Positions 1 through 64,000 of a stretch of DNA of 64,000 nucleotides are shown here, one piece after another. Both the position numbers and the translations under genes were made by a program. The DNA comes from a virus. The DNA lies in IMG/VR virus record IMGVR_UViG_3300023082_000009, positions 1 to 64,000 of that record; one strand, written 5' to 3'. Within the stretch, counting starts at the first letter, position 1. Every line of letters starts with the position of its first letter. The notes below the pieces were generated by a model that was not told the origin of the DNA, did not search any database, and worked only from the letters and a program-made list of their open reading frames with translations.

Positions 1-453
1 AACTCCCAGGTGGCCGTCGCGCTGGCTGAGTCCCAGGTCTTTGGCCCGGACCGCAGCGAGATCGACGAGATCCTGAACAAGATGCTCGTGTCCCATGTGC
101 GCGGCCTGCACATGACCTCGATCAAGCTGGTGAGCCGCGTGCCTGCCATCACCTCCCCAGAGACCACCATCAAGGCACTGACTGCCCTGAACGTGATGGG
201 CGGTGTGACTCCACGGACTGCCATCGTATCGGCCAACACCTTCCTGCAAGCAGAGCTGCCTGAGTATCCGAAGAAGGGCGAGGCTGGCTACGAAGCCTGG
301 ATGGATACCCCGATCACCATCACCCTGCGCTCCGCCGCGAAGACGCAGGCCGAGCAATCCGCCAAGGATCAAGCTGCCAAGGATCTGGAAGCGGACGGCG
401 ACATCGGCCTACAGGTGCCTGAGCACGGCAAGGAAGGGGAGGCGCTGCCATGA
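1..453 (+). CDS. Portal protein, C-terminal part (5' end outside window)
   Basis: Frame open from position 1; directly upstream of the prohead protease; AESQVFGPDR resembles a portal C-terminal motif. Confidence 0.7.
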   Translation, partial: NSQVAVALAESQVFGPDRSEIDEILNKMLVSHVRGLHMTSIKLVSRVPAITSPETTIKALTALNVMGGVTPRTAIVSANTFLQAELPEYPKKGEAGYEAWMDTPITITLRSAAKTQAEQSAKDQAAKDLEADGDIGLQVPEHGKEGEALP

Positions 454-1079
454 GCAATATGATGGAATGCCGCATCGTGCAGCGCAGCGGGGAGGACTTT
501 GAGCGTGTGGTCCTCGCCGAGCTGCTGGTGCCCAACGTGCCCAACTCCTGGGGCGATATTTACACCCCCGAGGCCGTCAAGGAGTTCTGCTACGCGTTCA
601 GCCAGCAGGGCTTCGGCCTGGACGTAGAGCACGACCAAGTGAACGTGGCCGGGGTGGAGTTCTTCGTAGTCGAGAGCTTCATCGCCCGCGCAGGTGACCC
701 GGACTTCATCGAAGGCTCCTGGGTGATCGGGGTGAAGATCCTGGACGACGACCTCTGGGCCAGGGTGCTCTCCGGGGACATCAACGGCTTCTCCTTCCAG
801 GCCGATGTGTTCATGACTCCGGTGGAAATTGTCTACGAGCAAGCCACCCGCGTGGTCATTGGCACCACCGAGCCAGACCCCTTCGATGGGCACACTCACA
901 CATACACTGTAGTAATCGGACCTTTGAATAAGGTAATCTCTGGCGGGACAGGGATCACGGACAACCACATGCACTCGATTACGGGCGCCTCGGTTACCGG
1001 ACTCGGCAATGGCCATACCCACCGCTATCAAGTAATCGACGAGGGTGCAGACAATGACTTCCAAACGAATCCAGCGTAG
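450..1079 (+). CDS. Prohead maturation protease, XkdF-like serine protease with His-rich C-terminus
   Basis: Motifs GDIYTPEAVKE, DVEH, VVESFIAR, GSWVIGVKI, GDINGFS; position between portal and scaffold. Confidence 0.85.
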   Translation: MSNMMECRIVQRSGEDFERVVLAELLVPNVPNSWGDIYTPEAVKEFCYAFSQQGFGLDVEHDQVNVAGVEFFVVESFIARAGDPDFIEGSWVIGVKILDDDLWARVLSGDINGFSFQADVFMTPVEIVYEQATRVVIGTTEPDPFDGHTHTYTVVIGPLNKVISGGTGITDNHMHSITGASVTGLGNGHTHRYQVIDEGADNDFQTNPA

Positions 1080-2502
1080 TGCAAGCGCCGAAGGCAACCT
1101 CGTCACCGTAGACAAGGCCCAATTCGTAACGCTTGTGAAGAAGCCCGCTAACCAGCGCAGCTTTGGAATTCTTCGATCCGACAGAGAGGACGGCAACGTG
1201 AGCAAACCAGTAGCAGCAACCCGGCGCGTCTCGCGCACCAAGCGCAGCGATAGCAACCAGGATCTGGTTAGCCTCACGCTGCCCGGCACCCTGGACGAAG
1301 CTGCGGCCAAGGACGCCCTGGTCTCCTACGGCCTGAGCAACTTCACCGTGGCCCGCAGTGCTGACGACAGCGCCTGGGTGGCCTCCAACCCGAGTGCAAT
1401 CAATTGCACCGCAGAGCTGACCAGCGTGAACCTCGGCGAAGGTCTGGTTGCCCAGGTCAAGCGCACCGAAGCCACCGCCTCGACCGAGGGTAAGGGCCAG
1501 TTGACGGTCACTTCTCTCGAATTCTCGGGCGAAGCCTTTGCCGACGCGGGTGCCGTGAGCGAATGGTGCCAGCGAAATTCTGTTGACTTCGACGATAAAG
1601 CTCTTAACAATCCGTCTGGCAATCTTGTGTTGCAACGGGCGGAGATCCCGGAGGGTGAGGAAACTCGCCTGATGGAGCTGGAAGATGGCGTGACTGCAAC
1701 GATCATTCGTTCGCAGATCGGCGACATCCCTGACGGCTTCGTCGCGGTGATCAACGAGTATGCGTACTGCGGTTGGGGCTGGGGTCAGTTGGACTTCACC
1801 GCAGCTCTGATGGGTCGGCAGGTAACGGATGCACTGTACGACGGGATCTGGATTCTCGAAGATCTCCTCCGCAACATCCTGTTCTGGTCCGAGCTGACCG
1901 TGGACATCCGCATGGAGCTGACGACTCGGGCTTGCGCCCAGTTCGCCAACTACGCAAACGGGCTGCTCGACAGCCTCCCACGCCAACTTCTGATTTCCGT
2001 TGCAACAACTCAACGCAGTTCTAAGGAGAACGACATGAGCACCACGAAGCAACCCGCAGTAGAAGCCCAACGTACCGAACCAGCCGTGGCTCCTGCCGTG
2101 GTCGCTGTCGGTAGCCCTGAGTTCAACACCGCAGTGGCCGACGCTGTAGCCGCTGAGATCAAACGCCGCGAAGACGCCCAGGCTGAACAAGAAGCCGAAG
2201 AAGTCAAGCGCAAAGAACAGGAAGAGCTGGACAAGGCTTCCCTGGAAGAGCAAGCGAAGATTCGCCGCTCGGAGCTGGAAGAAGTTGTCGGCGCGGCCAC
2301 CAAGCCACTGCTGGAGCAGATCGAAGCACTGAAAGGCACCACCGTCGTGCGTAGCCAGGGCGGCGATCCAGAAGCCAACAAAGAAAACGTTAAGCGCGGT
2401 ACCGGCGACCTGTTCAAAGGCGTGTTCGGTATCACCCGTGCAGACCGCCGTGTCGACGCAGCCGCTGCTGCCGACGCTGACGAAGCTGCCGCAACCAAGT
2501 AA
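1054..2502 (+). CDS. Head scaffolding/maturation protein
   Basis: Lies between protease and capsid; FVTLVKKPAN motif; coiled-coil Ala/Glu-rich C-terminus; likely ATG at 1054. Confidence 0.65.
   Translation: MTSKRIQRSASAEGNLVTVDKAQFVTLVKKPANQRSFGILRSDREDGNVSKPVAATRRVSRTKRSDSNQDLVSLTLPGTLDEAAAKDALVSYGLSNFTVARSADDSAWVASNPSAINCTAELTSVNLGEGLVAQVKRTEATASTEGKGQLTVTSLEFSGEAFADAGAVSEWCQRNSVDFDDKALNNPSGNLVLQRAEIPEGEETRLMELEDGVTATIIRSQIGDIPDGFVAVINEYAYCGWGWGQLDFTAALMGRQVTDALYDGIWILEDLLRNILFWSELTVDIRMELTTRACAQFANYANGLLDSLPRQLLISVATTQRSSKENDMSTTKQPAVEAQRTEPAVAPAVVAVGSPEFNTAVADAVAAEIKRREDAQAEQEAEEVKRKEQEELDKASLEEQAKIRRSELEEVVGAATKPLLEQIEALKGTTVVRSQGGDPEANKENVKRGTGDLFKGVFGITRADRRVDAAAAADADEAAATK
1394..1409. 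repeat. Dispersed palindrome copy (in scaffold CDS)
   Basis: GTGCAATCAATTGCAC. Confidence 0.9.
2035..2502 (+). CDS. Probable in-frame internal-start scaffold product
   Basis: AAGGAGAACGACATG at 2023-2037 is identical to the RBS-start sequence of separate genes at 21819 and 61975. Confidence 0.5.
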   Translation: MSTTKQPAVEAQRTEPAVAPAVVAVGSPEFNTAVADAVAAEIKRREDAQAEQEAEEVKRKEQEELDKASLEEQAKIRRSELEEVVGAATKPLLEQIEALKGTTVVRSQGGDPEANKENVKRGTGDLFKGVFGITRADRRVDAAAAADADEAAATK

Positions 2503-2567
2503 CCAATCGGCGCGAGCCACACCGTTACGTTTCACCACTTTATGTCTAAGGACTTAGGAGCAAGAAC

Positions 2568-3593
2568 ATGAGCACCTCCCCAAGTGAAATGATCACTCGC
2601 GCTGACTTGGCCCTTGCGGATCTCGCCAACAACGGCGGTATCCTGCAACCCGAGCAGGCGAACCAGTTCATCGACTTCATCTACAACGAACCGACCATCC
2701 TGCGTCAGGCCCGTTTCATTCGCATGAACGCGCCACAACGCAACATCAACCGCATGGGCTTCGGCTCCCGCATCCTGCGTGCCGCTCGCCAAACTGGCTC
2801 GGCCCTGGACGCTGGTGGTAACGACCGCTACGTTCGCGCTGCGGACCGTGCCAAGCCGCAAGCAACTCAGATCCAGCTGAACACTTCCGAAGTGATCGCC
2901 GAAGTGCGCCTGCCGTACGAAGTGCTGGAAGACAACATCGAAGGCGAGAGCTTCGAGGCTCACGTCCTGCGCGCCATCGCTACCAAGGTTGCAGAAGACC
3001 TGGAAGAGCTGGCTCTCTGGGGCGACACCACCTCGGGCGACCCGTACCTCGCTCTGCAAGATGGCTGGATGAAGCGTGCCAACCTGCACGTCTTCGACAA
3101 CCTGGACACCGGCTTCAACGCCAACACCATCACCTCCGGCCTGCTGATGATGCCTTCCAAGTATCTCCGCAACATGCCGCAGATGAAGGCGTTCGTTGGC
3201 CTGCGCAACCAGCTCCGCTACGCTCAGTACCTGTCCGCTCGCGGCACGGCAATGGGCGACGCCGCACTCCAAGGCACCATCCCGCTGAAAGCGGCTGGTA
3301 TCACCGTGGAAGGCGCTGGCATGCTGGACGTGCACGGCGACGGCGACCAGGGCCTGATCACCATGCCGCAGAACCTGATCTGGGGTGTGCAGCGTGAGAT
3401 CACCATCGAAACCGACAAGGACATCCGTTCCCGCGAATACATCATCGTTGTGACTGCCCGTGTGGCGCTGCAAGTCGATGACCGTGACGCGCTGGTTCGC
3501 CTGGACAACATCGGTAACGTGGCTGACCCATCGCTGGCGGTGCGTGTGACCAACACCGCAGCTGCGCCGGTCAACACCAAAGAAGTGCCTTAA
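2568..3593 (+). CDS. Major capsid protein (HK97 fold)
   Basis: GGILQPEQANQFID and YEVLEDNIEG motifs; strong RBS; biased codon use; followed by a terminator. Confidence 0.9.
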   Translation: MSTSPSEMITRADLALADLANNGGILQPEQANQFIDFIYNEPTILRQARFIRMNAPQRNINRMGFGSRILRAARQTGSALDAGGNDRYVRAADRAKPQATQIQLNTSEVIAEVRLPYEVLEDNIEGESFEAHVLRAIATKVAEDLEELALWGDTTSGDPYLALQDGWMKRANLHVFDNLDTGFNANTITSGLLMMPSKYLRNMPQMKAFVGLRNQLRYAQYLSARGTAMGDAALQGTIPLKAAGITVEGAGMLDVHGDGDQGLITMPQNLIWGVQREITIETDKDIRSREYIIVVTARVALQVDDRDALVRLDNIGNVADPSLAVRVTNTAAAPVNTKEVP

Positions 3594-3606
3594 TCCGCAC
3601 TGAACG

Positions 3607-3632
3607 AAAAGGGGCGCTTCGGCGCCCTTTTT
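3607..3632 (+). terminator. Rho-independent terminator after capsid gene
   Basis: AAAAGGGGCGC-TTCG-GCGCCCTTTTT. Confidence 0.85.
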
Positions 3633-3665
3633 CACTAGAGAGATGGCAAACCCTGGAGATCTACC

Positions 3666-4364
3666 ATGAGCACTTATGTAAAATCCGTTTACCTCGCACG
3701 CGTCGGCCTTGCAGGCATCGACAAACCAGTCGAGAAAAACCAGATCATCGAAGTGGCCGATGACGTGGCTGAAAAGCTGCTGACTCGCACCGCGTGGAGC
3801 GAAGACCTGGGCAAGGAAGTCAACGTCTGGGAAAAGTCCACCGCTGCGGCCTACAAGGCACAGCAGGAAAAAGCGGCCAAGGATAAAGCTGCTGAGCAGT
3901 CCTCGCAGTACGCTGCGCAGGAAGAAGGCAACGACGACCTCGCGCCGAAGCCGATCCCCCTGCAACAGGTCAAGAACACCAACGACACTCACGAAGATCA
4001 GAACGATCCGGCTGATGGCAAGGACGCTGCCCGCAAGGCGCAGCCAGTCGTTGAACCAACTGAGCCCAACGCTGACGCGAAAGGCAAAGTCGTCACCACC
4101 GAAAGCCCTCCAGCTATCGAAGGTGCCGAGCACGAGTTGGACGAGAACCACGGTGACCTGACCAGCGCGGACCTGAACACCAACAAGTCCGAAACCGAAC
4201 CAGCCAAGCCTGCTGCTAAGGCCGCTGCCAAACCAGCCGTGAAGGTGAAGTCTGCCGACACCAGCACCCGCGCCGTGGCCAAGCCTCAGCGTGCTGCCAA
4301 GCCTGCTGTGAAGGCTGCCGTCAAACCAGCTGCTAAACCGGCTGCGAAGAAACCTGCTAAGTAA
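3666..4364 (+). CDS. Hypothetical head-module protein with Lys/Pro/Ala-repeat (KPAA) tail
   Basis: GGAG RBS; C-terminal KPAAK repeats. Confidence 0.7.
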   Translation: MSTYVKSVYLARVGLAGIDKPVEKNQIIEVADDVAEKLLTRTAWSEDLGKEVNVWEKSTAAAYKAQQEKAAKDKAAEQSSQYAAQEEGNDDLAPKPIPLQQVKNTNDTHEDQNDPADGKDAARKAQPVVEPTEPNADAKGKVVTTESPPAIEGAEHELDENHGDLTSADLNTNKSETEPAKPAAKAAAKPAVKVKSADTSTRAVAKPQRAAKPAVKAAVKPAAKPAAKKPAK

Positions 4365-4388
4365 ACCAACTGAACTCTGGGAGGCACT

Positions 4389-5030
4389 ATGTACATTTTG
4401 ACCGCAACCGAGATCGCCGAAGGTAGTGGCGGTATTCAAGGCGCCAACGGCACCCCGTGCGGGACGCCTCCCCAGAGTCAGTTCAATTCCCTCCAAGACG
4501 TGATCCGCAGTCGCGTCGAGGCAGCCCTGGAGATCGGTAGCCTTCGTCGCTACGAGTGCCAGGACACATTCGAGGTTTCTGGGCGCTACAGCGAGATGCG
4601 GCGCCTACGCCTCACCAACGGCTTCGTGCAATCTGTGTCCTTCCTGGACGCGGCTGGCGAGCCGTTAATCGACACACCAGCAACGCACTTCGACGGCTAC
4701 TACGGGATCGTGACTCATCCTTTGTCGGCGGGCGTTGTAACAGTCCAGTACGTGAGCGGGTTCCTGGCCGACTCTTCCAAGGTCTTCCAAGACCTGCCGG
4801 ACTGGGTGAAACCAATTGCACTGAACGTGATGTTCCTCTGGCTGCGCTCGATGAACCGGGGCGCCGCGATCAAGGACATCTCCCAGGCATCGCTCACTGC
4901 CGGGATGATCCGGGAGCTGACTGCACGCGTAGGCAACCGCTACCAGCGCCCTCGGGTGGGCTGCATTTTCCCTACCACGCATAAGCACCGGCTGATCTCC
5001 GACCCAGTATCGGAGTGGAAGCAATGGTAA
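4389..5030 (+). CDS. Head-tail adaptor/connector protein
   Basis: Position after capsid; V-x-Y-x-x-G-F...LPDWVK pattern typical of adaptors. Confidence 0.6.
   Translation: MYILTATEIAEGSGGIQGANGTPCGTPPQSQFNSLQDVIRSRVEAALEIGSLRRYECQDTFEVSGRYSEMRRLRLTNGFVQSVSFLDAAGEPLIDTPATHFDGYYGIVTHPLSAGVVTVQYVSGFLADSSKVFQDLPDWVKPIALNVMFLWLRSMNRGAAIKDISQASLTAGMIRELTARVGNRYQRPRVGCIFPTTHKHRLISDPVSEWKQW
4806..4821. repeat. Dispersed palindrome, degenerate copy (in adaptor CDS)
   Basis: GTGAAACCAATTGCAC, 2 mismatches. Confidence 0.5.
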
Positions 5031-5512
5031 CGGACACTCGCTTCGTCAGAGGGGCAGAGAAGCTGGGGCGCCGGGTCGCTACGATCCGCGCTAACCTCAA
5101 CCTCCCCAGCATGGTCGATGAGATCGGCAACCTGCTCTTGCAACGAACCCTTCGCCGCTTTGACCAGGAGGTAGACCCAGACGGTAATCGTTGGGCAGCC
5201 CTCAAAGAATCCACCATCCTCCGCCGTCGCCAAATGGGCTTAGGCCCGTCCCCGAAGCTGGTACGCACCAGGGACATGCGCGACGCCATCAAGTTGATCA
5301 AGGGTGGCATTCAAGGCGCCATCTTCACTAACACGGGTGCCGGTGTGCGCATCGGTATTGACGACGAAGAGATCGCCAAGTACGGTCGGGCTCAGAACTA
5401 CGGAGTGCCGGGGCGGATTGTCGCTCGTCGCTTCCTGGGCATTGGCAGACTGGACGTTAAGGCAGTCGACTCGTTACTACGCCGCAAGGCATCTCAGCTG
5501 GGGCTTGAATAA
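5024..5512 (+). CDS. Virion morphogenesis / tail completion protein (Phage_tail_S-like)
   Basis: RRFDQEVDPDGNRWAALKESTI and ARRFLGI motifs; start could be 5015. Confidence 0.8.
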   Translation: MVTDTRFVRGAEKLGRRVATIRANLNLPSMVDEIGNLLLQRTLRRFDQEVDPDGNRWAALKESTILRRRQMGLGPSPKLVRTRDMRDAIKLIKGGIQGAIFTNTGAGVRIGIDDEEIAKYGRAQNYGVPGRIVARRFLGIGRLDVKAVDSLLRRKASQLGLE

Positions 5513-6036
5513 TGGCTACCGTATTGAACAAGCGCAGAGACATGCTCGCCGTCCTGGAACAGGATCTGATCCAGAAGATCTCGGCAGCAGTGGGCGCAGC
5601 AGGAATGCAAGGGCACGTACACGGCGTATTCAGCCTGGACGACCTGGAGAACAAAACAGACGCGTCGCTCTGCGGCGGGATCGCTTTCGGGGTGGGGTAC
5701 TTGGGCACCAAGCCTTCGTCCGAAGGGGCACCGCAGCTGAACGTGAACAAGGGCAATGCGGTGCAGAGTTGCGACGTGATGTTTACCGTCCTGGTGGCTG
5801 CACCCATCGACGATCTTTGTACTCAGCGGGTAACGGGTATGCAGCTGCTGACGGTTCTCCGTCAAGGCATCCTGGGCTCGCCCGTAGTAGAGGAGCCGGG
5901 CACGGAGCCGGGCCGGAACCAAGCAACCCGCACCTGGGTTTTCGTTAACGAGAAACCAGAAGTAGGTGAGTCCACCGCAACCATGTTGTACTATACGCAG
6001 GTCTGGAGACTTGTGTTACCAATGACCGGCAACTAA
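5512..6036 (+). CDS. Tail terminator-like neck protein
   Basis: Position immediately before the tail tube gene; size 174 aa. Confidence 0.55.
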   Translation: MATVLNKRRDMLAVLEQDLIQKISAAVGAAGMQGHVHGVFSLDDLENKTDASLCGGIAFGVGYLGTKPSSEGAPQLNVNKGNAVQSCDVMFTVLVAAPIDDLCTQRVTGMQLLTVLRQGILGSPVVEEPGTEPGRNQATRTWVFVNEKPEVGESTATMLYYTQVWRLVLPMTGN

Positions 6037-6062
6037 AAGCACTTTTCAGGAGAGACAGCATC

Positions 6063-6860
6063 ATGGCTACCGAACGTAAAACACCGCAGTCGCATTACTT
6101 CTCGGGCCAAGGTCGCCTGATCATTGGCGAACGCGACCCAGCAACCGGCAAGGCGTTCAACCTGCGCGAAGTGGGTAACTGCACCGCGCTGGAACTGACC
6201 GTGCAAACCACCAAGACCGACCACAAAGAGTCCATGTCTGGCGAACGCGCAATTGACCTGACGCTCGTGACTGAAAAGTCCGCGACCTTCACCGTCACCT
6301 GCGAATCCATCAGCCTGGAAAACTTGGTGATCGGCCTCTGGGGTAAAATCCTCACCAGCACCGCGACCACCGTCACCGACGAGCCGCACGTTGCCGAAGG
6401 TCCGGGCGCCTACATTGCCCTGGCCCACCAGAACGTGTCGACCGTTGTGGTCTCGACCGTTGAAACCACTCCGGTGGTCGTCGACGCCGACTGGTACGAA
6501 GTTGACCCTGAGTTCGGCACCCTCCGCTTCAACGACTTGTACGTTGCTGCCGGTACTGGCGCTGACAAAGGCAAAATCACCGTCGACTACGCTGGCGCTG
6601 CCGGTGTGAAGACGATCCACGGCCTGACCGAAGTTATGCCTCCAGAGCGTTTCGTGCGCTTCGAGGGCATCAACACCGTCGATGGCGATCTGGTCCTGGT
6701 CGAGTTCCCACGCGCCTCGTTCGAGCCGCTGGCATCTCTGCCATTCATCAACGAGGAACTGGCGTCGTTCGAGATGACCGGCACCATCCTCCGCGACAAC
6801 CTGATCACCGGCGATGGCTCGCGCTACTTCCGCCAGACCTACATCGAATCCCAGGCATAA
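6063..6860 (+). CDS. Major tail tube protein
   Basis: YFSGQGRLIIG and VGNCTALEL motifs; strong RBS; followed by a terminator and the chaperone gene. Confidence 0.85.
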   Translation: MATERKTPQSHYFSGQGRLIIGERDPATGKAFNLREVGNCTALELTVQTTKTDHKESMSGERAIDLTLVTEKSATFTVTCESISLENLVIGLWGKILTSTATTVTDEPHVAEGPGAYIALAHQNVSTVVVSTVETTPVVVDADWYEVDPEFGTLRFNDLYVAAGTGADKGKITVDYAGAAGVKTIHGLTEVMPPERFVRFEGINTVDGDLVLVEFPRASFEPLASLPFINEELASFEMTGTILRDNLITGDGSRYFRQTYIESQA

Positions 6861-6876
6861 TCGCCCAGGGTGTGAC

Positions 6877-6907
6877 AAGAAGGGGCCGCACTGGCTCCTT
6901 CTTTTTT
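6877..6907 (+). terminator. Rho-independent terminator
   Basis: AAGAAGGGGCC-GCACT-GGCTCCTTCTT-TTTT. Confidence 0.75.
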
Positions 6908-6920
6908 GGAGGATAGGATC

Positions 6921-6936
6921 ATGCAATCAATTGCAC
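6921..6936. repeat. Dispersed palindrome copy (on a start codon)
   Basis: ATGCAATCAATTGCAC. Confidence 0.9.
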
Positions 6937-7235
6937 CGGACCAAGTTTTCATCGAAGTAACCGGCAACGGCGTAGAGATCGGTGGTAAGGCCCGCGAGAA
7001 GGGCTGGACCGGGTGGGTCAACAAGTCGTCGGCCCGCAAACTGATCGCTCACGAGAAGGCCAAGCCCGCCACTCCGAAAGCCAAGGAGCCCGCAAAGGCT
7101 AAGGCCGCAGCGGAGCCCGTTGAAGAGCAGCCAAAGGTAGTGGATACTGCGTCGGAACCTGACGTTGTGCCCTCGGAGAAAGTTGAGAAGGACACAGCGG
7201 CTACCAAACGTGTATCCCGGAATGGAAGAAAGTAA
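6921..7235 (+). CDS. Hypothetical protein
   Basis: GGAGG/AGGA RBS; start codon overlaps the dispersed palindrome (MQSIA). Confidence 0.65.
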   Translation: MQSIAPDQVFIEVTGNGVEIGGKAREKGWTGWVNKSSARKLIAHEKAKPATPKAKEPAKAKAAAEPVEEQPKVVDTASEPDVVPSEKVEKDTAATKRVSRNGRK

Positions 7236-7237
7236 TC

Positions 7238-7846
7238 ATGACCAAGAAGACCGCCGCACCAGAAGCTGCACCTGAAACCAGCCAAGCTGCCGACACCACG
7301 CTGCACATCCTGCACGCACTGTCGGACCTGTTTGACGGGGCGCCCGAGTCCGTGGCCCTCCCCTCTCGCATTGCCGAGAACAAGGAGGACATCTGTTTCT
7401 ACGGCGCCAAGATGCGGCACCTGAATGAAATCGGCGGTCTGATTCGCGCCATGATTGAAACTCTCAACCAAGCCGAACTCCGTGGCCTCATGGCCATGGT
7501 GTCCAAAGACCAGGAAGACAAGATCAACGCCGGAGTGAGCCCGTACAGCCTGGAGACTACCGAGGTGGTCAAGAAGCTGATGGGCGACACCGGCCTCGGC
7601 GTGAAGCTGCTCGCAGCAGCTAACGATGCGATGACCGGCTTGATCCCTCACTTCACCAACCTGCAACCGGGTGAGTTTGAAGACCTGGACATGGATGAAG
7701 GCCTAGTAGTTCTGTACGGCGTCTTCGCCCGGAACTACGCTTTTTTTTCCCAACGCTTGCTCCCCGTAATAGTCGGCATTTTCGCAAACCTGAAAGCGAA
7801 GCAGAGCGCAGGGAACGAGAAACCGACGAGCGCAAGCGTGCAGTAA
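7238..7846 (+). CDS. Tail assembly chaperone (gpG-like)
   Basis: Between tail tube and tape measure; contains the slippery site. Confidence 0.75.
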   Translation: MTKKTAAPEAAPETSQAADTTLHILHALSDLFDGAPESVALPSRIAENKEDICFYGAKMRHLNEIGGLIRAMIETLNQAELRGLMAMVSKDQEDKINAGVSPYSLETTEVVKKLMGDTGLGVKLLAAANDAMTGLIPHFTNLQPGEFEDLDMDEGLVVLYGVFARNYAFFSQRLLPVIVGIFANLKAKQSAGNEKPTSASVQ

Positions 7847-8145
7847 GCAAGTCAGCGAAACGCAAAGGCAAGGACAAAGGGGAGCCCAAGGGTGCCAAGG
7901 ATATGGGGGCACGCTGGCCAGAGTACGCGGTACAGAAGTTGGTCAACCACGGCCACCTGTTCCGCGAGATCCCCGACTACACACTCTCTCAAGTAACGAT
8001 GCTCCTGGACGCGATTGATCGGGAGGAGGCAGGAGTAAGAAGTGCGTTCCTGATGGACCTGGGTGTAACGGTCTCCGGCGTGCTGGGCGGATCGGATGGG
8101 TTCTCGGACCACCTCGACAAGATGATAGAAAAGCAAACAGACTGA
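7238..8145 (+). CDS. Frameshifted tail assembly chaperone (gpGT-like)
   Basis: Manual translation of the -1 frame shows no stop between 7747 and 8145. Confidence 0.75.
7741..7747 (+). other. Programmed -1 frameshift slippery site (T TTT TTT)
   Basis: T8 run in the X XXY YYZ phase; the -1 frame from 7747 is open and joins ORF 7903-8145 in frame. Confidence 0.8.
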
Positions 8146-8155
8146 GGACAGCGCG

Positions 8156-11100
8156 ATGGCCGGTAACGAAAGCAACTTGGACGTAAACATCCGAGGGAAT
8201 GACGGGCTGACCCCCGCGCTCAATCAGATCGAATCCAAACTCATCCGTTTTGTTGGGGCCGTCTCTTCGGCCCTTACTGCCATCAAGGTAGTGGGTTTCC
8301 CTGTACAGGCTGTGCGCCAGTTTGAAGCGCAAATGGCCAACGTGCAGAAGACCACCAACTTCACGGATGGTCAGATCAAGTCCCTGAGCAACTCGCTCGT
8401 GGACATGTCCCGCAAGATCAACATCTCCGCAAACGACCTGGGTGCTATTGCTGCCGCCGCTGGCCAGCAAGGTCTCGGGCGCGAAGGTGTGGATGGTGTA
8501 AAGCAGTTCACCGAAACCGTGTCCCGTATGGCCGCTGTGTTGGACCTCACTGCCGATCAGGCGGGTGCCAACGTCGGTAAGATCGCGTCCGTCTTCAAGG
8601 TGAGCCTGCGGGACATCGAAGGCGTGTCGTCCGCGATCAACCAAGTGTCCAACAACTCGACAGCCACTGGTGAACAACTGCTCGATGTGGTCAAGCGGAT
8701 TGGTAACGCTGCGGGCGCCCTGAACTTGCAACAGACCATCGGCCTCGCCGCTACCGGTCTGGACCTTGGCCAATCGCCAGAAGTCGTGGGTACCTCCTAC
8801 GCCAAGATCTTCGCTGAGATGTTTGCGCGGGCGGACCAGTTCTCGAAGCTCCTGGGCATCAGTACCAAGGAGTGGATGCAGGTTCTCCAGCGCGACGGTA
8901 TTGAAGCCCTCAAGATGTACTACGCCGGGCTGCGTAAGCTGAGTGCCGAGGACCAGCAGAAGACGATCAAGGCGCTGTCGGGCGGCGGTCGTATCGGCGT
9001 GCTCGTGACCAAGGGTGTACAGGACACGGATAACGCCCTCCTGGACCGCAACCTGCGTAATGCTCAGGAAGGCCGGACCTCTGGCACCTCGGCACTGCGC
9101 GAACAGATGACGGTACTGAAAACCCTGGATGCTGAGATCTCCAAACTCAGTAACAGCTTCACTGCCCTGGGCATCAAGTCGGGTGAGGTCTTCGGCCCGA
9201 AACTCGCCGGGTACTTGGCTCAGCTGAACGCTGCCCTGGCCAACCCTGCCGTGATCGCTTTCGCCGAGAACGTGGGCAAGTCGTTCCTGTCCCTGTTCGA
9301 TACCGTTGCGTCCGGCATCAAGTGGATCGCCTCGCTGAATGTCAACTGGGAAAACTTCATCACCGTGGCCAAGGTCATGCTGGGTTTGAAGCTGGCTCAG
9401 TTCTTCCTCTCGATGGCTGGCAGCGTCCCACTCCTGGGTACGGCTCTGCGGGCGGTCGGTCTGCAAGCGATCACAGCCGGTGAGCAGCAGGCCGCAGGTT
9501 CGGCAGCAGCCAACAGCGCCCTGCAAAACCAGATCCTGAAAATCAAGGAGCTGATGGCCGCTCGTGCTACCGCAGCAGCCGCAGCCAAGGCGCAGACAGA
9601 AGCAGAGATCGCGCTCTCGAAAGCCCTGGTAGCCCAGAAGGCCGCAGAGACGAAGAACCTCCAGGCTCAGACGGCCCTGAAAGCACGCAATACTGTGATT
9701 GCCGGTGCATCCGCAGGCATTACCGCAGCCAAAGGTGGTGTGACCGCAGCGCAGGCAGCAGCCGCAGGTAATCTGGGCGCCACCATGCAGGCGCAGAACG
9801 CACGCATCGAGCAAGCCGAGCAGGCCCACCAAGCCCGCCGTACTGCCATCGTCGCCGAGGGTGAGAAAGCCCGTGGTCTGGCCCGTGCGCTGGGTGACAC
9901 TGCATCGGTCAAGTTGGCCAACCAGCTCCAGACCCAGGCCCTCGCCCAGGAGGACGCGTTCCAGGCCCGCTCCCTGACCAGCATCAACTCCTACTACGCC
10001 AAGCGTATCGCCACCGTGCGCGCTGCTGGCCTTGCCGAGGTAGGTGCTGCACAGGCCGGTCTGATGGCGTCCTTCACCCGGTTCGACTCTGTATCCCAGG
10101 GCCGTGGTTTCGCGGTGCTCACCACCAATGCCCGGATGGCGGCTATCGCGTTGCAGCAAGCTGACGCTGCCGTGGTCAAGGCCTCCGCAGATCTGGCCGT
10201 AGCCGACGCTGCTACTCGCAAGTCCGCGACCGGCTGGCTGGCCCTGCGCAATGCCGTGCAGCTGGCCGGTACTGCCTTCCAGGCGATCCTGGGCATCGCT
10301 GCTCGCGTGTTCCTCTGGGCCACCATCATCTACACCGTGCTCGACGCCTTCCACCTCCTGGACGGCATCGGCGGCATCGTGCAGAAGTTCACGGACAAGA
10401 TCGGCCTCACCTCGGAAGCCAGCCGCAAACTCGCACAGGCGGAGCGCGACCGGGCGGATGCTCACGATGCAGCTACTGCCAAGTTGCAGGAAGCGATCAA
10501 AGTCCTGGACACCTTCATCGACAAGCGTGACGGTCTAATCGACAAGGGCTTCGAGGCGCAGCTCAACGCTGGCCTGGGCGACGCTGACCCGAACGTGCAG
10601 AAGAAAGCGCTGGATGACCTCGTGTCCGCAGTAGAGGGCGCCTACGCCAAACTCGACTCCGCCAAGCAGGCAGCCGTGAACCTGCCCGGCATCGCAGATT
10701 CGACCAAAGCTGACCTGGACGCCGTGGTTGCAGAGATCGCCGCAGCCCAGACCCAGATCGAGGCACTGCAAACCAAGCAGCGCACGGGCGCAGGCTCGCG
10801 CTTCGGTGGCATCGCCGAGAACGGCGCCATCAAGGAACTGCAAAACAAGATCACCGAGCTGCAAGGCGTGCAAAAGCTGCTGGAGGCGTCGGTAGGTAAG
10901 ATCGGCCCGAACACTGCGGCAGCTACCGATACCGCCGTGGCCAAGACCCAGCAGAACCTGGAGAAGCTGTCTCAGTACGTGAGCAAGGCTTTCACCAATG
11001 AGTCTGCGGACGCGTTCATCAAGTTCGTGCCTGACTACATCAAGGCCGTGGAAGCGAAGGAGGCTGCCGACAAGGCACTGGCCAAGGCCCAGGAGGAGTA

Positions 11101-13303
11101 CACCCAGTCCCGTGGCACCGCCGAAGAGGAGGTCAAGAAGAAGGTAGTTGAAACGTCGCTGACCATGCTGGAGAGCGCCAACAACGTCGTGGCCCAGGTG
11201 CAGCAGAATCTCGGCGCATACCTGACCCAGATCAAGGCACAGGGCAACCTGGGCGACAACGTGATCGGCTCGCTGGACCGCCTGCCTGAGCTGCTGAATA
11301 ACTCGCTGCCTCAGCTGTCTGCGCTGCTGCGGATCATGCAGGGTATCAAAGGCACTGCCCAAGGCTTCACCGGGGCTCTGGCGCCTCCGAAGGTCACAGC
11401 TCCTACCGGCGATGGCTCCTTCAACCCCGGTGCCAACAGCGGCAAAGGCGAAGCCCGCGCACTGTCCAAGGCCCGCGTGGAGCTGGCCCGTGCCGAGCTG
11501 CAAGCGATTGCCAACCTGGAGAAGCAAGGCGTCACCGAGCAGACCGCTGCCCTGGAGTATGGCTACGGCAAAGGCCTGGAGACGATCCAACGCTACTACG
11601 ACAAGCGCAAGTCGCTGGCCCAGGAGAACCTGGACATCGAGACCCGCTTGAAGACCGACGAGATCTCCGCGCTCAACAAGGAGCTGGGCGAGGCCGAGGT
11701 AGAGAGTGCCCGCGTTCGGGTCAAAGCCCAGATCGTTAAAGCCGAGGGCGACCTCAAGCTGCTGTCTGCCCAGCGCAAAGCGTTGAACGACACCAACGAC
11801 CGCGAACGGGCGGACGCTGTGCGCGACTTCGCTGACAAGCTGATCAACCAGCAGAAGACCCTCGTTGAATACTTCGGCGCGGCAAACGACAGTGAGGCAT
11901 TCAAGGCTTCGCTCGACTCTGCTGCTGCGTCCTACCGTGACTTCGTGCAGAAGCTGCGCACCGAGGCAGAGGGCCAACCTGAGCTGCTGAAACTGGCGGA
12001 TGCTATCGAGACCCAGGGCCGCTTCGAGGCAACCGAGGCCGCGCTGCAATCAATTGCACGGGAAGCCACGCTGACCTCCGGCCAGTTCGACCTCGTGAAC
12101 CAGCGGATCGCCATGCTGCGGGATAACGGCACCATCACCGGGGTTCAAGCCTCGGGTGCGTACGCCGAGATCCGCAAGTCGATCATTGCCGTCAAGGAGG
12201 CGGAGCTGTCGCGGGCGGAGGCACAGCTGGCCCAGCTCTACGATGCCAACAAGGCCCTGGATGAGCAGTCCCTGAAATACAAGGAGCTGGCCCTGACCGT
12301 GGCCGGGTCCAAGCAATCCCTGGAAGTGTTGAAGACGCAAGCCAACGACACCGCCAAGGAAATCAACACCAGCGTCAACGGTGCGTTCAAGCAGCTGTTC
12401 GTGGACCTGTCCAACCCAGACGCAAGCCTGATGGACGCGGTGCGCACCTTCGGCTTGAAGATCCTTAGCTCGCTGACTGACGTTGCAGCAGGTGGTCTGG
12501 CCGATGCACTGACCCAAGGCATGGGCGGTATGGCTGGCGGCCTGGGCGGGATCTTCTCTTCCCTGTTCGGCGGCGACGGCGGCACCGTGGACACCAAGGG
12601 TACTGAGTTGAACCCTATGATCACCAAGGAGTGGGCTGCGGGTACTGGCCTGGGTCTGGGTGGCGACCTCGCCGGTAAAGCGGGTGACGCAGCCAAGGAC
12701 GCCCCGGCAGGCATCATCAGCCAGGGCCTGGACATGGTGACCAACGGGATCGGCAACCTGGGCAGCACCCTCATGGGCGGCCTGTCTTCCCTGGGCGGGG
12801 GTATCGCCAACGTGTTCGGCGGCGGCATCAGCCAACTGATGGGCTTCATCGGCCCGCTGTTCAGTTCCCTGATCGCAGCCATCTTCTCGTCGAGCGCGGC
12901 AAGCGGCACCTCCTCGGCTATCGGGGCGGCAGGTTCGGCAGCCATGATGGCACACACCGGGGGTATCGCAGGTCGGCTGACAATGAGCCGTAGCCATAGC
13001 GCGATGCCAGCAGGCTGGGCTGTGTACCACTCCGGTGGTATCGTAGGCCAGCGCCCTGATGAGGTCTCCGCTCTGCTGCGTAAAGGCGAGGAGGTCATCA
13101 CCCAGGACGACCCACGCCACCGCGACAACCTGAGCAAAGATCAGGAGAAAGGCGGCGGTACCCAGAACATCCGAGTGGTGCCCGTTCTCGACCCAGGCGT
13201 GGTCACCGATGCGATGTCTTCGTCCCAGGGCGAAACCGTGGTCGTGGCTCACATCAAGAAGAACGCGTCGGCTATCCGCCAAGTGCTGAACATCAAGCAA
13301 TAA
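8156..13303 (+). CDS. Tape measure protein
   Basis: 1715 aa, Ala-rich and helical; FEAQMANVQKTT N-terminal block; HTGG/HSGG...GEEVIT C-terminus. Confidence 0.95.
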   Translation: MAGNESNLDVNIRGNDGLTPALNQIESKLIRFVGAVSSALTAIKVVGFPVQAVRQFEAQMANVQKTTNFTDGQIKSLSNSLVDMSRKINISANDLGAIAAAAGQQGLGREGVDGVKQFTETVSRMAAVLDLTADQAGANVGKIASVFKVSLRDIEGVSSAINQVSNNSTATGEQLLDVVKRIGNAAGALNLQQTIGLAATGLDLGQSPEVVGTSYAKIFAEMFARADQFSKLLGISTKEWMQVLQRDGIEALKMYYAGLRKLSAEDQQKTIKALSGGGRIGVLVTKGVQDTDNALLDRNLRNAQEGRTSGTSALREQMTVLKTLDAEISKLSNSFTALGIKSGEVFGPKLAGYLAQLNAALANPAVIAFAENVGKSFLSLFDTVASGIKWIASLNVNWENFITVAKVMLGLKLAQFFLSMAGSVPLLGTALRAVGLQAITAGEQQAAGSAAANSALQNQILKIKELMAARATAAAAAKAQTEAEIALSKALVAQKAAETKNLQAQTALKARNTVIAGASAGITAAKGGVTAAQAAAAGNLGATMQAQNARIEQAEQAHQARRTAIVAEGEKARGLARALGDTASVKLANQLQTQALAQEDAFQARSLTSINSYYAKRIATVRAAGLAEVGAAQAGLMASFTRFDSVSQGRGFAVLTTNARMAAIALQQADAAVVKASADLAVADAATRKSATGWLALRNAVQLAGTAFQAILGIAARVFLWATIIYTVLDAFHLLDGIGGIVQKFTDKIGLTSEASRKLAQAERDRADAHDAATAKLQEAIKVLDTFIDKRDGLIDKGFEAQLNAGLGDADPNVQKKALDDLVSAVEGAYAKLDSAKQAAVNLPGIADSTKADLDAVVAEIAAAQTQIEALQTKQRTGAGSRFGGIAENGAIKELQNKITELQGVQKLLEASVGKIGPNTAAATDTAVAKTQQNLEKLSQYVSKAFTNESADAFIKFVPDYIKAVEAKEAADKALAKAQEEYTQSRGTAEEEVKKKVVETSLTMLESANNVVAQVQQNLGAYLTQIKAQGNLGDNVIGSLDRLPELLNNSLPQLSALLRIMQGIKGTAQGFTGALAPPKVTAPTGDGSFNPGANSGKGEARALSKARVELARAELQAIANLEKQGVTEQTAALEYGYGKGLETIQRYYDKRKSLAQENLDIETRLKTDEISALNKELGEAEVESARVRVKAQIVKAEGDLKLLSAQRKALNDTNDRERADAVRDFADKLINQQKTLVEYFGAANDSEAFKASLDSAAASYRDFVQKLRTEAEGQPELLKLADAIETQGRFEATEAALQSIAREATLTSGQFDLVNQRIAMLRDNGTITGVQASGAYAEIRKSIIAVKEAELSRAEAQLAQLYDANKALDEQSLKYKELALTVAGSKQSLEVLKTQANDTAKEINTSVNGAFKQLFVDLSNPDASLMDAVRTFGLKILSSLTDVAAGGLADALTQGMGGMAGGLGGIFSSLFGGDGGTVDTKGTELNPMITKEWAAGTGLGLGGDLAGKAGDAAKDAPAGIISQGLDMVTNGIGNLGSTLMGGLSSLGGGIANVFGGGISQLMGFIGPLFSSLIAAIFSSSAASGTSSAIGAAGSAAMMAHTGGIAGRLTMSRSHSAMPAGWAVYHSGGIVGQRPDEVSALLRKGEEVITQDDPRHRDNLSKDQEKGGGTQNIRVVPVLDPGVVTDAMSSSQGETVVVAHIKKNASAIRQVLNIKQ
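12044..12059. repeat. Dispersed palindrome copy (in tape measure CDS)
   Basis: CTGCAATCAATTGCAC. Confidence 0.9.
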
Positions 13304-13313
13304 GGAGAAGAGC

Positions 13314-15866
13314 ATGTCTATCAAACTTTGGCCGTTTCGCCCTGACTGGGAGGCTGGCGTTCTTGAACGGCTGGAGTGGCTCACGGACATGATGGCAAGC
13401 ACGAAAGGGGCGGAGCAGCGCCGCCCCCAACGGCTGACGCCTCGCCGTACCTTTGAGGCCACCTTCCTGCCACACGGTCGCCAACGCTCCGTCTTCGATC
13501 TCCTGGTCATGGAGAAGGGTAACGACGATTGGTACATCCCCTTGTGGTTCGACCACGACGTGCTGCGGGAGGACACCCCTGCGGCGCTGACCGAGCTGTA
13601 CACCGACTACGAAGACCGCGAGTTCACAGCTGGCGGTTTGGCCGTTATCAGGCCCGTCACTTCTGCTGACCATGAACACCACACCTTCACCTACGAACTG
13701 GTGCGCGTGGTCAACAGCAAACAGAACCGCCTCGTCGTGGTCCGTGGCCAGGAAGGTACCGTCGCACGCGATTGGCCACGAGGCTCCGAGATCTACCCAG
13801 TACGGCAGGCCCGCTTCATGGACCAGCCAAACGTCAGCATCGTGTCTGCCAGCATCGTGTCGACCAACATGAAGTTCGTGGTCACCGAGCCCAACGAGTG
13901 GCACGGCGGCAAGCATTATTCGGGCTATGGCGACGCCTACGGGCGCAGCTACGGCAAGTACCGCGACGTTTCCCCGCGTACGCCAGCGAAGAACCTGGGG
14001 ACGGTAGCGTCTCCGTGGTTTATGCCAGCGTTCGAGGGCATCCGGGTGATGAACGCCGAGCCCGACTACAACCAGGACATGAGCTACACCTACGACCGCC
14101 TGCTGAACATCCTGGACAACGAGAACGGCATTCCGAAGTACACCGACAGCCTGGGCTTCGCCACTCCTGCCCAGCAGCACACATGGTTCCTCAATGGCCG
14201 CGCCGAGCAGGCTGCCTACCGGACCATGCTGTACTTCCTGCGCGGCAAGGTGAAACCGGTCTGGCTGCCGACCTTCGCGGACGATGTGCAATTGATTGCA
14301 CCGACCCCGGCTGGCCAGAACTGGATCGACATCAGGAAGATCGGGTACACCGACGGCGGGCGGACCGTGATCAGTCGCCAATGCTTGGCCATCCAGAAGA
14401 ACAACGGAGAGTGGCACTTCGCTCGTATCACCGGCTGCGCCAACGTGGGCGACCACGAGCGCCTGGAGCTGAGCATGCACTTCCTGGAAGACCTCAACCC
14501 GAAGGACATCTACAAGATCTCCTTCATGGCCGTGGCTCGCCTGGACCAGGACGGTATCGAGATCAACCACGTCACCGATAACAAGGGCTTGGCCAAGTCG
14601 GTCATCACCTTCCGGGTGGCGCCGAACATTCGCCAGTACGTTCCCTGGGCGGTAACTTGGCCACCGACCTGGAGAGCGTGCGACCGCACCTGCGCCCAGA
14701 TGCCACGCGTGGAAAACATCGTCGGCTTTGGTCTGCCGAACGAAGACTGGAGCATCGAAGACACGATCACCACCACCCAGTACGCATGGCTGTACTACGC
14801 GCTCTGCTACTCGCAGAAGTACATCAGCACCGAGACGCTGGAGCTGGATGAGCTGCAAGAGTATTTTGCGTGGGCTCTCGGTGGGCCGTTCGGCGGGAGG
14901 CCTTGGGTCTACAACCCGCAGAGCGTGATCAACTCCTTCAACTTCCAGTATTACCTCTGGACCGGGTACAACCGCGCCGCGCAGTTGCAGTTCCTGGGAA
15001 CAGTCCTGCCAGATAAGTTCTTGGAAGAGATCGCGTCCTTCGATGACAAGAAGCTGTACGACTACTACATTCGCCAGCAGATGTACTGGAGCTACCAGAC
15101 TTACATGGAGAGCGGGTGGCAGTGCCAGCACCAGAACGTCAAGCTGCACATCCGCAACTGGCTGCCGTTCAAGCGACTGACCGAGATCCCGCAGTCGTGC
15201 AAGAACAACATGCTCGGCAAGTTCTGCGTGCAGTCCACCTACACGCGGTCCCCTATTGACCGGCACCCTACGAACGCCCGAGGGTCTCACAACGTCTACG
15301 CGGCTGGCCTCATCCACGAGATGTTGAAGCACACCTCGCCAGAGTGGCCACTCGACCAAACCCTGCTGGGTCAGTCCTACAGCCACGCGATCATGCCCTA
15401 TAACGGCAACGGCCTGCACTCGTCCTGCGGCTGCCTAGCGTTGCAGTTTGTAGAGTCGCACAACGGCCTGCGCACGCAGCTGTCTGACCCGAGCGACGAC
15501 AGTCAGCAAAAGGTGCTTTGGTGGCACCGGGCGGAGGCTGCGTGGCTCACCCCGGCTCCTTGGCCTAACCAGATCCGCTTGCTCATGTACGACAGCCTGA
15601 CCGGCTATCTTTTGCGGACCCTGGACATGGACGTGGAGAACTACCCGGTGAGCGGCTATGGCACTGAGTTCGACCGACCTGCGTGGCACACCGAGGACGA
15701 CGAGTTCCCTGAGCCGCAGATCTATAACGCCAACTTGGTTGTATTCCGCAAATCGTATGGCCGGGAAGATTCTCAGACCCTGCTGCACCCCGACCCTTGG
15801 GACAATATCTGGAACGTGGTACCACTCAACTCGAAGGGATTTGTGGTAGAAGTCTACCCACGGTAA
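13314..15866 (+). CDS. Distal tail protein with long C-terminal extension
   Basis: WPFRPDW...ERLEWLTD...EQR motif of siphophage tail-tip proteins following the tape measure. Confidence 0.7.
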   Translation: MSIKLWPFRPDWEAGVLERLEWLTDMMASTKGAEQRRPQRLTPRRTFEATFLPHGRQRSVFDLLVMEKGNDDWYIPLWFDHDVLREDTPAALTELYTDYEDREFTAGGLAVIRPVTSADHEHHTFTYELVRVVNSKQNRLVVVRGQEGTVARDWPRGSEIYPVRQARFMDQPNVSIVSASIVSTNMKFVVTEPNEWHGGKHYSGYGDAYGRSYGKYRDVSPRTPAKNLGTVASPWFMPAFEGIRVMNAEPDYNQDMSYTYDRLLNILDNENGIPKYTDSLGFATPAQQHTWFLNGRAEQAAYRTMLYFLRGKVKPVWLPTFADDVQLIAPTPAGQNWIDIRKIGYTDGGRTVISRQCLAIQKNNGEWHFARITGCANVGDHERLELSMHFLEDLNPKDIYKISFMAVARLDQDGIEINHVTDNKGLAKSVITFRVAPNIRQYVPWAVTWPPTWRACDRTCAQMPRVENIVGFGLPNEDWSIEDTITTTQYAWLYYALCYSQKYISTETLELDELQEYFAWALGGPFGGRPWVYNPQSVINSFNFQYYLWTGYNRAAQLQFLGTVLPDKFLEEIASFDDKKLYDYYIRQQMYWSYQTYMESGWQCQHQNVKLHIRNWLPFKRLTEIPQSCKNNMLGKFCVQSTYTRSPIDRHPTNARGSHNVYAAGLIHEMLKHTSPEWPLDQTLLGQSYSHAIMPYNGNGLHSSCGCLALQFVESHNGLRTQLSDPSDDSQQKVLWWHRAEAAWLTPAPWPNQIRLLMYDSLTGYLLRTLDMDVENYPVSGYGTEFDRPAWHTEDDEFPEPQIYNANLVVFRKSYGREDSQTLLHPDPWDNIWNVVPLNSKGFVVEVYPR
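14286..14301. repeat. Dispersed palindrome copy (in tail CDS, reverse orientation)
   Basis: GTGCAATTGATTGCAC. Confidence 0.9.
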
Positions 15867-15878
15867 GAGGAGCAGATC

Positions 15879-16694
15879 ATGAGCGACCAAGAGATGACCA
15901 ACTACGAAGGGCGCCCCGTGCAGCTCTTCGACTTCAACCGGGGCACACTGCATTGGCGGTACGCTCGGGCGGACCAGGACGTGACGTTCCAGGGCAATGT
16001 GTACACGGCGGTTTCCGGCCTGATGGAGACCGGCGTGCAGCAGAAGGTGGACCCTGCGGAGAACGACCTCGCGATCACCGTGCCAGCCGACAGCGACATC
16101 GCTCAGCTGTACGTCAGCGACACCCCAAGCGACCGCATGTACGTGACCATCTGGGTCTACGACCTGGAGGACCAGTCTGGCCGGATGTACTGGAAGGGGT
16201 CGGTAGGCGGTAAGTCCCAGGGCGACAGCGGGGCGGCCAAGCTGAACTGCCAGGATCTGTCCATGGGCTTCACTCGCCGTGGATTGCGGCTGGCCTGGGA
16301 GCGGCAATGCCCTCACACCCTGTACGACAACCAATGCAAGGTCGACCCGCTGGTTTACGAGGTGGAGGGTGCACTGATCCAGGCGCAGGGTGACACCCTG
16401 GTTGCCGCGATCCTGGACAACTTCGTCGACGGGTACTTCGCGGGCGGATTCTGCATGTGGAGGATCGCCGAGGGCATCTACCAGCGCCGAGGGATCGAAA
16501 ACCACGCAGGTAACGCAGTGACCGTGATCGGCGGCGTAAGCACGCTCCAGGCGGGTGACACCGTGTTCTTCTATCCAGGCTGCATGCACACGATTAGTAT
16601 CTGTGCATCGAAGTTTAATAACTTCCTGAACTTCGGCGGTGTCCCCAACCTCAAGGGCGACTCTCCGTTCTCCGGCAACCCAGTATTCAACTAA
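15879..16694 (+). CDS. Tail tip hub protein (DUF2163/BR0599-like, Cys-ligand C-terminus)
   Basis: RQCPHTLYDNQC and GCMHTISICASKFNNFLNFGG motifs. Confidence 0.85.
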   Translation: MSDQEMTNYEGRPVQLFDFNRGTLHWRYARADQDVTFQGNVYTAVSGLMETGVQQKVDPAENDLAITVPADSDIAQLYVSDTPSDRMYVTIWVYDLEDQSGRMYWKGSVGGKSQGDSGAAKLNCQDLSMGFTRRGLRLAWERQCPHTLYDNQCKVDPLVYEVEGALIQAQGDTLVAAILDNFVDGYFAGGFCMWRIAEGIYQRRGIENHAGNAVTVIGGVSTLQAGDTVFFYPGCMHTISICASKFNNFLNFGGVPNLKGDSPFSGNPVFN

Positions 16695-16704
16695 GGGGAA
16701 TCCC

Positions 16705-16983
16705 ATGTCTCAGCACCTGGATGGCCTGACGGTACTCGTCGGGTACTGGCAGATCCTTTACTACATCGCCGTGATCATCGTGAGCTACTTCGTGGGGCAG
16801 GCTATGGCGGCCAAGCCTCAGAAGCCAAAGCCCGCAGCGTTCGGCGACTTCGAGTTCCCGCAGTTCGATGAGTCCACCCCGCAGTGCGTGTTCTGGGGCG
16901 ACAACTGGACGGACGATTGGATGGTTCTCGACTACGGCAACTACCGCAACAAGAAGATCAAATCGAAAGGCAGCAAGAAGTAA
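16705..16983 (+). CDS. Small tail tip assembly protein
   Basis: Hydrophobic N-terminus, FEFPQFDE...VFWGD; conserved position after the hub gene. Confidence 0.7.
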   Translation: MSQHLDGLTVLVGYWQILYYIAVIIVSYFVGQAMAAKPQKPKPAAFGDFEFPQFDESTPQCVFWGDNWTDDWMVLDYGNYRNKKIKSKGSKK

Positions 16984-16994
16984 CAGGAGGCACC

Positions 16995-17210
16995 ATGGAC
17001 GATTACTCGGATGTGCTAGTCGAGATGCGCCACGTACGTGGCCTTTATTGTTCCAGGGGTGCCAAGCGTCTGGGCGAGCACCTGGGCTTCAACTGGCTGG
17101 ACTTTGTAAAGAACGGCATCACCGCAGACAAGCTGCTGGCAACCGGGGACGAGATGGCCCGCAAGCTGGCGATGATCGCTATCGAGGAGAAACAAAATGG
17201 GCGGCGGTAG
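16995..17210 (+). CDS. Small tail assembly protein
   Basis: AGGAGG RBS; YCSRGAK...WLDFVKNGI motif. Confidence 0.7.
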   Translation: MDDYSDVLVEMRHVRGLYCSRGAKRLGEHLGFNWLDFVKNGITADKLLATGDEMARKLAMIAIEEKQNGRR

Positions 17211-19563
17211 TAAGGCGCAGACACTAGGGTACCGGTACTTCTTCACACTCCAGATGGGGGTGGGTCGAGGCCCGATCAACGAGCTGATCGAGATCCGCGT
17301 GGGTGACAAACTCGCATGGTTCGGCAGCGCTACCTCCAGCGGCAGTATCTACATCGGTGCAGGTAGCCTGTTCGGTGGCGACAAGGGCGAGGGCGGCATC
17401 GAAGGGACCATGGACATCTGCATGGGCGAACCGACCCAGGGCCAGAACAGCATGATGGTCAAGATGCGCGGCGCCCTGCTCTCTGCCTACCGTGGCGTGA
17501 CCACCTTCGTCTATGACGGTCTGGTCTGCTCGATGAACCCGTACCCGAAGCCCTGGCGCTTCCGCGTGCGACGTACCACCGCAGGCTGGGACCGCGCTGG
17601 CGGGTGCTGGTACCCCGAGCGGGCGGACATCTACTACTACGACGACTACACAGCCCTGGAGTCGCCCCAGGTGGCCGTGGGCTACGTCGGCAACCCTGAC
17701 TTCTACACCAAGGAGCAATGGAAGGAGATTTTGAAGTCTCACCAGATCAACATGGCCGAGGAAGTGAACATCCGCCGCCGTACGATCAACGCCATGAACC
17801 CGGCCCACATCCTGGTGGAGATCGCCACCAACCGCGAGTGGGGCCGTGGCATGCCCGATGACCAGATCGACTGGACCTCGTTCAAGCTGGCTGCCGATAC
17901 CCTGTACTGCGAGAAGTTCGGCATCTGCATGCGCTGGAACCGCCAGTCGAGCATCGACGAGGTGGTGGGCGAGATCATCAATACCATCGGCGCGTTCCAG
18001 TACGTTTCCCGCAGCACCGGCAAGCTGACCATCCGCATGGTGCGCAGCGACTACGACGTGGACGCCCTGCCAGTCTTCACCCGGACCTCCGGCATCCTGA
18101 GCATCGAGTCGAACGAGTCCTCCGGCTCCGACGCTGGCTTCAACGAAGTCGTGGTCAAGTGGAAGTCCCCGCTCAACGGCAAGATGGCTTCCGTGCGCTA
18201 CCAGAACCTGGGCAGTGCGATGTCCGACGGCGGTATCAACTCCGAGACCACCGAGTACCTGACCGTGCCCGACCGCAACCTCGCCCTGCGTCTCGCAGCC
18301 CGCGATGTGAAGTCCAGCACCGGGGACATCAGCCGCTTGAAGATCACCTTCGACCGTCGCGGCTGGCCGCTGGAGCCAGGGGTGGTCTTCGTCCTGTCCG
18401 ACCCAGACTCCGGCATCGGCCAAATGGTGATGCGTGTTGTCACCGTAGAGAACGAAGACTACGTGAAGGGCACGATCACCGTGTCTTGCCTGACGGACAT
18501 CTTTGGGCTGCCTGAAACCACGTATGTCGGTGGCCTGCCTCCGGTAGACGGCGGGGACGACACGCCCGAGCCAACCCTGGACGACCAGATGATCGAGATC
18601 CCGTATCGCTCGATCTACCAGAACCTGGACCGTGCCAACTTCGAGATCCTCGACCCAGCCACCGTGGTGATCGGCGGCGTAGCTGCGCGGCCCAACCTTT
18701 TCCACAAAGCGTTCGAGCTGCGGACCCGCGCCGAAGGTGAGCCTGAGTGGGGCGAGGATGCCGAGGGTACCTGGACCGACTGGGCCACCCTGCGTCTGCC
18801 ACTGCGCCCACTCGACACCATCGCCTACCTGAACCCAACCGCTGACTGGGACGATGCCAAGAACGGCGATGTGGCCATGATCGGCAAGGAGCAGGTCAAG
18901 GTGGTCACTATCGACCGCGTGAACATGACCCTGCTGCTGGAGCGCGGCTGCCTGGACACCGTGCCCGACCGCCACAACATCGGCGACCGCTTCTGGTTCT
19001 ACGACACCGGGTCTGCCGTGGTTGAGCGTGAGTTCGTCGCGGGCGAGACCGTCCTCGGCAAGTTCCTGCCCTACACCTCGTCGAACCAGTTGCTTGAGTC
19101 TTACGCGACGATGGAGACGGTGAAAACCGTGGGCCGGTTTGGCTCTCCGTACGTGCCCGGCCTGTTGAAGCTGAACGGCGTGAGCGTGTACGAGACCTAC
19201 GAGCTGACCACCGACACCGAGGTCACCTGGGCGCGCCGTAACCGTGTCACCCAGATGGATACCGTGGTCGACCACACCCAGCCGGACATCCTCCCAGAGG
19301 TCGGCCAGACCGTGAGCATCAAGCTCTTCCGGGCGGACACTGACGCTGTGCTGGCGACCTGGGATACACTGGCCGACACCAGCGCCACCATCAACACAAC
19401 TTACGGCGGCGAAGTGCGCATGGAGGTCTTCTCCGTACGAGACACCTTCGAGAGCTACGACCGCTATAACACCACCTTTGGGTACGACGGCATCCACCTC
19501 GTAATGGTCGACGGCTCGCTGATGCTTACCCAAGAAAACGATTTGATCATTACTCAGGAGTGA
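17197..19563 (+). CDS. Central tail tip / tip attachment protein (J-like)
   Basis: MGGGSKAQTLGYRY start; MNPYPKPW and MNPAHIL motifs. Confidence 0.85.
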   Translation: MGGGSKAQTLGYRYFFTLQMGVGRGPINELIEIRVGDKLAWFGSATSSGSIYIGAGSLFGGDKGEGGIEGTMDICMGEPTQGQNSMMVKMRGALLSAYRGVTTFVYDGLVCSMNPYPKPWRFRVRRTTAGWDRAGGCWYPERADIYYYDDYTALESPQVAVGYVGNPDFYTKEQWKEILKSHQINMAEEVNIRRRTINAMNPAHILVEIATNREWGRGMPDDQIDWTSFKLAADTLYCEKFGICMRWNRQSSIDEVVGEIINTIGAFQYVSRSTGKLTIRMVRSDYDVDALPVFTRTSGILSIESNESSGSDAGFNEVVVKWKSPLNGKMASVRYQNLGSAMSDGGINSETTEYLTVPDRNLALRLAARDVKSSTGDISRLKITFDRRGWPLEPGVVFVLSDPDSGIGQMVMRVVTVENEDYVKGTITVSCLTDIFGLPETTYVGGLPPVDGGDDTPEPTLDDQMIEIPYRSIYQNLDRANFEILDPATVVIGGVAARPNLFHKAFELRTRAEGEPEWGEDAEGTWTDWATLRLPLRPLDTIAYLNPTADWDDAKNGDVAMIGKEQVKVVTIDRVNMTLLLERGCLDTVPDRHNIGDRFWFYDTGSAVVEREFVAGETVLGKFLPYTSSNQLLESYATMETVKTVGRFGSPYVPGLLKLNGVSVYETYELTTDTEVTWARRNRVTQMDTVVDHTQPDILPEVGQTVSIKLFRADTDAVLATWDTLADTSATINTTYGGEVRMEVFSVRDTFESYDRYNTTFGYDGIHLVMVDGSLMLTQENDLIITQE

Positions 19564-19568
19564 CACCC

Positions 19569-20507
19569 ATGGCTGGCAAGCGCATTAACGATCCGTCCCT
19601 TCCACGGGCCACGCAGATCAAAGACGACGACGTGTTCTACCTGATCCAGGACGGCCAGGACTTCGCGATCACAGGTGAGGTGCTGCGAGCTACCCTGGCG
19701 GTGCTCACCAACCCGATGACCACCAAGGGCGACTTGATCGCCGGGGGCGTAGACGGTGTGCCAGCCCGCTTCGCCATTGGCGCCACCGGCAAGTTCCTGA
19801 GCGTGGACGTGGACGGCAATCTGTCCTGGGTGGATCGCCCTGGCAGCAGCTCCGGCACCGGCCTCATCAACCCCATGACTGCGCAGAACGACTTGATCGT
19901 GGGCGGCACTGACGGTGAGGCGATTCGCCTGGAGGCGGGAGCTGCTGGCCAGTACCTCACCATCGACGGCGGCGTTCTGGTCTGGAAGGATCTGCCCGCT
20001 CACGAGGGCGAGCTGTCGAACCCCATGACCGAGATCGCTGACCTGATCGTCGGCGGCGCTGCGGGCGCCCCTACTCGCCTGGAGAAGGGTAACGACGGCG
20101 ACACCTTGAAGATGGTGGGCGGGGTCATCCAATGGGTGACCGTGGGCAGTGCCCGTGCCGTGGTCCGAAGCGTCACTCAGGCGGGCGGCACCTCGGACGG
20201 TACCCTGAACATCACCAAGCTGGACGATGGCAAGTACCTGCGTATCCAGACCCACTTCGTCGGCGCAGACGTATGGAACTTCGACCTCACCGTACAGAGC
20301 CAAGCGAACACCGAGTGGCTGGCAGATGCCGAAGTCACCATCGAGCAGGCGGGCGACAGTATCATCACCATCGTGGGTGCGCCCGGCGTAACGATCAACA
20401 AGATGGTCTCGTTCTCGAACCGTACCCGAGGCAAGTATGCGGTTATCACCTTGAAGCGGGTTGACCAAAACGTCTGGACTCTGTTCGGCCAGCTGGAGAC
20501 GCCATAA
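19569..20507 (+). CDS. Tail fibre protein with three internal repeats
   Basis: Three NPMT-x3-DLI-x-GG...W repeats of about 45 aa. Confidence 0.7.
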   Translation: MAGKRINDPSLPRATQIKDDDVFYLIQDGQDFAITGEVLRATLAVLTNPMTTKGDLIAGGVDGVPARFAIGATGKFLSVDVDGNLSWVDRPGSSSGTGLINPMTAQNDLIVGGTDGEAIRLEAGAAGQYLTIDGGVLVWKDLPAHEGELSNPMTEIADLIVGGAAGAPTRLEKGNDGDTLKMVGGVIQWVTVGSARAVVRSVTQAGGTSDGTLNITKLDDGKYLRIQTHFVGADVWNFDLTVQSQANTEWLADAEVTIEQAGDSIITIVGAPGVTINKMVSFSNRTRGKYAVITLKRVDQNVWTLFGQLETP

Positions 20508-21775
20508 TGATCATCGGAGTTAGTGCCGCCCAGGGCGGTGGCTTCAAGCGCGCCCAGTTCAAACAGATCTCCGCAGCAGCGAGCCCTTCGTTCAACACCA
20601 AGAAGCTGGGCGTGCGCTTCGGCGCCAAGGGTGAGGAGGCGGGAGACTTGGCCGTGATCGCCGTCACCCACCGGAGCAACCTTACTCCGCCAGACGGCCT
20701 GACCTTGTTGAGCCACCAGCGCATCACCGACGCCACCGGCATCGTGCAGAGCTTGAGCCTGTTCTACATCAAGCTGGCTACCGGTGACCTCGGGCGGCCC
20801 CTGGACTTCACCCAGGTGCTGGAGAAGCGGATGTCCCTGGCCTACACGGTTCAACGCCCTGGGAATATCACGTCTGCGCTCACCGTGGTGGCGTTTGCCG
20901 AGCAAGCCGAGACCGACACACCCGCACCATGGTCTGCGGCGCCTGTGACCGGCACGCACTACGGACAATTGGTAGTCCAGGCCCAGGCTCGCGTTGCTGC
21001 CACCGACACCGACATGTACTTGGTCCCGAACTACATGGTCCAGGCAGGCGACCCCAAGGGTTCGCGGCTGACCCTGGGCTCCAGGACTATCAACGACAAC
21101 CTGACCCAGGCGGGCGAGTTCACCCTGGATAACCCAGGCTACGACGTGACCAGTACCCTGTCCGCTAGCGTCATCTTCTCGGTGCAGGTATACGGCCCTC
21201 CGCAGAACATCACACTTTCCAGCGCAGGCAACGGCAGCACCAGCGACTTGACCCAGGCCAACCGCTTCTGGCGGGTACGCCCCGACGCAGGAGCTACGTT
21301 GTGGCACAAGGTGAAAGGCTCACCTACCAAGATCCCTAAAGCCGGTCTGTTCTTCGAGATGAAGATCGAGGAAGGCCCAGCGGCGGGCGGCCCTCGCGTG
21401 TGGGGCTTCGGGTTCTGCCGGGACCGCATGCCGTCTACCTCCGTCACCGACGGGCCAGATAACGTCGACTGCTTCATGTGGATGAACGACGGCACCGTGG
21501 TTGACAAGGCTGGGGCCTTCCCTTGGCCGTATGTACCCAAGACCGTGCCGTGGGGCGTAGGCGACACGGTGGGCATGATGCTAGGGGAGTGGAGCTACGG
21601 CGAGAACCCCCTGACCCGCCTGTACATCAACGGTGAGTTCGCGGGCGAGTTCAGGACAAGCGGCTTCACCTCCGAACAGCATCAACCTATCGTCATGAAG
21701 CTGGGGCCGGACGGAGCGATCCGTAGCCCTGACCGTGTGATCCGACTCCCTGATGGCTGTACCGTCTGGAACTGA
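20507..21775 (+). CDS. Putative receptor-binding/tail protein with SPRY/ConA-like C-terminal domain
   Basis: FFEMKI...WGFGFC...GDTVGMML...LYING pattern. Confidence 0.55.
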   Translation: MIIGVSAAQGGGFKRAQFKQISAAASPSFNTKKLGVRFGAKGEEAGDLAVIAVTHRSNLTPPDGLTLLSHQRITDATGIVQSLSLFYIKLATGDLGRPLDFTQVLEKRMSLAYTVQRPGNITSALTVVAFAEQAETDTPAPWSAAPVTGTHYGQLVVQAQARVAATDTDMYLVPNYMVQAGDPKGSRLTLGSRTINDNLTQAGEFTLDNPGYDVTSTLSASVIFSVQVYGPPQNITLSSAGNGSTSDLTQANRFWRVRPDAGATLWHKVKGSPTKIPKAGLFFEMKIEEGPAAGGPRVWGFGFCRDRMPSTSVTDGPDNVDCFMWMNDGTVVDKAGAFPWPYVPKTVPWGVGDTVGMMLGEWSYGENPLTRLYINGEFAGEFRTSGFTSEQHQPIVMKLGPDGAIRSPDRVIRLPDGCTVWN

Positions 21776-21790
21776 ATAGTGATAACCTTC

Positions 21791-21806
21791 GTGCAATCAA
21801 TTGCAC
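21791..21806. repeat. Dispersed palindrome copy (intergenic)
   Basis: GTGCAATCAATTGCAC. Confidence 0.9.
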
Positions 21807-21830
21807 CGGCCCAGTTTTAAGGAGAACGAC

Positions 21831-22559
21831 ATGCCCGACGAAAAAGCGCGGCTGATCAACAGCGGACTGAGGTTCGGCTGGATCGACAACGAAGACGACT
21901 GGAACCACACGGGCGTCGACCTGAACTGGCAGTGGATTGACGCGCTGATGGCCCGCACTGTGCTGGACATCCGCGCCTTGCCCATCTCCGGCCTCACCCC
22001 TGGCATGCTGTACATCGAAGGCCAGATCGAGAGCACCACCAACATCAAGCTGGCACTGCGGGTGGTCGACCTGAGCGAGACGGGCGTAGCTACCGAACGC
22101 TGGGACTACCTCACCCCGGTGGCGGGTATGGAGTTCCATTGCTTGGCCAAGAACACCAAGCTGCGCTTCGACGGCAGCAAGTGGGTCACAGCTCAGCCGA
22201 TCTCGATCTCGTTCTTTGCGGGCGGTCTCCTGGAAGCCGAGCAGGTCATCGCGAAGTGGTTTGCGCCGGTACCCTTCGACTTCACCGTCAAGACAGTGGG
22301 CGGCGTAACCTCCCTGCCCAACTGCTACGCCAGCTGCCAGACCGAGACCACCGGAGCGGTGACCATCTCGATCCGACGCAATAACCTGAGCATCGGCAAC
22401 ATCAAGTTCGTGGCCGGTAGCACCGCAGGCACCTTCGAGTTTCTCGCCAACGCGGCCTTCGCGCCGGGCGACGATCTGTCCTTCATTGCACCGGCAGAGG
22501 CAGACGAAACCATGTCCGGCCTTTCCGTCACCATGCTGGGTAACAGGAGAACAGTATGA
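21831..22559 (+). CDS. Tail fibre-associated protein (DUF2793-like)
   Basis: GLRFGW...GVDLNWQWID N-terminus; strong RBS. Confidence 0.6.
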   Translation: MPDEKARLINSGLRFGWIDNEDDWNHTGVDLNWQWIDALMARTVLDIRALPISGLTPGMLYIEGQIESTTNIKLALRVVDLSETGVATERWDYLTPVAGMEFHCLAKNTKLRFDGSKWVTAQPISISFFAGGLLEAEQVIAKWFAPVPFDFTVKTVGGVTSLPNCYASCQTETTGAVTISIRRNNLSIGNIKFVAGSTAGTFEFLANAAFAPGDDLSFIAPAEADETMSGLSVTMLGNRRTV

Positions 22560-25192
22560 CCATTTACTACGTGGACCCAGAGAGCGGCAACGACGCTAAC
22601 GACGGCCTGTCCTTCGCCACCCGCTGGAAGACCCTCAAGGGGCTGCGCCTCACCACTTATGCTGCGGGCGATGAGATCCGCTTCAAGGCCAGCAAGCCCT
22701 CCTACTCGCTGGGCGGCGCGCAGTGGGTGGACAATCAGGCTTACTTCACCCTCGACGACCCGAGCGGGTTTGTCATGGTGGACAACTGCGAAAGCGGGTG
22801 GTCGGTAGTCTCCCCGAACCTGCTGGACTACCTGAACCCAGCCACCGGCAAGGACAGCTTCATGGATGCAGGTGTCATGTTGCGGATCGTGCCCGCGAAC
22901 TTCACCGGCAAGCTGGCGTACAAGACCCTGCCCGCCCCTCTGGACCTGTCGGGCTTCACCCACATCTCCATGCTGATGAACAACGGACAGAACTGGCCTT
23001 TCGGGATGGCCCTGACGCTGTGCTCCGACACCGTGGGCAACGTTCCTATCGTGACCCTCGCCATCGAGCAGTTCCGCAGCTACAAGTTCCCTGCCTTGCT
23101 CACCAACGGCGGCGCTGCCCTGCCCTCGGGCGTGCAGTCGATTGCGTTGCATGTTACAGAGGCCCGGCCCGACACGTTCAACATCGTGATCCTGGACAAC
23201 ATCATTGCCTGCAAGGCTCCTACTGATCCTAAGCACGTCTCGCACAGCATCCTCGTGTCGCGGATGACCGAGACTGAGCCTGAGTGGATGCCGGTGCGTG
23301 GCTTCAAGGCCCCTGGTCGGGTGTATATCGGTGGCTGCCGTGGCGCTGATGACCCTATCGCGTGGCCGAACTGGCGTGGCCCTGCGGGCTCCTCGGAAGC
23401 CTTCGCAATGCAGCCCACCAAGCTGCGCTTCTGGCGCCGATACGAGAACGACGTGGCCCCTGGCAGCAACGAGTACGACTTCACGGGCGGCTGGAGCCGT
23501 ACCGACATGAGCGTGCAGGACGGAGTGACTTGGCTTCATGGCGAGCACTCGCGCATGCTCAACGGCGGGCAAGGTTCGGCCAACCCGGATCTGCCTTCTG
23601 CGGCGGATCGCCAGCAGCAGATCTTCAACCCAGTCAACGACGTGGGCAACGTGTACGTCTGGAAGCGCTGGACGTTCAAGAACTTCGGGCTGGCGGAGTT
23701 CTACAACTCCCCGTTCAACTACGAGTCCCAGTACTTCCTGAGCCAGGACATCCAGCTCGAAGGCATGGCCGGGGTGCGGCGCGGGTTCGGACCTCACGGA
23801 CCCTACTCGCACTTCGACCTGGGCAACGTGGCGTTCTGCACTAGTGGCCCCTTCTACGAATTCCAGGTGCCGACCCAACCACTCGCCCCCACCATCCTTG
23901 CAGGCATCCAGCACTTCGGCCCGAGCGAGTACGTGGCCAACCGAGTGGTAGGTAGCGACAGGGTTTGGCTGCCTCCGCAGGGCTTCGGGGTGGAGAACGT
24001 CTACGCCGTGAAAGAGATCCAGAACTGCAACTACGGCCTGGACACCACCACGCAGTCGGCGTACCGCGAGTTCGGCTACGGTAAGATCTCCGGCACGTCT
24101 TTCCGGTGGTGCCAGTACGGCGACGTTATCGCCTCCACCAACGTGCACATGGAAAACTGCAAGTTCCTGGACTCGGACACCGGCCTGCCGACCCGTAACC
24201 CCTTCATCGCTTGGGGCTACCGCCGACTCGCCCAGGTCCGTCTCGATAGCGTCAACGGCAAGTCCTGGGACACCCGCACCTACGTACAGGGCGGGCAGAG
24301 CGCCCGCGTCATGGAAGGGCAGGGACGAGCGCCCAACAAACGAGCCCTCGTACTGGAGCCTGCCATCGAGCAGAACGTCGGCACACGGTTGCAGCCTTTC
24401 ATGCGCGAACGCATCGCCTTGGTAGTGGCAAGAGCCGGAGTTCCCACCGTCGTAAGCGCCTACCTCAAGCAGGCAGCGTCCATCGAAGGGGCGCCGTTTA
24501 TCCTGCCGCAGTTCGTGCGCATCGCAACCGTGGCCGGTCTGGTCAAAGGGGTGGGCCGCCACATGGCCACGGGCATCCAGCGCAAGAACGTATGGGGCCG
24601 GGTGGTCCTGGAGTTCACCGCCGAGGAGGACGCCCTGGTACCGATCTACCTGGAGACCGACACGTACACCGCGTGGGGCACCGAGTGTGGCCTGGACGAC
24701 AGTGGGCTGCCTCCTGATCCGTACTTCCCTAAGCCACCACCAGTGAAGACCGACTCGTTCACCTTCGTAGCGTTCTACGAGAACATCATGGGCGTCCTGG
24801 ACTCTTACGAGGCAGGTACCCAGGAAGCAGAAGACGCCATGGCCGCAGGCATCGGCGTACCGTTCCCTGGGATGACCGATGGCACGATCCTGGACATGTC
24901 GTTGGGTAACATCATCGGGGTGGCGCTGATCCCGCAGGAGGGTACGGTGCAGGCTTACGGGGTCTTCAAGCCCGGCTACCAGAACGACGGTGGGTTCCAG
25001 AACTGCTACATCGTCCTCAAGAACGGGGCGGGCGACATCATCGCGCAGCCTGAGCCTAACTTCGCCAACGTAACCGCCATCCCGTCGATGCCCGGCTACG
25101 CCTACTTTGCATTCCTGGGCGGCGTGTCCTCGGAGCCTCTGGCTGCGGGCAACACCTACACCCTGGAAGTCTGGAGAGGAGAGCCTGACTAA
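22556..25192 (+). CDS. Tail spike / receptor-binding protein
   Basis: YYVDPESGNDANDGLSFATRWKT N-terminus, typical of beta-helix proteins; 878 aa. Confidence 0.65.
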   Translation: MTIYYVDPESGNDANDGLSFATRWKTLKGLRLTTYAAGDEIRFKASKPSYSLGGAQWVDNQAYFTLDDPSGFVMVDNCESGWSVVSPNLLDYLNPATGKDSFMDAGVMLRIVPANFTGKLAYKTLPAPLDLSGFTHISMLMNNGQNWPFGMALTLCSDTVGNVPIVTLAIEQFRSYKFPALLTNGGAALPSGVQSIALHVTEARPDTFNIVILDNIIACKAPTDPKHVSHSILVSRMTETEPEWMPVRGFKAPGRVYIGGCRGADDPIAWPNWRGPAGSSEAFAMQPTKLRFWRRYENDVAPGSNEYDFTGGWSRTDMSVQDGVTWLHGEHSRMLNGGQGSANPDLPSAADRQQQIFNPVNDVGNVYVWKRWTFKNFGLAEFYNSPFNYESQYFLSQDIQLEGMAGVRRGFGPHGPYSHFDLGNVAFCTSGPFYEFQVPTQPLAPTILAGIQHFGPSEYVANRVVGSDRVWLPPQGFGVENVYAVKEIQNCNYGLDTTTQSAYREFGYGKISGTSFRWCQYGDVIASTNVHMENCKFLDSDTGLPTRNPFIAWGYRRLAQVRLDSVNGKSWDTRTYVQGGQSARVMEGQGRAPNKRALVLEPAIEQNVGTRLQPFMRERIALVVARAGVPTVVSAYLKQAASIEGAPFILPQFVRIATVAGLVKGVGRHMATGIQRKNVWGRVVLEFTAEEDALVPIYLETDTYTAWGTECGLDDSGLPPDPYFPKPPPVKTDSFTFVAFYENIMGVLDSYEAGTQEAEDAMAAGIGVPFPGMTDGTILDMSLGNIIGVALIPQEGTVQAYGVFKPGYQNDGGFQNCYIVLKNGAGDIIAQPEPNFANVTAIPSMPGYAYFAFLGGVSSEPLAAGNTYTLEVWRGEPD

Positions 25193-25416
25193 TGGCTAAG
25201 GACAAGTTGGACGACGCGGACTACGCGAACATGCGCAACATGGAGTTCAGCCAGGACGGCTCCACGTACGCGCCCCACGCCTTGGACGGGATCGACGACC
25301 CGCACACGGACTTCGGCCTGAGAGGCAAATCTGTCTCGATCTACCAGCCGCCAGGGGGCGGTCCTGGCCCCGGAGGAAGCGGTACCGGAACCGTAATCTT
25401 CACAGTGATCTACTAG
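25192..25416 (+). CDS. Small hypothetical tail-module protein
   Basis: GAGGAG RBS, TAATG coupling, ends at a terminator. Confidence 0.6.
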   Translation: MAKDKLDDADYANMRNMEFSQDGSTYAPHALDGIDDPHTDFGLRGKSVSIYQPPGGGPGPGGSGTGTVIFTVIY

Positions 25417-25435
25417 CCCGCGAAAGCGGGCTTTT
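25415..25435 (+). terminator. Rho-independent terminator ending the tail operon
   Basis: AGCCCGC-GAAA-GCGGGCT-TTT. Confidence 0.75.
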
Positions 25436-25458
25436 CATTGGCCCTCGCCGGGTTTGTG

Positions 25459-25487
25459 TTGCCCACGCTTTACAGCGCTGCTAATCT
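25459..25487 (+). promoter_or_regulatory. Putative sigma70 promoter of the lysis cassette
   Basis: TTGCCC-N17-TAATCT with extended -10 TG. Confidence 0.45.
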
Positions 25488-25506
25488 GCCATCACTGCGA
25501 ACACCG

Positions 25507-25522
25507 ATGCAATTGATTGCAC
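25507..25522. repeat. Dispersed palindrome copy (intergenic, reverse)
   Basis: ATGCAATTGATTGCAC. Confidence 0.9.
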
Positions 25523-25541
25523 TGACAAAGGAGTTGCCGTC

Positions 25542-26144
25542 ATGAAATACAAACGCTGGGCAGCCTGGGCATTGGTCCTCGCTTTTCTGAACCTGGGGGT
25601 GCTGGCCTGCATCTACAGTTTCACCTCCATCGGGGAGGACCGCGCATCCGCTCAGAAGATCGGGCGCCTGATCTCGACCTACGCTGAACCAGAGGCCAAT
25701 CCCGTTTTCCTGGTACGCGCCGAGGACCGTTGCAGGTTCTACAGCGAGGCCTATTGCGCATCGGCTCGGGCGCAGCGACGTGGCATCACCCCCGGCCTGT
25801 ACACGAACCCCATCAAGCTCGACGTGAGCCCAGAGTCCGCCCTCTTCTACACCGCTTATGTGGATGCCCGAGCCCGCCTCATCCGCGCCACGGCTTCCTA
25901 CGTTGTCTTCCTCGACACCAAGCCCGCCAACCCTGAATACCTCAAGCAGTCGATCTCCTTTGAAGAGGAGTCCGGCGTGCTGGTCGGCACCATCGTTTCC
26001 AATCTGTACGCCCTCCAAGAAGAAGCACTACGTGACACAGATCACAGGAGCAACTGGGCGTATGTGGTAGGGTTTCTTGCCAACTTGCTTGTATTGATCT
26101 TTGTGGCCTATGCCACCAGGAGACACGCACCAAAGGGGAGTTAA
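25542..26144 (+). CDS. Membrane protein (two terminal TM helices) in lysis region
   Basis: Hydrophobic N- and C-terminal segments; AAGGAG RBS. Confidence 0.65.
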   Translation: MKYKRWAAWALVLAFLNLGVLACIYSFTSIGEDRASAQKIGRLISTYAEPEANPVFLVRAEDRCRFYSEAYCASARAQRRGITPGLYTNPIKLDVSPESALFYTAYVDARARLIRATASYVVFLDTKPANPEYLKQSISFEEESGVLVGTIVSNLYALQEEALRDTDHRSNWAYVVGFLANLLVLIFVAYATRRHAPKGS

Positions 26145-26148
26145 GGCT

Positions 26149-26487
26149 ATGACCGCAGCAACGGATGTACTGAGCCTTCCCCTTTCGACGTACGCCTGGA
26201 TCATTGGCATTGCGATCATGGGCGGGCTCGTCGGATACATGAACAAAACGAGTGATTACACGGTCAAGGATATTGTGAAGTCGACACTCACCAGCGCCTT
26301 GACCGGCTTCTTAGCATTCTGCGCCTGCTTTGAAGGTGGATTGTCCATGGGATGGACGTTGTTTGCAGTCGGCGTAGCGGGCCTCATGGGCAAACGTGCC
26401 TGGGAGGATATGGAGAACATCCTGAGAATCCGTGCCGGGCTTCCGCCAGCGGCGCCACAACCCAAAGATCCAAGTGAGGCAGAATGA
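26149..26487 (+). CDS. Holin
   Basis: Three hydrophobic segments, GGLVGY and GVAGLMG motifs; upstream of endolysin. Confidence 0.75.
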   Translation: MTAATDVLSLPLSTYAWIIGIAIMGGLVGYMNKTSDYTVKDIVKSTLTSALTGFLAFCACFEGGLSMGWTLFAVGVAGLMGKRAWEDMENILRIRAGLPPAAPQPKDPSEAE

Positions 26488-26966
26488 TGAACAGGGTCAA
26501 GAGATACGCAAACAGCGCGTGGAGTGCGACCTGCATGGCCACCTTCTTCGGACTACTTGCCGCGACGGTCTACTGGGCTGTCCTTCAACGTCCGCCACTC
26601 ACCTACAACACCGAGGGCCTCCTCACCACCTACCATGTAACCCGTGGTTCTACGGCTTACCTGGAGAACCCGTTGTACCCTCCTGACACATCCTTGAAGG
26701 TCACGATTAATCCAAGGATCACGGGGCACGACGAGGTGGGAGGCACGTACCGTCTGGGTTCGGTGGACACGAGCGACGGGTTCCGCCCAAGCGTCACCGA
26801 GGCCCGTCTTTCGTACGTTCGCCCAGGCTACCCAGTCTACGGGCTGTTCATCCCCTCCTATGTGAAGCCGGGGGTGTACACGTACCGGGCAACCGCCACC
26901 TACAGACTCAACCTCTTCCGCACTGCCAAGCTGGACATGCCGGAGTTCACGGTAGTAGTGGAGTAA
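26484..26966 (+). CDS. Membrane-anchored lysis-cassette protein
   Basis: Single N-terminal TM helix then a beta-rich domain; between holin and endolysin. Confidence 0.6.
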   Translation: MMNRVKRYANSAWSATCMATFFGLLAATVYWAVLQRPPLTYNTEGLLTTYHVTRGSTAYLENPLYPPDTSLKVTINPRITGHDEVGGTYRLGSVDTSDGFRPSVTEARLSYVRPGYPVYGLFIPSYVKPGVYTYRATATYRLNLFRTAKLDMPEFTVVVE

Positions 26967-26970
26967 CACG

Positions 26971-26993
26971 AAGCCCGCCGAGTTGCGGGCTTT
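26971..26993 (+). terminator. Terminator-like hairpin before endolysin
   Basis: AAGCCCGC-CGAGTT-GCGGGCTTT; short U-tract runs into the palindrome. Confidence 0.5.
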
Positions 26994-27007
26994 GCAATTG
27001 ATTGCAT
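26992..27007. repeat. Dispersed palindrome copy (intergenic, reverse)
   Basis: TTGCAATTGATTGCAT. Confidence 0.9.
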
Positions 27008-27019
27008 GGGAGAGAAAGC

Positions 27020-27697
27020 ATGATGTGCAAGCTGCGGTTAGAAGCCCTCACCAAGATTGCCCCAGGGGCGGTCAAGGTCGTGAATAAGCAGGCCCTCGTC
27101 GACGCGATCAACGCCGCCGCCGAGAAGTTCTTCATCAACGCCACCCCACGCCGCCTCCGCTACTTCGTAGCCCAGATGGCCTTCGAGACCCTGGACTTCA
27201 CCAAGTTCGAGGAAGACCTCTACTACACCGACCCGGCCCGCGTGGCTGCGATCTTCAAGTCCGGCTTCGACCTGAACAAGAACCAGAAGGTCGACCCCGA
27301 AGAGATCGAGTTCGCCAAGGGCTACATCCGCAACCCGCAGAAGCTGGCCAACCGTGCGTACGCCAACCGCTTCGGCAACGGCGACGAGGCCTCTGGCGAT
27401 GGCTGGCGCTATCGTGGACGGGGCGGCATGCACACCACCTTCAAAGCCAACTACCTGAAAGCCTCCATGGCCCTGTACGGCGACGACCGACTGGTCCGCA
27501 ACCCTGACGCCTTGTCCGACACCCAGACCTACGAGGCGGCCTTTATGTCTGCCGGTCAGTTCTGGAAGGACAACTCCCTCAACGTGCTGGCCGACGCCGA
27601 CGCCTGGACCAAGTTGACCGGCGTGATCAACGGCTCGACATCCACCGCCGAAGCGCGTAAACCTTGGCTACGTCGTGCGAACGAAAACATCCCGTAG
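27020..27697 (+). CDS. Endolysin, glycoside hydrolase family 19
   Basis: FVAQMAFET, GDGWRYRGRG and ING motifs. Confidence 0.9.
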   Translation: MMCKLRLEALTKIAPGAVKVVNKQALVDAINAAAEKFFINATPRRLRYFVAQMAFETLDFTKFEEDLYYTDPARVAAIFKSGFDLNKNQKVDPEEIEFAKGYIRNPQKLANRAYANRFGNGDEASGDGWRYRGRGGMHTTFKANYLKASMALYGDDRLVRNPDALSDTQTYEAAFMSAGQFWKDNSLNVLADADAWTKLTGVINGSTSTAEARKPWLRRANENIP

Positions 27698-27706
27698 GAG
27701 GTAGCC

Positions 27707-28075
27707 ATGTTCACCGGACTTTCCACCACCATCAAACTGGGCGCGCTTTGCGCCCTTATCGCTTTACTGGGCATCGCCACCACCTACGGTGCCTGGAAGT
27801 GGCAGGGTGCAAACATCGCCAAAGAGGTGAAGGCTGCGGAAGACCGGAAGGACAAGCAGCTCGCCGTCGAGCGTGGGTATATCAAGCTCTGGCGTGACCG
27901 GGCGGAGGCAGCCCGAGCCGAGGCAGACGCCAAGAAGACCAAGGCCACCGTGGTGACCACCAAGGCCACCGAAGTGATCAAGCAGGAACGCAAGACCAAC
28001 CCCGCGTTCTACGAACAGGAAGTACCAGCCGGAGGTGCCGAGCAATGGGAAGCCGCCAGAAAACTCATGCAGTAG
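27707..28075 (+). CDS. Inner-membrane spanin (Rz-like)
   Basis: N-terminal TM helix plus coiled coil; follows endolysin. Confidence 0.75.
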   Translation: MFTGLSTTIKLGALCALIALLGIATTYGAWKWQGANIAKEVKAAEDRKDKQLAVERGYIKLWRDRAEAARAEADAKKTKATVVTTKATEVIKQERKTNPAFYEQEVPAGGAEQWEAARKLMQ

Positions 28076-28350
28076 TGGCCCTGATGTTTATCGGCCTTTC
28101 TCTCACCGGCTGTGCCGCCAAGGCGCCCGAGCCGACCAACGAGTACAAGATCGCCCTGCAAGAGCTGGACGCCTCCTGGCTCGACAAATGCCAGGGGCTG
28201 GAGGACATCCCTGATCGAAAGGTTGGCACGTTGTTGCAGGACTTCGTGGATCTGACCAAAGTTGCAGCGCCGTGCCGGGCGGATCACAATGCACTCCTCG
28301 ACTACCTCAAACCACTTATCGACAAGGCTAAGGCCGGGGAACCGCAATGA
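28045..28350 (+). CDS. Outer-membrane spanin lipoprotein (Rz1-like)
   Basis: Lipobox LTGC; overlaps the end of the i-spanin. Confidence 0.75.
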   Translation: MGSRQKTHAVVALMFIGLSLTGCAAKAPEPTNEYKIALQELDASWLDKCQGLEDIPDRKVGTLLQDFVDLTKVAAPCRADHNALLDYLKPLIDKAKAGEPQ

Positions 28351-28631
28351 GTAACGAACTTCCGAAGATCGGTCTGTACGTGCAGTGGCTGGTAAACGGC
28401 AAGCTGTCGGAGATGACCTTTCTACCTGCGTCTGATCGGTCGCCGATGGAAGTGGCCGAAGCCCTGGCTGCCCTGGTACCTGACGGCTGCGTTGCCGAGG
28501 TGGTGGGCTTCACCCTGGGTAACGCCAACAACGTCTGGTTCACCCGCCAGCACAGCGTTGACGCCATACAGCAGCTCAAGCAGCACGCTGCCCAGGTACC
28601 GCCCCCGCCACCACCCCGCAGTCGCATGTAA
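28347..28631 (+). CDS. Hypothetical protein
   Basis: ATGA coupling; ends at a terminator. Confidence 0.6.
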   Translation: MSNELPKIGLYVQWLVNGKLSEMTFLPASDRSPMEVAEALAALVPDGCVAEVVGFTLGNANNVWFTRQHSVDAIQQLKQHAAQVPPPPPPRSRM

Positions 28632-28635
28632 CAGA

Positions 28636-28663
28636 GGGAACCCGCTTCGGCGGGTTTCTTTTT
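28636..28663 (+). terminator. Rho-independent terminator ending the lysis cassette
   Basis: GGGAACCCGC-TTCG-GCGGGTTTCT-TTTT. Confidence 0.85.
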
Positions 28664-28672
28664 GGTCAGTGT

Positions 28673-28702
28673 TTGTACTTAAATACAATATTTTGATATA
28701 GT
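28673..28702 (+). promoter_or_regulatory. Sigma70-type promoter
   Basis: TTGTAC-N18-TATAGT with extended -10 TG in a very AT-rich intergenic stretch. Confidence 0.7.
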
Positions 28703-28714
28703 CATCTCGTCGCC

Positions 28715-28730
28715 GTGCAATTGATTGCAC
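28715..28730. repeat. Dispersed palindrome copy (just downstream of promoter, reverse)
   Basis: GTGCAATTGATTGCAC. Confidence 0.9.
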
Positions 28731-28783
28731 CGCCACATGGTCGTCAGGACTGAGCACTCCGCTCCCCCATAAAGGAAACACCC

Positions 28784-30517
28784 ATGTCAAATGCACCGCT
28801 AGCATCCGCCCTCGGTTCGTCCGAGACCCAACTCATGGCAGAGGTCTATAAGCTGTCGGACGCCGGGGGTTCGATCATCCAGATCCGTTCCCGCGAAGTA
28901 CCGCGCACCCTCACCACTCTGCGCAAATCCATCATCGCCGATGACGCCAACCGCTACCGCGAGTGGGACACCGTAAACGGCTGGCGCGTCTTCACGCTGG
29001 AGAATTTCAGCGAGCACAAGATGGCGGGCGACAACAACCTGGACTTCGACTTGGCACTCATGACCCCACTCAGTGAGCTGCGCAGCCAATCCAGCCCGGT
29101 CATCTCCGAGCCAGAGAAGATCCACTACTTCATCTACACGGACCTGCACCCGTTCATCGACGGCAACCCGCGCATGATCGCCATGCTCCAGCAGTACGCG
29201 GCGGTCCTGCCTTCCCGCAACATCTGCCTGATCCTGCTCACGCCCGAGGTGAACCTCACCTACCTGCCAATGGGCACCGTGCTGACCGTCGACGCCCCTA
29301 CGCCTACCGCCGAGGAACTGGAGACCTGCCTGCGCAAGTTGACCGTAGCCAGCGAGCAGGACACGGAAGCGTGGCCGGATGGCCTGGACATCGAAGAAGA
29401 TGAGTACCACCTGATCAGCCACCTCGGCCAGGGTATGACTCGTTATGAGTTCGAGCAGTACGCATCCATTGCCATCGTCGAGCACGGCTCCAAGGGCAGC
29501 ACCTGCCTGGAAGCGGCCTGTCTGATCGAAGGCATCTCGAAGGGCAAGACCGAGGTGGTCAAACAGACCGACATCCTCGAACTGTTCCGCACCGAGAACA
29601 TGGACGACGTGGGCGGCATGAACAAGTTGAAGGACTGGATCGACGACCGCGCCGATTGCTTCTCCGACGATGCCAAGAAGTTCGGCGTCCAGGCACCCAA
29701 GGGCATTGCTATCGTCGGCGTGCCCGGCACCGGTAAATCGCTCATCGCCAAGGCCATCGCCAGCCGTTTGAACGTGCCACTCCTGCGCCTGGACTTCGGG
29801 CGGGTATTCAGCAAGTTCATCGGCGACTCCGAGAGCCGTATGCGCGCAGCCCTCAAGATGGTCGACCAGATGGGCCACCTTGTCCTGTTCGCAGATGAGA
29901 TCGACAAAGGCCTGGGCGGTATTGGCCAGGGCGGCGGCGACAGCGGCACCAGCTCCCGCGTACTGGGTGCGTTCCTCACTTGGCTCCAGGAGAACGAGTC
30001 CAACGTATTCGTCGTGGTCACCGCCAACACCATCACCAACCTGCCGCCTGAGCTGTTCCGTAAAGGCCGTATGGATGAAGTGTTCAGCGTTGGCCTGCCC
30101 GGCCCGTCCGAGCGTCGCGAAGTCCTGGAAGTCCATCTGCGTAAGCGTGATCGCAACATCGCCGACTACAGCGAAAAGGACATCGCTCGTTTCATTGAAG
30201 CGTCGGCCACCCGCGTGCCTGCCGAGATCGAAGCGGCGGTCAAGGACGGTCTGATCGCCGCCTACAACGACAAGAAGGCGGACGACATCACCATGGACCA
30301 CATCATCGGCGCCCTGGAGAACTCGATCCCCATGGCCACGTCGCAGAAGGCGAAGATTCAAGCGATCATCGACTGGGCACGCGACAATGCCACGCCGGTC
30401 AACTACGAAGAGCAGGAGCTGGCGCCAAGCGTACCCGGCGTCACCGGCAACGACAGCGTGGCACCGCGCCGTGTAACTCGCCGCGTACCGCCTACTGCCC
30501 GCCCTGACCAAGTGTAA
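28784..30517 (+). CDS. AAA+ ATPase, Ycf46-like
   Basis: DVGGMNKLKDW, Walker A GVPGTGKS, Walker B LFADEIDK, LPPELFRKGRMDE; degenerate N-terminal AAA-like domain. Confidence 0.9.
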   Translation: MSNAPLASALGSSETQLMAEVYKLSDAGGSIIQIRSREVPRTLTTLRKSIIADDANRYREWDTVNGWRVFTLENFSEHKMAGDNNLDFDLALMTPLSELRSQSSPVISEPEKIHYFIYTDLHPFIDGNPRMIAMLQQYAAVLPSRNICLILLTPEVNLTYLPMGTVLTVDAPTPTAEELETCLRKLTVASEQDTEAWPDGLDIEEDEYHLISHLGQGMTRYEFEQYASIAIVEHGSKGSTCLEAACLIEGISKGKTEVVKQTDILELFRTENMDDVGGMNKLKDWIDDRADCFSDDAKKFGVQAPKGIAIVGVPGTGKSLIAKAIASRLNVPLLRLDFGRVFSKFIGDSESRMRAALKMVDQMGHLVLFADEIDKGLGGIGQGGGDSGTSSRVLGAFLTWLQENESNVFVVVTANTITNLPPELFRKGRMDEVFSVGLPGPSERREVLEVHLRKRDRNIADYSEKDIARFIEASATRVPAEIEAAVKDGLIAAYNDKKADDITMDHIIGALENSIPMATSQKAKIQAIIDWARDNATPVNYEEQELAPSVPGVTGNDSVAPRRVTRRVPPTARPDQV

Positions 30518-30527
30518 GGAGCCGACC

Positions 30528-31151
30528 ATGAGCCAGATGTCAGGCGTGTCGCTTTGCTACGGCAAGGTCAATCTGCCCGACCAGGGGCAGACGGTAGCCG
30601 TGCTGCGATTGAAAGCTCCGTTCGATAAGGCCATGTCGGCAACTCTCTGCGGCAAGGCATTCCTCAACACCAAGGAGTATTGCGCGGCCACCCGTAACCG
30701 GGACATCGGCGGCGGGTTCACCCGGCAGCGGGTGGAGCACGAGCAAGGCACCCTGATCCTGCTCCAGGTCTCCCGCACCCGCCGAGGTGTGCCACACGCA
30801 GACGGGGCCATGGTCCTGCGGCTCCGCAATGGGGCCGACCTGCTGAGCATCTCCGCTCGGCTCCCGATGGGCGGGGGCTCGATCCTGGGTGAGCAGATCC
30901 AGATCTTCGCAGGGGCGGCAGACATCTGCGCACCGGAGGAGCTGGCCCTGCTCGGGGTGAAGATTCCGAAGTGGTACGCGGAGCGGTACCTGGACCCGCA
31001 GGAAGTGGCGCAGCTCTTTGACGTATCGGTAGTACGGGCGGGCGAGATTGCCCGGCCTACGCTGCATGCGGTAGCCACCTCGGAAGGCGTTGTGATCAAG
31101 GCCGTAGGGGAGGAAGCACCACGCCGCATGCGGATGAGGAGGAACACCTGA
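30528..31151 (+). CDS. Hypothetical protein
   Basis: AAGGAG RBS; Arg-rich C-terminus. Confidence 0.7.
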   Translation: MSQMSGVSLCYGKVNLPDQGQTVAVLRLKAPFDKAMSATLCGKAFLNTKEYCAATRNRDIGGGFTRQRVEHEQGTLILLQVSRTRRGVPHADGAMVLRLRNGADLLSISARLPMGGGSILGEQIQIFAGAADICAPEELALLGVKIPKWYAERYLDPQEVAQLFDVSVVRAGEIARPTLHAVATSEGVVIKAVGEEAPRRMRMRRNT

Positions 31152-32116
31152 TGCCAGACGCACGAGTAGAGCTATGGCGCGATCCTCGCATGATGCAGGA
31201 CGTGCTTACCTACACCTTCACCTACACTCGCGAGCAGTTCCACGAGATGGAGCGTGATCTGGTCATGTCTGCGCGTAACACGGTAGCCCAGGAGCTTTCC
31301 CAGCTGATCTACCAGCGCCTGGGAGAGCTAGGGCTGCGGGGAGCCACCATGGCCGCCTGGATGGAGGCTGGATCTGGGCAGGCGCGGCAGTACGGCCTGG
31401 GCCTGGACATGGCTAACCCTCAACACATGGTAGGCCTGGGGCTACTTGTTGCTGCGGAGTACCACCGCCCCACTTTCGTCAACCTGATGGATCTGGACCG
31501 TGGGGTAGAGGTGCGGCTGGAGTGTGGCTACAACAACCTGGAGTACACGGTAAACCTGTACGTGCATGTCAGGGTTCCAGCGCACTTGGCGTACCGGGGT
31601 GGCCGCTCCCTGAGCATGGGAGAGGCGCCTATACGAGGGGACCGGTACCGTATGGGCGGCAGCGAAGTGAACTTGGTCCAGGAGAGTATGACCCTCGACC
31701 TGGGCGGAGAGCTGCGCAGCATGCCACGAGGCCCGCGCCGGGCGGAGGTGTCATTAAACGGAGTCGACGTTGGCTCCTTCACGGATCTCACCGTGGCCGC
31801 CAATATCACGGGAGGCGAGGCAGTAACACTGCGTGACCCTGCCATGGTAGTAGCGGCTCGCGAGAACCCGGAGCGGGAGAGCATACGCAACGAGGCCAGG
31901 GCACTCACCAATCAGCAACAACTACGCAACCAGGAGCGCATCCTGGAGCAGAACAACATGCGGCAGCAGCAGGTGGCCGCAGCAAGAGCAGCACTCGACA
32001 AACCCCAGGGTGAGTTGAAGCCGCGCAAAGCCAAGAGGGTCAGTGTCGGTACCGAGACACCGCCCCTTGAGGCAGAATCACCACGTCGATTGAAACTTCG
32101 GCGAGACCGAAAATAA
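31151..32116 (+). CDS. Hypothetical protein
   Basis: TGATG coupling; coiled-coil and Arg-rich C-terminus. Confidence 0.7.
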   Translation: MPDARVELWRDPRMMQDVLTYTFTYTREQFHEMERDLVMSARNTVAQELSQLIYQRLGELGLRGATMAAWMEAGSGQARQYGLGLDMANPQHMVGLGLLVAAEYHRPTFVNLMDLDRGVEVRLECGYNNLEYTVNLYVHVRVPAHLAYRGGRSLSMGEAPIRGDRYRMGGSEVNLVQESMTLDLGGELRSMPRGPRRAEVSLNGVDVGSFTDLTVAANITGGEAVTLRDPAMVVAARENPERESIRNEARALTNQQQLRNQERILEQNNMRQQQVAAARAALDKPQGELKPRKAKRVSVGTETPPLEAESPRRLKLRRDRK

Positions 32117-32121
32117 CCAAC

Positions 32122-32137
32122 GTGCAATTGATTGCAC
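32122..32137. repeat. Dispersed palindrome copy (abuts RBS, reverse)
   Basis: GTGCAATTGATTGCAC. Confidence 0.9.
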
Positions 32138-32150
32138 AGGAGGCAACAAC

Positions 32151-32594
32151 GTGAGCCACACCAGCGCAGTAAAAAGCATTGCCATCACCAGCGTTGAAGC
32201 GCTGCGTGAGGCCGTCAAGGAACTGAACGCCAACGGCGTGAAGTGCAGCTTGGTCGAGAACTCCACCCCTCGCGCCTACTACAGCAACCAGACCGGCCTG
32301 GGCAAAGCCGACTTCGTACTCAAGCTGGACAACAGCCGTTACGACGTTGGCTTCTACAAGTCCGAGAACGGCGGCTACGAAGTGCGCACCGACTTCTGGG
32401 GCCAGGACGTGAAGAACCAGCTCGGCGCCACCGCGTCAGGCCCTGGCAAGACTGAGCAAGCCCAGCTGGGCAAACTCTTCCAGGCGTACGGCATCCACGC
32501 CGCCATGATGGAAGCCCGCCGCAAGGGCCTGATGGCTACCCGCCAGAAAGGCAAGGACGGCATCGAGCAAGTAGTCGTCTCGGGCTACCGTTAA
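32151..32594 (+). CDS. DUF1257 (Ycf35-like) protein
   Basis: MSHTSAVK start, YDVGF...YEVRTDFW, LFQAYG pattern; near the Ycf46-like ATPase. Confidence 0.7.
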   Translation: MSHTSAVKSIAITSVEALREAVKELNANGVKCSLVENSTPRAYYSNQTGLGKADFVLKLDNSRYDVGFYKSENGGYEVRTDFWGQDVKNQLGATASGPGKTEQAQLGKLFQAYGIHAAMMEARRKGLMATRQKGKDGIEQVVVSGYR

Positions 32595-32629
32595 TCCACT
32601 CACCCGGCCATAGGCCAGAGGACCGCACC

Positions 32630-32833
32630 ATGCGTAAGCAAGTCGTTATCTCCATCCTCCCGGATGGCACCACCAGCATCGACGCCCAGAACTTCAAAGG
32701 TAAGGGCTGCCAGGATGCTACCAACCAGATCGCGCTCGCCCTGGGCGGTGCCGGTCGCGACACGTCGGACGACAAGAAGAAGCCTGACTTCTTCGCGCCC
32801 GGCACCACCGGCACCCAGACCCACAACGTCTGA
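32630..32833 (+). CDS. DUF2997-like protein
   Basis: I-x-PDG...FKGKGC-x-DAT...LALG...KPDFF pattern. Confidence 0.7.
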   Translation: MRKQVVISILPDGTTSIDAQNFKGKGCQDATNQIALALGGAGRDTSDDKKKPDFFAPGTTGTQTHNV

Positions 32834-32857
32834 TAGCGAGGCACCAGGAGAGAGATC

Positions 32858-33232
32858 ATGGGACTGTTAGCCAATAGCTTGGACAAGCCGCAGGACGCAG
32901 TGGTTATCACCTTCGGGGAGGACGGCTCTGCCGAGTCCCTGCACGTAGACCAGTTCGACCTGGGCTTCCTCGGCAAGAAGGAAATCACCCGCGCCACGGA
33001 CATCCGCTTCGAGGGTGACACGCAGGACTGGACGATCTACCTCCTGGACGCCAAGGGCGAAAACCCTACGCTGGCCTGGAAGGGCTGCAAAGGCCTGCCC
33101 TCCTACGAAGTGGCGCGCACCGTCGAGGTGGCTTGGTTGAACCTTTGCCGTCTCAACGATGCCGACCCGCGTGACGGGGACGGACACACCTACCTCAACC
33201 AAGCACGGAAGGCCAACGGTCTCGCCATCTGA
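32858..33232 (+). CDS. Hypothetical protein of the AAA module
   Basis: AGGAG RBS; ends at a hairpin. Confidence 0.65.
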   Translation: MGLLANSLDKPQDAVVITFGEDGSAESLHVDQFDLGFLGKKEITRATDIRFEGDTQDWTIYLLDAKGENPTLAWKGCKGLPSYEVARTVEVAWLNLCRLNDADPRDGDGHTYLNQARKANGLAI

Positions 33233-33245
33233 CCTTCCACCCCTC

Positions 33246-33263
33246 GGGCGCTTCGGCGCCCTT
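33246..33263 (+). terminator. Terminator-like hairpin
   Basis: GGGCGC-TTCG-GCGCCC-TT; same stem-loop as after the capsid gene. Confidence 0.6.
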
Positions 33264-33282
33264 CCTTGTTTCGGAGAACACC

Positions 33283-33606
33283 ATGAGTCGATCAATCGCA
33301 GAAGAGCTGCTGGCGCGAGTGCGTGAGCAGATCCACGGCATCGGAGCCCGCCCAGGCCCGTCCGCTTTGGCCGTGTATTGCTGGGTGCTGGGCGTCATGT
33401 CTTACGAGGGCGTCCGCGTCCTGGAAGTGACCCCTTCCCAGATCCATCTGGGCGTAGTAGTCGGAGGCAACGCCCGCTACACCGGGGTGGGCTTCTCCTT
33501 GAACACGATCAAATCGTCACTGGAGATCCTGGAGCATCACGGCTGGCTTATCATCAGCAGGAAGCCCGCGAAGAAGGGCGAGATCCTCCGTATCGAAACC
33601 CCATAG
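33283..33606 (+). CDS. Hypothetical protein, possible winged-helix
   Basis: GGAG RBS; SLNTIKSSLEILEHHGWLI resembles a wHTH recognition helix and wing. Confidence 0.5.
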   Translation: MSRSIAEELLARVREQIHGIGARPGPSALAVYCWVLGVMSYEGVRVLEVTPSQIHLGVVVGGNARYTGVGFSLNTIKSSLEILEHHGWLIISRKPAKKGEILRIETP

Positions 33607-33616
33607 GGCCTCCGCC

Positions 33617-34153
33617 ATGACGCGCTTAGTTCAGCAACCGCTAGTAGATCGCAAAGAGTTTCACGAGCTGTACCGCAAGCTCCGTTTTTGGTGGGGCATG
33701 CGGCACATCGAAGAGTCCGCCTACCTGCTCGGCATGCACGTCCTCCAGAAGATGAGCAAGCAAGACAGCCTGGAAGTGTCCGGGACTTGGCGCGAGTTCG
33801 CCGGTCAGATCGTGATGCGCGGCGGCGAGATCCTCGCTGGCCCTGTCGACGATAACCAGTACATGTTCCTCGGCGCCCTGCACCAGCTGCAAGGTACCGT
33901 GGGCGTGCTGAGCCACATCAACCAGGAAGGCATCGAGCTGACCAAAGCAGACGCCTACCAGAACCTGGGCCGCAGCCCACACTTCACCAAGGAGCCGGGC
34001 GTAGATCCTAACCTGATCGGGGCGGACACTCCGTTGCTCTTCGTGTACGTGCCGTGGGCCGGGTACGACATGGAAGCCACCTGGGCGAAGTACCCAGAGT
34101 GCGGTCGGCTGGTCAACCTCCCGAACTGGCTCACGGTGAAGGGGAGGGGCTAG
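33617..34153 (+). CDS. Hypothetical protein
   Basis: Fits operon packing and codon usage. Confidence 0.6.
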   Translation: MTRLVQQPLVDRKEFHELYRKLRFWWGMRHIEESAYLLGMHVLQKMSKQDSLEVSGTWREFAGQIVMRGGEILAGPVDDNQYMFLGALHQLQGTVGVLSHINQEGIELTKADAYQNLGRSPHFTKEPGVDPNLIGADTPLLFVYVPWAGYDMEATWAKYPECGRLVNLPNWLTVKGRG

Positions 34154-34155
34154 CC

Positions 34156-35511
34156 ATGAAGTACAACCACGGGCACCACACTTTGTCGACCCTGGCAAAG
34201 ACGCTGACCACCAAAGACGACGCTCACTTCATCGCCTACATCGAAGTGATGTCCGTTCTGGGCAAGTTCTGGTCCGCCCGGTTCACCCCCAGCGAGTTCC
34301 TGGTCCTCAGTTTCCTGGCCAATCGCACGCTGATTTTCCGTAAACGGGCGGAGGCAATCACCCGTAGACACTTCGAGGAGGGCATCTCGTCGGAGAGAGG
34401 GGACACCTGCACAGGCTGCGGAGTGAGCGAACACGCCCGAGTCAGGGCTTTAAACTCTTTGTGTTCCCGCAATTTCATCAACGTACACTGCTTTTTGGAA
34501 GGCAAAACAGAGACCAAGCCCCGGATCTACGAGCTGAATTATGAGCTTTTAGTAGAGGGCCACGACCTCGGGGAGATCCGAAACATGCTAAAACGTAGCC
34601 GAACACTCGACCGAGATAAGCGTCCCGAGGACGATTTTTATGCCGAAAATACCCCCCGACAATTCGCGGGGGTACCCCCCGACAATCGTGGAGGCTTAAC
34701 AGAGCTATTACATAGCTCTAAAAGAACTTCTATTAACATAGAAGAGTCGGCAGCTGCGCAGCCGAGCCAATCGAGGTTGAAGGTTGGTAAGAAGACAGTA
34801 GCGGGCGCAATCAATTGCACACCCAAACCTCCGCCTACTGGTAATGCCGCAGAGCGCATCGCGCAGATCCAAGCTGACACTACGAAAGCTCGGACCACCC
34901 GCGTGGCTACTGCAAAGACCCTCCCCGCCCGGCGCTGGGAGATCAAGGATCTACAGGCCCTCCTTGACCAGGGGCGCGCCGACGCGGGCGTCACCGTGCC
35001 TCGCGTTATGGCGACTACCAAAGGGGCGGGTGTGTTGTTCAAGCGGATGAAGGAAGCCGAGATCACCGACGCGCTGGAGTTCTTCACCTGGACCTTCCAG
35101 AACTGGGGCACCGTGGCCTCGGCCAACCGCCGCGCCAAGGCCAAGCAGTTGAAGGACACCAAGGCGTCGAACAGCGAGATGTCCCTGATCCCGAACTTCG
35201 CGGAGCTGGCCTACCGCTTCCCCTACATCCTCGCGTTCTTCAACGACCGCAAGTACACCAAGGTGCAGGAAGAGCAGAAGGTTGTCCGGCAGAAGCAGGA
35301 GACCCGCGCCCTCGCAGAGAAGCAGCAGGTGGCCATTGCTACCCGCCGCGACATCGTGCGCCAGCAGGACATCGAGCAACGCGACAAAGACCGAGCTGCC
35401 CAGGAGCGTCGCGTAGCCCGCCCGGTCGTGCGCCGCAGCCGCCAGCTCGTCGACGACCTGGACGAACCGTTGCCAGCCTACAAAGAAAGGGAGTGGAACC
35501 CAGATGAGTAA
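34156..35511 (+). CDS. Putative replication initiator (N-terminal winged-helix)
   Basis: FTPSEFLVLSFLANRT...AITRRHF...ALNSL pattern; internal direct repeats; upstream of loader-like and helicase genes. Confidence 0.6.
   Translation: MKYNHGHHTLSTLAKTLTTKDDAHFIAYIEVMSVLGKFWSARFTPSEFLVLSFLANRTLIFRKRAEAITRRHFEEGISSERGDTCTGCGVSEHARVRALNSLCSRNFINVHCFLEGKTETKPRIYELNYELLVEGHDLGEIRNMLKRSRTLDRDKRPEDDFYAENTPRQFAGVPPDNRGGLTELLHSSKRTSINIEESAAAQPSQSRLKVGKKTVAGAINCTPKPPPTGNAAERIAQIQADTTKARTTRVATAKTLPARRWEIKDLQALLDQGRADAGVTVPRVMATTKGAGVLFKRMKEAEITDALEFFTWTFQNWGTVASANRRAKAKQLKDTKASNSEMSLIPNFAELAYRFPYILAFFNDRKYTKVQEEQKVVRQKQETRALAEKQQVAIATRRDIVRQQDIEQRDKDRAAQERRVARPVVRRSRQLVDDLDEPLPAYKEREWNPDE
34650..34740. 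repeat. Iteron-like direct repeats plus AT-rich inverted repeat (candidate origin)
   Basis: TACCCCCCGACAAT at 34650 and 34673; AGAGCTA-TTACA-TAGCTCT at 34701-34719. Confidence 0.55.
34805..34820. repeat. Dispersed palindrome copy (in initiator CDS)
   Basis: GCGCAATCAATTGCAC. Confidence 0.85.
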
Positions 35512-36109
35512 GTCAACCGAACGTTTCATGGCTGCCGGGGTTCCTCGGTCCTGCTGGGAGCTGAGCTGCCGCGACCGTGGTCAGGTGAACATCACCGAGT
35601 GGGCCAAGGAGCAGGCCCGCCGCCGTAAAGAGCGGGAGGCCCTTGTCTCCGCCTACGTCCTGCACCCCGTGACCAAGCGAGGGGCCGAACGCCGGGCGGA
35701 GGATTTCACCTATTGCCAGGAGACGGTCGACCTGCTCGCGAGGCAGGCGGTGCTTGAAGGATTGCCTGTGAAAGTAGTTCCGTTCCACGGGCTGGTTCAT
35801 GCTCTTCAACACCCCTCGGCCTATATCTCCCAGGACACGGACCCAGAAGCCCGCGCCAGGACCACGATATTTGACTTACTTGGTCAAGGAGTTATTGTCG
35901 TACCTCTCCTGCCCAACCCGCTCGACGCTGAATGCGAGCCATATCAGTATCGGGTCGCGCTCGACTTCCTGCTCACCCACCTCTACGAGGGCGGTGCCCT
36001 GGTCATCGGCGGTTCGGAGCAGCTAAGCAAGCGACTTCAAAGTGGCTACCCCGATTCCCTGGAACGTCTACTCCTGGGGAACTCGGAATACTTCGGGACA
36101 GGCTCATGA
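35504..36109 (+). CDS. DnaC-like helicase loader, apparently degenerate
   Basis: AGVPRSCW start and position between initiator and helicase; no Walker A motif visible. Confidence 0.45.
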   Translation: MSKSTERFMAAGVPRSCWELSCRDRGQVNITEWAKEQARRRKEREALVSAYVLHPVTKRGAERRAEDFTYCQETVDLLARQAVLEGLPVKVVPFHGLVHALQHPSAYISQDTDPEARARTTIFDLLGQGVIVVPLLPNPLDAECEPYQYRVALDFLLTHLYEGGALVIGGSEQLSKRLQSGYPDSLERLLLGNSEYFGTGS

Positions 36110-37380
36110 GCACAGGATTGAAATTCATCGCTTCGGCGATCCAGCACCAGGCGGGGAACGCGATCATCCGCGTCGACCCCGACCTGCTGATCACGGAGCA
36201 AGAGGTAGCGGTCTACGAGTTCTGCCGTGACTACTACCGCAGCTACCGCGAAGTGCCCACGCCCGCGATGGTCCAGGAGAACCTGAACATCCGCATGCCT
36301 CGGGTAGAAGGGCCGGTGGGTTTCTACGAAGACGAACTCCAGGATCGCTTCAACTTCGAGGTGGTCCGGGAGGGCTTCACCGATCTGCGCTCGATGGTCC
36401 AGGAAGGCAAGCCCGGTCCGATGATCGAGACCATGGAGCAGACCATCCGGCGCATCCGTCGGACCCGTCGCGGCCAGGGCGGGATGATCAACATCGGCGA
36501 AGCCATGACCTTGGCCATCGACCGCCTGCAAGCCCTCCAGGGGAGCGGCGGGATGTCAGGGGTACCTACCCCTTGGCCGACCCTCAATCGCATCACCAGC
36601 GGCTACCAGAACGCCGACCTGATCACCTGGGTGGGCCGGACCTCCCTCGGTAAGACGATGATGCTCCTGGCCCAAGCCGAGTTCGCCTATGACAACGGCT
36701 ACTCGGTTCTTTTCGTTACGACGGAGATGGCCTCGGAAGCAATCGCACGACGCTGGATGGCCATGAAGTGGGGCTTCGATCCCGAGGCCCTCAAGTCGGC
36801 CCAGGTCTCCACTTACACCCTGCGCAAGATGCGTGCGCTGAACGTCGAACTCCTCGGGCGGGAGCGCTTCCGTTTGCTCAGCGCCGGGATGAAGGGTGAC
36901 CTTGCCATGGTCGAGGCCGCCATCGAAGAGATGCAGCCCGACATCCTGTTCCTGGACGGTGTGTACCTGATGCGCCCGAGCGGCAAGCAAGTACCCCGCA
37001 GCAAGACCGAGCAGGTCTCTGCCGTGTTCGACGAACTCAAGCAACGCAACATCGACACCAATATCCCGTTTGTCGTCAATACCCAGTTCAACCGGTCATC
37101 CGGGAAGGGCGGTAAAGAGGGCAGCCTGGAAAGCATCGGCCTCTCCGACACGATTGGCCAACACAGCTCCATCGTAATTGCGATCAAGCCTGGACCCACG
37201 GACAACTGGCACCACTCCCGAGAGCTGGACTTGCTCAAGGGGCGGGAAGGTGAACAGGGCAAGGTGAACATCAATTACCGCTTCAAACCTACGGATCTCA
37301 GCGAGATGTCGGATGAGCAACTGGAGGAATGCAGCAATGGGGCGCCCGCTATCGGAAGCGATGGCGAGATCTACACTTGA
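36106..37380 (+). CDS. Replicative DnaB-like helicase
   Basis: GVPTPWPTLN, Walker A GRTSLGKT, TTEM, FLDGVYLM, TQFNR, KGREG. Confidence 0.92.
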   Translation: MSTGLKFIASAIQHQAGNAIIRVDPDLLITEQEVAVYEFCRDYYRSYREVPTPAMVQENLNIRMPRVEGPVGFYEDELQDRFNFEVVREGFTDLRSMVQEGKPGPMIETMEQTIRRIRRTRRGQGGMINIGEAMTLAIDRLQALQGSGGMSGVPTPWPTLNRITSGYQNADLITWVGRTSLGKTMMLLAQAEFAYDNGYSVLFVTTEMASEAIARRWMAMKWGFDPEALKSAQVSTYTLRKMRALNVELLGRERFRLLSAGMKGDLAMVEAAIEEMQPDILFLDGVYLMRPSGKQVPRSKTEQVSAVFDELKQRNIDTNIPFVVNTQFNRSSGKGGKEGSLESIGLSDTIGQHSSIVIAIKPGPTDNWHHSRELDLLKGREGEQGKVNINYRFKPTDLSEMSDEQLEECSNGAPAIGSDGEIYT

Positions 37381-37390
37381 GGACTGAGCA

Positions 37391-40270
37391 ATGACATGCA
37401 ACCGCGACCTTTGTGAGGGGTGCCCGATTGACGGGCTCCATGAGCCAGTCGAGCCGTTGGGCTACGAGGACGCTCCCTACCTCATCGTGACAGACACACC
37501 GAGCAAGGCAGGTGCCAAAGCTGGCCGCCTCCTTGCACCTTCCCACAAGGCAATGCTGTTCAAGCACATGGGCAACGAGCAGTTCACCGAGGACCAGTTC
37601 CAGTACCACCCTCTCTGCCTCTGCCCGTTCGACCAGGACCAGTACAAGAACACCGAGAAGAAGAAGATCTTCAAACACTGCCGGGCGCACCTGGAGGACT
37701 TCATCGACGAGATCCGTCCCGAGGTGATCATCCCCCTGGGCAGCGAGGCCGCGTGCCAAGTCTTCAACAAGTCGGTGAAGATCACCCAGGTGAAAGGTCT
37801 GGGTGCTCAGTCCGATGAGTTCGGCGTGCCGATCTTCCCGCTCCAGAACCCAGGCCTCGCCACTTTCCGTCCTGAGAACGAACCAGTCCTCGCGGCGGAC
37901 ATTGCGTCGTTCGGGCGGTTGGTGGATGCAGGCTTCGACATCGCCAAAGCTGACGACTTCATGACGGGCGATTACACCGAGGTGACTGACCTCCAGTTCC
38001 TCATCGACGGCAAGCACGAACTGCTCTCGTACGATACCGAGACCACCGGCCTGCGCTGGTACCAGAAGGGCGTCAACGTCCGCACCTACGACGAGGCCAA
38101 GCACAAAGGCAAGGACTGGTTCCGCCCACGGTTCCAGATCCTTACGATGCAGTTCACCGTGAAGACCGGCGAGGCGTTTATCCTGGTCTGGGACCACCCA
38201 GAACGCCCGATCCCCGAGGAGCGCAAGCCTGTATTGCGTAACCAGCTTCGGCAGCTGTTGTGCGCACCAGAAACCACGGTAATCGGACAGCGCATCAAGT
38301 TCGATAACGTGGCTCTTTGGATGACCGAGGGTATCCGTTTCCCTATCGGCGGGTGCACCCAGATGCTGTGCGCGATCCACGATGAAAACCTGCCCGAGAA
38401 GAACCTGGACATCCTCACCAAGATCCATGCGCCGGAGATGGCCGGGTACGCCGACCGCTTCAACGCCAGCGTGGACAAGTCGAGGATGTGGGAAGTCCCG
38501 ATCAAGACCATGATCCCGTACGGCGGTGGCGATACCGATGCAGCGTTCCGCGTCTACAACGAGCTGGAGCGCCTCGTGCAGGAAGACGAAAAGAACTGGA
38601 ACCACTACTGCCGCGTCTCGATCCCAGGCCTCAACGCCCTGGCCGCAATGGAGACCCGAGGCATGCTCGTGGATCTCGAAGTGGCCCTGCCAGAGTTCCA
38701 GGCCTACCTGGAGGAGGAGGTGCTGCGCCAGCGCAACAGCCTGCTGGCCCAGGTGCACCGCGACATCAAGCGCGACCACATCGAAGCCAAGAAGGGCGAC
38801 GTGGAAGAGGCCCTCAAGTTCTCCCGTCAAGAGTTCCTCAAGGACATCCTGTTCAACCATCCGAAGGGCTTCAAACTCAAGCCGAAGGTGTGGACCAAGA
38901 CGACAGAGAAACTGCCGGACCACATGAAGGAGCCGAGCACCAGCTCGAAGGACCACCTGCCGTTCTTCTTCGAGAGCTGCCCCTTCACGTTCGAGCTGGC
39001 CGAGTACGTCAAAGACTCCACCATGCTGCGCAACAACGTCCAGGGCTTCCAGGACAAGTTCGTGGTAGATGGATGGTGCCGACCGACCTACTTCCTGGAC
39101 GTGGCGGTGACCCGTCGTACGGCCTCGCGTGACCCCAACGGCCAGAACTTTCCGAAGCGTGGCAAGAAGGCCAAGATGTACCAGCGTTCGTTCATCGCGC
39201 CCAAGGGCAAAGTGATCATCGCGTGCGACTTATCGCAGGCCGAGCTGCGCATCGCGGGCGACATGGCCAACGACAAAGAGATCATCAGGATCTACAACGA
39301 AAACGGCGATATTCACATCACCACGGCTGCTCTCGCGATGGGCATCAGCGAAGAGAAGTTCGCCCTGCTCCCGGCCAAGGAACGTAAGGAGTGGCGGCAG
39401 AAGGCCAAGGCGATCAACTTCGGTTTCATCTACGGGATGTCGTGGAAGAAGTTCATGGCTTACGCCAAGACCCAGTACGGGGTGGAGTTCACCGAGACCG
39501 AAGCCAAGAACATCCGGTCGAACTACTTCAAGAAGTACAAGGGCATTGCAGCGTGGCACGAAGTGGTCAAGAACTTCGTCAAGCAACACGGCTTCGTCCG
39601 CTCCTACAGCGGCCTCGTGCGCCACCTGCCAAGCGTTTACTCCGAGGAGGAGTGGATTCAGGCGGAGGCCATGCGCCAAGGCATCAACAGCCCGGTGCAA
39701 GAGTTCGGCTCCACCCTGGGCGTGATCAGTCTCGGGCGGATGAACGAAGAGATGGACCCGGTGTACCTGGAAGTGTTTGGCTTCATCCACGACGCCATCT
39801 ACGCCTACGTCGACGAGAAGTATGTCGACTGGGGCCTCAAGACACTCAAGGGCTACATGCAGTCCAACGACCTGGAAGATCTGTTTGGCCGGAAGATGAA
39901 GGTGCCGATCATCGCCGACGCGGCGTTTGGCTGGAACCAGGGCGAGCTGTACGAGCTGGGCGACTACGGTGGCTTCGACCTCGACACCCCGTACGACTTC
40001 ACCCAGATCCAGGACAAGGACGGCAATCAGCTGGTCGATCTGCCACCGCAGGAGATCCCACCAAATGGCGGTTTCCTCACCCGCTCCCCGTACACCGAGG
40101 TCACCGACCTGGAAGACGAAAGCGTTGTGGTCGCAGTGCGCCGTCGCCACCTGGGCGTAGCACCGCCACGCCAAGCACAGGTCAAGCCACGCCGGGTGGC
40201 CGTCCGGGAGGAGGAACCGGAGCAAGTCAAGGCGGTCAAGCGGACGTACCGCAGCCGCGAATCAGTGTAG
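37391..40270 (+). CDS. DNA polymerase family A with N-terminal UDG-like domain and 3'-5' exonuclease
   Basis: YDTETTGL (Exo I), DLSQAELRI (motif A), RQKAKAINFGFIYG (motif B), IHDAIY (motif C). Confidence 0.95.
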   Translation: MTCNRDLCEGCPIDGLHEPVEPLGYEDAPYLIVTDTPSKAGAKAGRLLAPSHKAMLFKHMGNEQFTEDQFQYHPLCLCPFDQDQYKNTEKKKIFKHCRAHLEDFIDEIRPEVIIPLGSEAACQVFNKSVKITQVKGLGAQSDEFGVPIFPLQNPGLATFRPENEPVLAADIASFGRLVDAGFDIAKADDFMTGDYTEVTDLQFLIDGKHELLSYDTETTGLRWYQKGVNVRTYDEAKHKGKDWFRPRFQILTMQFTVKTGEAFILVWDHPERPIPEERKPVLRNQLRQLLCAPETTVIGQRIKFDNVALWMTEGIRFPIGGCTQMLCAIHDENLPEKNLDILTKIHAPEMAGYADRFNASVDKSRMWEVPIKTMIPYGGGDTDAAFRVYNELERLVQEDEKNWNHYCRVSIPGLNALAAMETRGMLVDLEVALPEFQAYLEEEVLRQRNSLLAQVHRDIKRDHIEAKKGDVEEALKFSRQEFLKDILFNHPKGFKLKPKVWTKTTEKLPDHMKEPSTSSKDHLPFFFESCPFTFELAEYVKDSTMLRNNVQGFQDKFVVDGWCRPTYFLDVAVTRRTASRDPNGQNFPKRGKKAKMYQRSFIAPKGKVIIACDLSQAELRIAGDMANDKEIIRIYNENGDIHITTAALAMGISEEKFALLPAKERKEWRQKAKAINFGFIYGMSWKKFMAYAKTQYGVEFTETEAKNIRSNYFKKYKGIAAWHEVVKNFVKQHGFVRSYSGLVRHLPSVYSEEEWIQAEAMRQGINSPVQEFGSTLGVISLGRMNEEMDPVYLEVFGFIHDAIYAYVDEKYVDWGLKTLKGYMQSNDLEDLFGRKMKVPIIADAAFGWNQGELYELGDYGGFDLDTPYDFTQIQDKDGNQLVDLPPQEIPPNGGFLTRSPYTEVTDLEDESVVVAVRRRHLGVAPPRQAQVKPRRVAVREEEPEQVKAVKRTYRSRESV

Positions 40271-40325
40271 CTACCCTGGGGCCGTGATTGGCCCCAGACT
40301 TCTTTTCACTACAGGAGATACCACC

Positions 40326-40781
40326 ATGTCCGAAGAACGCATCATCCGCCGCACACGCACCGTAGCCCGAGGGGTACTCCGCCAGGAGCCTACTCACCTG
40401 GGCGACATCAACCAACGCATGCAATTGATTGCAGAAGCCGAGGCCGAGATCCGCAAGACCCTGGAGGCCATCGAGACAGCCAAGGCCGAAGTGGAAGACC
40501 TCATGAAGGCCGCAAAGCTGACCACCCACGAGCACCTGGGGCTGATCGCGGAGTGGGTCGAGACCAAGACCAACTCGTCTACCGAAGTCAGCGTAGAAGC
40601 GGCTCGCAAGGCGATCAGGAACGACAAGGACTTCTTCTCCGTCCTCAAGGTCCAGATGGGTCCGCTGGGCAAGGTGCTGTCCGAGAACGAGATCAAGGCC
40701 ATCGCCAAGGTCACGCCCGGTCAGGTCACCGGCAAGAAGTTCCAGATCATGCAACCGAAAAAGAAGGCAGGCAAAAAATGA
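40326..40781 (+). CDS. Hypothetical protein
   Basis: AGGAG RBS; coiled coil; IIRRTR N-terminus. Confidence 0.7.
   Translation: MSEERIIRRTRTVARGVLRQEPTHLGDINQRMQLIAEAEAEIRKTLEAIETAKAEVEDLMKAAKLTTHEHLGLIAEWVETKTNSSTEVSVEAARKAIRNDKDFFSVLKVQMGPLGKVLSENEIKAIAKVTPGQVTGKKFQIMQPKKKAGKK
40419..40434. repeat. Dispersed palindrome copy (in CDS, reverse)
   Basis: ATGCAATTGATTGCAG. Confidence 0.9.
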
Positions 40782-41335
40782 ACAAGACCCTGGAGCTGGC
40801 CGATCACCTCGAACGCACCCCTGCCGACTCCGGGGTGCTTGTTGTCCACGATGCCTTGCGTATGGCTGCCGCCGAGCTGCGCCGCCTGGACGCGCTGATC
40901 AACACACCCGAGACCGAGAACTTCGTCGAAGGCATCCGCCTGGAAGCCGCACACCAGGAGCAGCGCTGGGGCGCGTCGCACGATGACGGTAAGGGTCCGC
41001 AGGACTGGTACTGGCTCGTCGGCCACCTCGCAGGCAAGGCCCTCATGTCCTTCGTTACGGGCGACATCGAGAAGGCCAAACACCACGTCATCACAACAGC
41101 TGCGGCGCTGGCCAACTGGCACCGCAAACTCTGTGGGAGCGGCACCATGCGTCCAGGCATCGCACCACCAGAGCCGGAGAAGACCGAGGAGTACCAGCAG
41201 GGCTTCAAGGCTTACCAGGAAGGCCGCACCCCTTGCGCCAACCCCTACCTGTCCACCAACCAGTTCTGGGCCAGCGGCTCTTGGGCTCGCGGCTTCCGCG
41301 CCGCCGCTCTCAAAGACACAAAGGAGCATGGCTAA
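40778..41335 (+). CDS. Hypothetical protein, MazG-like helical core plus Rmf-like C-terminus
   Basis: EAAHQEQRWG...W core; YQQGFKAY...NPY...WARGF tail. Confidence 0.45.
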   Translation: MNKTLELADHLERTPADSGVLVVHDALRMAAAELRRLDALINTPETENFVEGIRLEAAHQEQRWGASHDDGKGPQDWYWLVGHLAGKALMSFVTGDIEKAKHHVITTAAALANWHRKLCGSGTMRPGIAPPEPEKTEEYQQGFKAYQEGRTPCANPYLSTNQFWASGSWARGFRAAALKDTKEHG

Positions 41336-42333
41336 TGGAGCGGGCGCACATCAAGGAGGTTCTGCGTGACGTGTTCGGGCGGAACTTCGCGATGAAGGAT
41401 CTCGGCGAGTGGGTGAGTATCAAGTGCCCGCTGGCCAAGTGGACCCACGAGAAGGGCTCCGACTCCACGGCGTCTGCCGGGGTCAAGGTCGCGCCCGACG
41501 GCACCAGTATCTACAACTGCTTCACCTGCAAGCACCCCAAGCCGTTCCACGCCATGCTCAAGGAGTACGCGGAGTATTCCGGGGACAACCTGGACGGCTT
41601 GATCGAGGAGCTGGAGGAGGGTGAGTTCCTCGGCCCGTCCAGGCCCCGCACGTACGACGAGATCCGGGCGGAGATGGCCCAGGAAACCGAGATGGCTATG
41701 CCCCTGGACGAAGGCCTGTACATGGACCTCTACCAGCCAGCAGGCAAGCACCGGTACCTGCGTGATCGCGGCATCGACCTCGCCACCTCCCAGAAGCTGG
41801 AGCTGCGGTTTGATCCGAAGGACAGCGAAGGCGAGGCCCGCATCATGTTCCCGGTGCGCGGCCCCGATGGCCTGCTCTACGGGTTCAGCGGGCGGGCGAT
41901 CAACCCAGGTGCCCGGCTCAAGGTCCGCGACTACCACGGCCTCAAGAAGTCCGAGATGGTCCTGGGCTCGCACCTCGTAGGGCCGACCGACAAGATCTGC
42001 ATCGTCGAGGGGCTCTTCGACTACGCCAACGCGCATCAGTGTGGCTATACAGGGTGTGCCGTAATGCACTCAACTATGACCGATCACCAAGCCGACATCT
42101 TCCGGGATCTCGGGCGGCCAGCCTACCTCTTCTACGATGACGACAAGGCCGGTGAAGATGGCAACGTGATTGCCGAACGGAAACTGAAAGGCCACATCCC
42201 TCTACTCGGAGTGACCTACCCAGACGTGAAGATTGAAGACGATTCACCGGAAGGATGGCACTGGCTCAAAGACCCCGGAGAGATGATTCCCGAGGACTTT
42301 GCCCAGATGATCCGGGACGCCTATCTTCTTTGA
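41335..42333 (+). CDS. DNA primase (zinc finger plus TOPRIM)
   Basis: CPLAKWTH...CFTC, GFSGR, IVEGLFD, YDDDKAG, KDPGE. Confidence 0.9.
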   Translation: MERAHIKEVLRDVFGRNFAMKDLGEWVSIKCPLAKWTHEKGSDSTASAGVKVAPDGTSIYNCFTCKHPKPFHAMLKEYAEYSGDNLDGLIEELEEGEFLGPSRPRTYDEIRAEMAQETEMAMPLDEGLYMDLYQPAGKHRYLRDRGIDLATSQKLELRFDPKDSEGEARIMFPVRGPDGLLYGFSGRAINPGARLKVRDYHGLKKSEMVLGSHLVGPTDKICIVEGLFDYANAHQCGYTGCAVMHSTMTDHQADIFRDLGRPAYLFYDDDKAGEDGNVIAERKLKGHIPLLGVTYPDVKIEDDSPEGWHWLKDPGEMIPEDFAQMIRDAYLL

Positions 42334-42358
42334 CATACGAAAGGCCAATGCCTAGTAT
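42330..42358 (+). promoter_or_regulatory. Sigma70-type promoter
   Basis: TTGACA-N17-TAGTAT upstream of the SSB/recombination genes. Confidence 0.7.
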
Positions 42359-42366
42359 GGTGCGAC

Positions 42367-42741
42367 ATGACTAATGGTCAGATAGAAGAACCCGATTACT
42401 TCCTGTTGCACCTCCAACCCCTCTTGAAGGGCAAGAGCGTAAAGCTCGTAGTTGAGCAGGAAAAGACGCACGGAAAGGTTAACCGTCTCGTGCAAAAAGG
42501 ATTACTCATCGCGCCAGGGAAAGTCTACGGACTCGATACCCATGCGATGGTAGTGTCGCTCCTCGGGAGCGGGAGCTGCGTGATCTATCCAGACTCGCAG
42601 ACAAGCAAAGGTGAATTGGTCAAGGCTGGGCTCTCCGCTCGGCTGGCCATAGCCTTAATTGATTCACTTAAAAAACTCTACGGAGAGTCAACCCATGGCA
42701 CCGCAAAGACCCGCAAGACCCGCTCGCGCCGCAGCAAGTAA
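42367..42741 (+). CDS. Hypothetical protein
   Basis: ORF just after the promoter; weak RBS, atypical codon usage. Confidence 0.4.
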   Translation: MTNGQIEEPDYFLLHLQPLLKGKSVKLVVEQEKTHGKVNRLVQKGLLIAPGKVYGLDTHAMVVSLLGSGSCVIYPDSQTSKGELVKAGLSARLAIALIDSLKKLYGESTHGTAKTRKTRSRRSK

Positions 42742-43975
42742 GGCGCCAGCAGCACGCACTTCCTACCGAGGCGACGCGGGCCGTCGTCAGATGGAGGAAG
42801 AGCAGATCCGCCAGGAAGCAGCCAAAGAAGCACGCAAGGCCAAAGGCTTTGAACCCTTCCGCTTCTGGACCCCGGTTGGCGAAACTCGCCAGATCGTGAT
42901 CATCGACGACGCGCCGGACTTCTTCCGCTACGAGCACGCCCTGAAAAGTGCAGGCTCGAATCGCTACGACAACTTCTTGCCGTGCATCAACGAAGACGCC
43001 AACTGCCCGGCCTGCTCGGTATCCGAGAAGCCTGCGTACTTTGCCATGTACCTGTCGGTCATCGACCTGACTCCGTACAACAACAAAGACGGCGACGAAG
43101 TTCCATGGTCCAAGAAAATGCTGGTCGTGAAACCGTCCCAGCAGAAGAAGATCTCCCGCCTGTTCGAGCGTGAAGGCTCCCTGCGCGGCATGATTCTGGA
43201 CATGACCCGCGACGGCGACAAAGACGCGGCCATTGGCAACGACATCGAGTTCGTGGGCTGGATGGAAGAAGACGAACTGGCCACCTACTACGATGAATAC
43301 ACGGACAAAGACGGCAAGGTCCAAACCATCGACTGCCTGGAGCCGTTCGACTACGACAGCATCTACCCTGAAATGACCGAAGAGCAGTTGGCTACCATCG
43401 CAGGCGTAACCGACCACGGCGTGGGCAACCGTCGCCAGACTGATCGTGCGATTGGCCGTGGCGGTCGTGAAGCTCCAGCACCAGCAGCTCGCGGTGGTCG
43501 TTCCGCAGGCCGTCGTGATGCCGAGGCGCCGACTCGTCCAGCGCGGGGCGGTCGTCAGGCTCCTGCCGATGATGGCAACGATGACCAGCAGGACGCACCA
43601 CAACGTGGTCGCCGCCCAGCGCCAGCAGCAGAAGCCCCGGCACGCGGTCGTCGCCAAGCAGCGGAAGAAGCCCCGGCGCCTACTCGTGGCCGCCGTGCGC
43701 CTCCACCGCCTGCCGACGATTACCCGGATGACCAGGGTGGCGAAGACTACGCCGATGACGCCCCAGCAGAAGCTCCACCGGCACGCGGCGGTCGTCGCCC
43801 GGCACCGGCAGCAGAAGCGCCTTCGCGTGGTCGCCGCCCATCGCCAGCAGCTGATGATGCCCCTCAGCGTCCAGCTCGCGGCGGTCGTGCGGCAGCAGCA
43901 CACGAAGACCCGCCATTCGAGGAAGAGCCACCAGCAGCGCGGGGCCGTACTGCCCTTCGCGGTCGGCGTAACTAA
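42695..43975 (+). CDS. Single-stranded DNA-binding protein (gp32-like) with RGG-rich disordered tail
   Basis: FRFW...YEH...C...CPAC zinc module, SVID, MTRDG; low-complexity C-terminal half. Confidence 0.7.
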   Translation: MAPQRPARPARAAASKAPAARTSYRGDAGRRQMEEEQIRQEAAKEARKAKGFEPFRFWTPVGETRQIVIIDDAPDFFRYEHALKSAGSNRYDNFLPCINEDANCPACSVSEKPAYFAMYLSVIDLTPYNNKDGDEVPWSKKMLVVKPSQQKKISRLFEREGSLRGMILDMTRDGDKDAAIGNDIEFVGWMEEDELATYYDEYTDKDGKVQTIDCLEPFDYDSIYPEMTEEQLATIAGVTDHGVGNRRQTDRAIGRGGREAPAPAARGGRSAGRRDAEAPTRPARGGRQAPADDGNDDQQDAPQRGRRPAPAAEAPARGRRQAAEEAPAPTRGRRAPPPPADDYPDDQGGEDYADDAPAEAPPARGGRRPAPAAEAPSRGRRPSPAADDAPQRPARGGRAAAAHEDPPFEEEPPAARGRTALRGRRN

Positions 43976-43978
43976 ACC

Positions 43979-45667
43979 ATGCGCCCGGCTATCCTTGCGG
44001 GCGCTATGAAGCTCCCTCTCGATAGTATCGACGCCCCTGCCGTAAAGAAGCTGACCACCTACAAGCATCGCCCCCTGGGCCTTGCCGACGGTGAGCCAGA
44101 TCTGGAGGTCGAGGCTTGGTACTACGAGGGGGATTTTCTTTGCGTGCCCCGCCAGCTCGGGATCACGCTGTGCAATCAGTTGCACATCGAGATCGAAGAT
44201 CAGACCAGTGATGGGTTCCCTGCCGTCTTCCCTTGCATCCCCGATCCCAGGGTGTACCAGGAGCCGCAGATCGACCAGATCGTGGAAACCTTCGACAGCT
44301 TTTACGACTTCATCTTCCGTGCCCATACCGGGTGGGGTAAGACCGTGGGCTCCCTCATTGCCGCAGCGCGGATGGGGCGGACCACCATTGTCATCGTTGA
44401 CCAGGACAACCTCCGGGAGCAGTGGGAGGAGTGCCTGATCAAGTTGTTCGGCTTCAAGCCCGAGGAGATCGGGATCATCCAGGGGCCGGAGAAGAAGTGG
44501 CGCTGGAAGGGACTGGCCGTAACCATCGCTATGGTGCAGACCCTCAGCCAGAAGGGCGTGTCGGAGGAGATGGCGGAATACTACGGTACTGCCATCGTCG
44601 ACGAGGTACACACCGCTGGCGCCCCGACGTTCTCCGCCTCCCTGGTCATGTTCAGCGCCGGTCGACGCCTGGGCGTGTCTGCTACTCCTGGTCGCCGTGA
44701 TGGCCTCCAGCGCGCCCTGGACCACAACCTGGGCAAGATCCGCGTGGCAGCCGACAAGGAGCACGACCGCTCCGCCGTCTACGTGATCCGTCACGAGACC
44801 GTCTACAGCTTCTACGGCAACGTGTCCAAGATGACCGGGCGGATCTTCTCCGAGGTCGAGGAGGATGGCCCGCGTAACATGACGATCATGGAGGCAGCTC
44901 TCTGGCTGTACGAGTCGGGGCGGGACGTGCTGATCCTCTCGGACCGTATCGAGCAGCTGCGGGAGCTGATGAGCATCGGCTATTACCTGGGGGTGCCCGA
45001 GGAGGAGATGGGCCTGTATACTGGCCACGACCCCCAGTGGATCTTCGGCAAAGACCCGAAGCCTACCAAGAGACCTGATGACCTGCACCGATGGAAAGAC
45101 GACCGAGGCCGCTTCGTGTACGCGGAGTACAGCGCGGTCGGTTTGCAGCTCGTGAGGAAACGAATTCCTAAAGCCACACTCAAACAGGTCAAAGAAAGAT
45201 GCACGATGATGTTTGCTACATACGGGATGTGCTCAAAGGGCTTCGACAAACCCAGCCTCACGGGCGGCATCGACGCTACACCTAGAAGCACGGCAGAACA
45301 GATTCACGGTCGGATTCTCCGAGGGGAAGACGGCAGGCCAATACCGATCTGGGTAACCATCGCCGACGTGAACAGCTACCGACTGATGTATTCGTTCGGT
45401 AGTCGGGTGAAGGAGTATCTCAAAAGCAATGGTGTCCTCTTTGAGTGGCACCCAGACGGGAGTGTTGAACCATGCGACGTGACAGACCTAAAGGCAGAGA
45501 TCTACGACCGGGTAACCGAGCTGAAATCTATGCAGATCCAAACCAACAGCGACGGGCTAAATATTCTGCTGACGGCCAAGGACGCGCAGAGAAACAAGCG
45601 GACAGCCGAGCGCGCTATAATGCAAAAGTTCCAAAGACCGCCAGCCCGCCTGCCCCGCCATCAGTGA
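43979..45667 (+). CDS. Superfamily 2 DNA helicase
   Basis: AHTGWGKT, DEVH, SATP, QIHGRILR. Confidence 0.9.
   Translation: MRPAILAGAMKLPLDSIDAPAVKKLTTYKHRPLGLADGEPDLEVEAWYYEGDFLCVPRQLGITLCNQLHIEIEDQTSDGFPAVFPCIPDPRVYQEPQIDQIVETFDSFYDFIFRAHTGWGKTVGSLIAAARMGRTTIVIVDQDNLREQWEECLIKLFGFKPEEIGIIQGPEKKWRWKGLAVTIAMVQTLSQKGVSEEMAEYYGTAIVDEVHTAGAPTFSASLVMFSAGRRLGVSATPGRRDGLQRALDHNLGKIRVAADKEHDRSAVYVIRHETVYSFYGNVSKMTGRIFSEVEEDGPRNMTIMEAALWLYESGRDVLILSDRIEQLRELMSIGYYLGVPEEEMGLYTGHDPQWIFGKDPKPTKRPDDLHRWKDDRGRFVYAEYSAVGLQLVRKRIPKATLKQVKERCTMMFATYGMCSKGFDKPSLTGGIDATPRSTAEQIHGRILRGEDGRPIPIWVTIADVNSYRLMYSFGSRVKEYLKSNGVLFEWHPDGSVEPCDVTDLKAEIYDRVTELKSMQIQTNSDGLNILLTAKDAQRNKRTAERAIMQKFQRPPARLPRHQ
44170..44185. 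repeat. Dispersed palindrome copy (in helicase CDS)
   Basis: GTGCAATCAGTTGCAC. Confidence 0.85.
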
Positions 45668-45990
45668 GGCGAGGACATCGGCGCGAGGTGAGTCAAGCTG
45701 ATATGGACGGTACCGCAATCGTAGAGAGCTACACGGTGCCCGAGGCGGCGGAGGCAATGGGCAAAGCCCTGAACACCTTCCGACGCTGGATACACGATGA
45801 ACTGATCCCTGGCCCGTACCTGCATGACACGCAGTCGGGGTATCTGGTCTACAGCAGAGGCGAGCTGGACATAATCGCCCAGGCACTGCAAGTGCACGCC
45901 GAGGAGTTCTCCTACTTCCGGGCGGACCACACGACAGTGATTCATGCAATCAACCAGCGCATCCAGGCATACCGCTCGATGCACATCTGA
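45472..45990 (+). CDS. MerR-type helix-turn-helix protein (start uncertain, 45472 or 45703)
   Basis: YTVPEAAEAMGKALNTFRRW...LIP...VYS pattern. Confidence 0.65.
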   Translation: MRRDRPKGRDLRPGNRAEIYADPNQQRRAKYSADGQGRAEKQADSRARYNAKVPKTASPPAPPSVRRGHRREVSQADMDGTAIVESYTVPEAAEAMGKALNTFRRWIHDELIPGPYLHDTQSGYLVYSRGELDIIAQALQVHAEEFSYFRADHTTVIHAINQRIQAYRSMHI

Positions 45991-45997
45991 GGTCACC

Positions 45998-46387
45998 ATG
46001 GCAGACCAACCAAGAGTCATTCGCCCGAAGGCTGCTCAAACGCGGCAGGCGGCGAGTCAAGAGATCGCGGGGCGTGCGACAGTCCAGACGGACTACCGCA
46101 GGAAGAAGACCACCGAGCAGGAAACGGCAAGGCAGGAATCACTCGATGCGGGGTACTTTCCCCCAGGAGTGGAGCCTGCCCTTGTCCGTGTAGGGGTGGG
46201 CAACACCATCAACCTGGGTAACTTTGAGTCCATGCGCATCGACATCAGCATCACGCTGCCGTGTCTCGTCGAGGACATCGAAGACACCTACCGTCGCGCC
46301 AGCGAATACGCGTCGGAGTTCATGGCCGAAGAAGAAGCCGTATGGCTCGGGCCAACCAACGCCAATCCAGCAAAACCTAAGCGCTAA
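45998..46387 (+). CDS. Hypothetical protein
   Basis: GAGG RBS; TINLGNFESMRID motif. Confidence 0.7.
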   Translation: MADQPRVIRPKAAQTRQAASQEIAGRATVQTDYRRKKTTEQETARQESLDAGYFPPGVEPALVRVGVGNTINLGNFESMRIDISITLPCLVEDIEDTYRRASEYASEFMAEEEAVWLGPTNANPAKPKR

Positions 46388-46398
46388 GGAGCCTCACC

Positions 46399-47538
46399 AT
46401 GGCCCGCACCATTATCCGTGGTAAACCAGTAGGAAAGCCCGCTGAGCATAAGATGGGCGCCGAGCTGATGCAGACGATCAAGGAAATCGACAAGGCGTAC
46501 GGCGGTGGCCTGGTCCTCAAGGGGCGCGGTGTGCAGCAGCCCATGCGAATCCCTACCGGCATCTTTGCCGTGGACTTGGCAACCTGCGGCGGCATCCCGG
46601 TGCGGGGCATCTCGATGTTCCACGGGCGCCGGTCCTCCGGCAAGACCACCAGCGCCTTGAAGACCATCGCCCAGGCCCAGCGACTCTGGCCGGATCTCGA
46701 TCACGTCTTCGTTGACGCCGAGCACAGCTTCGAGTCCGTGTGGGCCGCCAAGCTGGGTGTGGACCTGGACCGCTTGATCCTGGTTCAGCCAGAGACAGGG
46801 GAGCAGGGCGTGAACATCATGGACGCGCTCATGCAGACCCCAGGGGTGGGCCTCATGGTCCTGGACAGCATCGCCGCACTGATCCCGATGAAGGAGCTGG
46901 ACGCGGCAGCCGAGGACGCCCACGTAGGCATCCACGCCAAGTTGGTCACCACCCTCATGCGCCGGATCACCGCAGCCTTTTCCAAGGCCCGCCAGACTGG
47001 CCGCATGATGGCGTTCCTCTGCATCAACCAGGAGCGCGCCGGTATCGGCAAATGGGCACCACCAGGACAGGAAGCGATCAACCTGCCGGGCGGCAAGGCG
47101 CTCGATCACTACACCATGCTCCAGATCAAGTTCAAGAATAAGGAGAACATCTCGAAGGACCACCAGGGCATCGAAACCCTGGAGTACAACGAGCACGCTT
47201 TCCAGATCGACAAAAACAAAATGAATGCTGGCCTGCGCAAGGGCGAGTTCCAGCTGATGCGCCGGGCCAACGAAGAGAAGGGCTTGGTGGAGGGCGACCT
47301 CGACGACTGCGGCACCATGATCGCCTACGCCAAGAAGGTCGGCATCTACACGGGCGGCGGTCAGTCCTGGACCCTGGACCTCAATGGCGTGCCGATCAAG
47401 TTCCGCTCAGCCGATGAAGCCTGCCAGCACTTCCAGAGCGACCACGATGACTTCTGGGCGCTGCGCAACCACTTGATCGCTCTGCATGCGCAGAAGATGG
47501 GTATGCCCGCTGACTTCATCCAACGCTTCTACGAGTGA
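46399..47538 (+). CDS. recA: RecA-like recombinase
   Basis: IPTGIFAVDLATCGGIP, GRRSSGKTT, VDAEH, LDSIAAL, INQER, PGGKAL. Confidence 0.92.
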   Translation: MARTIIRGKPVGKPAEHKMGAELMQTIKEIDKAYGGGLVLKGRGVQQPMRIPTGIFAVDLATCGGIPVRGISMFHGRRSSGKTTSALKTIAQAQRLWPDLDHVFVDAEHSFESVWAAKLGVDLDRLILVQPETGEQGVNIMDALMQTPGVGLMVLDSIAALIPMKELDAAAEDAHVGIHAKLVTTLMRRITAAFSKARQTGRMMAFLCINQERAGIGKWAPPGQEAINLPGGKALDHYTMLQIKFKNKENISKDHQGIETLEYNEHAFQIDKNKMNAGLRKGEFQLMRRANEEKGLVEGDLDDCGTMIAYAKKVGIYTGGGQSWTLDLNGVPIKFRSADEACQHFQSDHDDFWALRNHLIALHAQKMGMPADFIQRFYE

Positions 47539-47545
47539 CCCTGCC

Positions 47546-47920
47546 ATGTCCGACACGCCACCTACCAACAGCGCCCTGGCACGCATGCAGCGAACCGGTA
47601 ACCTGACTGCCTCGCACAAGCGTGCTCCTAAGCAAGAAGCATCCCTGGCCAAGCGGGTAGGTGGCCGGGTAACCCCAGGCTCCGGCAACGGTGCAACGAA
47701 GGGCGACATTCGTATCAAGGGCATCGCCCGGATCGAGTGCAAGTGCACCAAGAACAAGTCCTTCTCTGTCACGTTCGACATGATCGAGAAGATCGAAGCA
47801 GCCGGGGCCGAGGGTGCCGAGCTACCAATCATTGCAATTGAGTTCATCGACGACACCGGGCGGGTTTTGAAGTCTGTAGCCGTATGCCCGATGTACGTCC
47901 TCGACAGTCTCAGGGAGTAG
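47546..47920 (+). CDS. PD-(D/E)xK nuclease, Holliday-junction resolvase-like
   Basis: TPGSG...KGDI...IECK motif. Confidence 0.7.
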   Translation: MSDTPPTNSALARMQRTGNLTASHKRAPKQEASLAKRVGGRVTPGSGNGATKGDIRIKGIARIECKCTKNKSFSVTFDMIEKIEAAGAEGAELPIIAIEFIDDTGRVLKSVAVCPMYVLDSLRE

Positions 47921-47923
47921 TCC

Positions 47924-48925
47924 ATGCCGATCATCCGCAGAATCCGAACCAGAGTGCAGGAACAGCCGCCGCAGCCGCGTGCTGAGTCCCGCGCCAGCCT
48001 CGCACTGCGTCGCCGTCGTGGCGAGACCGTGGAGCCGACGCCTGCCCCTGGTCGCCGGGTGCGCAACGCCAACCCAGATACCCAGGTTGTGCCTGCACCT
48101 AACACGGACTACCCCCTGGGCGAAGTGATCGACCGTGCGAAGTGGTCCATGCAGGACACGCGCCCAGGCCACCACCTCCACGTCAGCGACCTGCTTTATA
48201 AGTGCATCCGCAAGCGTGCCCTGGAGGAGCGGTACAGCGTCCTGCCGCCAGCGCGCCGGTTGACCATGAGCGACATGCTGACCTTCGCGATGGGCGATGC
48301 CGTCCACGACTGTCTCAAGGAGCGTGCCCGCATCGGCGCACCCGAGAAGGTCTGGGGCATCTGGTCCTGCAAGTGCAAGTACCTCACGCACGACGAGCCT
48401 TGCATCTATGCCGAGATCAACCAGGAGGAGACGTGCCCACACTGCAAGTCCCTGGTTAACCACTACAACGAAGTCTCCATGTTCGACGAGGAGTACGGGG
48501 TGGTCGGCAACCCTGACCTGATCCTGTACATCGAACGCAGCGATGCCTTCCATGTGACCGAACTCAAGTCGATGGCGCACAAGCAGTGGGAGGAGCTGAC
48601 CCGGCCCGATCCTGACCACGTTCGCCAAGTCGTCTTCTACTGGCACCTGATGCACCGCAAGGGCTACCGCCTCACCGACCGCGTGTCGATCTTCTACTGC
48701 ACCAAGCAATGGCAGTTCGGGGACAAGACCGTCTACAAGGAATTCCTCATCGACCCGGTGGCCGAGCTGCACCGCCTGGACCCGATGATCGAAGATGCCA
48801 AGGCCTACAAGGCGTGCGTGGAACTCGGGGAGGCTGCACCTTTGCCACTCCGTACCCACTGCGCCCACGAAGGCTCCAAGGATGCAAAGAAGTGCGGGGT
48901 TCTCGAACTCTGCTTTGGAGAGTGA
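47924..48925 (+). CDS. Cas4-like PD-(D/E)xK exonuclease
   Basis: HVSDL...C-x-R, GDAVH, GNPD...ELKS, QVVFY, Cys clusters. Confidence 0.75.
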   Translation: MPIIRRIRTRVQEQPPQPRAESRASLALRRRRGETVEPTPAPGRRVRNANPDTQVVPAPNTDYPLGEVIDRAKWSMQDTRPGHHLHVSDLLYKCIRKRALEERYSVLPPARRLTMSDMLTFAMGDAVHDCLKERARIGAPEKVWGIWSCKCKYLTHDEPCIYAEINQEETCPHCKSLVNHYNEVSMFDEEYGVVGNPDLILYIERSDAFHVTELKSMAHKQWEELTRPDPDHVRQVVFYWHLMHRKGYRLTDRVSIFYCTKQWQFGDKTVYKEFLIDPVAELHRLDPMIEDAKAYKACVELGEAAPLPLRTHCAHEGSKDAKKCGVLELCFGE

Positions 48926-48926
48926 C

Positions 48927-49439
48927 ATGCGCATTCAGAGATCGCGCCCTGGTGCGCAGCCACAAGCAAAGGCCGAACACATCCTGGGCGTAGACCCAGG
49001 CAACTCCGGCGCCCTCGTCGTGCTGACTGAGCGAGGGGCATTCGTCGACGCGCTCAACGTACCTATCGTTCAGTCAGGCAAGAGTTACCGCGTCAACGGG
49101 GCGGCGGTCGCTGCCTTCCTTTGGAAGTACAACATCATCCATGCCTACATCGAGAAGGTAGGGTCCATGCCCGGCCAGGGCGTCGCCTCGATGTTCACGT
49201 TCGGCCATGCAGCCGGGCTGGTAGAAGGTGTAGTAGCCGGTCAGATGATTCCGATCAGCCACATCACCCCGCAGTCCTGGAAGAAGATGGCCGGACTGAC
49301 AGGCAAGGAGAAGGATTGCGCCCGGTCCCGCTGCGTCCAGCTCTACCCACACGTCCGCGTCCTGGACACCAAGGTGCGGGGCGGTGCAATAGGCGATGCC
49401 ATCCTGATCGCCAGGGCCGGACACGGACTGCCGCTATAA
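48927..49439 (+). CDS. RuvC-like resolvase
   Basis: LGVDPG, YIEKV...QGVASMFTFG, PQSWK, DAILIA. Confidence 0.85.
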   Translation: MRIQRSRPGAQPQAKAEHILGVDPGNSGALVVLTERGAFVDALNVPIVQSGKSYRVNGAAVAAFLWKYNIIHAYIEKVGSMPGQGVASMFTFGHAAGLVEGVVAGQMIPISHITPQSWKKMAGLTGKEKDCARSRCVQLYPHVRVLDTKVRGGAIGDAILIARAGHGLPL

Positions 49440-49445
49440 GTTTCA

Positions 49446-49461
49446 ATGCAATTGATTGCAC
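49446..49461. repeat. Dispersed palindrome copy (upstream of promoter, reverse)
   Basis: ATGCAATTGATTGCAC. Confidence 0.9.
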
Positions 49462-49478
49462 CAAAGGTCTGTGAAGAC

Positions 49479-49507
49479 TTGAATAAAGAATGAACCCGCC
49501 CTACTAT
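49479..49507 (+). promoter_or_regulatory. Sigma70-type promoter
   Basis: TTGAAT-N17-TACTAT. Confidence 0.6.
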
Positions 49508-49569
49508 CACTTCGCGAGTTCACCAACTTGACCCGGCATCCCGCCACCTACACACGAGAGTTACCCACC

Positions 49570-51063
49570 ATGGCAAACACCAAAGCTAAATCCGCTCCGG
49601 TTGAGGAAGCGGCTGCCGACATCGAAGTCGGTTCCAATGTCACCTTCCTCGGCTACGATGCCGACACCCCCGAAGCCGAACGCATCCTCGAAGCTGGCGA
49701 GCGTTACGAAGTAATCGAACTGCCCGGCACCACCGAGATCGACGGCGAAGTTGTCGAAACCGGTTACGTTCTGCGCCTGCCGAACCCTGACTTCAACAAG
49801 AAGAAAAAGGTTCACGCCGAAACCAACCCTGAATTCCTGGAAACCGAAGTCTTCGCCGAAGAGATCGAACTCTACGTTGAAGGCGACGATGCGGGTGCCG
49901 AAGGTGGCGAAGCTGCCGACGCGGGCGCTGATGCCCCAGGCGATGATGACCCTCTGACCTACGAAGAGCTGGCCGGTTACGACAAAGCCCAGCTGCTCGA
50001 ATTCGCAGAAGTCAACGAAGTCAAGCTGACCGCAGCTGACAAGAAAACCGACAAGGCGCTCCTGGCCAAGCTGGCTGCCGTCTACGAGCTGAGCCCTGCC
50101 GAGCCTGCCCCTACCAAGGCACCGGCCAAACCAGCAGCCAAAACTGCCGCAGCCAAGCCTGCCGCCGAAGCGCCTGCTGCCAAGCCTGAAACCGCCGCAG
50201 CCAAGAAAAAGCGTGAAGCTGCCGAAGCCGCGCAGAAGACCGCAGCCGCTGCCAAGAACAAAGGCGTGAACAAGTCGCCCGAAGGCGAAGTCGATCCTGA
50301 CGAAGTGCCGGACCTGGACAACGAAGACGATGCCGTTCTGGCGTTGATCGACGGTGACGTGGATCTGGTCGAAGTAGCCCAGGAACTGGAATCGGCGGTG
50401 GCCGTGTCCGAGTACCAACTCGGCGGCGTGCTGTACCACATCAAAAAAGAAAAAGTGCATCTGGCCGTCGACAAGAAGGGCAAGCTGCTCAACCCTGAAT
50501 ACGGCGAAACGGGCGGCTTCAAGCTGTTCCTCCAGGAGAACTTCAACCTGGACTACCGCAAGGCCACCTACCTGATCGACATCTACATCAACTTCACCCA
50601 GGCCGGTATCGAAAACCCGTCCGAAGTTGTTGGCCGTATCGGCTGGACCAAGGCAAGCAAGATCGCCAAGCCGCTGGGCCTGCCTGACGCTGACGTAGAA
50701 GGCCTGATCCAGGCTGCCGAGAACAACACCGTTCAAGACCTGTCTACCATCATCAAAGATGAATTCACGGTCGGCGGCGGTGAGGGCGCCAGCAAAGGCT
50801 CCGAAGGTACCAAGGTCAATCGCCTGACCCTGCGCTTCCGCTTCGTTGAAGAAGAAGCCAACGTGGTCGAGGACATCCTCAAGGAAGCCGCTGAGAAACT
50901 CGGCGTCAAAGAAGATGAAGCCTTGTTCCAGATCCTGACCGAGTATCACGCACAAGCCCTGACCGGCGACGCTGATGCCCAGGACGTGGAAGACACTGCC
51001 AAGGCAGCGGCCAACGCCAAGCCAGCTACACGCGGTAAGCCTCGTGGCGCAGCTCGTGCCTAA
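49570..51063 (+). CDS. Acidic protein with AKP-rich linker, putative DNA-binding/organising protein
   Basis: Own promoter and terminator; strongly biased codons; GF...YRKA...IGWTKA C-terminal domain. Confidence 0.7.
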   Translation: MANTKAKSAPVEEAAADIEVGSNVTFLGYDADTPEAERILEAGERYEVIELPGTTEIDGEVVETGYVLRLPNPDFNKKKKVHAETNPEFLETEVFAEEIELYVEGDDAGAEGGEAADAGADAPGDDDPLTYEELAGYDKAQLLEFAEVNEVKLTAADKKTDKALLAKLAAVYELSPAEPAPTKAPAKPAAKTAAAKPAAEAPAAKPETAAAKKKREAAEAAQKTAAAAKNKGVNKSPEGEVDPDEVPDLDNEDDAVLALIDGDVDLVEVAQELESAVAVSEYQLGGVLYHIKKEKVHLAVDKKGKLLNPEYGETGGFKLFLQENFNLDYRKATYLIDIYINFTQAGIENPSEVVGRIGWTKASKIAKPLGLPDADVEGLIQAAENNTVQDLSTIIKDEFTVGGGEGASKGSEGTKVNRLTLRFRFVEEEANVVEDILKEAAEKLGVKEDEALFQILTEYHAQALTGDADAQDVEDTAKAAANAKPATRGKPRGAARA

Positions 51064-51081
51064 CTGACCCGCAGCAACCAG

Positions 51082-51111
51082 AAAAGGCACCCACTACCGG
51101 GTGCCTTTTTT
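51082..51111 (+). terminator. Rho-independent terminator
   Basis: AAAAGGCACCC-ACTACC-GGGTGCCTTTT-TT. Confidence 0.85.
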
Positions 51112-51131
51112 ACTTGACCAGGAGATCTGCT

Positions 51132-51893
51132 ATGCCAACTCCAATTCGCCCAGGTCGTAAGTCGGTGAACGTGACCCGACCAGAGAAGGGCAGTACCCCG
51201 GCACGCCCGTCGCGCCCTGCGCCACGGCCAAAGCCAACCGACATGTCCAAGGTCAAACTGCGCCTTGAGTACGTGGACATCAATGACATCCAGCCCTACG
51301 AATGGAACGCACGCGACAACGCCAAGGCTGTGACTGCCGTGGCCAACTCGATCAGAGCGTTCGGCTTTGTCGTGCCCGTAGTGATCGACGCCAACGGCGT
51401 GCTGGGCGCTGGCCACACTCGTGTCGAAGCAGCCAAGACCCTGGGAATGCTGGAGGTTCCTGCGGTGCGGGCGGAGCACTTGACCAAGGAACAGATGGAC
51501 GCCTTCCGTATCGCCGATAACAAGGTGGCGGAGATGGCAACCTGGAATACCTCGATGCTGGCGGATGAGATGGACAAGCTGACCGGCCTGTTCGACTTCA
51601 CCGACTTCGGTTTCGGCCAGGGCGAGATCGACTGCCTTGCGTCCCTGGTAGGCGACGACTGCCTGTCTACTGCCAACCTGGGCGCCCTCACCGGTACCGC
51701 AGCAGGCGAAGAGACTCCAGGCCGCAGCGTTCGCCGTGCGCCGCTCCAGGCCCGCATCGTGATCGGTGAGCTGACCTTCTTTGTCCCCGCCGAGCAGTAC
51801 CGTAACTGGGTGCAGGGTCTGCGCGATCTGCACGACTTCAAAGACGAAGACATTGCGGCTGATCTGAAACGCCGCCTGGGGTTCCACGAATGA
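51132..51893 (+). CDS. ParB/Srx N-terminal domain protein
   Basis: PYEWNAR, SIRAFGFVVPVVID, AGHTR, RIADNK. Confidence 0.88.
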   Translation: MPTPIRPGRKSVNVTRPEKGSTPARPSRPAPRPKPTDMSKVKLRLEYVDINDIQPYEWNARDNAKAVTAVANSIRAFGFVVPVVIDANGVLGAGHTRVEAAKTLGMLEVPAVRAEHLTKEQMDAFRIADNKVAEMATWNTSMLADEMDKLTGLFDFTDFGFGQGEIDCLASLVGDDCLSTANLGALTGTAAGEETPGRSVRRAPLQARIVIGELTFFVPAEQYRNWVQGLRDLHDFKDEDIAADLKRRLGFHE

Positions 51894-52486
51894 AATACCT
51901 CCCTTGGATTGTTTGCTCCATCATCGCCCTGGCCTACCCCTTCGCCGGGTACCTGCCAGCCCTCGTACCTGGGACGGACTGGGGCCTCGTAGGCGTCCTG
52001 GCTGCACCGCTCCGGCATGCGACCCTTCTACACCTCGCGGTGAATCTGTTACCCTTGGCCTACCTCCTCAGCCTGATGCGCAACGACCCGCCTGCCCGTG
52101 TGATCATGGGCCTGCTGACCATCGTTGTAGTGGGAGGTATGTGGGTGTGGTTCTGGGGTCGACTCGGTATCCACGAAGGGGCAAGCGGCCTCACCCTCGG
52201 CGTGCTGGCAATGCTGGCGATGCGCACTGACTACCGATCCGTACTATCCGTTGCAGCCCTGGTGGGCACCGGCATCGCCCTTGAGTATGTGAACATACCC
52301 GAGGCGTCCTGGGAGACCCACCTGGGTGGCTTCGTGGCTGGAGCCTACTACGGGATCATCACACTGAACTGGAAGAGCAAGCGGGAGATGGACCATGACG
52401 ACGAATCGAGTAGTGCGCAGGCTACGCCATGCCCGGCCAAGTGCCGAAGTGACAGCCGACCACATTACCCTGGTCCCGGTCGATAA
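51890..52486 (+). CDS. Rhomboid-family intramembrane serine protease
   Basis: H-x4-HL-x2-N, GASG and HLGG catalytic motifs; multiple TM segments. Confidence 0.8.
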   Translation: MKYLPWIVCSIIALAYPFAGYLPALVPGTDWGLVGVLAAPLRHATLLHLAVNLLPLAYLLSLMRNDPPARVIMGLLTIVVVGGMWVWFWGRLGIHEGASGLTLGVLAMLAMRTDYRSVLSVAALVGTGIALEYVNIPEASWETHLGGFVAGAYYGIITLNWKSKREMDHDDESSSAQATPCPAKCRSDSRPHYPGPGR

Positions 52487-53951
52487 GCTGACCCCCGACA
52501 ATAAGAACCCCCGCAAGGCGGACCAAGCCCGGTCCGCTCTGCTGCTCCTCTCGCTCAAGAAGTTGAGCTTCCTCATGCCGCTGTTCCGTCAAAGGTCCAG
52601 CGGCTTGTTGCTGTCTGGCCACCAGCGCCTCACCCAGTCGAAGATCCTGGGCCTGGATGCGGTGCCGGTGGTAGACGTGGATGTCGAGGACAGCGAGGTG
52701 ATGAACATCAACCTCCTGTTCAACCGACTGACCAACGACTTCAACGCGTTCGACACGGGAGCCCAGGTCCAGGAGCGCCTGGACATGAAGCAGGTGCTTG
52801 CGCTGCTGGAGGCCCTACCGGACGCCGAGGGTCACTACGCCCTGGGCTGCACCGTGGAACCGATCCGGCAGTTCGCTCGGGCGGTGGGTGATCAGTACGA
52901 CAAGAAGGCCGCAGTCACAGCCGGTGCCTTTACCCGTATGAATATCCGCATCCCTCTCGTCGTCAGCGAGTCCGGCAAGGTGGTCAATGGCGTCAACCGG
53001 ATGTTCGCCGCGCTCGACCGTGGTATCGAAGAGTGGCCGGTAGTCCGGGTGCCCGACGACATCGCCGAGGTTGCAGCCGTGGTGCTGAACTACCTGTCCA
53101 TGGACTTCTCCGTCGACGACGATTTCAAGAACCTGCTGCGCTCCTCTGCGTTCCGCCGCGTGTCGAACAACCGGGGCACCGTAGGCAAGACCTACCGCTT
53201 CTGGGCCAACGGCTGCCGCTCGCTCCTGGATCGCGACAGCTACTCGCCGGAGTATTGGTCGAACTTCCGCCAGCTGCACGGCAACTCGATCCTGGACTTC
53301 GGGGCGGGCCTCGGGAAGGTGGCGCCCTACCTCCTGACCAAGGGCTTCGACGCTCACGACTTCGAGCCGTACCGCGTAGACCCAGACATGAATGCCGCCG
53401 AGCCCTCGCGCACCTACAGCAGGGAGCAGGCCAAGCGATTCCTCAAGGCCATCGAGAACCCCGAGCAGCGCTTCGACAGCATCTTCATGTCTGCCGTGAT
53501 GAACTCGATCCCGTTCCCGGAAGACCGGCTCATGGTGCTGGCGATTGTCCATGCGCTGTGTGCCCGTGAAACCGTGGTCTACGGAACCTGCCGCGACATG
53601 TCCGACTTTGACTACGAGTACGGCGGCGTGCGCAACGGCAACTACTTCGTCTGGGATACCGAGCCGGGCGTTCGCCTGGGCGACGTGTCGAGCTGCCCCA
53701 AGCTCCAGAAGTTCATGACCCAGGAAGAGGCTCGCGGGTACTTCGAGCGCTTCTGGACCACTATCGAGTTCTGGAAGGGTGGCAACGTGTTCTACTTCAA
53801 GCTCTCCGATCCGAAGGGCGTGAACATCAAGGCCCTGGGCCAGTCGCTAGACTTCGAGTTCAACCTGCCGTTTCGGGACGGCAAGGGCTTGGATCTGGTC
53901 AAGGAAGCCAAGGCTGCATTCAGCAAGCGTCTGCGGAGGCAAGTTCCATGA
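52395..53951 (+). CDS. Tandem ParB-like domains fused to a class I SAM-dependent methyltransferase fold
   Basis: NPRK...LLSGHQR; second PLVV...VNGVNR; ILDFGAG...DFEPY...FMSAVMNSIP. Confidence 0.8.
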   Translation: MTTNRVVRRLRHARPSAEVTADHITLVPVDKLTPDNKNPRKADQARSALLLLSLKKLSFLMPLFRQRSSGLLLSGHQRLTQSKILGLDAVPVVDVDVEDSEVMNINLLFNRLTNDFNAFDTGAQVQERLDMKQVLALLEALPDAEGHYALGCTVEPIRQFARAVGDQYDKKAAVTAGAFTRMNIRIPLVVSESGKVVNGVNRMFAALDRGIEEWPVVRVPDDIAEVAAVVLNYLSMDFSVDDDFKNLLRSSAFRRVSNNRGTVGKTYRFWANGCRSLLDRDSYSPEYWSNFRQLHGNSILDFGAGLGKVAPYLLTKGFDAHDFEPYRVDPDMNAAEPSRTYSREQAKRFLKAIENPEQRFDSIFMSAVMNSIPFPEDRLMVLAIVHALCARETVVYGTCRDMSDFDYEYGGVRNGNYFVWDTEPGVRLGDVSSCPKLQKFMTQEEARGYFERFWTTIEFWKGGNVFYFKLSDPKGVNIKALGQSLDFEFNLPFRDGKGLDLVKEAKAAFSKRLRRQVP

Positions 53952-54220
53952 AACACATCACCGATGGGTATCAGCCAGTGAGTGCAGGGCGCGTGGGCGC
54001 TGCCCCTCCAAAGGAGCGCTTCGACCCACCTCCTACTACCGAGGAACGGCGCGTCACCAAGACCCAGTTACAGGCCGAGCTGCGTAACGAGATCCTCGAA
54101 GAGCTGGCTGTGCTGCGGCGCATCATCAAGGGCCGAACTCTGGGCGCCGATGTATGCCTGGACAAGCACGAGGCAGAGTCCCTGGCCGACCGTCTACAGA
54201 GTTGGGCCGGTCGCGTCTAA
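53948..54220 (+). CDS. Hypothetical protein
   Basis: GGAGG RBS; ATGA coupling. Confidence 0.6.
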   Translation: MKHITDGYQPVSAGRVGAAPPKERFDPPPTTEERRVTKTQLQAELRNEILEELAVLRRIIKGRTLGADVCLDKHEAESLADRLQSWAGRV

Positions 54221-54224
54221 TCGA

Positions 54225-54240
54225 ATGCAATCAATTGCAC
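54225..54240. repeat. Dispersed palindrome copy (abuts RBS of CmoA-like gene)
   Basis: ATGCAATCAATTGCAC. Confidence 0.9.
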
Positions 54241-54250
54241 GGAGTACACC

Positions 54251-54961
54251 ATGAACAGTCCCGCACACTTCCCGGCCAACCCTTCCCGCTTCGTCTTCGA
54301 CGCGTCGGTGGCAGCCATCTTCGATGACATGGCCGACCGCTCGATCCCACTCTTCCGGGAGGCGCACCGCAACAACGTCAAGCTGGCGGAGCCCTGGCTG
54401 GCGAGCGATCCCCAGGTGCTGGACGTGGGCGCGTCCCGTGGTGCGTTCCTGCTGGAGCTGGATCGCCTATACGGCATCGACAACTTTGACGTGCGCGCCA
54501 CCGACATCAGCCCGGAGATGGTGGCCTACATGCGGGAGGACTTCCCCTCGGTGCAGGTCGACCAGCTGGACATCACCACCAGCGCGTTCCTCAACTGCTC
54601 CCACACGTACGACGTGATCAACTTCACCTACGTACTCCAGTTCATCCCGAAGGAGCTGCAACGCATTGTGCTGGCCAAGGTGTGCGCCATGGTCAAGCCG
54701 GGCGGTGTGCTCTTTATCGGCCAGAAGAACAAGGACGACAGCCCCGCAGGCCAGATGCTCCACAAGCAGTACATCAAATGGCGCATGGACAATGGCTACA
54801 CCCAGGAAGAGATCGACGCCAAGACGAAGGCACTTGCTGGTAGCATGTGGCCCACTGATGAGGCTATGCTCATCGGAGATCTCAAAGGCGCCGGGATGGT
54901 CGAGGTGGTACGCACCTGCTCCTGGGGTCCATTCAGCAACCTGATGTGCATCAAGCGATAA
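54251..54961 (+). CDS. CmoA-like protein (carboxy-SAM synthase family)
   Basis: FVFD-x2-VA-x2-FDDM-x2-RSIP, LDVGAS-x-G, DIS-x2-M, VLQF, NGYT-x2-EI-x2-K, all following the CmoA pattern. Confidence 0.8.
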   Translation: MNSPAHFPANPSRFVFDASVAAIFDDMADRSIPLFREAHRNNVKLAEPWLASDPQVLDVGASRGAFLLELDRLYGIDNFDVRATDISPEMVAYMREDFPSVQVDQLDITTSAFLNCSHTYDVINFTYVLQFIPKELQRIVLAKVCAMVKPGGVLFIGQKNKDDSPAGQMLHKQYIKWRMDNGYTQEEIDAKTKALAGSMWPTDEAMLIGDLKGAGMVEVVRTCSWGPFSNLMCIKR

Positions 54962-54971
54962 GGAGACGGAC

Positions 54972-55760
54972 ATGCCCACGAATAACGAACGCCCTGGCGA
55001 ACGCCGCGTCATCATGCGCCGGAGTCGTGGGCAGATGCCTTTCAGCAGTGCAGGCCGGGTGGACGGTACCCCTCGGGAAGCCCCGGTGATCGACGACGAT
55101 ATTGACGACGCCATCGACCCTGACCAGATCGACGACCACGTACGCCAGCAGACCCGACGCCCTGCCCCAGGCCCGAGCCGTGGCGACGCGCCAGAGCGCA
55201 ACCCTGCCCAGATGCTTATGGACGTGGATGAGTCCGGCAGCGCCGCCTACAGCAAGGAATACCGCATGGTGCTGCTGCACAAGATGCTGGCGCGGAAGAT
55301 GCCCCTGCACGAGATCGCCCGGCACCTGCGCGTATCCATCTCCACCATCGAGAAGGACCGGGTGCGGTTGAAGGCCTGGATGCGCGAGCAGGCCAAGGAG
55401 ATGAACATCGACGAGATGATCGGCAGCCAAGTCGCTCTCTACGATGAGCTGACCGCCATGTCGTTGCGCATCGCCTCGAAGACCTCCGGCGAGGGTGCCG
55501 TGCCCGTGGCCATGCAGCTGGCCGCCATGCGTACCACCCTGGCAGCCAACGCTGACAAGACCCGGTTCCTCGGCGCCGCTGGTGTACTCGATGTGCTGCG
55601 CTTCCGTAAGGGCGATACCGGTGAAGCACAATCTGACATCCAGATCGTCATGGAGCGGACTGCCCGCATGCTCGCTGCCCTGGCAGAGGACGGCGGCGGC
55701 ATGGAGAACTTCGGCGACTTCTCCATCAACGATGTGGAACCTGAAAGCGAGGAACTGTGA
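54972..55760 (+). CDS. Terminase small subunit (putative, HTH)
   Basis: EIARHLRVSISTIEKD HTH; coupled to the large subunit. Confidence 0.65.
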   Translation: MPTNNERPGERRVIMRRSRGQMPFSSAGRVDGTPREAPVIDDDIDDAIDPDQIDDHVRQQTRRPAPGPSRGDAPERNPAQMLMDVDESGSAAYSKEYRMVLLHKMLARKMPLHEIARHLRVSISTIEKDRVRLKAWMREQAKEMNIDEMIGSQVALYDELTAMSLRIASKTSGEGAVPVAMQLAAMRTTLAANADKTRFLGAAGVLDVLRFRKGDTGEAQSDIQIVMERTARMLAALAEDGGGMENFGDFSINDVEPESEEL

Positions 55761-57667
55761 TGGCCGTTCAACGTAGAAGCGCCATGCGCAAGCAGCTGGT
55801 TATCCAGGAGGTCGAGCTGATCGCCGACGGCTTGGCCAACAAGCAGTTCTCCGAGATGTACCGGCACGCAGTCCTCTGCGCCATGAACGGCGACACCCGG
55901 CTGTTCGACTTCATGTCGGTCCTGGACCGCGTGCCCGTGAGCATCGAAGACTTCATCGACAGCCCTGAGTTCCTGGGCAGCACTGACCTTGAGATGTGGC
56001 CAGAGGTTCGCCGGGCGGTCATCGAAGAGAACAAGGACTGGTGGAAGGGCCTAGAAGGCGGAGCACGGGATACCTGCTGCCTCATGGGGTGCACCCGTAG
56101 CGGCAAGTCGACCCAGGCAATCATCGGTACCCTGTACGACTTCTACATCCTCACCTGCATGCAGAACCCGCAGAAGTGGTACGGCCTGCCCTCGGCTACC
56201 TCCATCGTGTTCCCGATCATTGGCGCGAAGCCACACGTAACGAAGAAGGTTGTGTATGCCCCGATGCGGAAGTGGATCGAGCGCATGCCCTACTTCCAGG
56301 CCTGGGCACAGCCCGACAAGAACATCGACAGCGAGATGCTGTTCACCGAGAAGAACTTGCGGATCACGCCCGTCGGCGGTAGCGAGGATGCGATCCTGGG
56401 TGAGGCGACCATCGGTGGCATCATCGACGAGATCAACTTCATGAACGTGGTGCAGAAGTCGAAGAAGGCCGAGGTGTCCACCGGGCGGTCCGGCGTCTAC
56501 GATCAGGCAGCGCAGATCTTCGATACGTTCAGCCGCCGTCGCCGTGGTACGTTCGCCAAACGCTTCCCGCAGATCGGCAAGATCTTCGCGGTGTCGTCCA
56601 CTCGGTACCGGGGCGACTTCACCGACAAGCTCAAGGCCGACGTGATCAAGCACGACATGAAGAACGTCTACATCTTCGACAAGAAGCAGTACGAGGTTCA
56701 GCCTGCATCCAACTACTGCGGCCAGACCTTCCGCCTTCTGATCGGTAACGATGTGCAGCACGAGACCCGCGTGCTCCGGGACGACGAGGAAGTGATCGAA
56801 GGCGCCTGGGTGGAGAACGTGCCTATCGAATGCCTCCAGGACTTCCAGCGTAAGCCGTACGACGCGCTGCGGGACATCCTGGGCCTGTCGTCCAACGTGA
56901 TCAGCCCGTTCATCAAATCGCGCCACAAGGTCTACGAGTGCGTGGAGGCTGGCCGGGAGGTTGGGCTGGAGTCCTTCCTCATCCGCGACCACGTTATCCT
57001 GGGCGAGCACGGGATGCCGCAGGTCAAGCATGCCCACTATTGCAAGAACCCATCGCGCCCTCGCTATGTTCACATCGACTTGTCGCAAACGGGTGACCGG
57101 TGTGGGATCGCGATGATCCGATTCGATGGCATGATGCACCTACAGCGGAGTGGTGACTTGACCGAGCTGCTGCCCACCGGGGCGGTAGAGATGGCTTGCT
57201 CCATTCAGCCGGATGCAAACAACGAGATCGACATCGCCGAGGTACGGGCCTTCGTCAAGAACCTGAGCCGGTTGTATGGCTACCCCATCAAGGGCGTGTC
57301 CTATGACGGCTTCGATAGTCGCGAGTCTATCCAGGCGTGGCGCAAGGATCGGATGCCTACCAAGATCATCTCGATGGACCGCACGAGCGCACCCTACAAG
57401 CAGTTCCGGGACGCGCTGTACGACCGTCGGATTGGTCTGCTCGATGACGCGGACGTGACCAGCGAGATCCTTGAACTGGAGTACGACGAGTCGAAGGACA
57501 AGGTAGACCACACCATCGTCGGCAAGAAGGACGTGGCGGATGCGATCTGCGGTGCGTACACCAACATGCTGGAGCGCCGGAGCACCTGGGAAGGCGTGGA
57601 TGAATCCCTGGCCGAGTCTGGCCGATACGATGGCGAGCGGTTCGGGGACGAACCACGCCCACACTAG
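55757..57667 (+). CDS. Terminase large subunit
   Basis: GCTRSGKS Walker A, IIDEINF Walker B, HIDL...D, YDGF, KVDH...KDVADA nuclease motifs. Confidence 0.9.
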   Translation: MMAVQRRSAMRKQLVIQEVELIADGLANKQFSEMYRHAVLCAMNGDTRLFDFMSVLDRVPVSIEDFIDSPEFLGSTDLEMWPEVRRAVIEENKDWWKGLEGGARDTCCLMGCTRSGKSTQAIIGTLYDFYILTCMQNPQKWYGLPSATSIVFPIIGAKPHVTKKVVYAPMRKWIERMPYFQAWAQPDKNIDSEMLFTEKNLRITPVGGSEDAILGEATIGGIIDEINFMNVVQKSKKAEVSTGRSGVYDQAAQIFDTFSRRRRGTFAKRFPQIGKIFAVSSTRYRGDFTDKLKADVIKHDMKNVYIFDKKQYEVQPASNYCGQTFRLLIGNDVQHETRVLRDDEEVIEGAWVENVPIECLQDFQRKPYDALRDILGLSSNVISPFIKSRHKVYECVEAGREVGLESFLIRDHVILGEHGMPQVKHAHYCKNPSRPRYVHIDLSQTGDRCGIAMIRFDGMMHLQRSGDLTELLPTGAVEMACSIQPDANNEIDIAEVRAFVKNLSRLYGYPIKGVSYDGFDSRESIQAWRKDRMPTKIISMDRTSAPYKQFRDALYDRRIGLLDDADVTSEILELEYDESKDKVDHTIVGKKDVADAICGAYTNMLERRSTWEGVDESLAESGRYDGERFGDEPRPH

Positions 57668-57677
57668 GAGCAGGACC

Positions 57678-57992
57678 ATGATGACTTTCTTTGCAGTAGC
57701 CGGGATGGTGTGGCTCACGCTGATGGCGATACGCGTGCCCGCCCTCTACCGTGAGTCCAAGATCTTCGTAATGTCGTTCGTCAAGGGCGGCGGGTACACG
57801 AAGCTCCAGGCCCGCTGGGTGACTTTCCGTTGGGTGATCCTGCCCAGCCTCGGGGCGGCGCCGTCGCTTGTGTTCCTTGAATGGAGCCTGTTCTACACCG
57901 CACCATCTGCCCCAGAGATCCACGAAGCAGCCAAAGCCATCGACAAGTTCCTCAAGGAACGTCAGGCCAACGCAATCAACGAAGGGAAGTAA
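57678..57992 (+). CDS. Small membrane protein
   Basis: AGGAG RBS; two hydrophobic segments. Confidence 0.6.
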   Translation: MMTFFAVAGMVWLTLMAIRVPALYRESKIFVMSFVKGGGYTKLQARWVTFRWVILPSLGAAPSLVFLEWSLFYTAPSAPEIHEAAKAIDKFLKERQANAINEGK

Positions 57993-57994
57993 CC

Positions 57995-58843
57995 ATGCAA
58001 CAGTACCGCGAATTGATCAGCGACATCCTCCTGCGCGGCGAGGAGCGCAAATGGCGCAACGGCCACACCGGCATCAGTATCTTCGATGCCCGGATGGAGT
58101 TCGACTTGCGTGAAGGCTTCCCGCTCGAAGGGCTCAAGAAGGTGCCGTTCAAGACCGGGGTGGTAGGTGAGCTGATCGGCTTCATTCGCGGGTACACCAA
58201 CGCTGCGGACTTCCGTGCCCTGGGCTGCAACGTCTGGAACCAGAACGCCAACGAAGAGCCGAGCTGGCTGAACAACCCGGCACGTAAAGGGCACGACGAC
58301 CTGGGCCGCATCTACGGTGCGCAATGGCGGGACATCCGCGTCCAGGACGGCGGTAGCTACGCGGTGGTCGACCAGCTCTGGCAACTCCTGGCTGGCCTGC
58401 GCAGCGACCCGCACGGGCGGCGTCACGTAGTGTCCGCCTGGAACCCGGCTGAGCTGCACCTCATGGCCCTGCCTCCTTGCCACATGTTCTTCCAGTGCTA
58501 CGTGAGCAACGACGGGCACCTGGACCTCAAGATGTACCAGCGCAGTGCGGACGCCTTCCTGGGCATCCCGTTCAACATCGCCAGCTACGCGACGCTGATG
58601 CACATCCTGGCCCACTTCTGCAACCTCGTGCCGCGTCGTCTGATCATGGACCTGGGCGATGCCCACCTGTACACGAACCAGATTGATCTGGCCCACGAGA
58701 TGCTCAAGCGTTCGTGCCCGGAACTGCCCGACCTGGAGTTGAACACCGACGGGTGGGAAAGCCTGATGCACATCAAGCCCGAAGACTTCGCACTCAACGG
58801 GTACCGTCCACACGCTGCAATGAACTGCGAGATGGCCGTATGA
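57995..58843 (+). CDS. thyA: Thymidylate synthase
   Basis: LGRIYGAQWR, MALPPCH, YQRSADAFLGIPFNIASY, DAHLY. Confidence 0.95.
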   Translation: MQQYRELISDILLRGEERKWRNGHTGISIFDARMEFDLREGFPLEGLKKVPFKTGVVGELIGFIRGYTNAADFRALGCNVWNQNANEEPSWLNNPARKGHDDLGRIYGAQWRDIRVQDGGSYAVVDQLWQLLAGLRSDPHGRRHVVSAWNPAELHLMALPPCHMFFQCYVSNDGHLDLKMYQRSADAFLGIPFNIASYATLMHILAHFCNLVPRRLIMDLGDAHLYTNQIDLAHEMLKRSCPELPDLELNTDGWESLMHIKPEDFALNGYRPHAAMNCEMAV

Positions 58844-60243
58844 GAATCGTACGTACCCGACCGGCAGTCCTGGCCCAGGCTGTCCGTGACACCACCGCCG
58901 ACCAGCGCGGCAGCTCCGACCTCGTGGCCCGCGTGATCGAAGAGATCAAGGCCGAGTCCGGGCGCACTGCCAAGAAGGAGATGCTCAAGGCACTACGCGA
59001 CAGCAGCGACATCGCGCTCAAGGTGATGCTAGCCGTCTTCGACGTGAACCGTACCTACGGCATCAAGAAGGTACCGAGTGCCCGCGTGAAGGGTAACCCA
59101 CACTCCGGCAGCCGCGAGTTCAGCGACAACACCTGGGGCATCCTGGATGACTTGGCCAGCCGTAAGCTGACCGGCAATCGTGCCCAGGATGTCCTGGCCG
59201 TGGAGCTGGGCTTCCTGACGCAGCCATCGCGTGACCTGTTCACCGCCATCCTCCAGCAGAACCTGCGGGCGGGGTTCAGCGGCGACGTGGTAAACGAGGT
59301 CTGGGGCCCGGTCCTGCGCATCGTCAAGATCCAGCTGGCCAACACCTTCTTCATGAAGCAGAAGGCTGGCGAGAAGGGTCCGCGTAAGGTGAACCCGAAG
59401 GCCCGCTTCCCTGCCTACGACGACATCAAGTACGACGGCGTGCGCGGCTTCCGCCTGAGCGACGAGGACACCGGGTTCTTCTCGCGGGCCGGTCTCCCCC
59501 TGGAATGCCCGCCTGCCTTGCATACCCTGATCGGCGAGTTCCTGGAGGATGCCCGTGCGTTCTACGAGTGCGGTGCCGAGGAGGCGTTGTTGCTCGATTG
59601 CGAGATCGTGCCGCTTGCCGGTGGCTTCGCCGACATCATGAGTCAGGTGCGTGCCTCGAAGCGTGGCGCGAGCGACGGAACCACCGGTATTCGCATCATC
59701 GACATCATCACCAAGCAGGAGTACCTGGAGGGTAAGTCCTACGATAACCAGCGTGCCCGCCGTGAAGACCTGGAGCTGATGATCCAGCAGCCTTGGTTCA
59801 AGAAGTACGAGGGCTACATCAAGCTGACCGAAGGCCGCGAAGTGAAGAACGCCGAGGAGGCCCTGGCCTTCTACGCGGAGGTCGTGGCCAACGGCGGCGA
59901 AGGCACGATGCACAAGCACTACGACGATTACTGGGAAGCCAAGCGCACCGACGGCTGGTTGAAGCTCAAGCCTGCCGAGGAGATCGAAGGCAAGATCGTC
60001 GGGTACAAGGACGGTGCCAAGCACAGCAAGTGGGAAGGCTGGCTCGGGGCGGTCCTGGTCAAGCTACCCAACGGGGTGGTGGTATCCGTCGACGGTATGA
60101 CCGACAAGGTGCGCGAGTACATCCACCTGCACCGCGAAGAACTCCTGGGCGAGACAGTCGAACTGCTCTACCACGAGATGACCCCAGACGGCAGCCTGCG
60201 TCATCCACGGTTCAAGCCCGGCTTTGTACGGGACGATAAATAG
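58840..60243 (+). CDS. ATP-dependent DNA ligase
   Basis: KYDGVR, FSR, LDCEI, EGTMHK, WLKLK, GSLRHPRF. Confidence 0.92.
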   Translation: MRIVRTRPAVLAQAVRDTTADQRGSSDLVARVIEEIKAESGRTAKKEMLKALRDSSDIALKVMLAVFDVNRTYGIKKVPSARVKGNPHSGSREFSDNTWGILDDLASRKLTGNRAQDVLAVELGFLTQPSRDLFTAILQQNLRAGFSGDVVNEVWGPVLRIVKIQLANTFFMKQKAGEKGPRKVNPKARFPAYDDIKYDGVRGFRLSDEDTGFFSRAGLPLECPPALHTLIGEFLEDARAFYECGAEEALLLDCEIVPLAGGFADIMSQVRASKRGASDGTTGIRIIDIITKQEYLEGKSYDNQRARREDLELMIQQPWFKKYEGYIKLTEGREVKNAEEALAFYAEVVANGGEGTMHKHYDDYWEAKRTDGWLKLKPAEEIEGKIVGYKDGAKHSKWEGWLGAVLVKLPNGVVVSVDGMTDKVREYIHLHREELLGETVELLYHEMTPDGSLRHPRFKPGFVRDDK

Positions 60244-60252
60244 GAGCACACC

Positions 60253-60477
60253 ATGCAAACCAACAACCTGGACCCACGGGTGTCTGAGGTACTCAAGGCC
60301 CGCGTAGAGATGAACGCAGCCATAGCGAAGGCGGCCTCGGACGCTATCTCGGCATTCGAGAGCAGCACTGGGCTGGCCGTAACCTCGGTCGCTATCACTA
60401 CCGTACAGCACAGGAGCTTCGGCCAGCCGGACGGGTGCATGGTGACGGGCGTTACCACGACAATCGCTGGCCTTTAA
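60253..60477 (+). CDS. Hypothetical protein
   Basis: AGGAG RBS. Confidence 0.6.
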   Translation: MQTNNLDPRVSEVLKARVEMNAAIAKAASDAISAFESSTGLAVTSVAITTVQHRSFGQPDGCMVTGVTTTIAGL

Positions 60478-60483
60478 CCTGAC

Positions 60484-60499
60484 GTGCAATCAACTGCAC
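60484..60499. repeat. Dispersed palindrome copy (before dcd RBS)
   Basis: GTGCAATCAACTGCAC. Confidence 0.85.
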
Positions 60500-60510
60500 C
60501 GGAGAAACCT

Positions 60511-61068
60511 ATGTCCCTCCTTTCGTACACCGAGCTTGTAGAGCTGGTAGAACAAGGCGTCCTCAAGGGGGTCCAGCCGGGCGCCATCCAGCCAGCAAGC
60601 ATCGACGTGCGCCTGGGGGACGTGTTCCTCCGGGAGAATCGCCTGCCCTGGTACAAGCGCCTCCTCGGGTGGCCCAGGCCCGTGGTCGACCTTGCCCGCC
60701 GTGAGTCCGTAGGGTTCACCGAGGAGCTGGGCTACGTGATCCTGCGGCCCCAGGACTTCTGCCTCGCCCACACCATCGAGATCTTCAACCTGCCGGATGA
60801 CATCTCGTGCGCGTTCTGCCTCAAGTCCTCCATGGCCCGTAATGGTTTGGAACATTTGAATGCGTGCTGGGCGGACGCCGGGTTCAACAGCTCGGTGCTT
60901 ACGCTGGAGGTCAAGAATATGCTGCGCTTCCATGATCTCGTATTGACATCAGGCATGTTTATTGGTCAATTGAAGTTCTGGCGGCACACAGCGGTGCCCG
61001 CCGAAAAGAGCTACAGAGCAGTAGGTCGGTACAACGGGGACAGCTCCGTGAGTGCCATCAAGAAGTAA
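60511..61068 (+). CDS. dcd: dCTP deaminase
   Basis: IQPASIDVRLG, KSSMARNGL, DAGF...LTLE, IGQL. Confidence 0.88.
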   Translation: MSLLSYTELVELVEQGVLKGVQPGAIQPASIDVRLGDVFLRENRLPWYKRLLGWPRPVVDLARRESVGFTEELGYVILRPQDFCLAHTIEIFNLPDDISCAFCLKSSMARNGLEHLNACWADAGFNSSVLTLEVKNMLRFHDLVLTSGMFIGQLKFWRHTAVPAEKSYRAVGRYNGDSSVSAIKK

Positions 61069-61092
61069 CCAACCGCAGCAAGGAGTGTCGCC

Positions 61093-61926
61093 ATGGGTAG
61101 CAGCTACCAGTCGGAACGCCGCAAGGGCCGCAACACTAAGGGCAAAGGCAACCGCGAGCAGGACGGCAGCAATAATATTCTCGACCTCAACGACGCTCTG
61201 GCCCGTAAGGAAGGCCCGACCAAGAAGCAATGGCACGAACACGACCTCCGCCACATCAAGGCCAAGACCGATGGCCAGGAGACCGCCATCCAGGCATGGT
61301 TCGCTGACCCCGAGGGTCACCTCTCCCTGATCGGTTCCGCAGGTACCGGCAAATCCCTCCTCGCTGTCTACTGCGCCTCCGTTGACTACACTCGCGGTCA
61401 GGTAGAAGGCATCACCATCATTCGAGCCTCCGTGCCCAAGCGTGACCCTGGCGCACTGCCCGGCACCCTGGAGCAGAAGCAGGCCCCGTACGAGGCTCCC
61501 TACGCCTCGCTCCTGCAAACTCTGTTCGGTCGCAAGTCCACCTACGACGACATGAAGGCCGCAGGCGTCATCGAGTACAAGTCGACCAGCTACATCCGTG
61601 GCACCACCATCGACAACCGCATCATCATCGTCGAGGAAGCCCAGAACCTGGACTTCGACGAGATCGACTCCGTGCTCACTCGGGCGGGTGAAGGCTCTCG
61701 GGTGATCCTGACCGGCGACACGCTGCGTCAATGCGACCTCAAGCACTTCGAGACCTCCGGCATTCAGATCCTCAAGGAAGTCCAGGACAAGCTGGAAGGT
61801 ATGACCGTCGTGGAGTTCGGCCCGCATGACTGCGTGCGCTCTGGCTTTGCTCGGTCCTGGCTCCTGGCCACGGAAGACTTCTTCACCGAGCAGCGTGCCC
61901 GCGAGCGCAACGAACGCAACGCTTGA
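61093..61926 (+). CDS. phoH: PhoH-family ATPase
   Basis: GSAGTGKS, GALPG, YIRGTT, EEAQN, TGD...Q-x-D, VRSG. Confidence 0.92.
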   Translation: MGSSYQSERRKGRNTKGKGNREQDGSNNILDLNDALARKEGPTKKQWHEHDLRHIKAKTDGQETAIQAWFADPEGHLSLIGSAGTGKSLLAVYCASVDYTRGQVEGITIIRASVPKRDPGALPGTLEQKQAPYEAPYASLLQTLFGRKSTYDDMKAAGVIEYKSTSYIRGTTIDNRIIIVEEAQNLDFDEIDSVLTRAGEGSRVILTGDTLRQCDLKHFETSGIQILKEVQDKLEGMTVVEFGPHDCVRSGFARSWLLATEDFFTEQRARERNERNA

Positions 61927-61986
61927 TCGCCAGTGTCGGTTGCCCGGTAACACGGGCGCCGATACATTGAACCCAAGGAGAACGAC

Positions 61987-62298
61987 ATGAGCGACAAGAC
62001 ACCACCAGACAATGTTCGTAGCATCTCCCTAGTCGCGAGTAACTCGCAGATCAAAGGCCCAGTTGCGGAACCCGGCGCAGCCGTCAAGCACCTGAAAAGC
62101 ATGATCGAGGCGATTGAGAGCGGCGCCATGCCCGAGCCAGAGTTCGGCGTAACGATGATGGGTTTCACCGACCCTAACGAAGCGCCGATCCAGATGGAGT
62201 TCGGGACCAAGGAAGTACACCCGTACATGATTGTCGGGCTGATCGCGGAGGCCAAGATCCTTACCTTGAGCCCTGCCTTCGATGCCGACGAAGGTTAA
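61987..62298 (+). CDS. Hypothetical protein
   Basis: AAGGAG RBS. Confidence 0.65.
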   Translation: MSDKTPPDNVRSISLVASNSQIKGPVAEPGAAVKHLKSMIEAIESGAMPEPEFGVTMMGFTDPNEAPIQMEFGTKEVHPYMIVGLIAEAKILTLSPAFDADEG

Positions 62299-62320
62299 CC
62301 CACCGAGAAAGGTAATACCC

Positions 62321-62536
62321 ATGGCAGTAGTAGCGCACTTTGTAGGCGGCCCGCGTAACGGTCGCAAGAACAACCTCCAGGGCAACGACGAAGCGCCAGA
62401 CCGCATCGCCGTCACCGCCAAGGAAGCCAAGGCGGTCAACATGAAGCCAGGGCGTTACGAGATCTCCTCCAAGGAAGCGGACGGCAGCAAAGGTGTCTAC
62501 CGCTGGGTAACCCTTCAACAGGCCGAGATGGCCTAA
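62321..62536 (+). CDS. Hypothetical protein
   Basis: AAGG RBS; FVGGP-x-NG motif. Confidence 0.6.
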   Translation: MAVVAHFVGGPRNGRKNNLQGNDEAPDRIAVTAKEAKAVNMKPGRYEISSKEADGSKGVYRWVTLQQAEMA

Positions 62537-62557
62537 CCAGAGCAGCAAAGGCATTTA

Positions 62558-62582
62558 GGCCCGCTTCGGCGGGTCATTTTTT
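62558..62582 (+). terminator. Rho-independent terminator
   Basis: GGCCCGC-TTCG-GCGGGTC-ATTTTTT. Confidence 0.75.
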
Positions 62583-62584
62583 AA

Positions 62585-62600
62585 GTGCAACTAATTGCAC
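62585..62600. repeat. Dispersed palindrome copy (between terminator and RBS)
   Basis: GTGCAACTAATTGCAC. Confidence 0.8.
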
Positions 62601-62611
62601 GGGAGGTAGGT

Positions 62612-62881
62612 ATGCGCCGCTATGATGTTCAAAAGGTCATCATGTCCACCGGCCTGACCGTAGGCCACTTCCTCCTGCTGCCTCCTGAGATGGAGGACGT
62701 GCTTCGCAGCTTCACGCCCGACGCCTACGACAGCGACATGATCCTGGACGGCCTGTCCGGCGTGTACTTCTACCTGGACCCGCAGGGCAAGCGCTGCACC
62801 ATCCCACCGGACGACGTGCGCTCCCAGCTGATGCTGTCCATGAACCTGCCGGGCCACGGCCCGATCTTCGGCGACGCGTGA
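62612..62881 (+). CDS. Hypothetical protein
   Basis: GGAGGT RBS. Confidence 0.6.
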   Translation: MRRYDVQKVIMSTGLTVGHFLLLPPEMEDVLRSFTPDAYDSDMILDGLSGVYFYLDPQGKRCTIPPDDVRSQLMLSMNLPGHGPIFGDA

Positions 62882-63267
62882 TGTCTATCCTCATACTGGC
62901 AACCCAGTTGCTCGTAGAGGCGGGGATACGTCGCGCCATGAACCCACCGAGACAGACCATGAAATACACTCAACGCCAAGTAGACTTCCACGAGGACAAC
63001 CGGGGCTTGCAGGGTCACCGTTGCAGTGCAGCCGTGGAGGCCGAGGTAATGGCCATGCCCGCCTACTCCTGCGATTCCCCTGTCCTCTATGACCAGCGCA
63101 GCCGGATGTTCTACTTCCTCAACACGGACGGTCGACCTGAGTACCTGGAGCGCGAGAGCGTACACACCATGCCGCTACGCGACGCCAGCGTCGACCGTGA
63201 CTACATCGACGAACTGCCTGCGGGTGTGGTTCAGCGCGTCGGCCAATGGTCGGGGCCGTCAGCATGA
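62878..63267 (+). CDS. Hypothetical protein (start uncertain)
   Basis: Fills the gap and is coupled to neighbours; C-terminal half resembles the previous ORF (YDS/CDS...F/Y-Y/F-L-D/N-x2-G). Confidence 0.5.
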   Translation: MMSILILATQLLVEAGIRRAMNPPRQTMKYTQRQVDFHEDNRGLQGHRCSAAVEAEVMAMPAYSCDSPVLYDQRSRMFYFLNTDGRPEYLERESVHTMPLRDASVDRDYIDELPAGVVQRVGQWSGPSA

Positions 63268-63704
63268 GCCGCCTGGAGCTGTACACCGACGGTGCCCGCA
63301 AAGGTGACAAGGTAGGCGGGTGGGGTTGCCTGATACGCTGGGGCAATGTGGAGAAGGAACTCTTCGGCGGCGAGCGTGACACCACCAACAACCGCATGGA
63401 GATGATGGGCGTGATCGAGGGGCTGCATGCCCTGACCAGGACCGACCTGGACATCCTGATCACCACCGACAGCCAGTACGTGATGAAGGGTGCCACCGAG
63501 TGGCGGCGCGGGTGGATAGGCCGAGGCTGGCGGACAGGCGAAGGCGAGCCCGTCAAGAACAAGGACTTGTGGATCGAGATGTACTCCCTACTAGACCAGC
63601 ACAACGTGGAGTGGAAGTGGGTCAAGGGCCACAAGGGTCACCCGGAGAACGAGCGCGCAGACGCCTTGGCCAACAAGGGTGTGGACTGGGCAAGGCAACA
63701 GTAG
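63264..63704 (+). CDS. rnhA: Ribonuclease HI
   Basis: YTDG, TTNNRME, TDSQY, VKNKDLW, WVKGH-x-G-x2-ENE-x-AD. Confidence 0.95.
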   Translation: MSRLELYTDGARKGDKVGGWGCLIRWGNVEKELFGGERDTTNNRMEMMGVIEGLHALTRTDLDILITTDSQYVMKGATEWRRGWIGRGWRTGEGEPVKNKDLWIEMYSLLDQHNVEWKWVKGHKGHPENERADALANKGVDWARQQ

Positions 63705-63750
63705 TTGCCCCAGGCCCGGTCAGTGGCTATCATCAGCAGGACGAATAATC

Positions 63751-63780
63751 AAGCCTCGGCATTCGCCGGGGCTTTCTTTT
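63751..63780 (+). terminator. Rho-independent terminator
   Basis: AAGCCTCGGC-ATTC-GCCGGGGCTT-TCTTTT. Confidence 0.7.
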
Positions 63781-63790
63781 GGAGAACGCC

Positions 63791-64000
63791 ATGTCTTGCG
63801 GACCTACAGTAAGCGTCAAGCGCGGCGCCAGCCTGACGCTCCAGCATCGAGTAAAGATCGACGGCAAGGTCACCGACCTGACCGGGTGGCAGTTCGCCTC
63901 GACCGTCAAGCAGGGTGACCGCGTGCTGGGTGAGTTTATCTTCACGCCCACCGACATTGCCCATGGTCAGGTGCAGATGGATCTGCAAACCGACGAGACG
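63791..64000 (+). CDS. Partial ORF running off the window, possible virion Ig-like/BppU-N-like protein
   Basis: GGAG RBS; MSCGPTVSVKRG...DLTGWQFAS; no stop before the window ends. Confidence 0.5.
   Translation, partial: MSCGPTVSVKRGASLTLQHRVKIDGKVTDLTGWQFASTVKQGDRVLGEFIFTPTDIAHGQVQMDLQTDET

Follow-up and report, generated by a model that had tools for sequence, protein, structure and literature searches.

Motif copies and their sites

The window (the whole stretch of DNA analysed, 64,000 nucleotides, GC content 0.60–0.62) belongs to a virus record of 94,879 bp, and this ~95-kb phage is a relative of Pseudomonas phage SM1. Transcription of the genome is unidirectional. The initial annotation had listed 12 exact copies of a 14-bp core (TGCAATCAATTGCA), three sites with one mismatch (34805, 44170, and 60484), and two sites with two (4806 and 62585). 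Every exact core was recovered at its reported position, and the mismatched sites were also present. The suggested enrichment held against a null: 12 exact cores were counted in the window, compared with none in 100 dinucleotide-preserving shuffles, and 22 in the whole record, which has ~29 sites in total. When ≤3 mismatches to the 16-mer were allowed, 31 strand-matches were obtained in the window, corresponding to 17 loci (0.52 expected). The sites are given below in window coordinates, with no strand assigned, together with one promoter; numbers in brackets after the related genome G003 and SM1 are positions in those genomes.

1394–1409: site GTGCAATCAATTGCAC, in gene 1054–2502 (frame 1); same position in G003 (63803) and SM1 (91850, GTGCAATCGCTTGCAC)
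4806–4821: degenerate site GTGAAACCAATTGCAC, in gene 4389–5030; G003 orthologue (67075) also degenerate
6921–6936: site ATGCAATCAATTGCAC, joined directly to the start codon of gene 6921–7235 and encoding M-Q-S-I-A, immediately 3' of a terminator-like T-run and Shine-Dalgarno (SD) sequence; layout repeated in G003 (69165) and SM1 gp007 (3839, ATGCAAACGCTTGCAC, encoding M-Q-T-L-A)
12044–12059: site CTGCAATCAATTGCAC, in the tape-measure-like gene 8156–13303 (1715 aa), whose SM1 orthologue is annotated as tape measure protein
14286–14301: site in TTGA orientation, in gene 13314–15866; kept in G003 (76592) and SM1 (12904)
21791–21806: intergenic site; stop codon 15 nt before, start codon (21831) 24 nt after
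25507–25522: intergenic site, after terminator 25415–25432 and 19 nt ahead of start 25542, where the lysis region begins; kept in G003 (85827) and SM1 (20485)
26992–27007: intergenic site, 3' of a GC hairpin and 12 nt ahead of the endolysin-like gene 27020–27697 (orthologue annotated endolysin in SM1); kept in G003 (87311) and SM1 (22037)
28673–28714, + strand: sigma70-like promoter TTGTAC-N18-TATAGT; the −10 ends 12 nt before site 28715
28715–28730: site placed as an operator would be, covering or lying just past the predicted transcription start of an AAA+ ATPase-DUF1257-DUF2997 module; −10 and site ahead of the AAA+ ATPase gene also in G003 (89432) and SM1 (23651)
32122–32137: intergenic site; stop codon 5 nt before, DUF1257 gene 32151 13 nt after; G003 orthologous site (92826) in opposite orientation
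34805–34820: site GCGCAATCAATTGCAC, in gene 34156–35511, with an uncompensated arm change; kept in G003 (95597) and SM1 (29623)
40419–40434: site near the 5' end of gene 40326–40781, encoding M-Q-L-I-A; G003 orthologue (101184) flipped
44170–44185: site GTGCAATCAGTTGCAC, in the ResIII/DEAD helicase gene 43979–45667; G003 orthologue at 745
49446–49461: intergenic site, 6 nt past a stop codon, preceded by TATAAG and 108 nt upstream of gene 49570; G003 orthologue (6184) flipped
54225–54240: intergenic site, 4 nt past a stop codon and 10 nt ahead of the SAM-methyltransferase gene 54251, with the SD adjoining the site; kept in G003 (10418) and SM1 (47937)
60484–60499: intergenic site GTGCAATCAACTGCAC, 11 nt ahead of gene 60511 (SM1 orthologue annotated dCTP deaminase); kept in G003 (16471) and SM1 (51473)
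62585–62600: site GTGCAACTAATTGCAC, straight after an intrinsic terminator and 11 nt ahead of start 62612

The motif is best described as an inverted repeat of 7-2-7 layout, GTGCAAT-CA-ATTGCAC. It had been read initially as two arms around an asymmetric 4-bp TCAA spacer; the palindrome stands, whereas the asymmetry is confined to the central 2 bp (CA/TG). The argument that such a spacer disfavours a simple homodimer operator is weakened, as the asymmetry, although it exists, amounts to a central pyrimidine-purine (YR) step only.

Placement of the sites and RNA-level readings

Across the genome, 16–17 of 26–29 sites were located in non-coding DNA, which makes up ~7% (6.6%) of the sequence (binomial p = 3 × 10−13; ~9-fold enrichment). 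The same bias was found in SM1, G003, and G001 (p = 10−7 to 10−15). Sites were concentrated 9–14 nt ahead of start codons and −1 to +6 nt past stop codons, and most commonly a site was wedged between the stop codon of the upstream gene and the ribosome-binding site of the downstream one. Stop-motif-terminator and terminator-motif-SD-start were recurring orders, and approximately one third of the sites ended 0–2 nt upstream of the SD. Many sites lie directly against an SD or a terminator hairpin, a placement also in keeping with an RNA-level element. Of all sites, 35–40% were intragenic, in conserved positions, and sites were retained within long genes. No conserved sequence was found in the flanks. 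Gaps between sites were more even than random in four genomes (CV 0.55–0.70, P 0.0007–0.03) and in phage JP1 (CV 0.56, P < 0.0002).

A −10-like hexamer was observed 1–13 nt upstream of the site in 10/21 cases in JP1 (p = 0.002), 7/19 in SM1 (p = 0.009), 4/17 in G000 (p = 0.04), and 4/11 in G005 (p = 0.02); in total, 34 such hexamers were on the sense side and 17 on the antisense control side. A subset of sites overlies predicted promoter starts, and the promoter and site layout at the AAA+ ATPase gene is kept in G000, G003, and SM1. A recognisable sigma70 promoter was absent beside most sites.

The position next to the SD and start codon, and the recurring orders with terminators, could reflect an RNA element, in which a hairpin (6-bp stem, 4-nt loop), placed immediately upstream of the ribosome-binding site or beside terminators, would serve in mRNA processing, as a stabilising structure, or as a translational operator recognised by an RNA-binding protein. 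Either orientation would give an identical RNA stem. Some relatives showed a strong orientation bias (G001 21:2, G005 17:4, JP1 ACAT 9:0, and HJ05 CTGG 8:1); this sense-strand bias suggests strand-specific reading and is not predicted if the reader is purely symmetric. Between genomes, the outer pair changes from G-C to T-A with pairing preserved. Nevertheless, the hairpin would have low stability (−5.2 kcal/mol; −3.1 with A1, a common variant), and compensatory covariation was lacking within genomes: none of the 34 sites with A at position 1 had T16, the terminal position was unpaired in 63/176 sites, and arm changes such as GCGCAAT...ATTGCAC were uncompensated. The centre variants within one genome are exact reverse complements only, which duplex DNA alone explains. 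Conserved intragenic positions and even spacing also speak against an RNA function, and no Rfam family matched the motif. We regard this explanation as unlikely.

The initial annotation had noted both orientations, as was borne out by the intergenic sites of this clade (20 TCAA and 18 TTGA, i.e., 20:18), and orthologous sites flip orientation between genomes. Both findings further weaken the spacer argument against a homodimer operator.

Conservation in relatives and host genomes

Absence from related phages had been named initially as grounds for rejecting the motif; arrays were present in all relatives examined, with 16–37 sites and an invariant core TGCAA-N4-TTGCA in 11/11 genomes. These included cultured phages of four host genera (Pseudomonas SM1, Agrobacterium JP1, Rhodobacter RcMenchie, and Aeromonas HJ05). 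In the literature, no paper mentioning the arrays was found. At least 20 of 28 sites were in conserved position in G003; for SM1 the figure was at least 10 of 28, even though the proteins are only 30–75% identical. The site centre is RCGY in SM1 and TCAA here, and each genome keeps its own centre; in gene 6921, the coding sequence itself is changed from MQSIA to MQTLA in SM1, and each genome's own motif is kept. This concerted change, including the recoding, points to a trans-acting reader co-evolving with the sites. In G004, arms are conserved and the centre is free, as expected if the spacer is not contacted.

Location at gene and module boundaries, both orientations, an identical 16-mer in phages with few genes in common (G000 and G001), and a repeated promoter-motif-RBS cassette in JP1 would be in line with linker sequences for recombination and module exchange, or with a remnant mobile regulatory cassette (cf. 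the T4-type PeSL promoter-stem-loop). We consider this very improbable: a 16-bp match offers little length for homologous exchange, G000, G003, and SM1 have kept both their synteny and their site positions, purifying selection on the motif is strong even intragenically, and the even spacing is not predicted.

The host-genome scan proposed initially was run on 151 sampled genomes from the likely host order and revealed no regulon: the motif occurred 0–3 times per genome, ~49 copies in total compared with ~32 for the control, with random centres. The CG-centred hits examined were mostly within long genes. These results bear on the idea that the sites belong to a host transcription factor (e.g., LacI/GalR-family, PurR/CytR type), which would couple phage expression to host physiology. 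The PurR box core is GCAAACGTTTGC, and the TGCAA-N-CG-N-TTGCA of SM1, JP1, and RcMenchie fits this and the generic LacI-family operator; the kinkable central YR step is conserved, arms are identical in phages of very different gene content, and the same 16-mer is dispersed through Reyranella MAG chromosomes. If this were true, a P. aeruginosa PAO1 protein would bind GTGCAAGCGCTTGCAC. Apart from the missing regulon, the hosts span Alpha- and Gammaproteobacteria, no LacI-type HTH was found in the phage, and the centre varies between close relatives, in concert within a genome, which indicates phage-borne specificity. We consider a host factor highly unlikely.

Taken together, the symmetry, uncompensated arms, concerted centre, recoding, and lack of a host regulon favour half-site reading on duplex DNA, and an array common to related phages with a lineage-specific centre is most likely a conserved set of predicted binding sites for a dimeric regulator. 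On balance, we lean towards the 16-mers being duplex-DNA sites for a symmetric-dimer protein, most likely phage-encoded, that would control transcription genome-wide; protein binding, phage encoding, and the effect on transcription are what we infer here. In the major groove, each subunit would read one (G/T)TGCAA half-site, the centres of the two half-sites lying 10 bp from each other, and the central YR step (CA/TG or CG) would face the dimer and be tuned per lineage. Copies a few bases downstream of a −10 would cover the transcription start in the style of a classical operator, and intergenic copies together with the spaced intragenic ones may form roadblocks or points of organisation at intervals of ~3 kb. 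Of the "genome-wide protein-binding or processing signal" proposed initially, the protein-binding part is supported indirectly, by enrichment, conservation, the concerted centre, uncompensated half-sites, and the lack of the array in the sampled host-order genomes; nicking or ejection marks found no support. These phages are reported to be lytic (UF_RH6, PMC10281142), so lysogeny-type silencing would have no obvious rationale; this counts against a dimeric regulator, as do the lack of a recognisable sigma70 promoter beside most sites and the unconserved flanks.

Candidate readers and comparison with known systems

No DNA-binding family was common by sequence to all clades. Three proteins are weak candidate readers.

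45703–45990, + strand: 95-aa protein with sub-threshold excisionase/MerR-type HTH matches; clade A only
49570–51063, + strand: 497-aa protein with Lys/Ala-rich stretches; its family is the sole uncharacterised one in 9/10 motif-bearing genomes
51132–51893, + strand: ParB-like protein with a predicted CTP-binding-type N domain

Residues 44–180 of the model of the ParB-like protein (pLDDT 83), a span that takes in the first helices of its DNA-binding domain, superposed on ParB, Noc, and KorB (Z 11.9–14.4, rmsd 2.5–3.2, 123–135 residues aligned). A second ParB-N protein, fused to a methyltransferase, is encoded at 52395–53951. The palindromes could accordingly be parS-like and load one or both of these proteins as a CTP-dependent clamp sliding a few kb; sites every ~3 kb would then coat or modify the entire genome, as with KorB on plasmid RK2. 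KorB has 12 dispersed palindromic operators. The likeness of the 16-bp palindrome to parS, the regular spacing, and a ParB-N protein in 6/7 genomes searched agree with this, and a ParB-like protein is likewise encoded by the Cluster O phages, whose array is similar (PMC4351075). On the other hand, ParB-N domains are common in phages anyway, and those seen here are non-orthologous between clades (fused to an N6/N4 DNA methyltransferase in G004, with a different C-terminus in G002 and G005); none was found in G001, the record of which is incomplete. The family consensus is acidic over the stretch that corresponds to the ParB HTH, and the GERR CTP box reads GHTR. Neither a ParA nor a KorA partner was seen. 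Loading of this kind, also suggested initially, is possible but unsupported, and both the clamp and the genome-wide coating appear quite unlikely to us.

The array was compared with known repeat systems, and the nearest precedents were two from mycobacteriophages: the 17-bp palindromes of Cluster O and the stoperators of Cluster A. The Cluster O dyad (Corndog, TGTTCGG-NNN-CCGAACA) likewise has 7-bp inverted arms around a short spacer and occurs in >30 copies across a non-temperate siphophage genome, with many copies in short intergenic gaps, ~1/3 intragenic, orientation untied to transcription, and the site absent from the host genome; its function is unexplained, and the proposed binders include a protein with a ParB-like domain (PMC4351075). 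The sequences are unrelated, the spacer is 3 bp there and 2 bp here, and that array does not extend beyond one cluster on one host, whereas the present core is common to phages of at least four proteobacterial genera, has a lineage-specific centre, and adjoins the SD in 1/3 of sites.

Cluster A stoperators (L5 gp71) are also 20–35 short-site copies genome-wide, mostly in short intergenic gaps, with a single protein proposed both to work at promoters and to stop elongation (PMC9283540, PMC6550527). They are asymmetric, monomer-bound, and oriented with transcription, in temperate phages with an immunity repressor (PMC9283540, PMC6550527), in contrast to the dyad-symmetric, orientation-neutral sites of this clade in phages reported lytic. 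The initial stoperator-like reading gives, with an operator-like one, the best functional fit, while its asymmetric site and transcription-tied orientation were not seen.

KorB operators (OB) of RK2 and parS are similarly dispersed palindromes of 13–16 bp, read by a ParB-family protein able to act at a distance, and a ParB-fold protein (Z ~12–14 to ParB, Noc, and KorB) is encoded here; the phage proteins differ in their noncanonical CTP box and putative HTH and are non-orthologous across motif-sharing clades. LacI/GalR operators (PurR box, cre, and CytR half-sites) share TG-N-AA-N-CG-N-TT-N-CA with a central kinkable CpG, and the cores of SM1, JP1, and RcMenchie match this architecture letter for letter. 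The variant centre of the window is CA, not CG, and neither a LacI-type HTH in the phage nor a host regulon was found. Start-associated sequences (SAS) of Cluster K mycobacteriophages are, like the present motif, repeated directly upstream of the start codons of some genes, and they are asymmetric, encompass the ribosome-binding site, and are linked to the start of translation (PMC3203893); the motif described here is instead palindromic, with 35–40% of its sites intragenic.

Copy number, symmetry and spread of the palindrome

The initial annotation had described a 16-bp palindrome with an asymmetric 4-bp TCAA spacer and had proposed a genome-wide binding or processing signal. The 14-mer core (TGCAATCAATTGCA) was present in 12 window copies, at exactly the coordinates listed there, and its count was 0 in 100 dinucleotide-preserving shuffles of the window (GC 0.60–0.62). 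The five degenerate sites were also recovered, and 17 window loci matched the 16-mer with ≤3 mismatches. The window is the first 64 kb of an IMG/VR record (G000, 94,879 bp), in which 22 exact cores and a total of 29 sites were counted, with approximately 137 genes (codon-usage gene call), all except one on the plus strand. The motif was best written as GTGCAAT-CA-ATTGCAC, a 7-bp inverted repeat with a 2-bp centre, and the asymmetric 4-bp spacer therefore shrinks to a single asymmetric pyrimidine-purine step.

No DNA-level match of the window was obtained among cultured phages (megablast). The DNA polymerase of G000 was 64% identical to that of the P. aeruginosa siphophage SM1 (genus Samunavirus), gene order was syntenic, and SM1 carried approximately 30 copies of GTGCAA-RCGY-TTGCAC, having arms identical to those of G000, a different centre, and similar locations. 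Metagenomic arrays came from scanning IMG/VR for the exact pattern and then searching whole records, and cultured phages with a polymerase only ~37% identical were also tested, with 0 control matches in each genome.

Motif arrays in related virus records and cultured phages (G001–G005 counts are of the core, ≤1 mismatch)
G001, 101 kb: 37 sites
G002, 99 kb: 21 strand-matches (self-complementary TCGA sites counted on both strands)
G003, 104 kb: 33 sites
G004, 104 kb: 15 sites; 27 if the arms alone are required
G005, 70 kb: 21 sites
G164: 32 sites
Agrobacterium phage JP1: 33 sites, TTGCAA-ACGT/ACAT-TTGCAA
Rhodobacter phage RcMenchie (cluster RcF): 27 sites, TGCAA-TCGA-TTGCA
Aeromonas phage HJ05: 16 sites, TTGCAA-CCGG/CTGG-TTGCAA

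Example sites were TGCAAGCGCTTGCA in SM1, TGCAAACGTTTGCA in JP1, and TGCAATCGATTGCA in RcMenchie; the site was GTGCAAGCGCTTGCAC in the Pseudomonas phages SM1 and UF_RH6 and TTGCAAACGTTTGCAA in JP1. All arrays shared the TGCAA-N4-TTGCA core without variation; the centre was lineage-specific, as was the outer pair (G..C or T..A), and in G004 the centre was essentially free. Proteome comparison gave three clades, A (G000, G003, SM1, and G164), B (G001, G004, and G005), and C (G002), and only the portal, capsid, protease, polymerase, replication/recombination module, and AAA+ ATPase were common to all of them (24–44% identity). An SM1-type site (GTGCAAGCGTTTGCAC) was additionally located directly 5′ of a Shine-Dalgarno sequence and start codon on the minus strand of a 16.5-kb bacterial-MAG contig (L289, G119:C13; 43% GC), which may derive from a phage of this superfamily and have been binned with a bacterial genome.

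Counterpart sites were assigned by relative position and by the orthologues on either side. Of 28 G000 sites, at least 20 had a positional counterpart in G003 and at least 10 in SM1, at protein identities of 30–75%, and the centre of every counterpart was that of its own genome. The gene that follows the major tail protein gene has the motif fused to its start codon, and its N-terminus was MQSIA in G000 and G003 and MQTLA in SM1, so each genome had kept its own motif variant. Such a concerted change of centre at approximately 30 dispersed loci is predicted by a co-evolving trans-acting reader, that is, a protein binding the sites. Conservation in related phages had been set by the initial annotation as a test of its proposal, and both the array and many site positions were kept; the feature is real, strongly selected, and far more widely spread than was visible in the window alone.

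A similar N-terminus was encountered in a prophage region of Aliihoeflea sp. 2WW, where the copies encode …V-Q-S-I-A… and echo the M-Q-S-I-A start of window gene 6921:
L167 2240–2278 and 3790–3805, three motif copies in the first codons of two minus-strand genes, two of the copies 23 bp apart

Placement of the sites and possible action on DNA or RNA

Sixteen of the 26 high-confidence G000 sites were non-coding, with non-coding DNA making up 6.6% of the genome (binomial p = 3e-13); over all 29 sites, 16–17 fell in the ~7% non-coding DNA. The distance from the previous stop codon to the site start clustered at −1 to +6 nt and that from the site end to the next start codon at 9–14 nt, where a Shine-Dalgarno sequence often adjoined the motif. 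Sites 25507 and 62585 were immediately 3′ of an intrinsic terminator, and in relatives some sites were immediately 5′ of one. A set of recombination linkers is an unlikely rival reading of the array. About one third of the sites were intragenic, the tape-measure gene being among their carriers, and spacing in G000 was more regular than expected by chance (coefficient of variation 0.64, P = 0.011). Nicking or packaging marks were rejected, as nothing supported them, the ligase gene is absent from SM1, and nicking at a palindromic site would become double-strand cuts.

Another rival reading places the role of the transcribed motif in RNA. As RNA, the motif would form a 6-bp stem with a 4-nt loop (only −5.2 kcal/mol; −3.1 for the frequent variant starting with A). 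Two observations speak for this reading: the sites tightly adjoin ribosome-binding sites and terminators, although genome compaction could account for this, and sense-strand bias was marked in some relatives (G001 21:2, G005 17:4, JP1 ACAT 9:0, HJ05 CTGG 8:1). The centre variants inside any one genome were exact reverse complements (TCAA/TTGA, GCGT/ACGC). Intergenic orientation in G000 and G003 was 20 TCAA vs 18 TTGA with all genes in one direction, SM1 had 10:10, and orientation was flipped at some orthologous sites. An A at position 1 was present in 34 of the 176 perfect-core sites, the paired T16 in 0 of those 34, and arm changes such as GCGCAAT...ATTGCAC were uncompensated, base pairs thus not being maintained by compensatory changes as in a structured RNA element. 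No family was matched in an Rfam scan and no tRNA was found in a tRNA scan. The reverse-complement centres, neutral orientation, flips, uncompensated arms, and even, intragenic sites favour a symmetric dimer on duplex DNA.

In the whole genomes of JP1, HJ05, G001, and G005, the strand-biased centres (JP1 ACAT 9:0, HJ05 CTGG 8:1, TCAA 21:2, TCAG 9:0) lie one transition from a perfect CG-centred palindrome. There were no CG-centred sites at all in G000 and G003.

Site 28715 was located 12 nt 3′ of a good σ70-type promoter (TTGTAC-N18-TATAGT), ahead of the following module, whose AAA+ ATPase was present in 9 of 10 related genomes:
28673–33263, AAA+ ATPase gene (PF00004), then DUF1257 and DUF2997 genes, with a σ70-like promoter and a motif copy at the predicted transcription start

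In four genomes, a −10-like hexamer ended 1–13 nt 5′ of boundary sites more often than in the background.

Boundary sites with an upstream −10-like hexamer
JP1: 10/21 sites, p = 0.0016
SM1: 7/19 sites, p = 0.009
G000: 4/17 sites, p = 0.04
G005: 4/11 sites, p = 0.02

Overall, such hexamers numbered 34 on the sense side vs 17 on the antisense control side, and in JP1 a unit of −10, motif, and then GGAGCAACGACCAATG was repeated at several sites. Some sites therefore cover transcription starts in the manner of operators. Most do not, in keeping with a role as roadblocks or organisers and not with classical promoter control. A fixed promoter element beside the sites was rejected, since no conserved sequence flanked the 16-mer, save a weak GG from the ribosome-binding site. 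By-eye comparison with consensus sequences gave unfitting spacing for a σ54 promoter, IHF, and Fis, which were likewise rejected.

The JP1 cassette appears to be a promoter-operator-RBS unit reused before several genes:
JP1 L300–L304 (e.g. 40411, 43740, 69829, 81390), −10-like hexamer, TTGCAAAC(G/A)TTTGCAA, GGAGCAACGACCAATG

Candidate readers

The cores of SM1, JP1, and RcMenchie match both the general operator pattern of LacI/GalR proteins and the core of the PurR box, and a host factor is a rival candidate for reading the sites. The operator form TG-N-AA-N-CG-N-TT-N-CA was matched by all three phages; the window variant has CA for CG. The LacI-type HTH (PF00356) was absent in a six-frame search of the whole of G000 (E ≤ 10), which was positive in 14 of 14 control genomes, and a phage-encoded LacI-type reader was rejected on this ground. 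GTGCAA-N4-TTGCAC occurred 0–3 times per genome, with random centres and no enrichment, in 151 sampled genomes of the likely host order (the GTDB order containing Halieaceae and Pseudomonas; a set with neither P. aeruginosa itself nor the true host of the window phage), the total being ~49 vs ~32 for the reversed control. Five CG-centred host matches were inspected; most fell within long genes, and one was on a contig of low GC that is possibly phage-like. In 596 Gb of bacterial genome sequence, matches to the exact 16-mer were mostly chance-level singletons. Exceptions were Reyranella MAGs and an uncultured proteobacterium in which the clusters were prophage-like. Given no LacI-type HTH in the phage, no regulon in the 151 genomes, intragenic CG-centred matches, and chance-level singletons, a host reader is unlikely for the Pseudomonas-type phages.

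The Reyranella copies were always in long ORF-poor intergenic regions, forming part of a longer repeat (…ctgcagccacg…ctt-GTGCAAT…); degenerate tandem copies were present in some cases:
G006/G007 (Reyranella MAGs, L270–L285), 16-mer plus a purine, 9–16 copies per genome, spread over many contigs

No DNA-binding family common by sequence to all clades was found. Pfam, PHROGs, and NCBIfam searches of about 45 G000 proteins gave only weak HTH matches (45703–45990 and the putative small terminase, 54972–55760) and ParB-N (51132 and 52395). Four proteins are leads, at most, as readers:
45703–45990, 95 aa, excisionase-type HTH matches below threshold
49570–51063, 497 aa, Lys/Ala-rich stretches, a site preceding the gene
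51132–51893, ParB-like protein
69663–70022 (outside the window), 119 aa, basic, product of the best-conserved early gene, which lies just 5′ of a conserved site

A ParB-type loading system at the sites is a further rival. A 16-bp quasi-palindrome agrees with the palindromic sites (about 13–16 bp) of parS/ParB systems, and the nearest analogue with a ParB-family protein is KorB/OB of RK2. In the model of 51132–51893 (38-sequence alignment, pLDDT 83), residues 44–180 superpose on ParB, Noc, and KorB (Z 11.9–14.4); GHTR stands in place of the GERR of the CTP box, and acidic helices occupy the HTH position. PF02195 was present in G000, G002–G005, and SM1 and was not found in G001 (66% complete), and in clades B and C the ParB-N proteins differ in architecture. 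The ParB-like gene and its neighbours lie just 5′ of the putative terminase genes; in G004, the ParB-N domain is instead joined to an N6/N4 DNA methyltransferase:
51132–53951, ParB-like protein, then a ParB-N/class-I SAM methyltransferase fusion
54251–54961, another SAM methyltransferase

The model of 69663–70022 (42 sequences, pLDDT 75) consists of helix, helix, beta-hairpin, and helix. Its weak structural neighbours, all dimeric winged-helix DNA binders, were Sso10a-2, TubR, AspA, MarR, ArsR, and PadR (E 4e-3 to 7e-2, TM 0.4–0.5). The predicted recognition helix showed no change among G000, G003, and SM1, whose arms are identical, and had nine substitutions in G164, where the outer arm base differs; this correlation is a single event, and the G164 orthologue is also the most divergent. 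The homodimer prediction scored below the mark with controls absent and counts neither for nor against. Profile searches with 69663, 42367, 33283, 45703, 40326, and 70117 gave zero matches in clades B and C. The 69663 family was detected in clade A only, and a related-locus search with it returned three loci only.

The 49570–51063 protein was the sole uncharacterised family in 9 of 10 genomes. It had no match in Pfam, PDB, or NCBIfam and belonged to PHROG 17202 (function unassigned there). Its conserved core was …YRKAxYLIxIY…IGWSKA…, and the gene was syntenic after a RuvC-like resolvase in 9 of 10 related phages.

Known systems and overall reading

Genome-spanning operator-like palindromes are known from few groups only, namely stoperators, whose function is known, and the unexplained Cluster O repeats. 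The motif sequences did not occur in the literature searched, and the repeat goes unmentioned in publications on Samunavirus, RcF phages, and related genomes. Cluster O mycobacteriophages, which are non-temperate and encode a ParB-like protein, have >30 copies of a 17-bp 7-3-7 palindrome that is partly intragenic, orientation-neutral, host-absent, and of unknown function (PMC4351075). That array is the closest described phenomenon, and the same kind of pattern was found here (about 30 inverted repeats, invariant arms, variable centre, inter- and intragenic positions, neutral orientation, no enrichment in the 151 sampled genomes of the likely host order); the likeness claimed is of pattern and not of homology, the sequences being unrelated.

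The stoperators of Cluster A mycobacteriophages are the closest system of known mechanism. Many genome-wide copies, chiefly in short intergenic regions, are shared with them (29 sites here). Stoperators are asymmetric 13–14-bp sites oriented along transcription in temperate phages, where an immunity repressor binds them, whereas the present site is a 7-2-7 inverted repeat with neutral orientation (20:18; SM1 10:10; flips), though the distant G001 is biased 21:2. No integrase or repressor was recognised among the G000 proteins scanned, and the relative UF_RH6 is reported to be lytic (PMC10281142).

With moderate confidence, we regard the array as sites on duplex DNA bound by a dimeric protein, probably encoded by the phage, that acts on transcription genome-wide. 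A bolder reading, which we consider improbable, takes the arrays as the cis-acting half of a hitherto unrecognised system that organises DNA genome-wide and defines a whole superfamily of ~80–105-kb Proteobacteria siphophages. A conserved phage protein would bind TGCAA-N4-TTGCA every ~3 kb and recruit or load ParB-fold proteins, some of them methyltransferase-fused. The candidates for recognition would be the universal 49570–51063 family or a winged-helix adaptor like 69663–70022, a role comparable to that of AspA in the archaeal pNOB8 AspA-ParB system. The whole phage chromosome would as a result be coated, silenced in a timed way, or modified.

The array joins a known, poorly understood kind, and its main interest is breadth and testability. 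An invariant-core array with lineage-specific centres is conserved across a large, mostly uncultured superfamily and in cultured phages of Pseudomonas aeruginosa, Agrobacterium, Rhodobacter, and Aeromonas, and these four phage-host pairs make the question of reader and role directly testable. A reader acting as a global regulator would account for the timing of unidirectionally transcribed ~95-kb genomes with few recognisable promoters. Samunaviruses are under consideration for phage therapy, for which their regulatory logic is useful to know, and the motif provides a simple sequence signature for recognising the phage group in metagenomes.

An AT-rich, ORF-free segment of ~300 bp (45–46% GC) between two motif copies, which could be an origin or control region, was observed in G000 and G003, and similar ~300-bp site pairs were present elsewhere:
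G000 75493–75807 (outside the window; L286 11493–11807), motif-bracketed segment
G003 41224–41526, homologue of that segment, likewise flanked by two motif copies
G003 37715/38017, similar site pair
G008 (uncultured proteobacterium), similar site pair

Follow-up and report, generated by a model that had tools for sequence, protein, structure and literature searches.

The closest described counterparts of the array reported here are the KorB operators (OB) of the IncP plasmid RK2, about a dozen in number, and the dispersed repeats of Cluster O mycobacteriophages. Proximal OB sites of KorB lie 4–10 bp upstream of promoters (PMC11790492). The Cluster O repeats are 17-bp dyads, TGTTCGG-NNN-CCGAACA, with a variable centre and more than 30 copies per genome, about one third of them in coding regions and at positions mostly common to relatives; they have no known function, and a dimeric protein has been predicted to bind them (PMC4351075, PMC6439249). 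A published description of the present array was not found in the searchable literature.

In the window, the 64,000-nt stretch of a 94,879-bp phage genome that was analysed, the exact 12-mer core of a palindrome with the consensus TGCAAT-YR-ATTGCA, usually followed 3′ by C, occurs 13 times against 0.05 expected, and none of 100 shuffles yielded at least 13. The whole genome holds 22 exact 14-mers, or 27 when one mismatch is allowed, and genomes of the clade carry 22–50 copies of a 14–16 bp palindrome. Same or variant arrays occur in the cultured relatives RcZahn, Rhizobium L338C and Pseudomonas Samunavirus, and the range extends over phages of Pseudomonas, Rhizobium and Rhodobacter as well as uncultured phages, from 39 to 62% GC, throughout which the arm letters are invariant. 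All 256 copies in this phage and its relatives have a 2-bp spacer and a pyrimidine-purine centre; single mismatches are confined to the edges and the centre, with GCAA/TTGC invariant, a pattern that suits a dimer site on duplex DNA. Centre orientation is 11 CA vs 11 TG in this phage; relatives differ, and some are lopsided (29:1 in G003, 21:1 in G007, 5:18 in G008). The palindrome was the sole recurring motif found.

The intergenic copies in the window are the following:

21792–21805: copy 25 nt ahead of the start of gene 21831–22559
25508–25521: copy 20 nt ahead of gene 25542–26144
26993–27006: copy with a hairpin on one side and the ribosome site of gene 27020–27697 on the other
28716–28729: copy 54 nt ahead of the AAA ATPase gene 28784–30517
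32123–32136: copy touching the ribosome site of gene 32151–32594
49447–49460: copy 109 nt ahead of gene 49570–51063 and 18 bp upstream of TTGAAT-17-TACTAT
54226–54239: copy 11 nt ahead of gene 54251–54961
60485–60498: near-copy TGCAATCAACTGCA ahead of gene 60511–61068
62586–62599: near-copy TGCAACTAATTGCA downstream of a terminator-like hairpin and ahead of gene 62612–62881

A sigma70-type −35/−10 pair stands 3–22 nt downstream of 35 of the 256 sites, compared with 1.1% of random positions, which matches the placement of the proximal OB sites of KorB (PMC11790492). The copy at 49447 exemplifies this arrangement: in eight lineages a site is found 74–115 nt ahead of the gene for our candidate binder, 49570–51063, just upstream of a sigma70-type −35, the distance to which is 6–8 bp in G001, G002, G006, G008, L338C and RcZahn and 17–18 bp in this phage and PA_L9. 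RcZahn has merely 9 sites in 101 kb, one of them ahead of the binder gene.

The initial annotation had placed seven further copies inside coding sequence. Their positions, frames and peptides were all correct, with three reading frames in use:

1395–1408: coding copy TGCAATCAATTGCA in ORF 1054–2502, flanked by the genes for the protease and the major capsid protein, read as S-AINC-T
6922–6935: copy over the start codon of ORF 6921–7235, ATG-CAA-TCA-ATT-GCA, read as MQSIA
12045–12058: coding copy in the tape measure gene 8156–13303, read as L-QSIA-R
14287–14300: coding copy TGCAATTGATTGCA in the tail protein gene 13314–15866, read as V-QLIA-P
34806–34819: coding copy CGCAATCAATTGCA in ORF 34156–35511, read as G-AINC-T
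40420–40433: coding copy in ORF 40326–40781, read as M-QLIA-E
44171–44184: near-copy TGCAATCAGTTGCA in the SF2 helicase gene 43979–45667, read as CNQLH

The 34806 copy, which begins with CGCAAT, has one edge mismatch to the 14-mer, and the 44171 copy, which ends in CAGTTGCA, is one base off; a GGAGG lies 9 nt 5′ of the ATG at 6921. That these copies draw on AT-ending codons otherwise uncommon in this phage (CAA, TCA, ATT, AAT) is borne out by the shares among synonyms: CAA makes up 24% of Gln, TCA 3% of Ser, ATT 11% of Ile and AAT 12% of Asn, and, of the further palindrome codons, TTG provides 10% of Leu and GCA 17% of Ala. The labels 'scaffold' (1054–2502) and 'initiator' (34156–35511) are guesses resting on position only, and the 'essential' status of the genes that host coding copies is inferred, not shown.

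Selection acts on the DNA here, not on the protein. Only 15–16 of the 22 sites survive synonymous codon shuffling, meaning that every coding copy is lost, and the alignment of orthologues, set as a check when selection on the DNA site itself was first suggested, favours that suggestion. In G011, the closest relative, four of five testable sites are exact (1395, 6922, 14287 and 90096), in genes with 33–63% amino acid identity and 36–51% third-position identity; the 14287 copy is found at the identical codon despite 49% amino acid identity. The Pseudomonas phage PA_L9 carries variants of the motif at the positions equivalent to 1395 (TGCAATCGCTTGCA) and 34806 (its site 55679), and the start-codon arrangement of 6922 recurs both in G011 (MQSIAP) and in PA_L9, at 29894. 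Among nine distant relatives with 25–45% amino acid identity, coding copies fall into the same alignment column in 27 pairs, where 0.53 would be expected and none of 2000 permutations gave more than 5. Within the shared columns the centre flips between CA and TG and residues change (QSIA/QLIA, AINC/AIDC), and orthologues without a site carry other residues there.

Where an orthologous site is missing, we find the turnover that the same check had allowed for. The homologous place of 12045 lacks a site in both G011 and PA_L9, identifying this copy as a lineage-specific gain. The same gene contains a further trace of the motif:

11499–11512: decayed copy TGCAAGCGATTGCC in the tape measure gene

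In the alignment it coincides exactly with site 34444 of PA_L9, TGCAAGCGCTTGCA, and it is what is left of an older site, 546 nt upstream of 12045. The helicase site at 44171 belongs to an insertion of 7 residues and precedes the site column of G001, G003 and G006 by 18 alignment columns. At the homologous place of 40420, PA_L9 has no site, its closest one being 506 nt off.

The sites are evenly spaced, one coming every few kilobases. The coefficient of variation (CV) of the spacing is 0.43 in the window (P=0.0004), 0.59 in the whole genome for sites with at most one mismatch (P=0.002) and 0.48–0.68 in relatives, even with the gene-start preference modelled. Six deep coding copies, 344–1578 nt away from the next start, occupy two long gaps devoid of intergenic room; without them, the CV of the window is 0.89 and its largest gap 17.3 kb, compared to 0.43 and 7.5 kb with them (P=0.0006). 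By closing gaps in the series of intergenic copies, the deep copies fit a spacing or loading role, two of the three roles (the third being a roadblock) that the initial annotation had favoured over purely promoter-proximal control. Its interpretation is supported; in relatives, though, 14% of sites precede a sigma70-type −35 by a few bp, so promoter-linked control is also involved.

On balance, we lean towards the palindromes being an evenly spaced, chromosome-wide dsDNA docking array for a dimeric phage protein, most likely 49570–51063, a reading for which there are no binding data. The proteins concerned are:

49570–51063, + strand: candidate binder, PHROG 17202 (unknown function), with a putative ParB/KorB-type HTH fold
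51132–51893, + strand: ParB N-terminal (ParB/Srx) domain protein, possible partner
52449–53951: ParB-methyltransferase fusion carrying a ParB N domain

In the model of 49570–51063, residues ~260–400 resemble the HTH DNA-binding domain of ParB/Spo0J/KorB, and residues 123–178 are SAP-like. The fold search was topped by DNA-binding domains of ParB/Spo0J/KorB/VirB, with Z scores of 7.9 for Spo0J (1vz0; 102 aligned residues, rmsd 3.2), 7.4 for ParB-parS (6s6h), 5.7 for KorB (1r71) and 4.2 for VirB (3vwb); values of 5.7–7.9 are middling, in a range that the search tool regards as common among helical domains, and only residues 130–170 and 270–400 are modelled with confidence. Foldseek with this model returned nothing significant and a Pfam search no family. 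Neither family nor fold searches detected a ParB N domain, such that a sliding clamp is not supported for 49570–51063 alone. The sites, their even spacing, their conservation as DNA and the fold resemblance of the model are observations; binding of the sites by this protein, and what binding achieves, are inferred. The helix RKAxYLxxIY is conserved. The recognition helix is near-identical across phages with T, R or C at motif position 6, a change (Y to Q) being seen in PA_L9 only, and there is accordingly no clear co-variation of protein and site despite the differing inner bases. Co-occurrence cannot single out the binder either, since all core genes of the clade co-occur with the motif. Moreover, a symmetric dimer does not predict the lopsided centre orientation in G003, G007 and G008.

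It is conceivable, if unlikely, that the same lattice is read by another protein, be it 51132–51893, 52449–53951 or the unannotated 34156–35511. Nine of 10 records encode ParB_N proteins, the family profile of 51132–51893 hits both ParB and Noc, with values from 1e-11 to 3e-16 (Noc at 3e-16), and residues 36–137 of its model reach fold Z scores of 11–13 against ParB N domains. The same model, however, contains no confident HTH or other DNA-binding domain, and the family, at 15–23% identity, has only 8 invariant columns. As for 34156–35511, an internal site is kept in this gene and in its positional counterparts (family 32), namely in this phage, PA_L9, G001, G002, G003 and G006, and the counterpart in RcZahn, gp51, is annotated as an HTH protein, but 34156–35511 itself gave no family match or fold evidence.

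We regard it as very improbable that the sites act as RNA (or single-strand DNA) hairpins in long co-directional transcripts, serving as a processing, stability or translation signal. All genes of this phage lie on one strand, and every copy is therefore transcribed; the 16-mer has a folding energy of −5.2 kcal/mol, a start is found within 30 nt of 18% of sites compared to 5% of random positions, and some genomes show an orientation bias. However, the hallmark of a structured RNA, base pairs kept by compensatory changes, is missing: over 39–62% GC the stem shows no co-variation, and compensatory changes account for 1 of 47 two-mismatch variants, which is the chance rate (3%). Complementarity furthermore extends as far as a 2-base centre, of which a hairpin can make no use, loop preferences are opposite in G003 and G008, and more than half of all copies are intragenic, and about 40% have no start within 200 nt.

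Likewise very improbable, in our estimate, is that a phage-directed transcription machinery uses the palindrome itself as its promoter or start signal. While half of the sites precede a gene start by no more than 100 nt (15% for random positions), no second motif recurs, and consensus sigma70 promoters are scarce in 20–40 kb (1 found vs 3.2 expected), a palindrome is non-directional, yet the genome is transcribed one way. No conserved bases were found beyond the 16–17 bp of the motif, −10-like hexamers are not enriched upstream of sites, and the promoters that are seen are ordinary −35/−10 pairs downstream of the site. In five complete genomes, neither T7-type RNA polymerase (PF00940, for which the control also matched nowhere) nor sigma70 region 2 (PF04542) gave a match.

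We attach just as little weight to the sites being cut, nicked or entered by conserved nucleases or replication proteins, in the manner of T5-like nicks or as starts of recombination-dependent replication. Candidates would be:

47546–47920: small PD-(D/E)XK resolvase-like protein
47924–48925: Cas4-like protein
48927–49439: RuvC-like protein

These genes belong to the core set of the clade and adjoin the candidate binder, and even spacing would suit priming; but a palindrome cut on both strands would fragment the genome, no sequence link to the site exists, and the promoter-adjacent class would be left unexplained.

Finally, a favoured peptide or chance as the origin of the coding copies has nothing but the recurrence of AINC, QSIA and QLIA in its favour and is contradicted by one DNA word giving three unrelated peptides in three frames, by the loss of all coding copies on shuffling, by column co-location and by residue changes (S/L, N/D) at a constant DNA motif.

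If the palindromes indeed form a docking array for 49570–51063, this protein may act together with the separate ParB N-domain protein 51132–51893. Sites would be placed in short intergenic gaps wherever there is room and, in two long, tightly packed blocks of structural and replication genes, be written into coding sequence via rare codons, leaving the genome without any site-free stretch. Selection would hold them in place, or a lost site would be replaced by a new one nearby. The outcome of binding could be coating or marking of the whole genome, or KorB-like long-range control of transcription.

Noc sites occur by the dozen, scattered over the chromosome. Noc/NBS and ParB/parS (7nfu, 6y93, 6s6h, 1vz0) likewise combine 14–16 bp palindromes with a ParB-type HTH dimer, which is putative here, but join N, HTH and dimerisation domains in one chain, where the phage has separate proteins, and act in cell segregation or division control. 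Cluster A stoperators (PMC4351075) are similar in that one short repressor site recurs two to three dozen times, dispersed over a phage genome and beyond promoters, but are asymmetric, oriented with transcription and found in temperate phages with an immunity repressor (gp71 in L5). Asymmetry and fixed orientation, as the stoperator criterion, are not met by a palindrome with 11 CA:11 TG, and no integrase or repressor was noted among the annotated proteins.

With KorB/OB of RK2 (PMC11790492), the array shares a palindromic operator, with a ParB-family HTH reader there and a putative one here, replicon-wide copies, some promoter-proximal and others far away, with over 40% deep within genes here, and a site next to the promoter from which the candidate binder itself would be expressed; the KorB-type criterion of a dispersed 13–16 bp palindrome, in part promoter-adjacent, is met. 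It differs in that its 22–50 sites, without a demonstrated function, are spread evenly over a ~95-kb phage of the virulent type, and in having the CTPase N domain on separate proteins (51132–51893, 52449–53951): a ParB N CTP-binding domain in the same protein as the HTH is a criterion that 49570–51063 does not meet. A KorA-like partner or ParA was not identified. As in Cluster O, the phages encode a protein with a ParB-like domain and show no obvious sign of being temperate (PMC4351075, PMC6439249), and the defining combination of dozens of invariant palindromes, a sizeable coding share and shared positions is met here (PMC4351075). Sequence, hosts and spacer (3 there, 2 here) are different, however, and while Cluster O genomes are close relatives, the positions in the present array are kept at 25–45% amino acid identity, with even spacing and gap filling measured here.

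The virus record of which the window forms the first 64 kb (G000; 94,879 bp, GC 60.6%, about 140 genes, nearly all on the + strand) carries the palindrome TGCAAT-YR-ATTGCA, mostly followed by C, in 22 exact 14-mers, or 27 copies when one mismatch is allowed. Within the window, the 12-mer core occurs 13 times against 0.05 expected.

Genes of the window (those of the genome lie nearly all on the + strand)
450-1079, protease
2568-3593, major capsid protein
8156-13303, tape measure protein
13314-15866, tail protein
28784-30517, AAA ATPase
36106-37380, DnaB
37391-40270, PolA (family A DNA polymerase); its N-terminal domain resembles uracil-DNA glycosylase (PF03167, 1.3e-7), and a 3'-5' exonuclease domain is also present
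41335-42333, primase
43979-45667, SF2 helicase
46399-47538, RecA-like protein
51132-53951, ParB-related genes
55760-57667, large terminase

Two further features of this gene set deserve mention. The last 40 residues of gene 40778-41335 resemble ribosome modulation factor (PF04957, E 4e-6; 27.1 bits, below the cut-off of 27.9), an unusual match in a phage replication module. At 47546-49439, three nuclease genes follow one another, encoding a small PD-(D/E)XK resolvase-like, a Cas4-like (four invariant Cys) and a RuvC-like protein, an order kept across Vibrio SIO-2, Rhizobium L338C and RcZahn. Searches of families 10 (45998-46387) and 11 (47546-47920) against PDB sequences gave nothing useful.

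Scanning viral contigs with the 14-mer yielded a group of contigs, 93-101 kb long, that contain 9-50 copies apiece and range in GC content from 39% to 62%; they have no DNA alignable to G000 and share about 15-25 core genes with it at 25-45% amino acid identity. All 256 copies from nine genomes have a spacer of 2 and a pyrimidine-purine centre (CA 162, TG 84, CG 8, TA 2). Among cultured phages, a word identical to that of G000 occurs 9 times in Rhodobacter phage RcZahn, Rhizobium phage L338C contains TGCAAC-NN-GTTGCA 47 times, Pseudomonas Samunavirus PA_L9 contains TGCAA-RCGY-TTGCA 30 times, and Vibrio phage SIO-2 has three copies; the TGCAA/TTGCA arms are invariant, and the inner bases depend on the lineage. 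Relative to transcription, the CA:TG ratio of the centre is 29:1 and 21:1 in two of the distant relatives (G003 and G007), reversed to 5:18 in a third (G008), and 11:11 in G000. In frame 0 a TG centre would introduce a TGA stop and CA is the sole option, yet this constraint does not account for the orientation bias.

More than half of the copies (129 of 235 in seven genomes) are intragenic. For the window, the initial annotation had listed seven coding copies and held that they draw on codons otherwise uncommon in this genome. Their positions and readings are correct, with all three frames used, and the codon shares bear out the second point: TCA accounts for 3% of Ser, TTG for 10% of Leu, ATT for 11% of Ile, AAT for 12% of Asn and CAA for 24% of Gln codons. 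When synonymous codons were shuffled over all genes, 15-16 copies were left, all of them non-coding, indicating that the protein sequences do not account for the coding copies.

Relatives close enough for a classical synonymous-rate test were found neither by megablast against cultured phages nor in a metagenome scan, and a tail-protein query of viral contigs returned, apart from a fragment that was 100% identical, just a single relative at 48%; we therefore relied on deep conservation instead. Among distant genomes, 27 pairs of coding copies share an alignment column in orthologous proteins, compared to 0.53 expected and a maximum of 5 in 2000 permutation runs. Neighbouring codons have diverged around the shared columns, but the 14 bp themselves are identical, flips of the centre between CA and TG alter the encoded residue (QSIA/QLIA, AINC/AIDC), and orthologues without a site have different residues. 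In G011, the closest relative of G000 (33-79% amino acid identity), the sites at 1395, 6922, 14287 and 90096 are retained exactly, with just 36-51% of third codon positions identical, and the tape measure site at 12045 is missing. At the positions equivalent to 1395 and 34806, PA_L9 carries the motif in its own variant form, and a further PA_L9 site falls where G000 has a decayed copy (11499), which is 546 nt away from the newer site at 12045. The helicase near-site at 44171 is part of an insertion of 7 residues; the column at which three distant relatives (G001, G003 and G006) keep a site lies 18 columns downstream of it. So sites either stay in place or are replaced close by, the outcome that the initial annotation had named as supporting its inference of selection on the DNA site itself. 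Column sharing, conservation in G011 and PA_L9, and nearby replacement all support that inference. In these structural and replication genes, constraint at the DNA level thus trumps codon choice and even residue identity, and it has persisted at these codons throughout the divergence of the proteins to 25-45% identity. Such sites also present an annotation hazard, as they can mislead start-codon calls and analyses of codon usage and selection.

The copies are also more evenly spaced than random placement would predict. Counting sites within one mismatch, the coefficient of variation (CV) of the spacing is 0.59 for G000 compared to 0.95 for random sites (P=0.002), and 0.43 for the window (P=0.0004). 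With only the ten non-coding copies of the window, the CV is 0.89 and the largest gap measures 17.3 kb; adding the six copies deep within coding sequence lowers these values to 0.43 and 7.5 kb, an evenness that six randomly placed sites achieve in 0.06% of trials. The coding copies thus fill the stretches in which long genes are packed too tightly for a site to fit between them. In relatives, CVs range from 0.48 to 0.68 (L338C 0.60, PA_L9 0.57), and the evenness holds also against a null model that retains the preference for gene starts. Outside the window, five exact copies fall within 3.6 kb (72226-75806) among small genes and long intergenic gaps, which may be an early or regulatory region; L338C is likewise dense at 70.6-77.3 kb, with 10 copies in 6.6 kb. 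A variant, TGCAAAACCTTGCA (70051-70064), lies 24 nt upstream of the exact copy at 70089, forming a tandem pair in one intergenic region.

Half of the sites lie at most 100 nt upstream of a start codon (15% for random positions), 18% at most 30 nt, and in 35 of 256 a good -35/-10 pair begins 3-22 nt downstream, mostly at 7-8 nt (random 1.1%). Neither intergenic nor coding copies have conserved flanks past 16-17 bp. If the palindrome acted as an RNA hairpin, one would look for compensatory changes; the predicted hairpin is modest (-5.2 kcal/mol), the arm letters do not co-vary (compensatory doubles 1/47, the chance rate), and G003 and G008 have opposite centre preferences. Together, these comparisons favour duplex DNA, putatively read by a dimer, over an RNA hairpin. 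In G000, inspection by eye suggested that the site could mark the +1 position of a promoter ending immediately before it, yet none of seven genomes shows enrichment of -10-like hexamers at 3-9 nt upstream. Likeness to sigma54, IHF and LacI/PurR-type sites was considered as well, but these we take either to misfit in spacing or key bases or not to be checkable. Consensus sigma70-type promoters are rare at 20001-40000 (one, with 3.2 expected from shuffles) despite about 25 genes. Searches of five complete genomes turned up neither a T7-type polymerase nor a sigma factor, although the control for the T7-type search matched nothing.

The best candidate for a protein that binds the sites is encoded at 49570-51063, a gene core to the clade (PHROG 17202, no assigned function). 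In a fold search, its residues 260-400 resemble the helix-turn-helix (HTH) DNA-binding domains of Spo0J (Z 7.9), ParB (7.4), KorB (5.7) and VirB (4.2), which are middling scores; Foldseek with the 497-residue model found nothing significant, and its profile had no useful match among PDB sequences. In eight lineages (G000, G001, G002, G006, G008, PA_L9, L338C and RcZahn), this gene is preceded by a site at a distance of 74-115 nt, and in six of them 6-8 bp separate that site from the -35 element of a clear sigma70-type promoter downstream of it. In G000 the gene's own promoter (TTGAAT-17-TACTAT, within 49461-49569) lies a short way downstream of the palindrome, and the same layout recurs in seven other lineages with near-consensus TTGACA. 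A site at a gene's own promoter is the usual signature of a self-regulating regulator, although binding data are lacking. Co-variation between recognition helix and motif could not be established: the helix RKAxYLxxIY is unchanged whether a phage has T, C or few sites and differs in PA_L9 only (Y to Q), at best one data point. As the helix is nearly constant across lineages with different inner bases and the protein has no CTPase domain, its binding role is an inference, not a result. The product of the neighbouring gene 51132-51893 contains a ParB N domain (Z 11-13; profile match to Noc at 3e-16); no HTH is recognised in it with confidence. In the product of gene 52449-53951, a ParB N domain is joined to a SAM methyltransferase fold; the two genes adjoin the terminase genes.

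It is conceivable, though we consider it rather unlikely as a whole, that these proteins form a split ParB system in a broad clade of siphophages of 80-110 kb (Samunavirus, phages resembling Rhizobium L338C, RcZahn or Vibrio SIO-2, and many uncultured phages). The HTH protein would dock on an even TGCAA-N4-TTGCA lattice and recruit the separate ParB N-domain protein, methyltransferase-fused in some, and jointly they would mark, coat or modify the whole chromosome; selection for lattice spacing would have shaped codons of structural and replication genes throughout the clade's existence. As the array also occurs in cultured phages of two non-pathogenic hosts, Rhodobacter capsulatus (RcZahn) and Rhizobium leguminosarum (L338C), the role of the lattice is directly testable.

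Neither the 14-mers nor the names Samunavirus, L338C and RcZahn led to a description of a TGCAA-N4-TTGCA array in the searchable literature. Stoperators are asymmetric and oriented, unlike the present sites. The closest published cases are the Cluster O mycobacteriophages, whose 17-bp dyad repeats occur in more than 30 copies, one third of them intragenic, with unknown function (PMC4351075), and KorB/OB of RK2, where proximal OB placement matches the position of the site at the candidate's promoter (PMC11790492). The array is thus a variant of an already known yet unexplained type of feature, and the long-unexplained palindromes dispersed by the dozen in phages such as those of Cluster O can now be tied to a specific candidate protein and to a site layout resembling that of KorB.

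Follow-up and report, generated by a model that had tools for sequence, protein, structure and literature searches.

In phage T7, the acidic tails of gp2.5 and gp4 bind basic patches on the polymerase, and outside T4 and T7 little is known, to our knowledge, about how replication, recombination and packaging enzymes are gathered in phages that form no nucleus. A single short terminal address on many unrelated proteins is familiar from encapsulin cargo-loading, microcompartment encapsulation and T4 capsid targeting peptides, while ClpX-type degrons such as the C-terminal RRKKAI class of MuA are basic terminal peptides recognised by ClpX and may in this resemble the tags described below. The acidic tip of E. 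coli SSB is a recruitment site for at least 17 partners (PMC10018359). [quoted passage not shown]

Here, about 20 unrelated DNA-handling proteins of a 95-kb Pseudomonas-type phage were found to carry the same short arginine-rich peptide at one terminus. The window, that is the whole stretch of DNA analyzed, comprises 64,000 nucleotides of this genome, and its features are listed in Table 1. Most carriers act in replication, recombination or packaging; inspection of the termini of ThyA, dcd, RNase H and a CmoA-like methyltransferase revealed no tags. No prior description of such shared phage Arg tags was found in the literature.

Table 1. Arginine-rich tags and candidate receptors in the window (positions in nucleotides)
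Peptide or feature	Position	Strand	Location or role
Single-ring classic AAA ATPase (predicted)	28784..30517	+	third receptor candidate
APRRVTRR	30461..30484	+	C-terminus, Cdc48/VAT-like AAA ATPase (predicted; gene 28784-30517)
PRRMRMRR	31119..31142	+	C-terminus, 207-aa protein (30528-31151)
PRRLKLRR	32081..32104	+	C-terminus, 321-aa protein (31151-32116)
PVVRRSR	35422..35442 (within a codon or two)	+	near C-terminus, 451-aa protein (34156-35511)
IRRIRRTRRG	36445..36474	+	linker of DnaB-type helicase, before DnaB_C (from residue 152)
PRRVAVR ... KRTYRSR	40187..40258	+	C-terminal tail, UDG-PolA polymerase; two basic motifs
RIIRRTRT	40338..40361	+	N-terminus, 151-aa protein (40326-40781)
TRKTRSRR	42709..42732	+	C-terminus, 124-aa protein (42367-42741)
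gp32-like SSB	42695..43975	+	tagged protein and leading hub candidate
RPPARLPR	45635..45658	+	C-terminus, SF2 helicase (43979-45667)
QPRVIRPK	46007..46030	+	N-terminus, 129-aa protein (45998-46387)
ARTIIRGK	46402..46425	+	N-terminus, RecA (46399-47538)
IIRRIRTR	47930..47953	+	N-terminus, Cas4/PD-(D/E)xK-type exonuclease (47924-48925)
RIQRSRPG	48930..48953	+	N-terminus, RuvC-like resolvase (48927-49439)
Acidic / H1-like (KPAA-rich) 497-aa protein	49570..51063	+	second hub candidate
TPIRPGRK	51138..51161	+	N-terminus, ParB-like protein (51132-51893)
NRVVRRLR	52404..52427	+	N-terminus, ParB-methyltransferase fusion (52395-53951)
AFSKRLRR	53916-53939	+	basic C-terminus, ParB-methyltransferase fusion
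RRVIMRRS	55002..55025	+	N-proximal, putative small terminase (54972-55760)
QRRSAMRK	55769..55792	+	N-terminus, putative large terminase (55760-57667)
RIVRTRPA	58843..58866	+	N-terminus, ATP-dependent DNA ligase (58840-60243)
CRIVQRSG	468..491	+	weaker related N-terminal motif, prohead protease (450-1079)
KRIQRS	1057-1080	+	N-terminus, scaffold-like 1054 protein

The first-pass annotation had quoted 15 such peptides as a common docking or localisation signal outside the catalytic cores, absent from ThyA, dcd and RNase H. All 15 are present at well-supported gene ends, and both the placement and the three untagged enzymes agree with it. PVVRRSR, which it had counted as C-terminal, does occur in the 34156 protein, although 21-27 residues from the C-terminus and followed by an acidic tail. 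Each tag sits outside a folded core. The Pfam core of RecA starts at residue 23, the model having pLDDT<50 at residues 1-10; that of RuvC begins at residue 19, ParB_N begins at residues 45 and 24, and both basic motifs of the UDG-PolA tail lie beyond the DNA_pol_A domain, which ends at residue 849. RecA and Pol proteins of the outgroup lack the terminal extensions altogether.

Among the 34 proteins encoded between 28784 and 60243, residues 2-13 contain 49 arginines versus 27.9 (sd 5.1) and the last 12 residues 59 versus 27.9 expected (p<2e-4 in both cases), taking randomly placed interior stretches of the same proteins as the null; lysine is not enriched over interiors at these N-termini. A weaker arginine excess is seen in the structural module (26 and 22 versus 17.2). 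A pattern search carried out without a prior motif yielded the consensus phi-R-R-[T/S/phi]-R(-P), often with P or T as the next residue; the phi-phi-R-R/x-x-R proposed earlier is close to it, albeit less exact. Comparison of termini with shuffles, a check suggested in the first-pass annotation, recovered an ordered motif: across the genome as a whole (94.9 kb), the terminal 20-mers contain R..R[ST]R 8 times versus 0.41 in shuffles (z 11.9) and phi[RK]R.R 10 times versus 0.95 (z 9.3), the shuffles being composition-preserving and confined to each peptide window, with a 95th percentile of 5.8 for the null maximum z. Residue order within the terminal tags is non-random by this test. At N-termini the tags are set 3-6 residues in, at C-termini they lie within about 10 residues of the end, and all tagged N-termini begin at ATG with an SD-like GGAG/GAGG upstream. 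Arginine codons vary from tag to tag, indicating that the signal acts at the protein level. The shared tags are more pronounced than first claimed and represent a selected short linear motif, and the docking or localisation signal proposed in the first-pass annotation is partly supported.

The tags are a clade-specific trait that GC content does not explain. Across the 19 related metagenomic loci of clade A, N-terminal arginines number 572 versus 285 expected (z 18). In clade B, with a GC content of about 0.5, N-terminal R+K is enriched (z 10.8), Lys standing largely in place of Arg at this lower GC. By contrast, N-terminal arginine is depleted (z -5.5) in an outgroup of 1067 proteins from other RecA-encoding phages. 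The trait is present in locus L013 (GC 0.46) and absent from L068 (GC 0.61), so that the GC-driven origin raised as an objection in the first-pass annotation fails, as does the other objection raised there, lack of conservation in relatives. When regular expressions derived from the window's genome were tested on the 19 other clade loci, [RK]R[TS]R had 33 terminal and 7 interior occurrences (2.81 versus 0.10 per 1000 aa), compared with 0 and 5, respectively, in the outgroup. As controls, outgroup phages were processed with the same gene caller, while gene models for 120 RecA homologs came from independent database calls and those for SM1 from its GenBank annotation.

The same families (RecA, exonuclease, ParB, SSB-like and others) keep the tag at the same end while the peptide drifts. 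At least four R/K occur in residues 2-16 of 86 out of 120 RecA homologs, 12 of 15 ParB-like orthologs are tagged, and the basic N-terminus of the 45998 protein recurs in 14 of 19 orthologs. The polymerase carries SRIRRSR in SM1, RIIRRTRV in L005 and PRLRRTRA in L004, orthologs of the putative small terminase carry QRRIVVRRTR, RRVVLRRGR and RRISRRSR, and SM1 has MRIRRTK on the RuvC-like protein, PKVRTPRRR on the 30528 counterpart and AVVRRDRAPRSR at the same end of the AAA ATPase. The adjoining 55760 protein may be TerL, as a phrog_9 match (E 4.5e-7) suggests. Narrow cores, RRTR and KRTRP, recur across deep divergence. Its retention in relatives and absence from other phages make it probable that the tag is a shared address label gathering proteins at one site.

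Which partner would read such a label? The leading candidate, the 42695 protein, is a gp32-type SSB with an OB-like core and a His/Cys3 zinc site, H81/C97/C104/C107 being invariant in 16 sequences. Its fold matches the gp32 cores of RB69 (Z 8.3, rmsd 4.9 A, 162 residues aligned) and T4 (Z 7.7, rmsd 4.8 A, 163 residues aligned), with the following matches at Z <=5.4; the Foldseek probability is 0.98, though with an E value of only 0.011. From a basic N-terminus (QRPARPAR) the protein runs through the zinc-site core into a long tail in which, on a charge map, RG(G)RR units alternate with acidic/aromatic patches (DDYPDD, DPPFEEE). It ends in RTALRGRRN, and the canonical C-terminal tip, an acidic run closing in I/L-P-F or an aromatic residue, is absent. 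In clade B, all five homologs terminate in such an acidic-aromatic tip, for instance DLDDEIPFN, whereas all ten from clade A retain the acidic patch and follow it with an RRxxxRR tag. The tails of the DnaB-type helicase are likewise acidic, with aromatic residues at the end. The second candidate, the 49570 protein, is conserved in clades A and B.

Our preferred reading, to which we assign a probability of roughly 0.4, is that the tags dock on acidic tails of a hub centred on the gp32-like SSB. The tags are copies of one short linear motif on flexible extensions of unrelated DNA-transaction proteins, and would provide a portable tether that concentrates them on the phage replication/recombination nucleoprotein. 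The likeliest docking sites would be the acidic, aromatic-containing segments of the SSB tail, along with the comparable acidic tails found on the DnaB-type helicase and on the 34156 protein, and direct DNA contact probably contributes. A consensus found on non-homologous proteins, at either end and across deep divergence, is as expected of a motif with a common receptor. On the other hand, tags are hardly more alike within one genome than between genomes (z 1.9), so co-evolution with a receptor particular to each genome is not clearly indicated. Tags are also borne by proteins for which a need of SSB is not obvious, among them the portal of SM1, an endolysin-like protein, the prohead protease and small early proteins, and the SSB of the window has itself lost the acidic tip. 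Moreover, shared ancestry confounds any link of the tags to the SSB family, the 49570 family or the AAA ATPase, as all define the same clade.

Such a network would resemble those of E. coli SSB and T7 in that electrostatic tail-patch contacts would organise the replisome, and the clade B SSB tips are DDEIPF-like; here, however, the basic partner would be a portable linear tag instead of a folded pocket or patch, and the window's SSB has no terminal tip. As in T4 gp32, the window's SSB combines the gp32 fold with a zinc site, and its relatives start with KRKST-type sequences (QKRKSTAF in L014, KGRKSTAF in L018), the window's own version, QRPARPAR ... ARTSY, being degenerate. Unlike in T4, where the SSB alone bears the motif, a similar peptide occurs on about 20 unrelated clients at either end, and the clade A SSB carries a tag after its acidic patch; tags on clients, for example RRTRT and KRTRP, resemble the LAST motif, (Lys/Arg)3(Ser/Thr)2, in composition only. 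With cargo-targeting peptides the tags share a single short terminal label on unrelated proteins, yet those peptides are hydrophobic or amphipathic while the tags are polybasic, and we know of no shell or compartment in this phage group. Tat signal peptides, in which RR precedes a hydrophobic h-region of about 12-20 residues and an AxA cleavage site, were considered and rejected, as none of the tags leads into a hydrophobic segment and tags occur at C-termini too.

If the preferred reading holds, a shared portable peptide would be a simple organising principle for the Samunavirus-like ~95-kb Pseudomonas siphophages, a widespread and barely studied group, and for many metagenomic relatives, and would supply a compact label by which proteins could be sent to phage replication sites. 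A broader version is less likely: throughout a family of ~95-kb siphophages, a terminal zip-code phi-R-R-T/S-R might send some 20-40 otherwise unrelated proteins to a membrane-less replication/recombination factory centred on SSB or on an acidic scaffold, with the tag having replaced the acidic tip of the SSB in the window's branch. Such a zip-code would be short-linear-motif recruitment of a kind undescribed for phages. The switch between acidic-tip and Arg-tag SSBs is a natural experiment on the evolution of SSB hubs.

Less likely, yet a live alternative to the docking signal, the tags may be non-specific nucleic-acid-binding arms, each raising the DNA affinity of its own protein without any protein receptor. 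Like AT-hook or histone-tail arms, they are short, disordered, Arg-rich segments of DNA proteins that lie beyond the folded domains. They are concentrated on enzymes acting on DNA and missing from those of nucleotide metabolism, RGG-like units occur in the SSB tail, and the weak co-variation of tags within genomes points the same way. Of 120 RecA homologs, 13 carry the canonical AT-hook core RGRP in place of the tag at the same N-terminal position, as does L017, and the exchange of Arg for Lys in clade B suggests that charge is what matters; both features suit plain polyanion (DNA) binding equally well. None of the window's own tags contains RGRP (ParB has IRPGRK, RecA IIRGK), and in contrast to AT-hooks they lack a G-R-P core, include aliphatic residues, conform to an ordered consensus of their own and occur strictly at termini. 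Generic charge patches would need neither this residue order nor the recurrent core RRTR/KRTRP; the tight placement 3-6 residues from the N-terminus also argues against simple arms, homologous enzymes of other phages function without them, and the AAA ATPase, the portal, the protease and the endolysin-like protein also bear tags. Should the tags nonetheless be mere DNA-binding arms, a proteome-wide, clade-specific addition of arms would be unusual in itself.

It is improbable that the tags are recognition or initiation signals for the 28784 protein, a predicted Cdc48/VAT-like AAA ATPase that would take hold of the free basic termini in order to remodel, load or recycle DNA-bound complexes. Its sequence would suit the role: Walker A (GVPGTGKS), Walker B (LFADEID) and an aromatic-hydrophobic-Gly pore loop (KFIGDSE) are intact, PF00004 matches at E 6e-27, VAT, Cdc48 and p97 are the best hits in the PDB (E about 1e-49), and the protein is acidic overall. 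Enzymes of this type pull unstructured termini through their pore, which strictly terminal tags would fit, and the gene is found in four clade B genomes and is absent from one complete outgroup genome, a co-occurrence subject to the confounding noted above. Against this, the ATPase is itself tagged, as are its two downstream neighbours, selection of Arg-rich tags by classic AAA ATPases is not known, and a rationale for unfolding most of the replisome is not evident.

About as improbable is a role in binding anionic membrane lipids or polyphosphate, or as modification sites, for example for Arg methylation by nearby SAM methyltransferases. Polybasic-plus-hydrophobic peptides do bind acidic lipids, RGG and RxR are classic eukaryotic Arg-methylation contexts, and two SAM methyltransferases lie in the module; still, the hydrophobic residues are too few for a membrane-targeting helix, and the methyltransferases are not known to act on proteins. 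The idea that the tags merely reflect composition, wrongly called starts or in-frame SD sequences is effectively refuted: although AGG makes up 11% of C-terminal versus 3% of interior Arg codons, two arginines of the 30528 tag are an AGG AGG that doubles as the SD of the next gene, and outgroup genome G005 also has a general C-terminal basic bias (R+K zC 4.5), in-frame SD sequences account for at most about 10 of 88 terminal arginines, the signal holds against interiors, shuffles and the outgroup, and the independent gene calls and SM1 annotation agree.

The motif also extends outside the interval 28784-60243 considered in the first-pass annotation, to the N-termini of the protease and the scaffold-like protein (LRRISRDG and QRIRRST in SM1) and, past the end of the window, to the C-termini of small proteins at genome positions 69663, 86369, 88102 and 91683; within the interval, a further copy lies in the DnaB linker.

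The window covers the first 64,000 bases of a phage genome of 94,879 bp with a GC content of about 0.61. Every gene lies on the + strand, and the ribosome-binding sites follow the Shine-Dalgarno (SD) pattern. The nearest named relatives, SM1 and PaMx31, are Samunavirus phages of Pseudomonas; they share its gene order, and their polymerase is approximately 64% identical at the protein level; at the DNA level there was no match to either, and a megablast search of 20 kb against phage records returned none. Gene assignments in the interval 28784-60243 rest on Pfam and PHROGs, and proteins are named by the start coordinate of their gene.

Gene assignments in the interval carrying the terminal tags
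Product	Gene start	Strand	Basis
Classic AAA ATPase	28784	+	Pfam/PHROGs
DUF1257	32151	+	Pfam/PHROGs
DUF2997	32630	+	Pfam/PHROGs
Putative initiator	34156	+	First-pass annotation
DnaB-type helicase	36106	+	Pfam/PHROGs
UDG-PolA polymerase	37391	+	Pfam/PHROGs
Primase	41335	+	Pfam/PHROGs
SF2 helicase	43979	+	Pfam/PHROGs
RecA	46399	+	Pfam/PHROGs
Holliday-junction resolvase	47546	+	Pfam/PHROGs
Cas4-like exonuclease	47924	+	Pfam/PHROGs
RuvC	48927	+	Pfam/PHROGs
ParB	51132	+	Pfam/PHROGs
ParB-methyltransferase	52395	+	Pfam/PHROGs
SAM methyltransferase	54251	+	Pfam/PHROGs
Putative TerS	54972	+	First-pass annotation
Large terminase, weakly supported	55760	+	Pfam/PHROGs
ATP-dependent ligase	58840	+	Pfam/PHROGs

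The polymerase (37391-40270) is a UDG-exonuclease-PolA fusion (PF03167, PF01612 and PF00476); phage polymerases of the A family with a fused active UDG form a subfamily described in a 2025 preprint (10.1101/2025.03.26.645540). Positions 28784-33232 encode a single-ring Cdc48/VAT-like AAA ATPase, two unknown proteins with PRR-phi-x-phi-RR C-termini (phi, hydrophobic residue), and, after them, DUF1257 and DUF2997. Both putative terminase genes, small and large (54972-57667), lie inside the replication and recombination module, far from the left-end head genes, and adjoin the ParB, ParB-methyltransferase and CmoA-like methyltransferase genes; the C-terminus of every TerS orthologue is acidic and conserved, ending ...E-L. 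A questionable gene at 51890-52486 (MKYLPWIVC...), membrane-protein-like and without SM1 counterpart, overlaps the ParB-methyltransferase start by 92 nt.

The first-pass annotation had proposed that many unrelated proteins share Arg-rich terminal tags acting as a common docking or localisation signal. All peptides it quoted are found in the window proteins, and their placement outside the catalytic cores is borne out by both Pfam domain limits and a RecA model. Tagged N-termini follow ATG starts with good SD motifs. The Pfam core begins at residue 23 in RecA, at residue 19 in RuvC and at residues 45 and 24 in the two ParB_N proteins, while DNA_pol_A ends at residue 849 of the 959-residue polymerase; in the AlphaFold2 model of RecA, residues 1-10 have a pLDDT below 50 and the first helix starts at residue 21. 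Across the 34 interval proteins, residues 2-13 contain 49 Arg and the last 12 residues 59, against 27.9±5.1 expected in each case from windows drawn at random from the interiors of those proteins. These N-termini show no Lys enrichment and are depleted in acidic residues; in the structural module the terminal Arg effect is much weaker. Over all gene starts of the window, 13% of the Arg codons for residues 2-13 are AGA versus 2% in interiors, a sign that A-rich codons are favoured immediately after the start, in addition to the signal seen in the amino acids.

The signal is a motif and not just composition. All four-position reduced-alphabet patterns were enumerated in the 20 residues at either end of every protein of 60 residues or more in the whole genome (134 proteins), with residues shuffled within each window so that composition was preserved. 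Against a family-wise null maximum of z 5.8 (95th percentile), R..R[ST]R was observed 8 times (shuffle mean 0.41, z 11.9), phi[RK]R.R 10 times (0.95, z 9.3) and Rphi.R[ST] 8 times (0.73, z 8.5). Of the 32 regex matches, twenty are no more than 20 residues from an end, and most others fall in linkers, such as IRRIRRTRRG in DnaB. In related genomes, 84 of the 109 tagged N-termini have their first dibasic pair at residues 3-6; the first RR is preceded by V, I, Q or T and followed by T, V, I or L, with R at +2 in 38 of about 60, giving the consensus phi-R-R-[T/S/phi]-R, then often P or T. Non-homologous proteins carry identical cores, at either end: RIIRRTRT is N-terminal in the 40326 protein and RIIRRTRV is C-terminal in the polymerase of locus L005, RTRP or RSRP occurs on the ligase, RuvC and two small proteins beyond the window, and one genome (G004) has three C-terminal occurrences of KRTRP.

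Several trivial causes were considered and rejected. GC content is ruled out by the same-protein interior controls and by two loci, one having the trait at GC 0.46 (L013) and one lacking it at 0.61 (L068). An underlying DNA repeat is likewise ruled out, since Arg codons differ between tags (CGC, CGT, CGA, CGG, AGA and AGG). In-frame SD sequences (AGG AGG, Arg-Arg) do occur, for example in the tail of the 30528 protein, and have a minor effect only: AGG constitutes 11% of Arg codons at C-termini versus 3% in interiors, accounting for at most about 10 of 88 terminal Arg. Mis-called starts are excluded by inspection of ribosome-binding sites, by the performance of the gene caller, which recovered 65 of 70 curated starts and 58 of 63 SM1 GenBank starts, and by independent database gene calls, which give the same N-terminal peptides in 120 RecA homologues.

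The trait is conserved and specific to the clade of this phage. A single-protein RecA query against IMG/VR returned no match; an alignment query succeeded instead, retrieving 80 loci, and one gene caller and one statistic were used for every group. In clade A (19 loci, 327 proteins; RecA identity 42% or more), the first 12 residues contain 572 Arg versus 285±16 expected (z 18), and C-terminal Arg reaches z 6.9. In clade B (RecA 32-38% identical, GC about 0.5; 122 proteins), Arg is partly replaced by Lys, and Arg plus Lys in these 12 residues total 312 versus 183 expected (z 10.8). The outgroup of other RecA-encoding phages (1067 proteins) has 726 Arg there versus 870 expected (z -5.5) and acidic termini; its RecA begins right at the first conserved helix and its polymerases lack the tail. 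Regexes derived from the window genome were applied to independent clade A loci, where [RK]R[TS]R occurs 33 times terminally and 7 times internally (2.81 versus 0.10 per 1000 residues), compared with 0 and 5 in the outgroup. Family by family, protein and end hold while the peptide drifts: N-termini are basic in 10/14 SSB-like proteins, 14/19 members of the unk129 family, 10/19 RecA, 10/15 exonucleases and 12/15 ParB, and in none of the DnaB, PolA, primase and CmoA-like methyltransferase families. Because the signal is diluted over whole genomes and one outgroup genome (G005) also shows a general C-terminal basic bias, the distinctive features are enrichment at the N-terminus and the ordered motif.

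Targeting peptides shared at protein ends and electrostatic networks of tails both have precedents; a polybasic motif common to the ends of about 20 client proteins throughout a phage clade is a new form of such a system. A full-text literature search found no account of these tags, nor of Samunavirus replication biology beyond genome announcements.

Three candidate receptors are kept across clades A and B, namely the 42695 protein, the acidic 49570 protein and the AAA ATPase, a link with the tags that is confounded by shared ancestry. The 42695 protein (42695-43975) is a gp32-type SSB: H81, C97, C104 and C107 are invariant, and its model matches the gp32 cores of RB69 (Z 8.3) and T4 (Z 7.7), with about 162 residues aligned. 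A PDB sequence search gave no usable match, the lone one (E 0.12) being an unrelated iron-sulfur protein. The tail of the window's SSB carries RG(G)RR units, about ten in all, that alternate with acidic-aromatic patches. The SSB C-terminus switches between clades: all five clade B homologues (L023, L024, L025, L026 and L028) finish with a tip of the canonical acidic-aromatic kind (DLDDEIPFN, DDEGISWG), and all ten clade A homologues (among L004-L021) retain an acidic patch and carry an RRxxxRR tag behind it. SSB relatives begin with KRKST-type peptides. T4 gp32 uses its N-terminal KRKST 'LAST' motif to dock on the adjacent gp32 core, and its acidic C-domain recruits partners (PMC12893549). The acidic tip of E. 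coli SSB brings in 17 or more proteins (PMC10018359). DnaB C-termini, the 34156 protein and clade B primases (L023, L028), whose end NSDNIPF is SSB-tip-like, likewise have acidic tails containing aromatic residues. These tails recall T7 gp4 and gp2.5. Across the clade, the DnaB-type helicase (36106-37380) ends acidic with an aromatic residue nearby (DGEIYT, ADLDWVA, NMLDFMR); the helicase and primase ends suggest that a T7-like network of acidic tails may operate.

At a probability of roughly 0.4, we favour a hub centred on the SSB, onto whose acidic tails the tags would dock proteins. The estimate follows from the points weighed between a receptor and DNA, together with the co-variation of tags. 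A specific receptor is favoured by the order-specific core and by the way it recurs, across deep divergence, on proteins that are not homologous, by strict terminal placement, and by tags on proteins without an obvious DNA role (the SM1 portal, protease, an endolysin-like protein and the AAA ATPase). The closest rival, that the tags are arms binding DNA only, is somewhat less probable; it draws on the AT-hook core RGRP, which takes the tag's place in 13 of 120 RecA homologues, on the K-for-R exchange in clade B and on a restriction of tags to DNA enzymes. A genome-wide AT-hook flavour was rejected: locus L017 has the AT-hook on RecA only, and its other tags keep the phi-RR-x-R style. The excess of within-genome over between-genome similarity of non-homologous tags was weak (z 1.9, p 0.04), and such weak genome-specific co-variation fits both a clade-wide conserved receptor and DNA.

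Recognition by the AAA ATPase is improbable; this Cdc48/VAT-like protein has an intact pore loop, occurs in four clade B genomes and is missing from one complete outgroup genome. Other polyanions or modification are, if anything, slightly less probable still, and an artefact is very unlikely given the controls.

In the 49570 protein, disordered, strongly acidic stretches and an H1-like region rich in KPAA accompany a helical domain at the C-terminus; searched against a structure atlas, that domain yielded no more than weak leads to folds of the ParB-HTH/DUF3102 kind (TM below 0.5). KPAA or AKPAAK repeats of the histone-H1 or AlgP type occur on two proteins (49570-51063 and 3666-4364). Many RecA homologues (P0009, P0003-P0011) start with MARTK or MARTR, like the histone H3 tail (ARTKQTARKS), a likeness that is probably convergence of basic tails.
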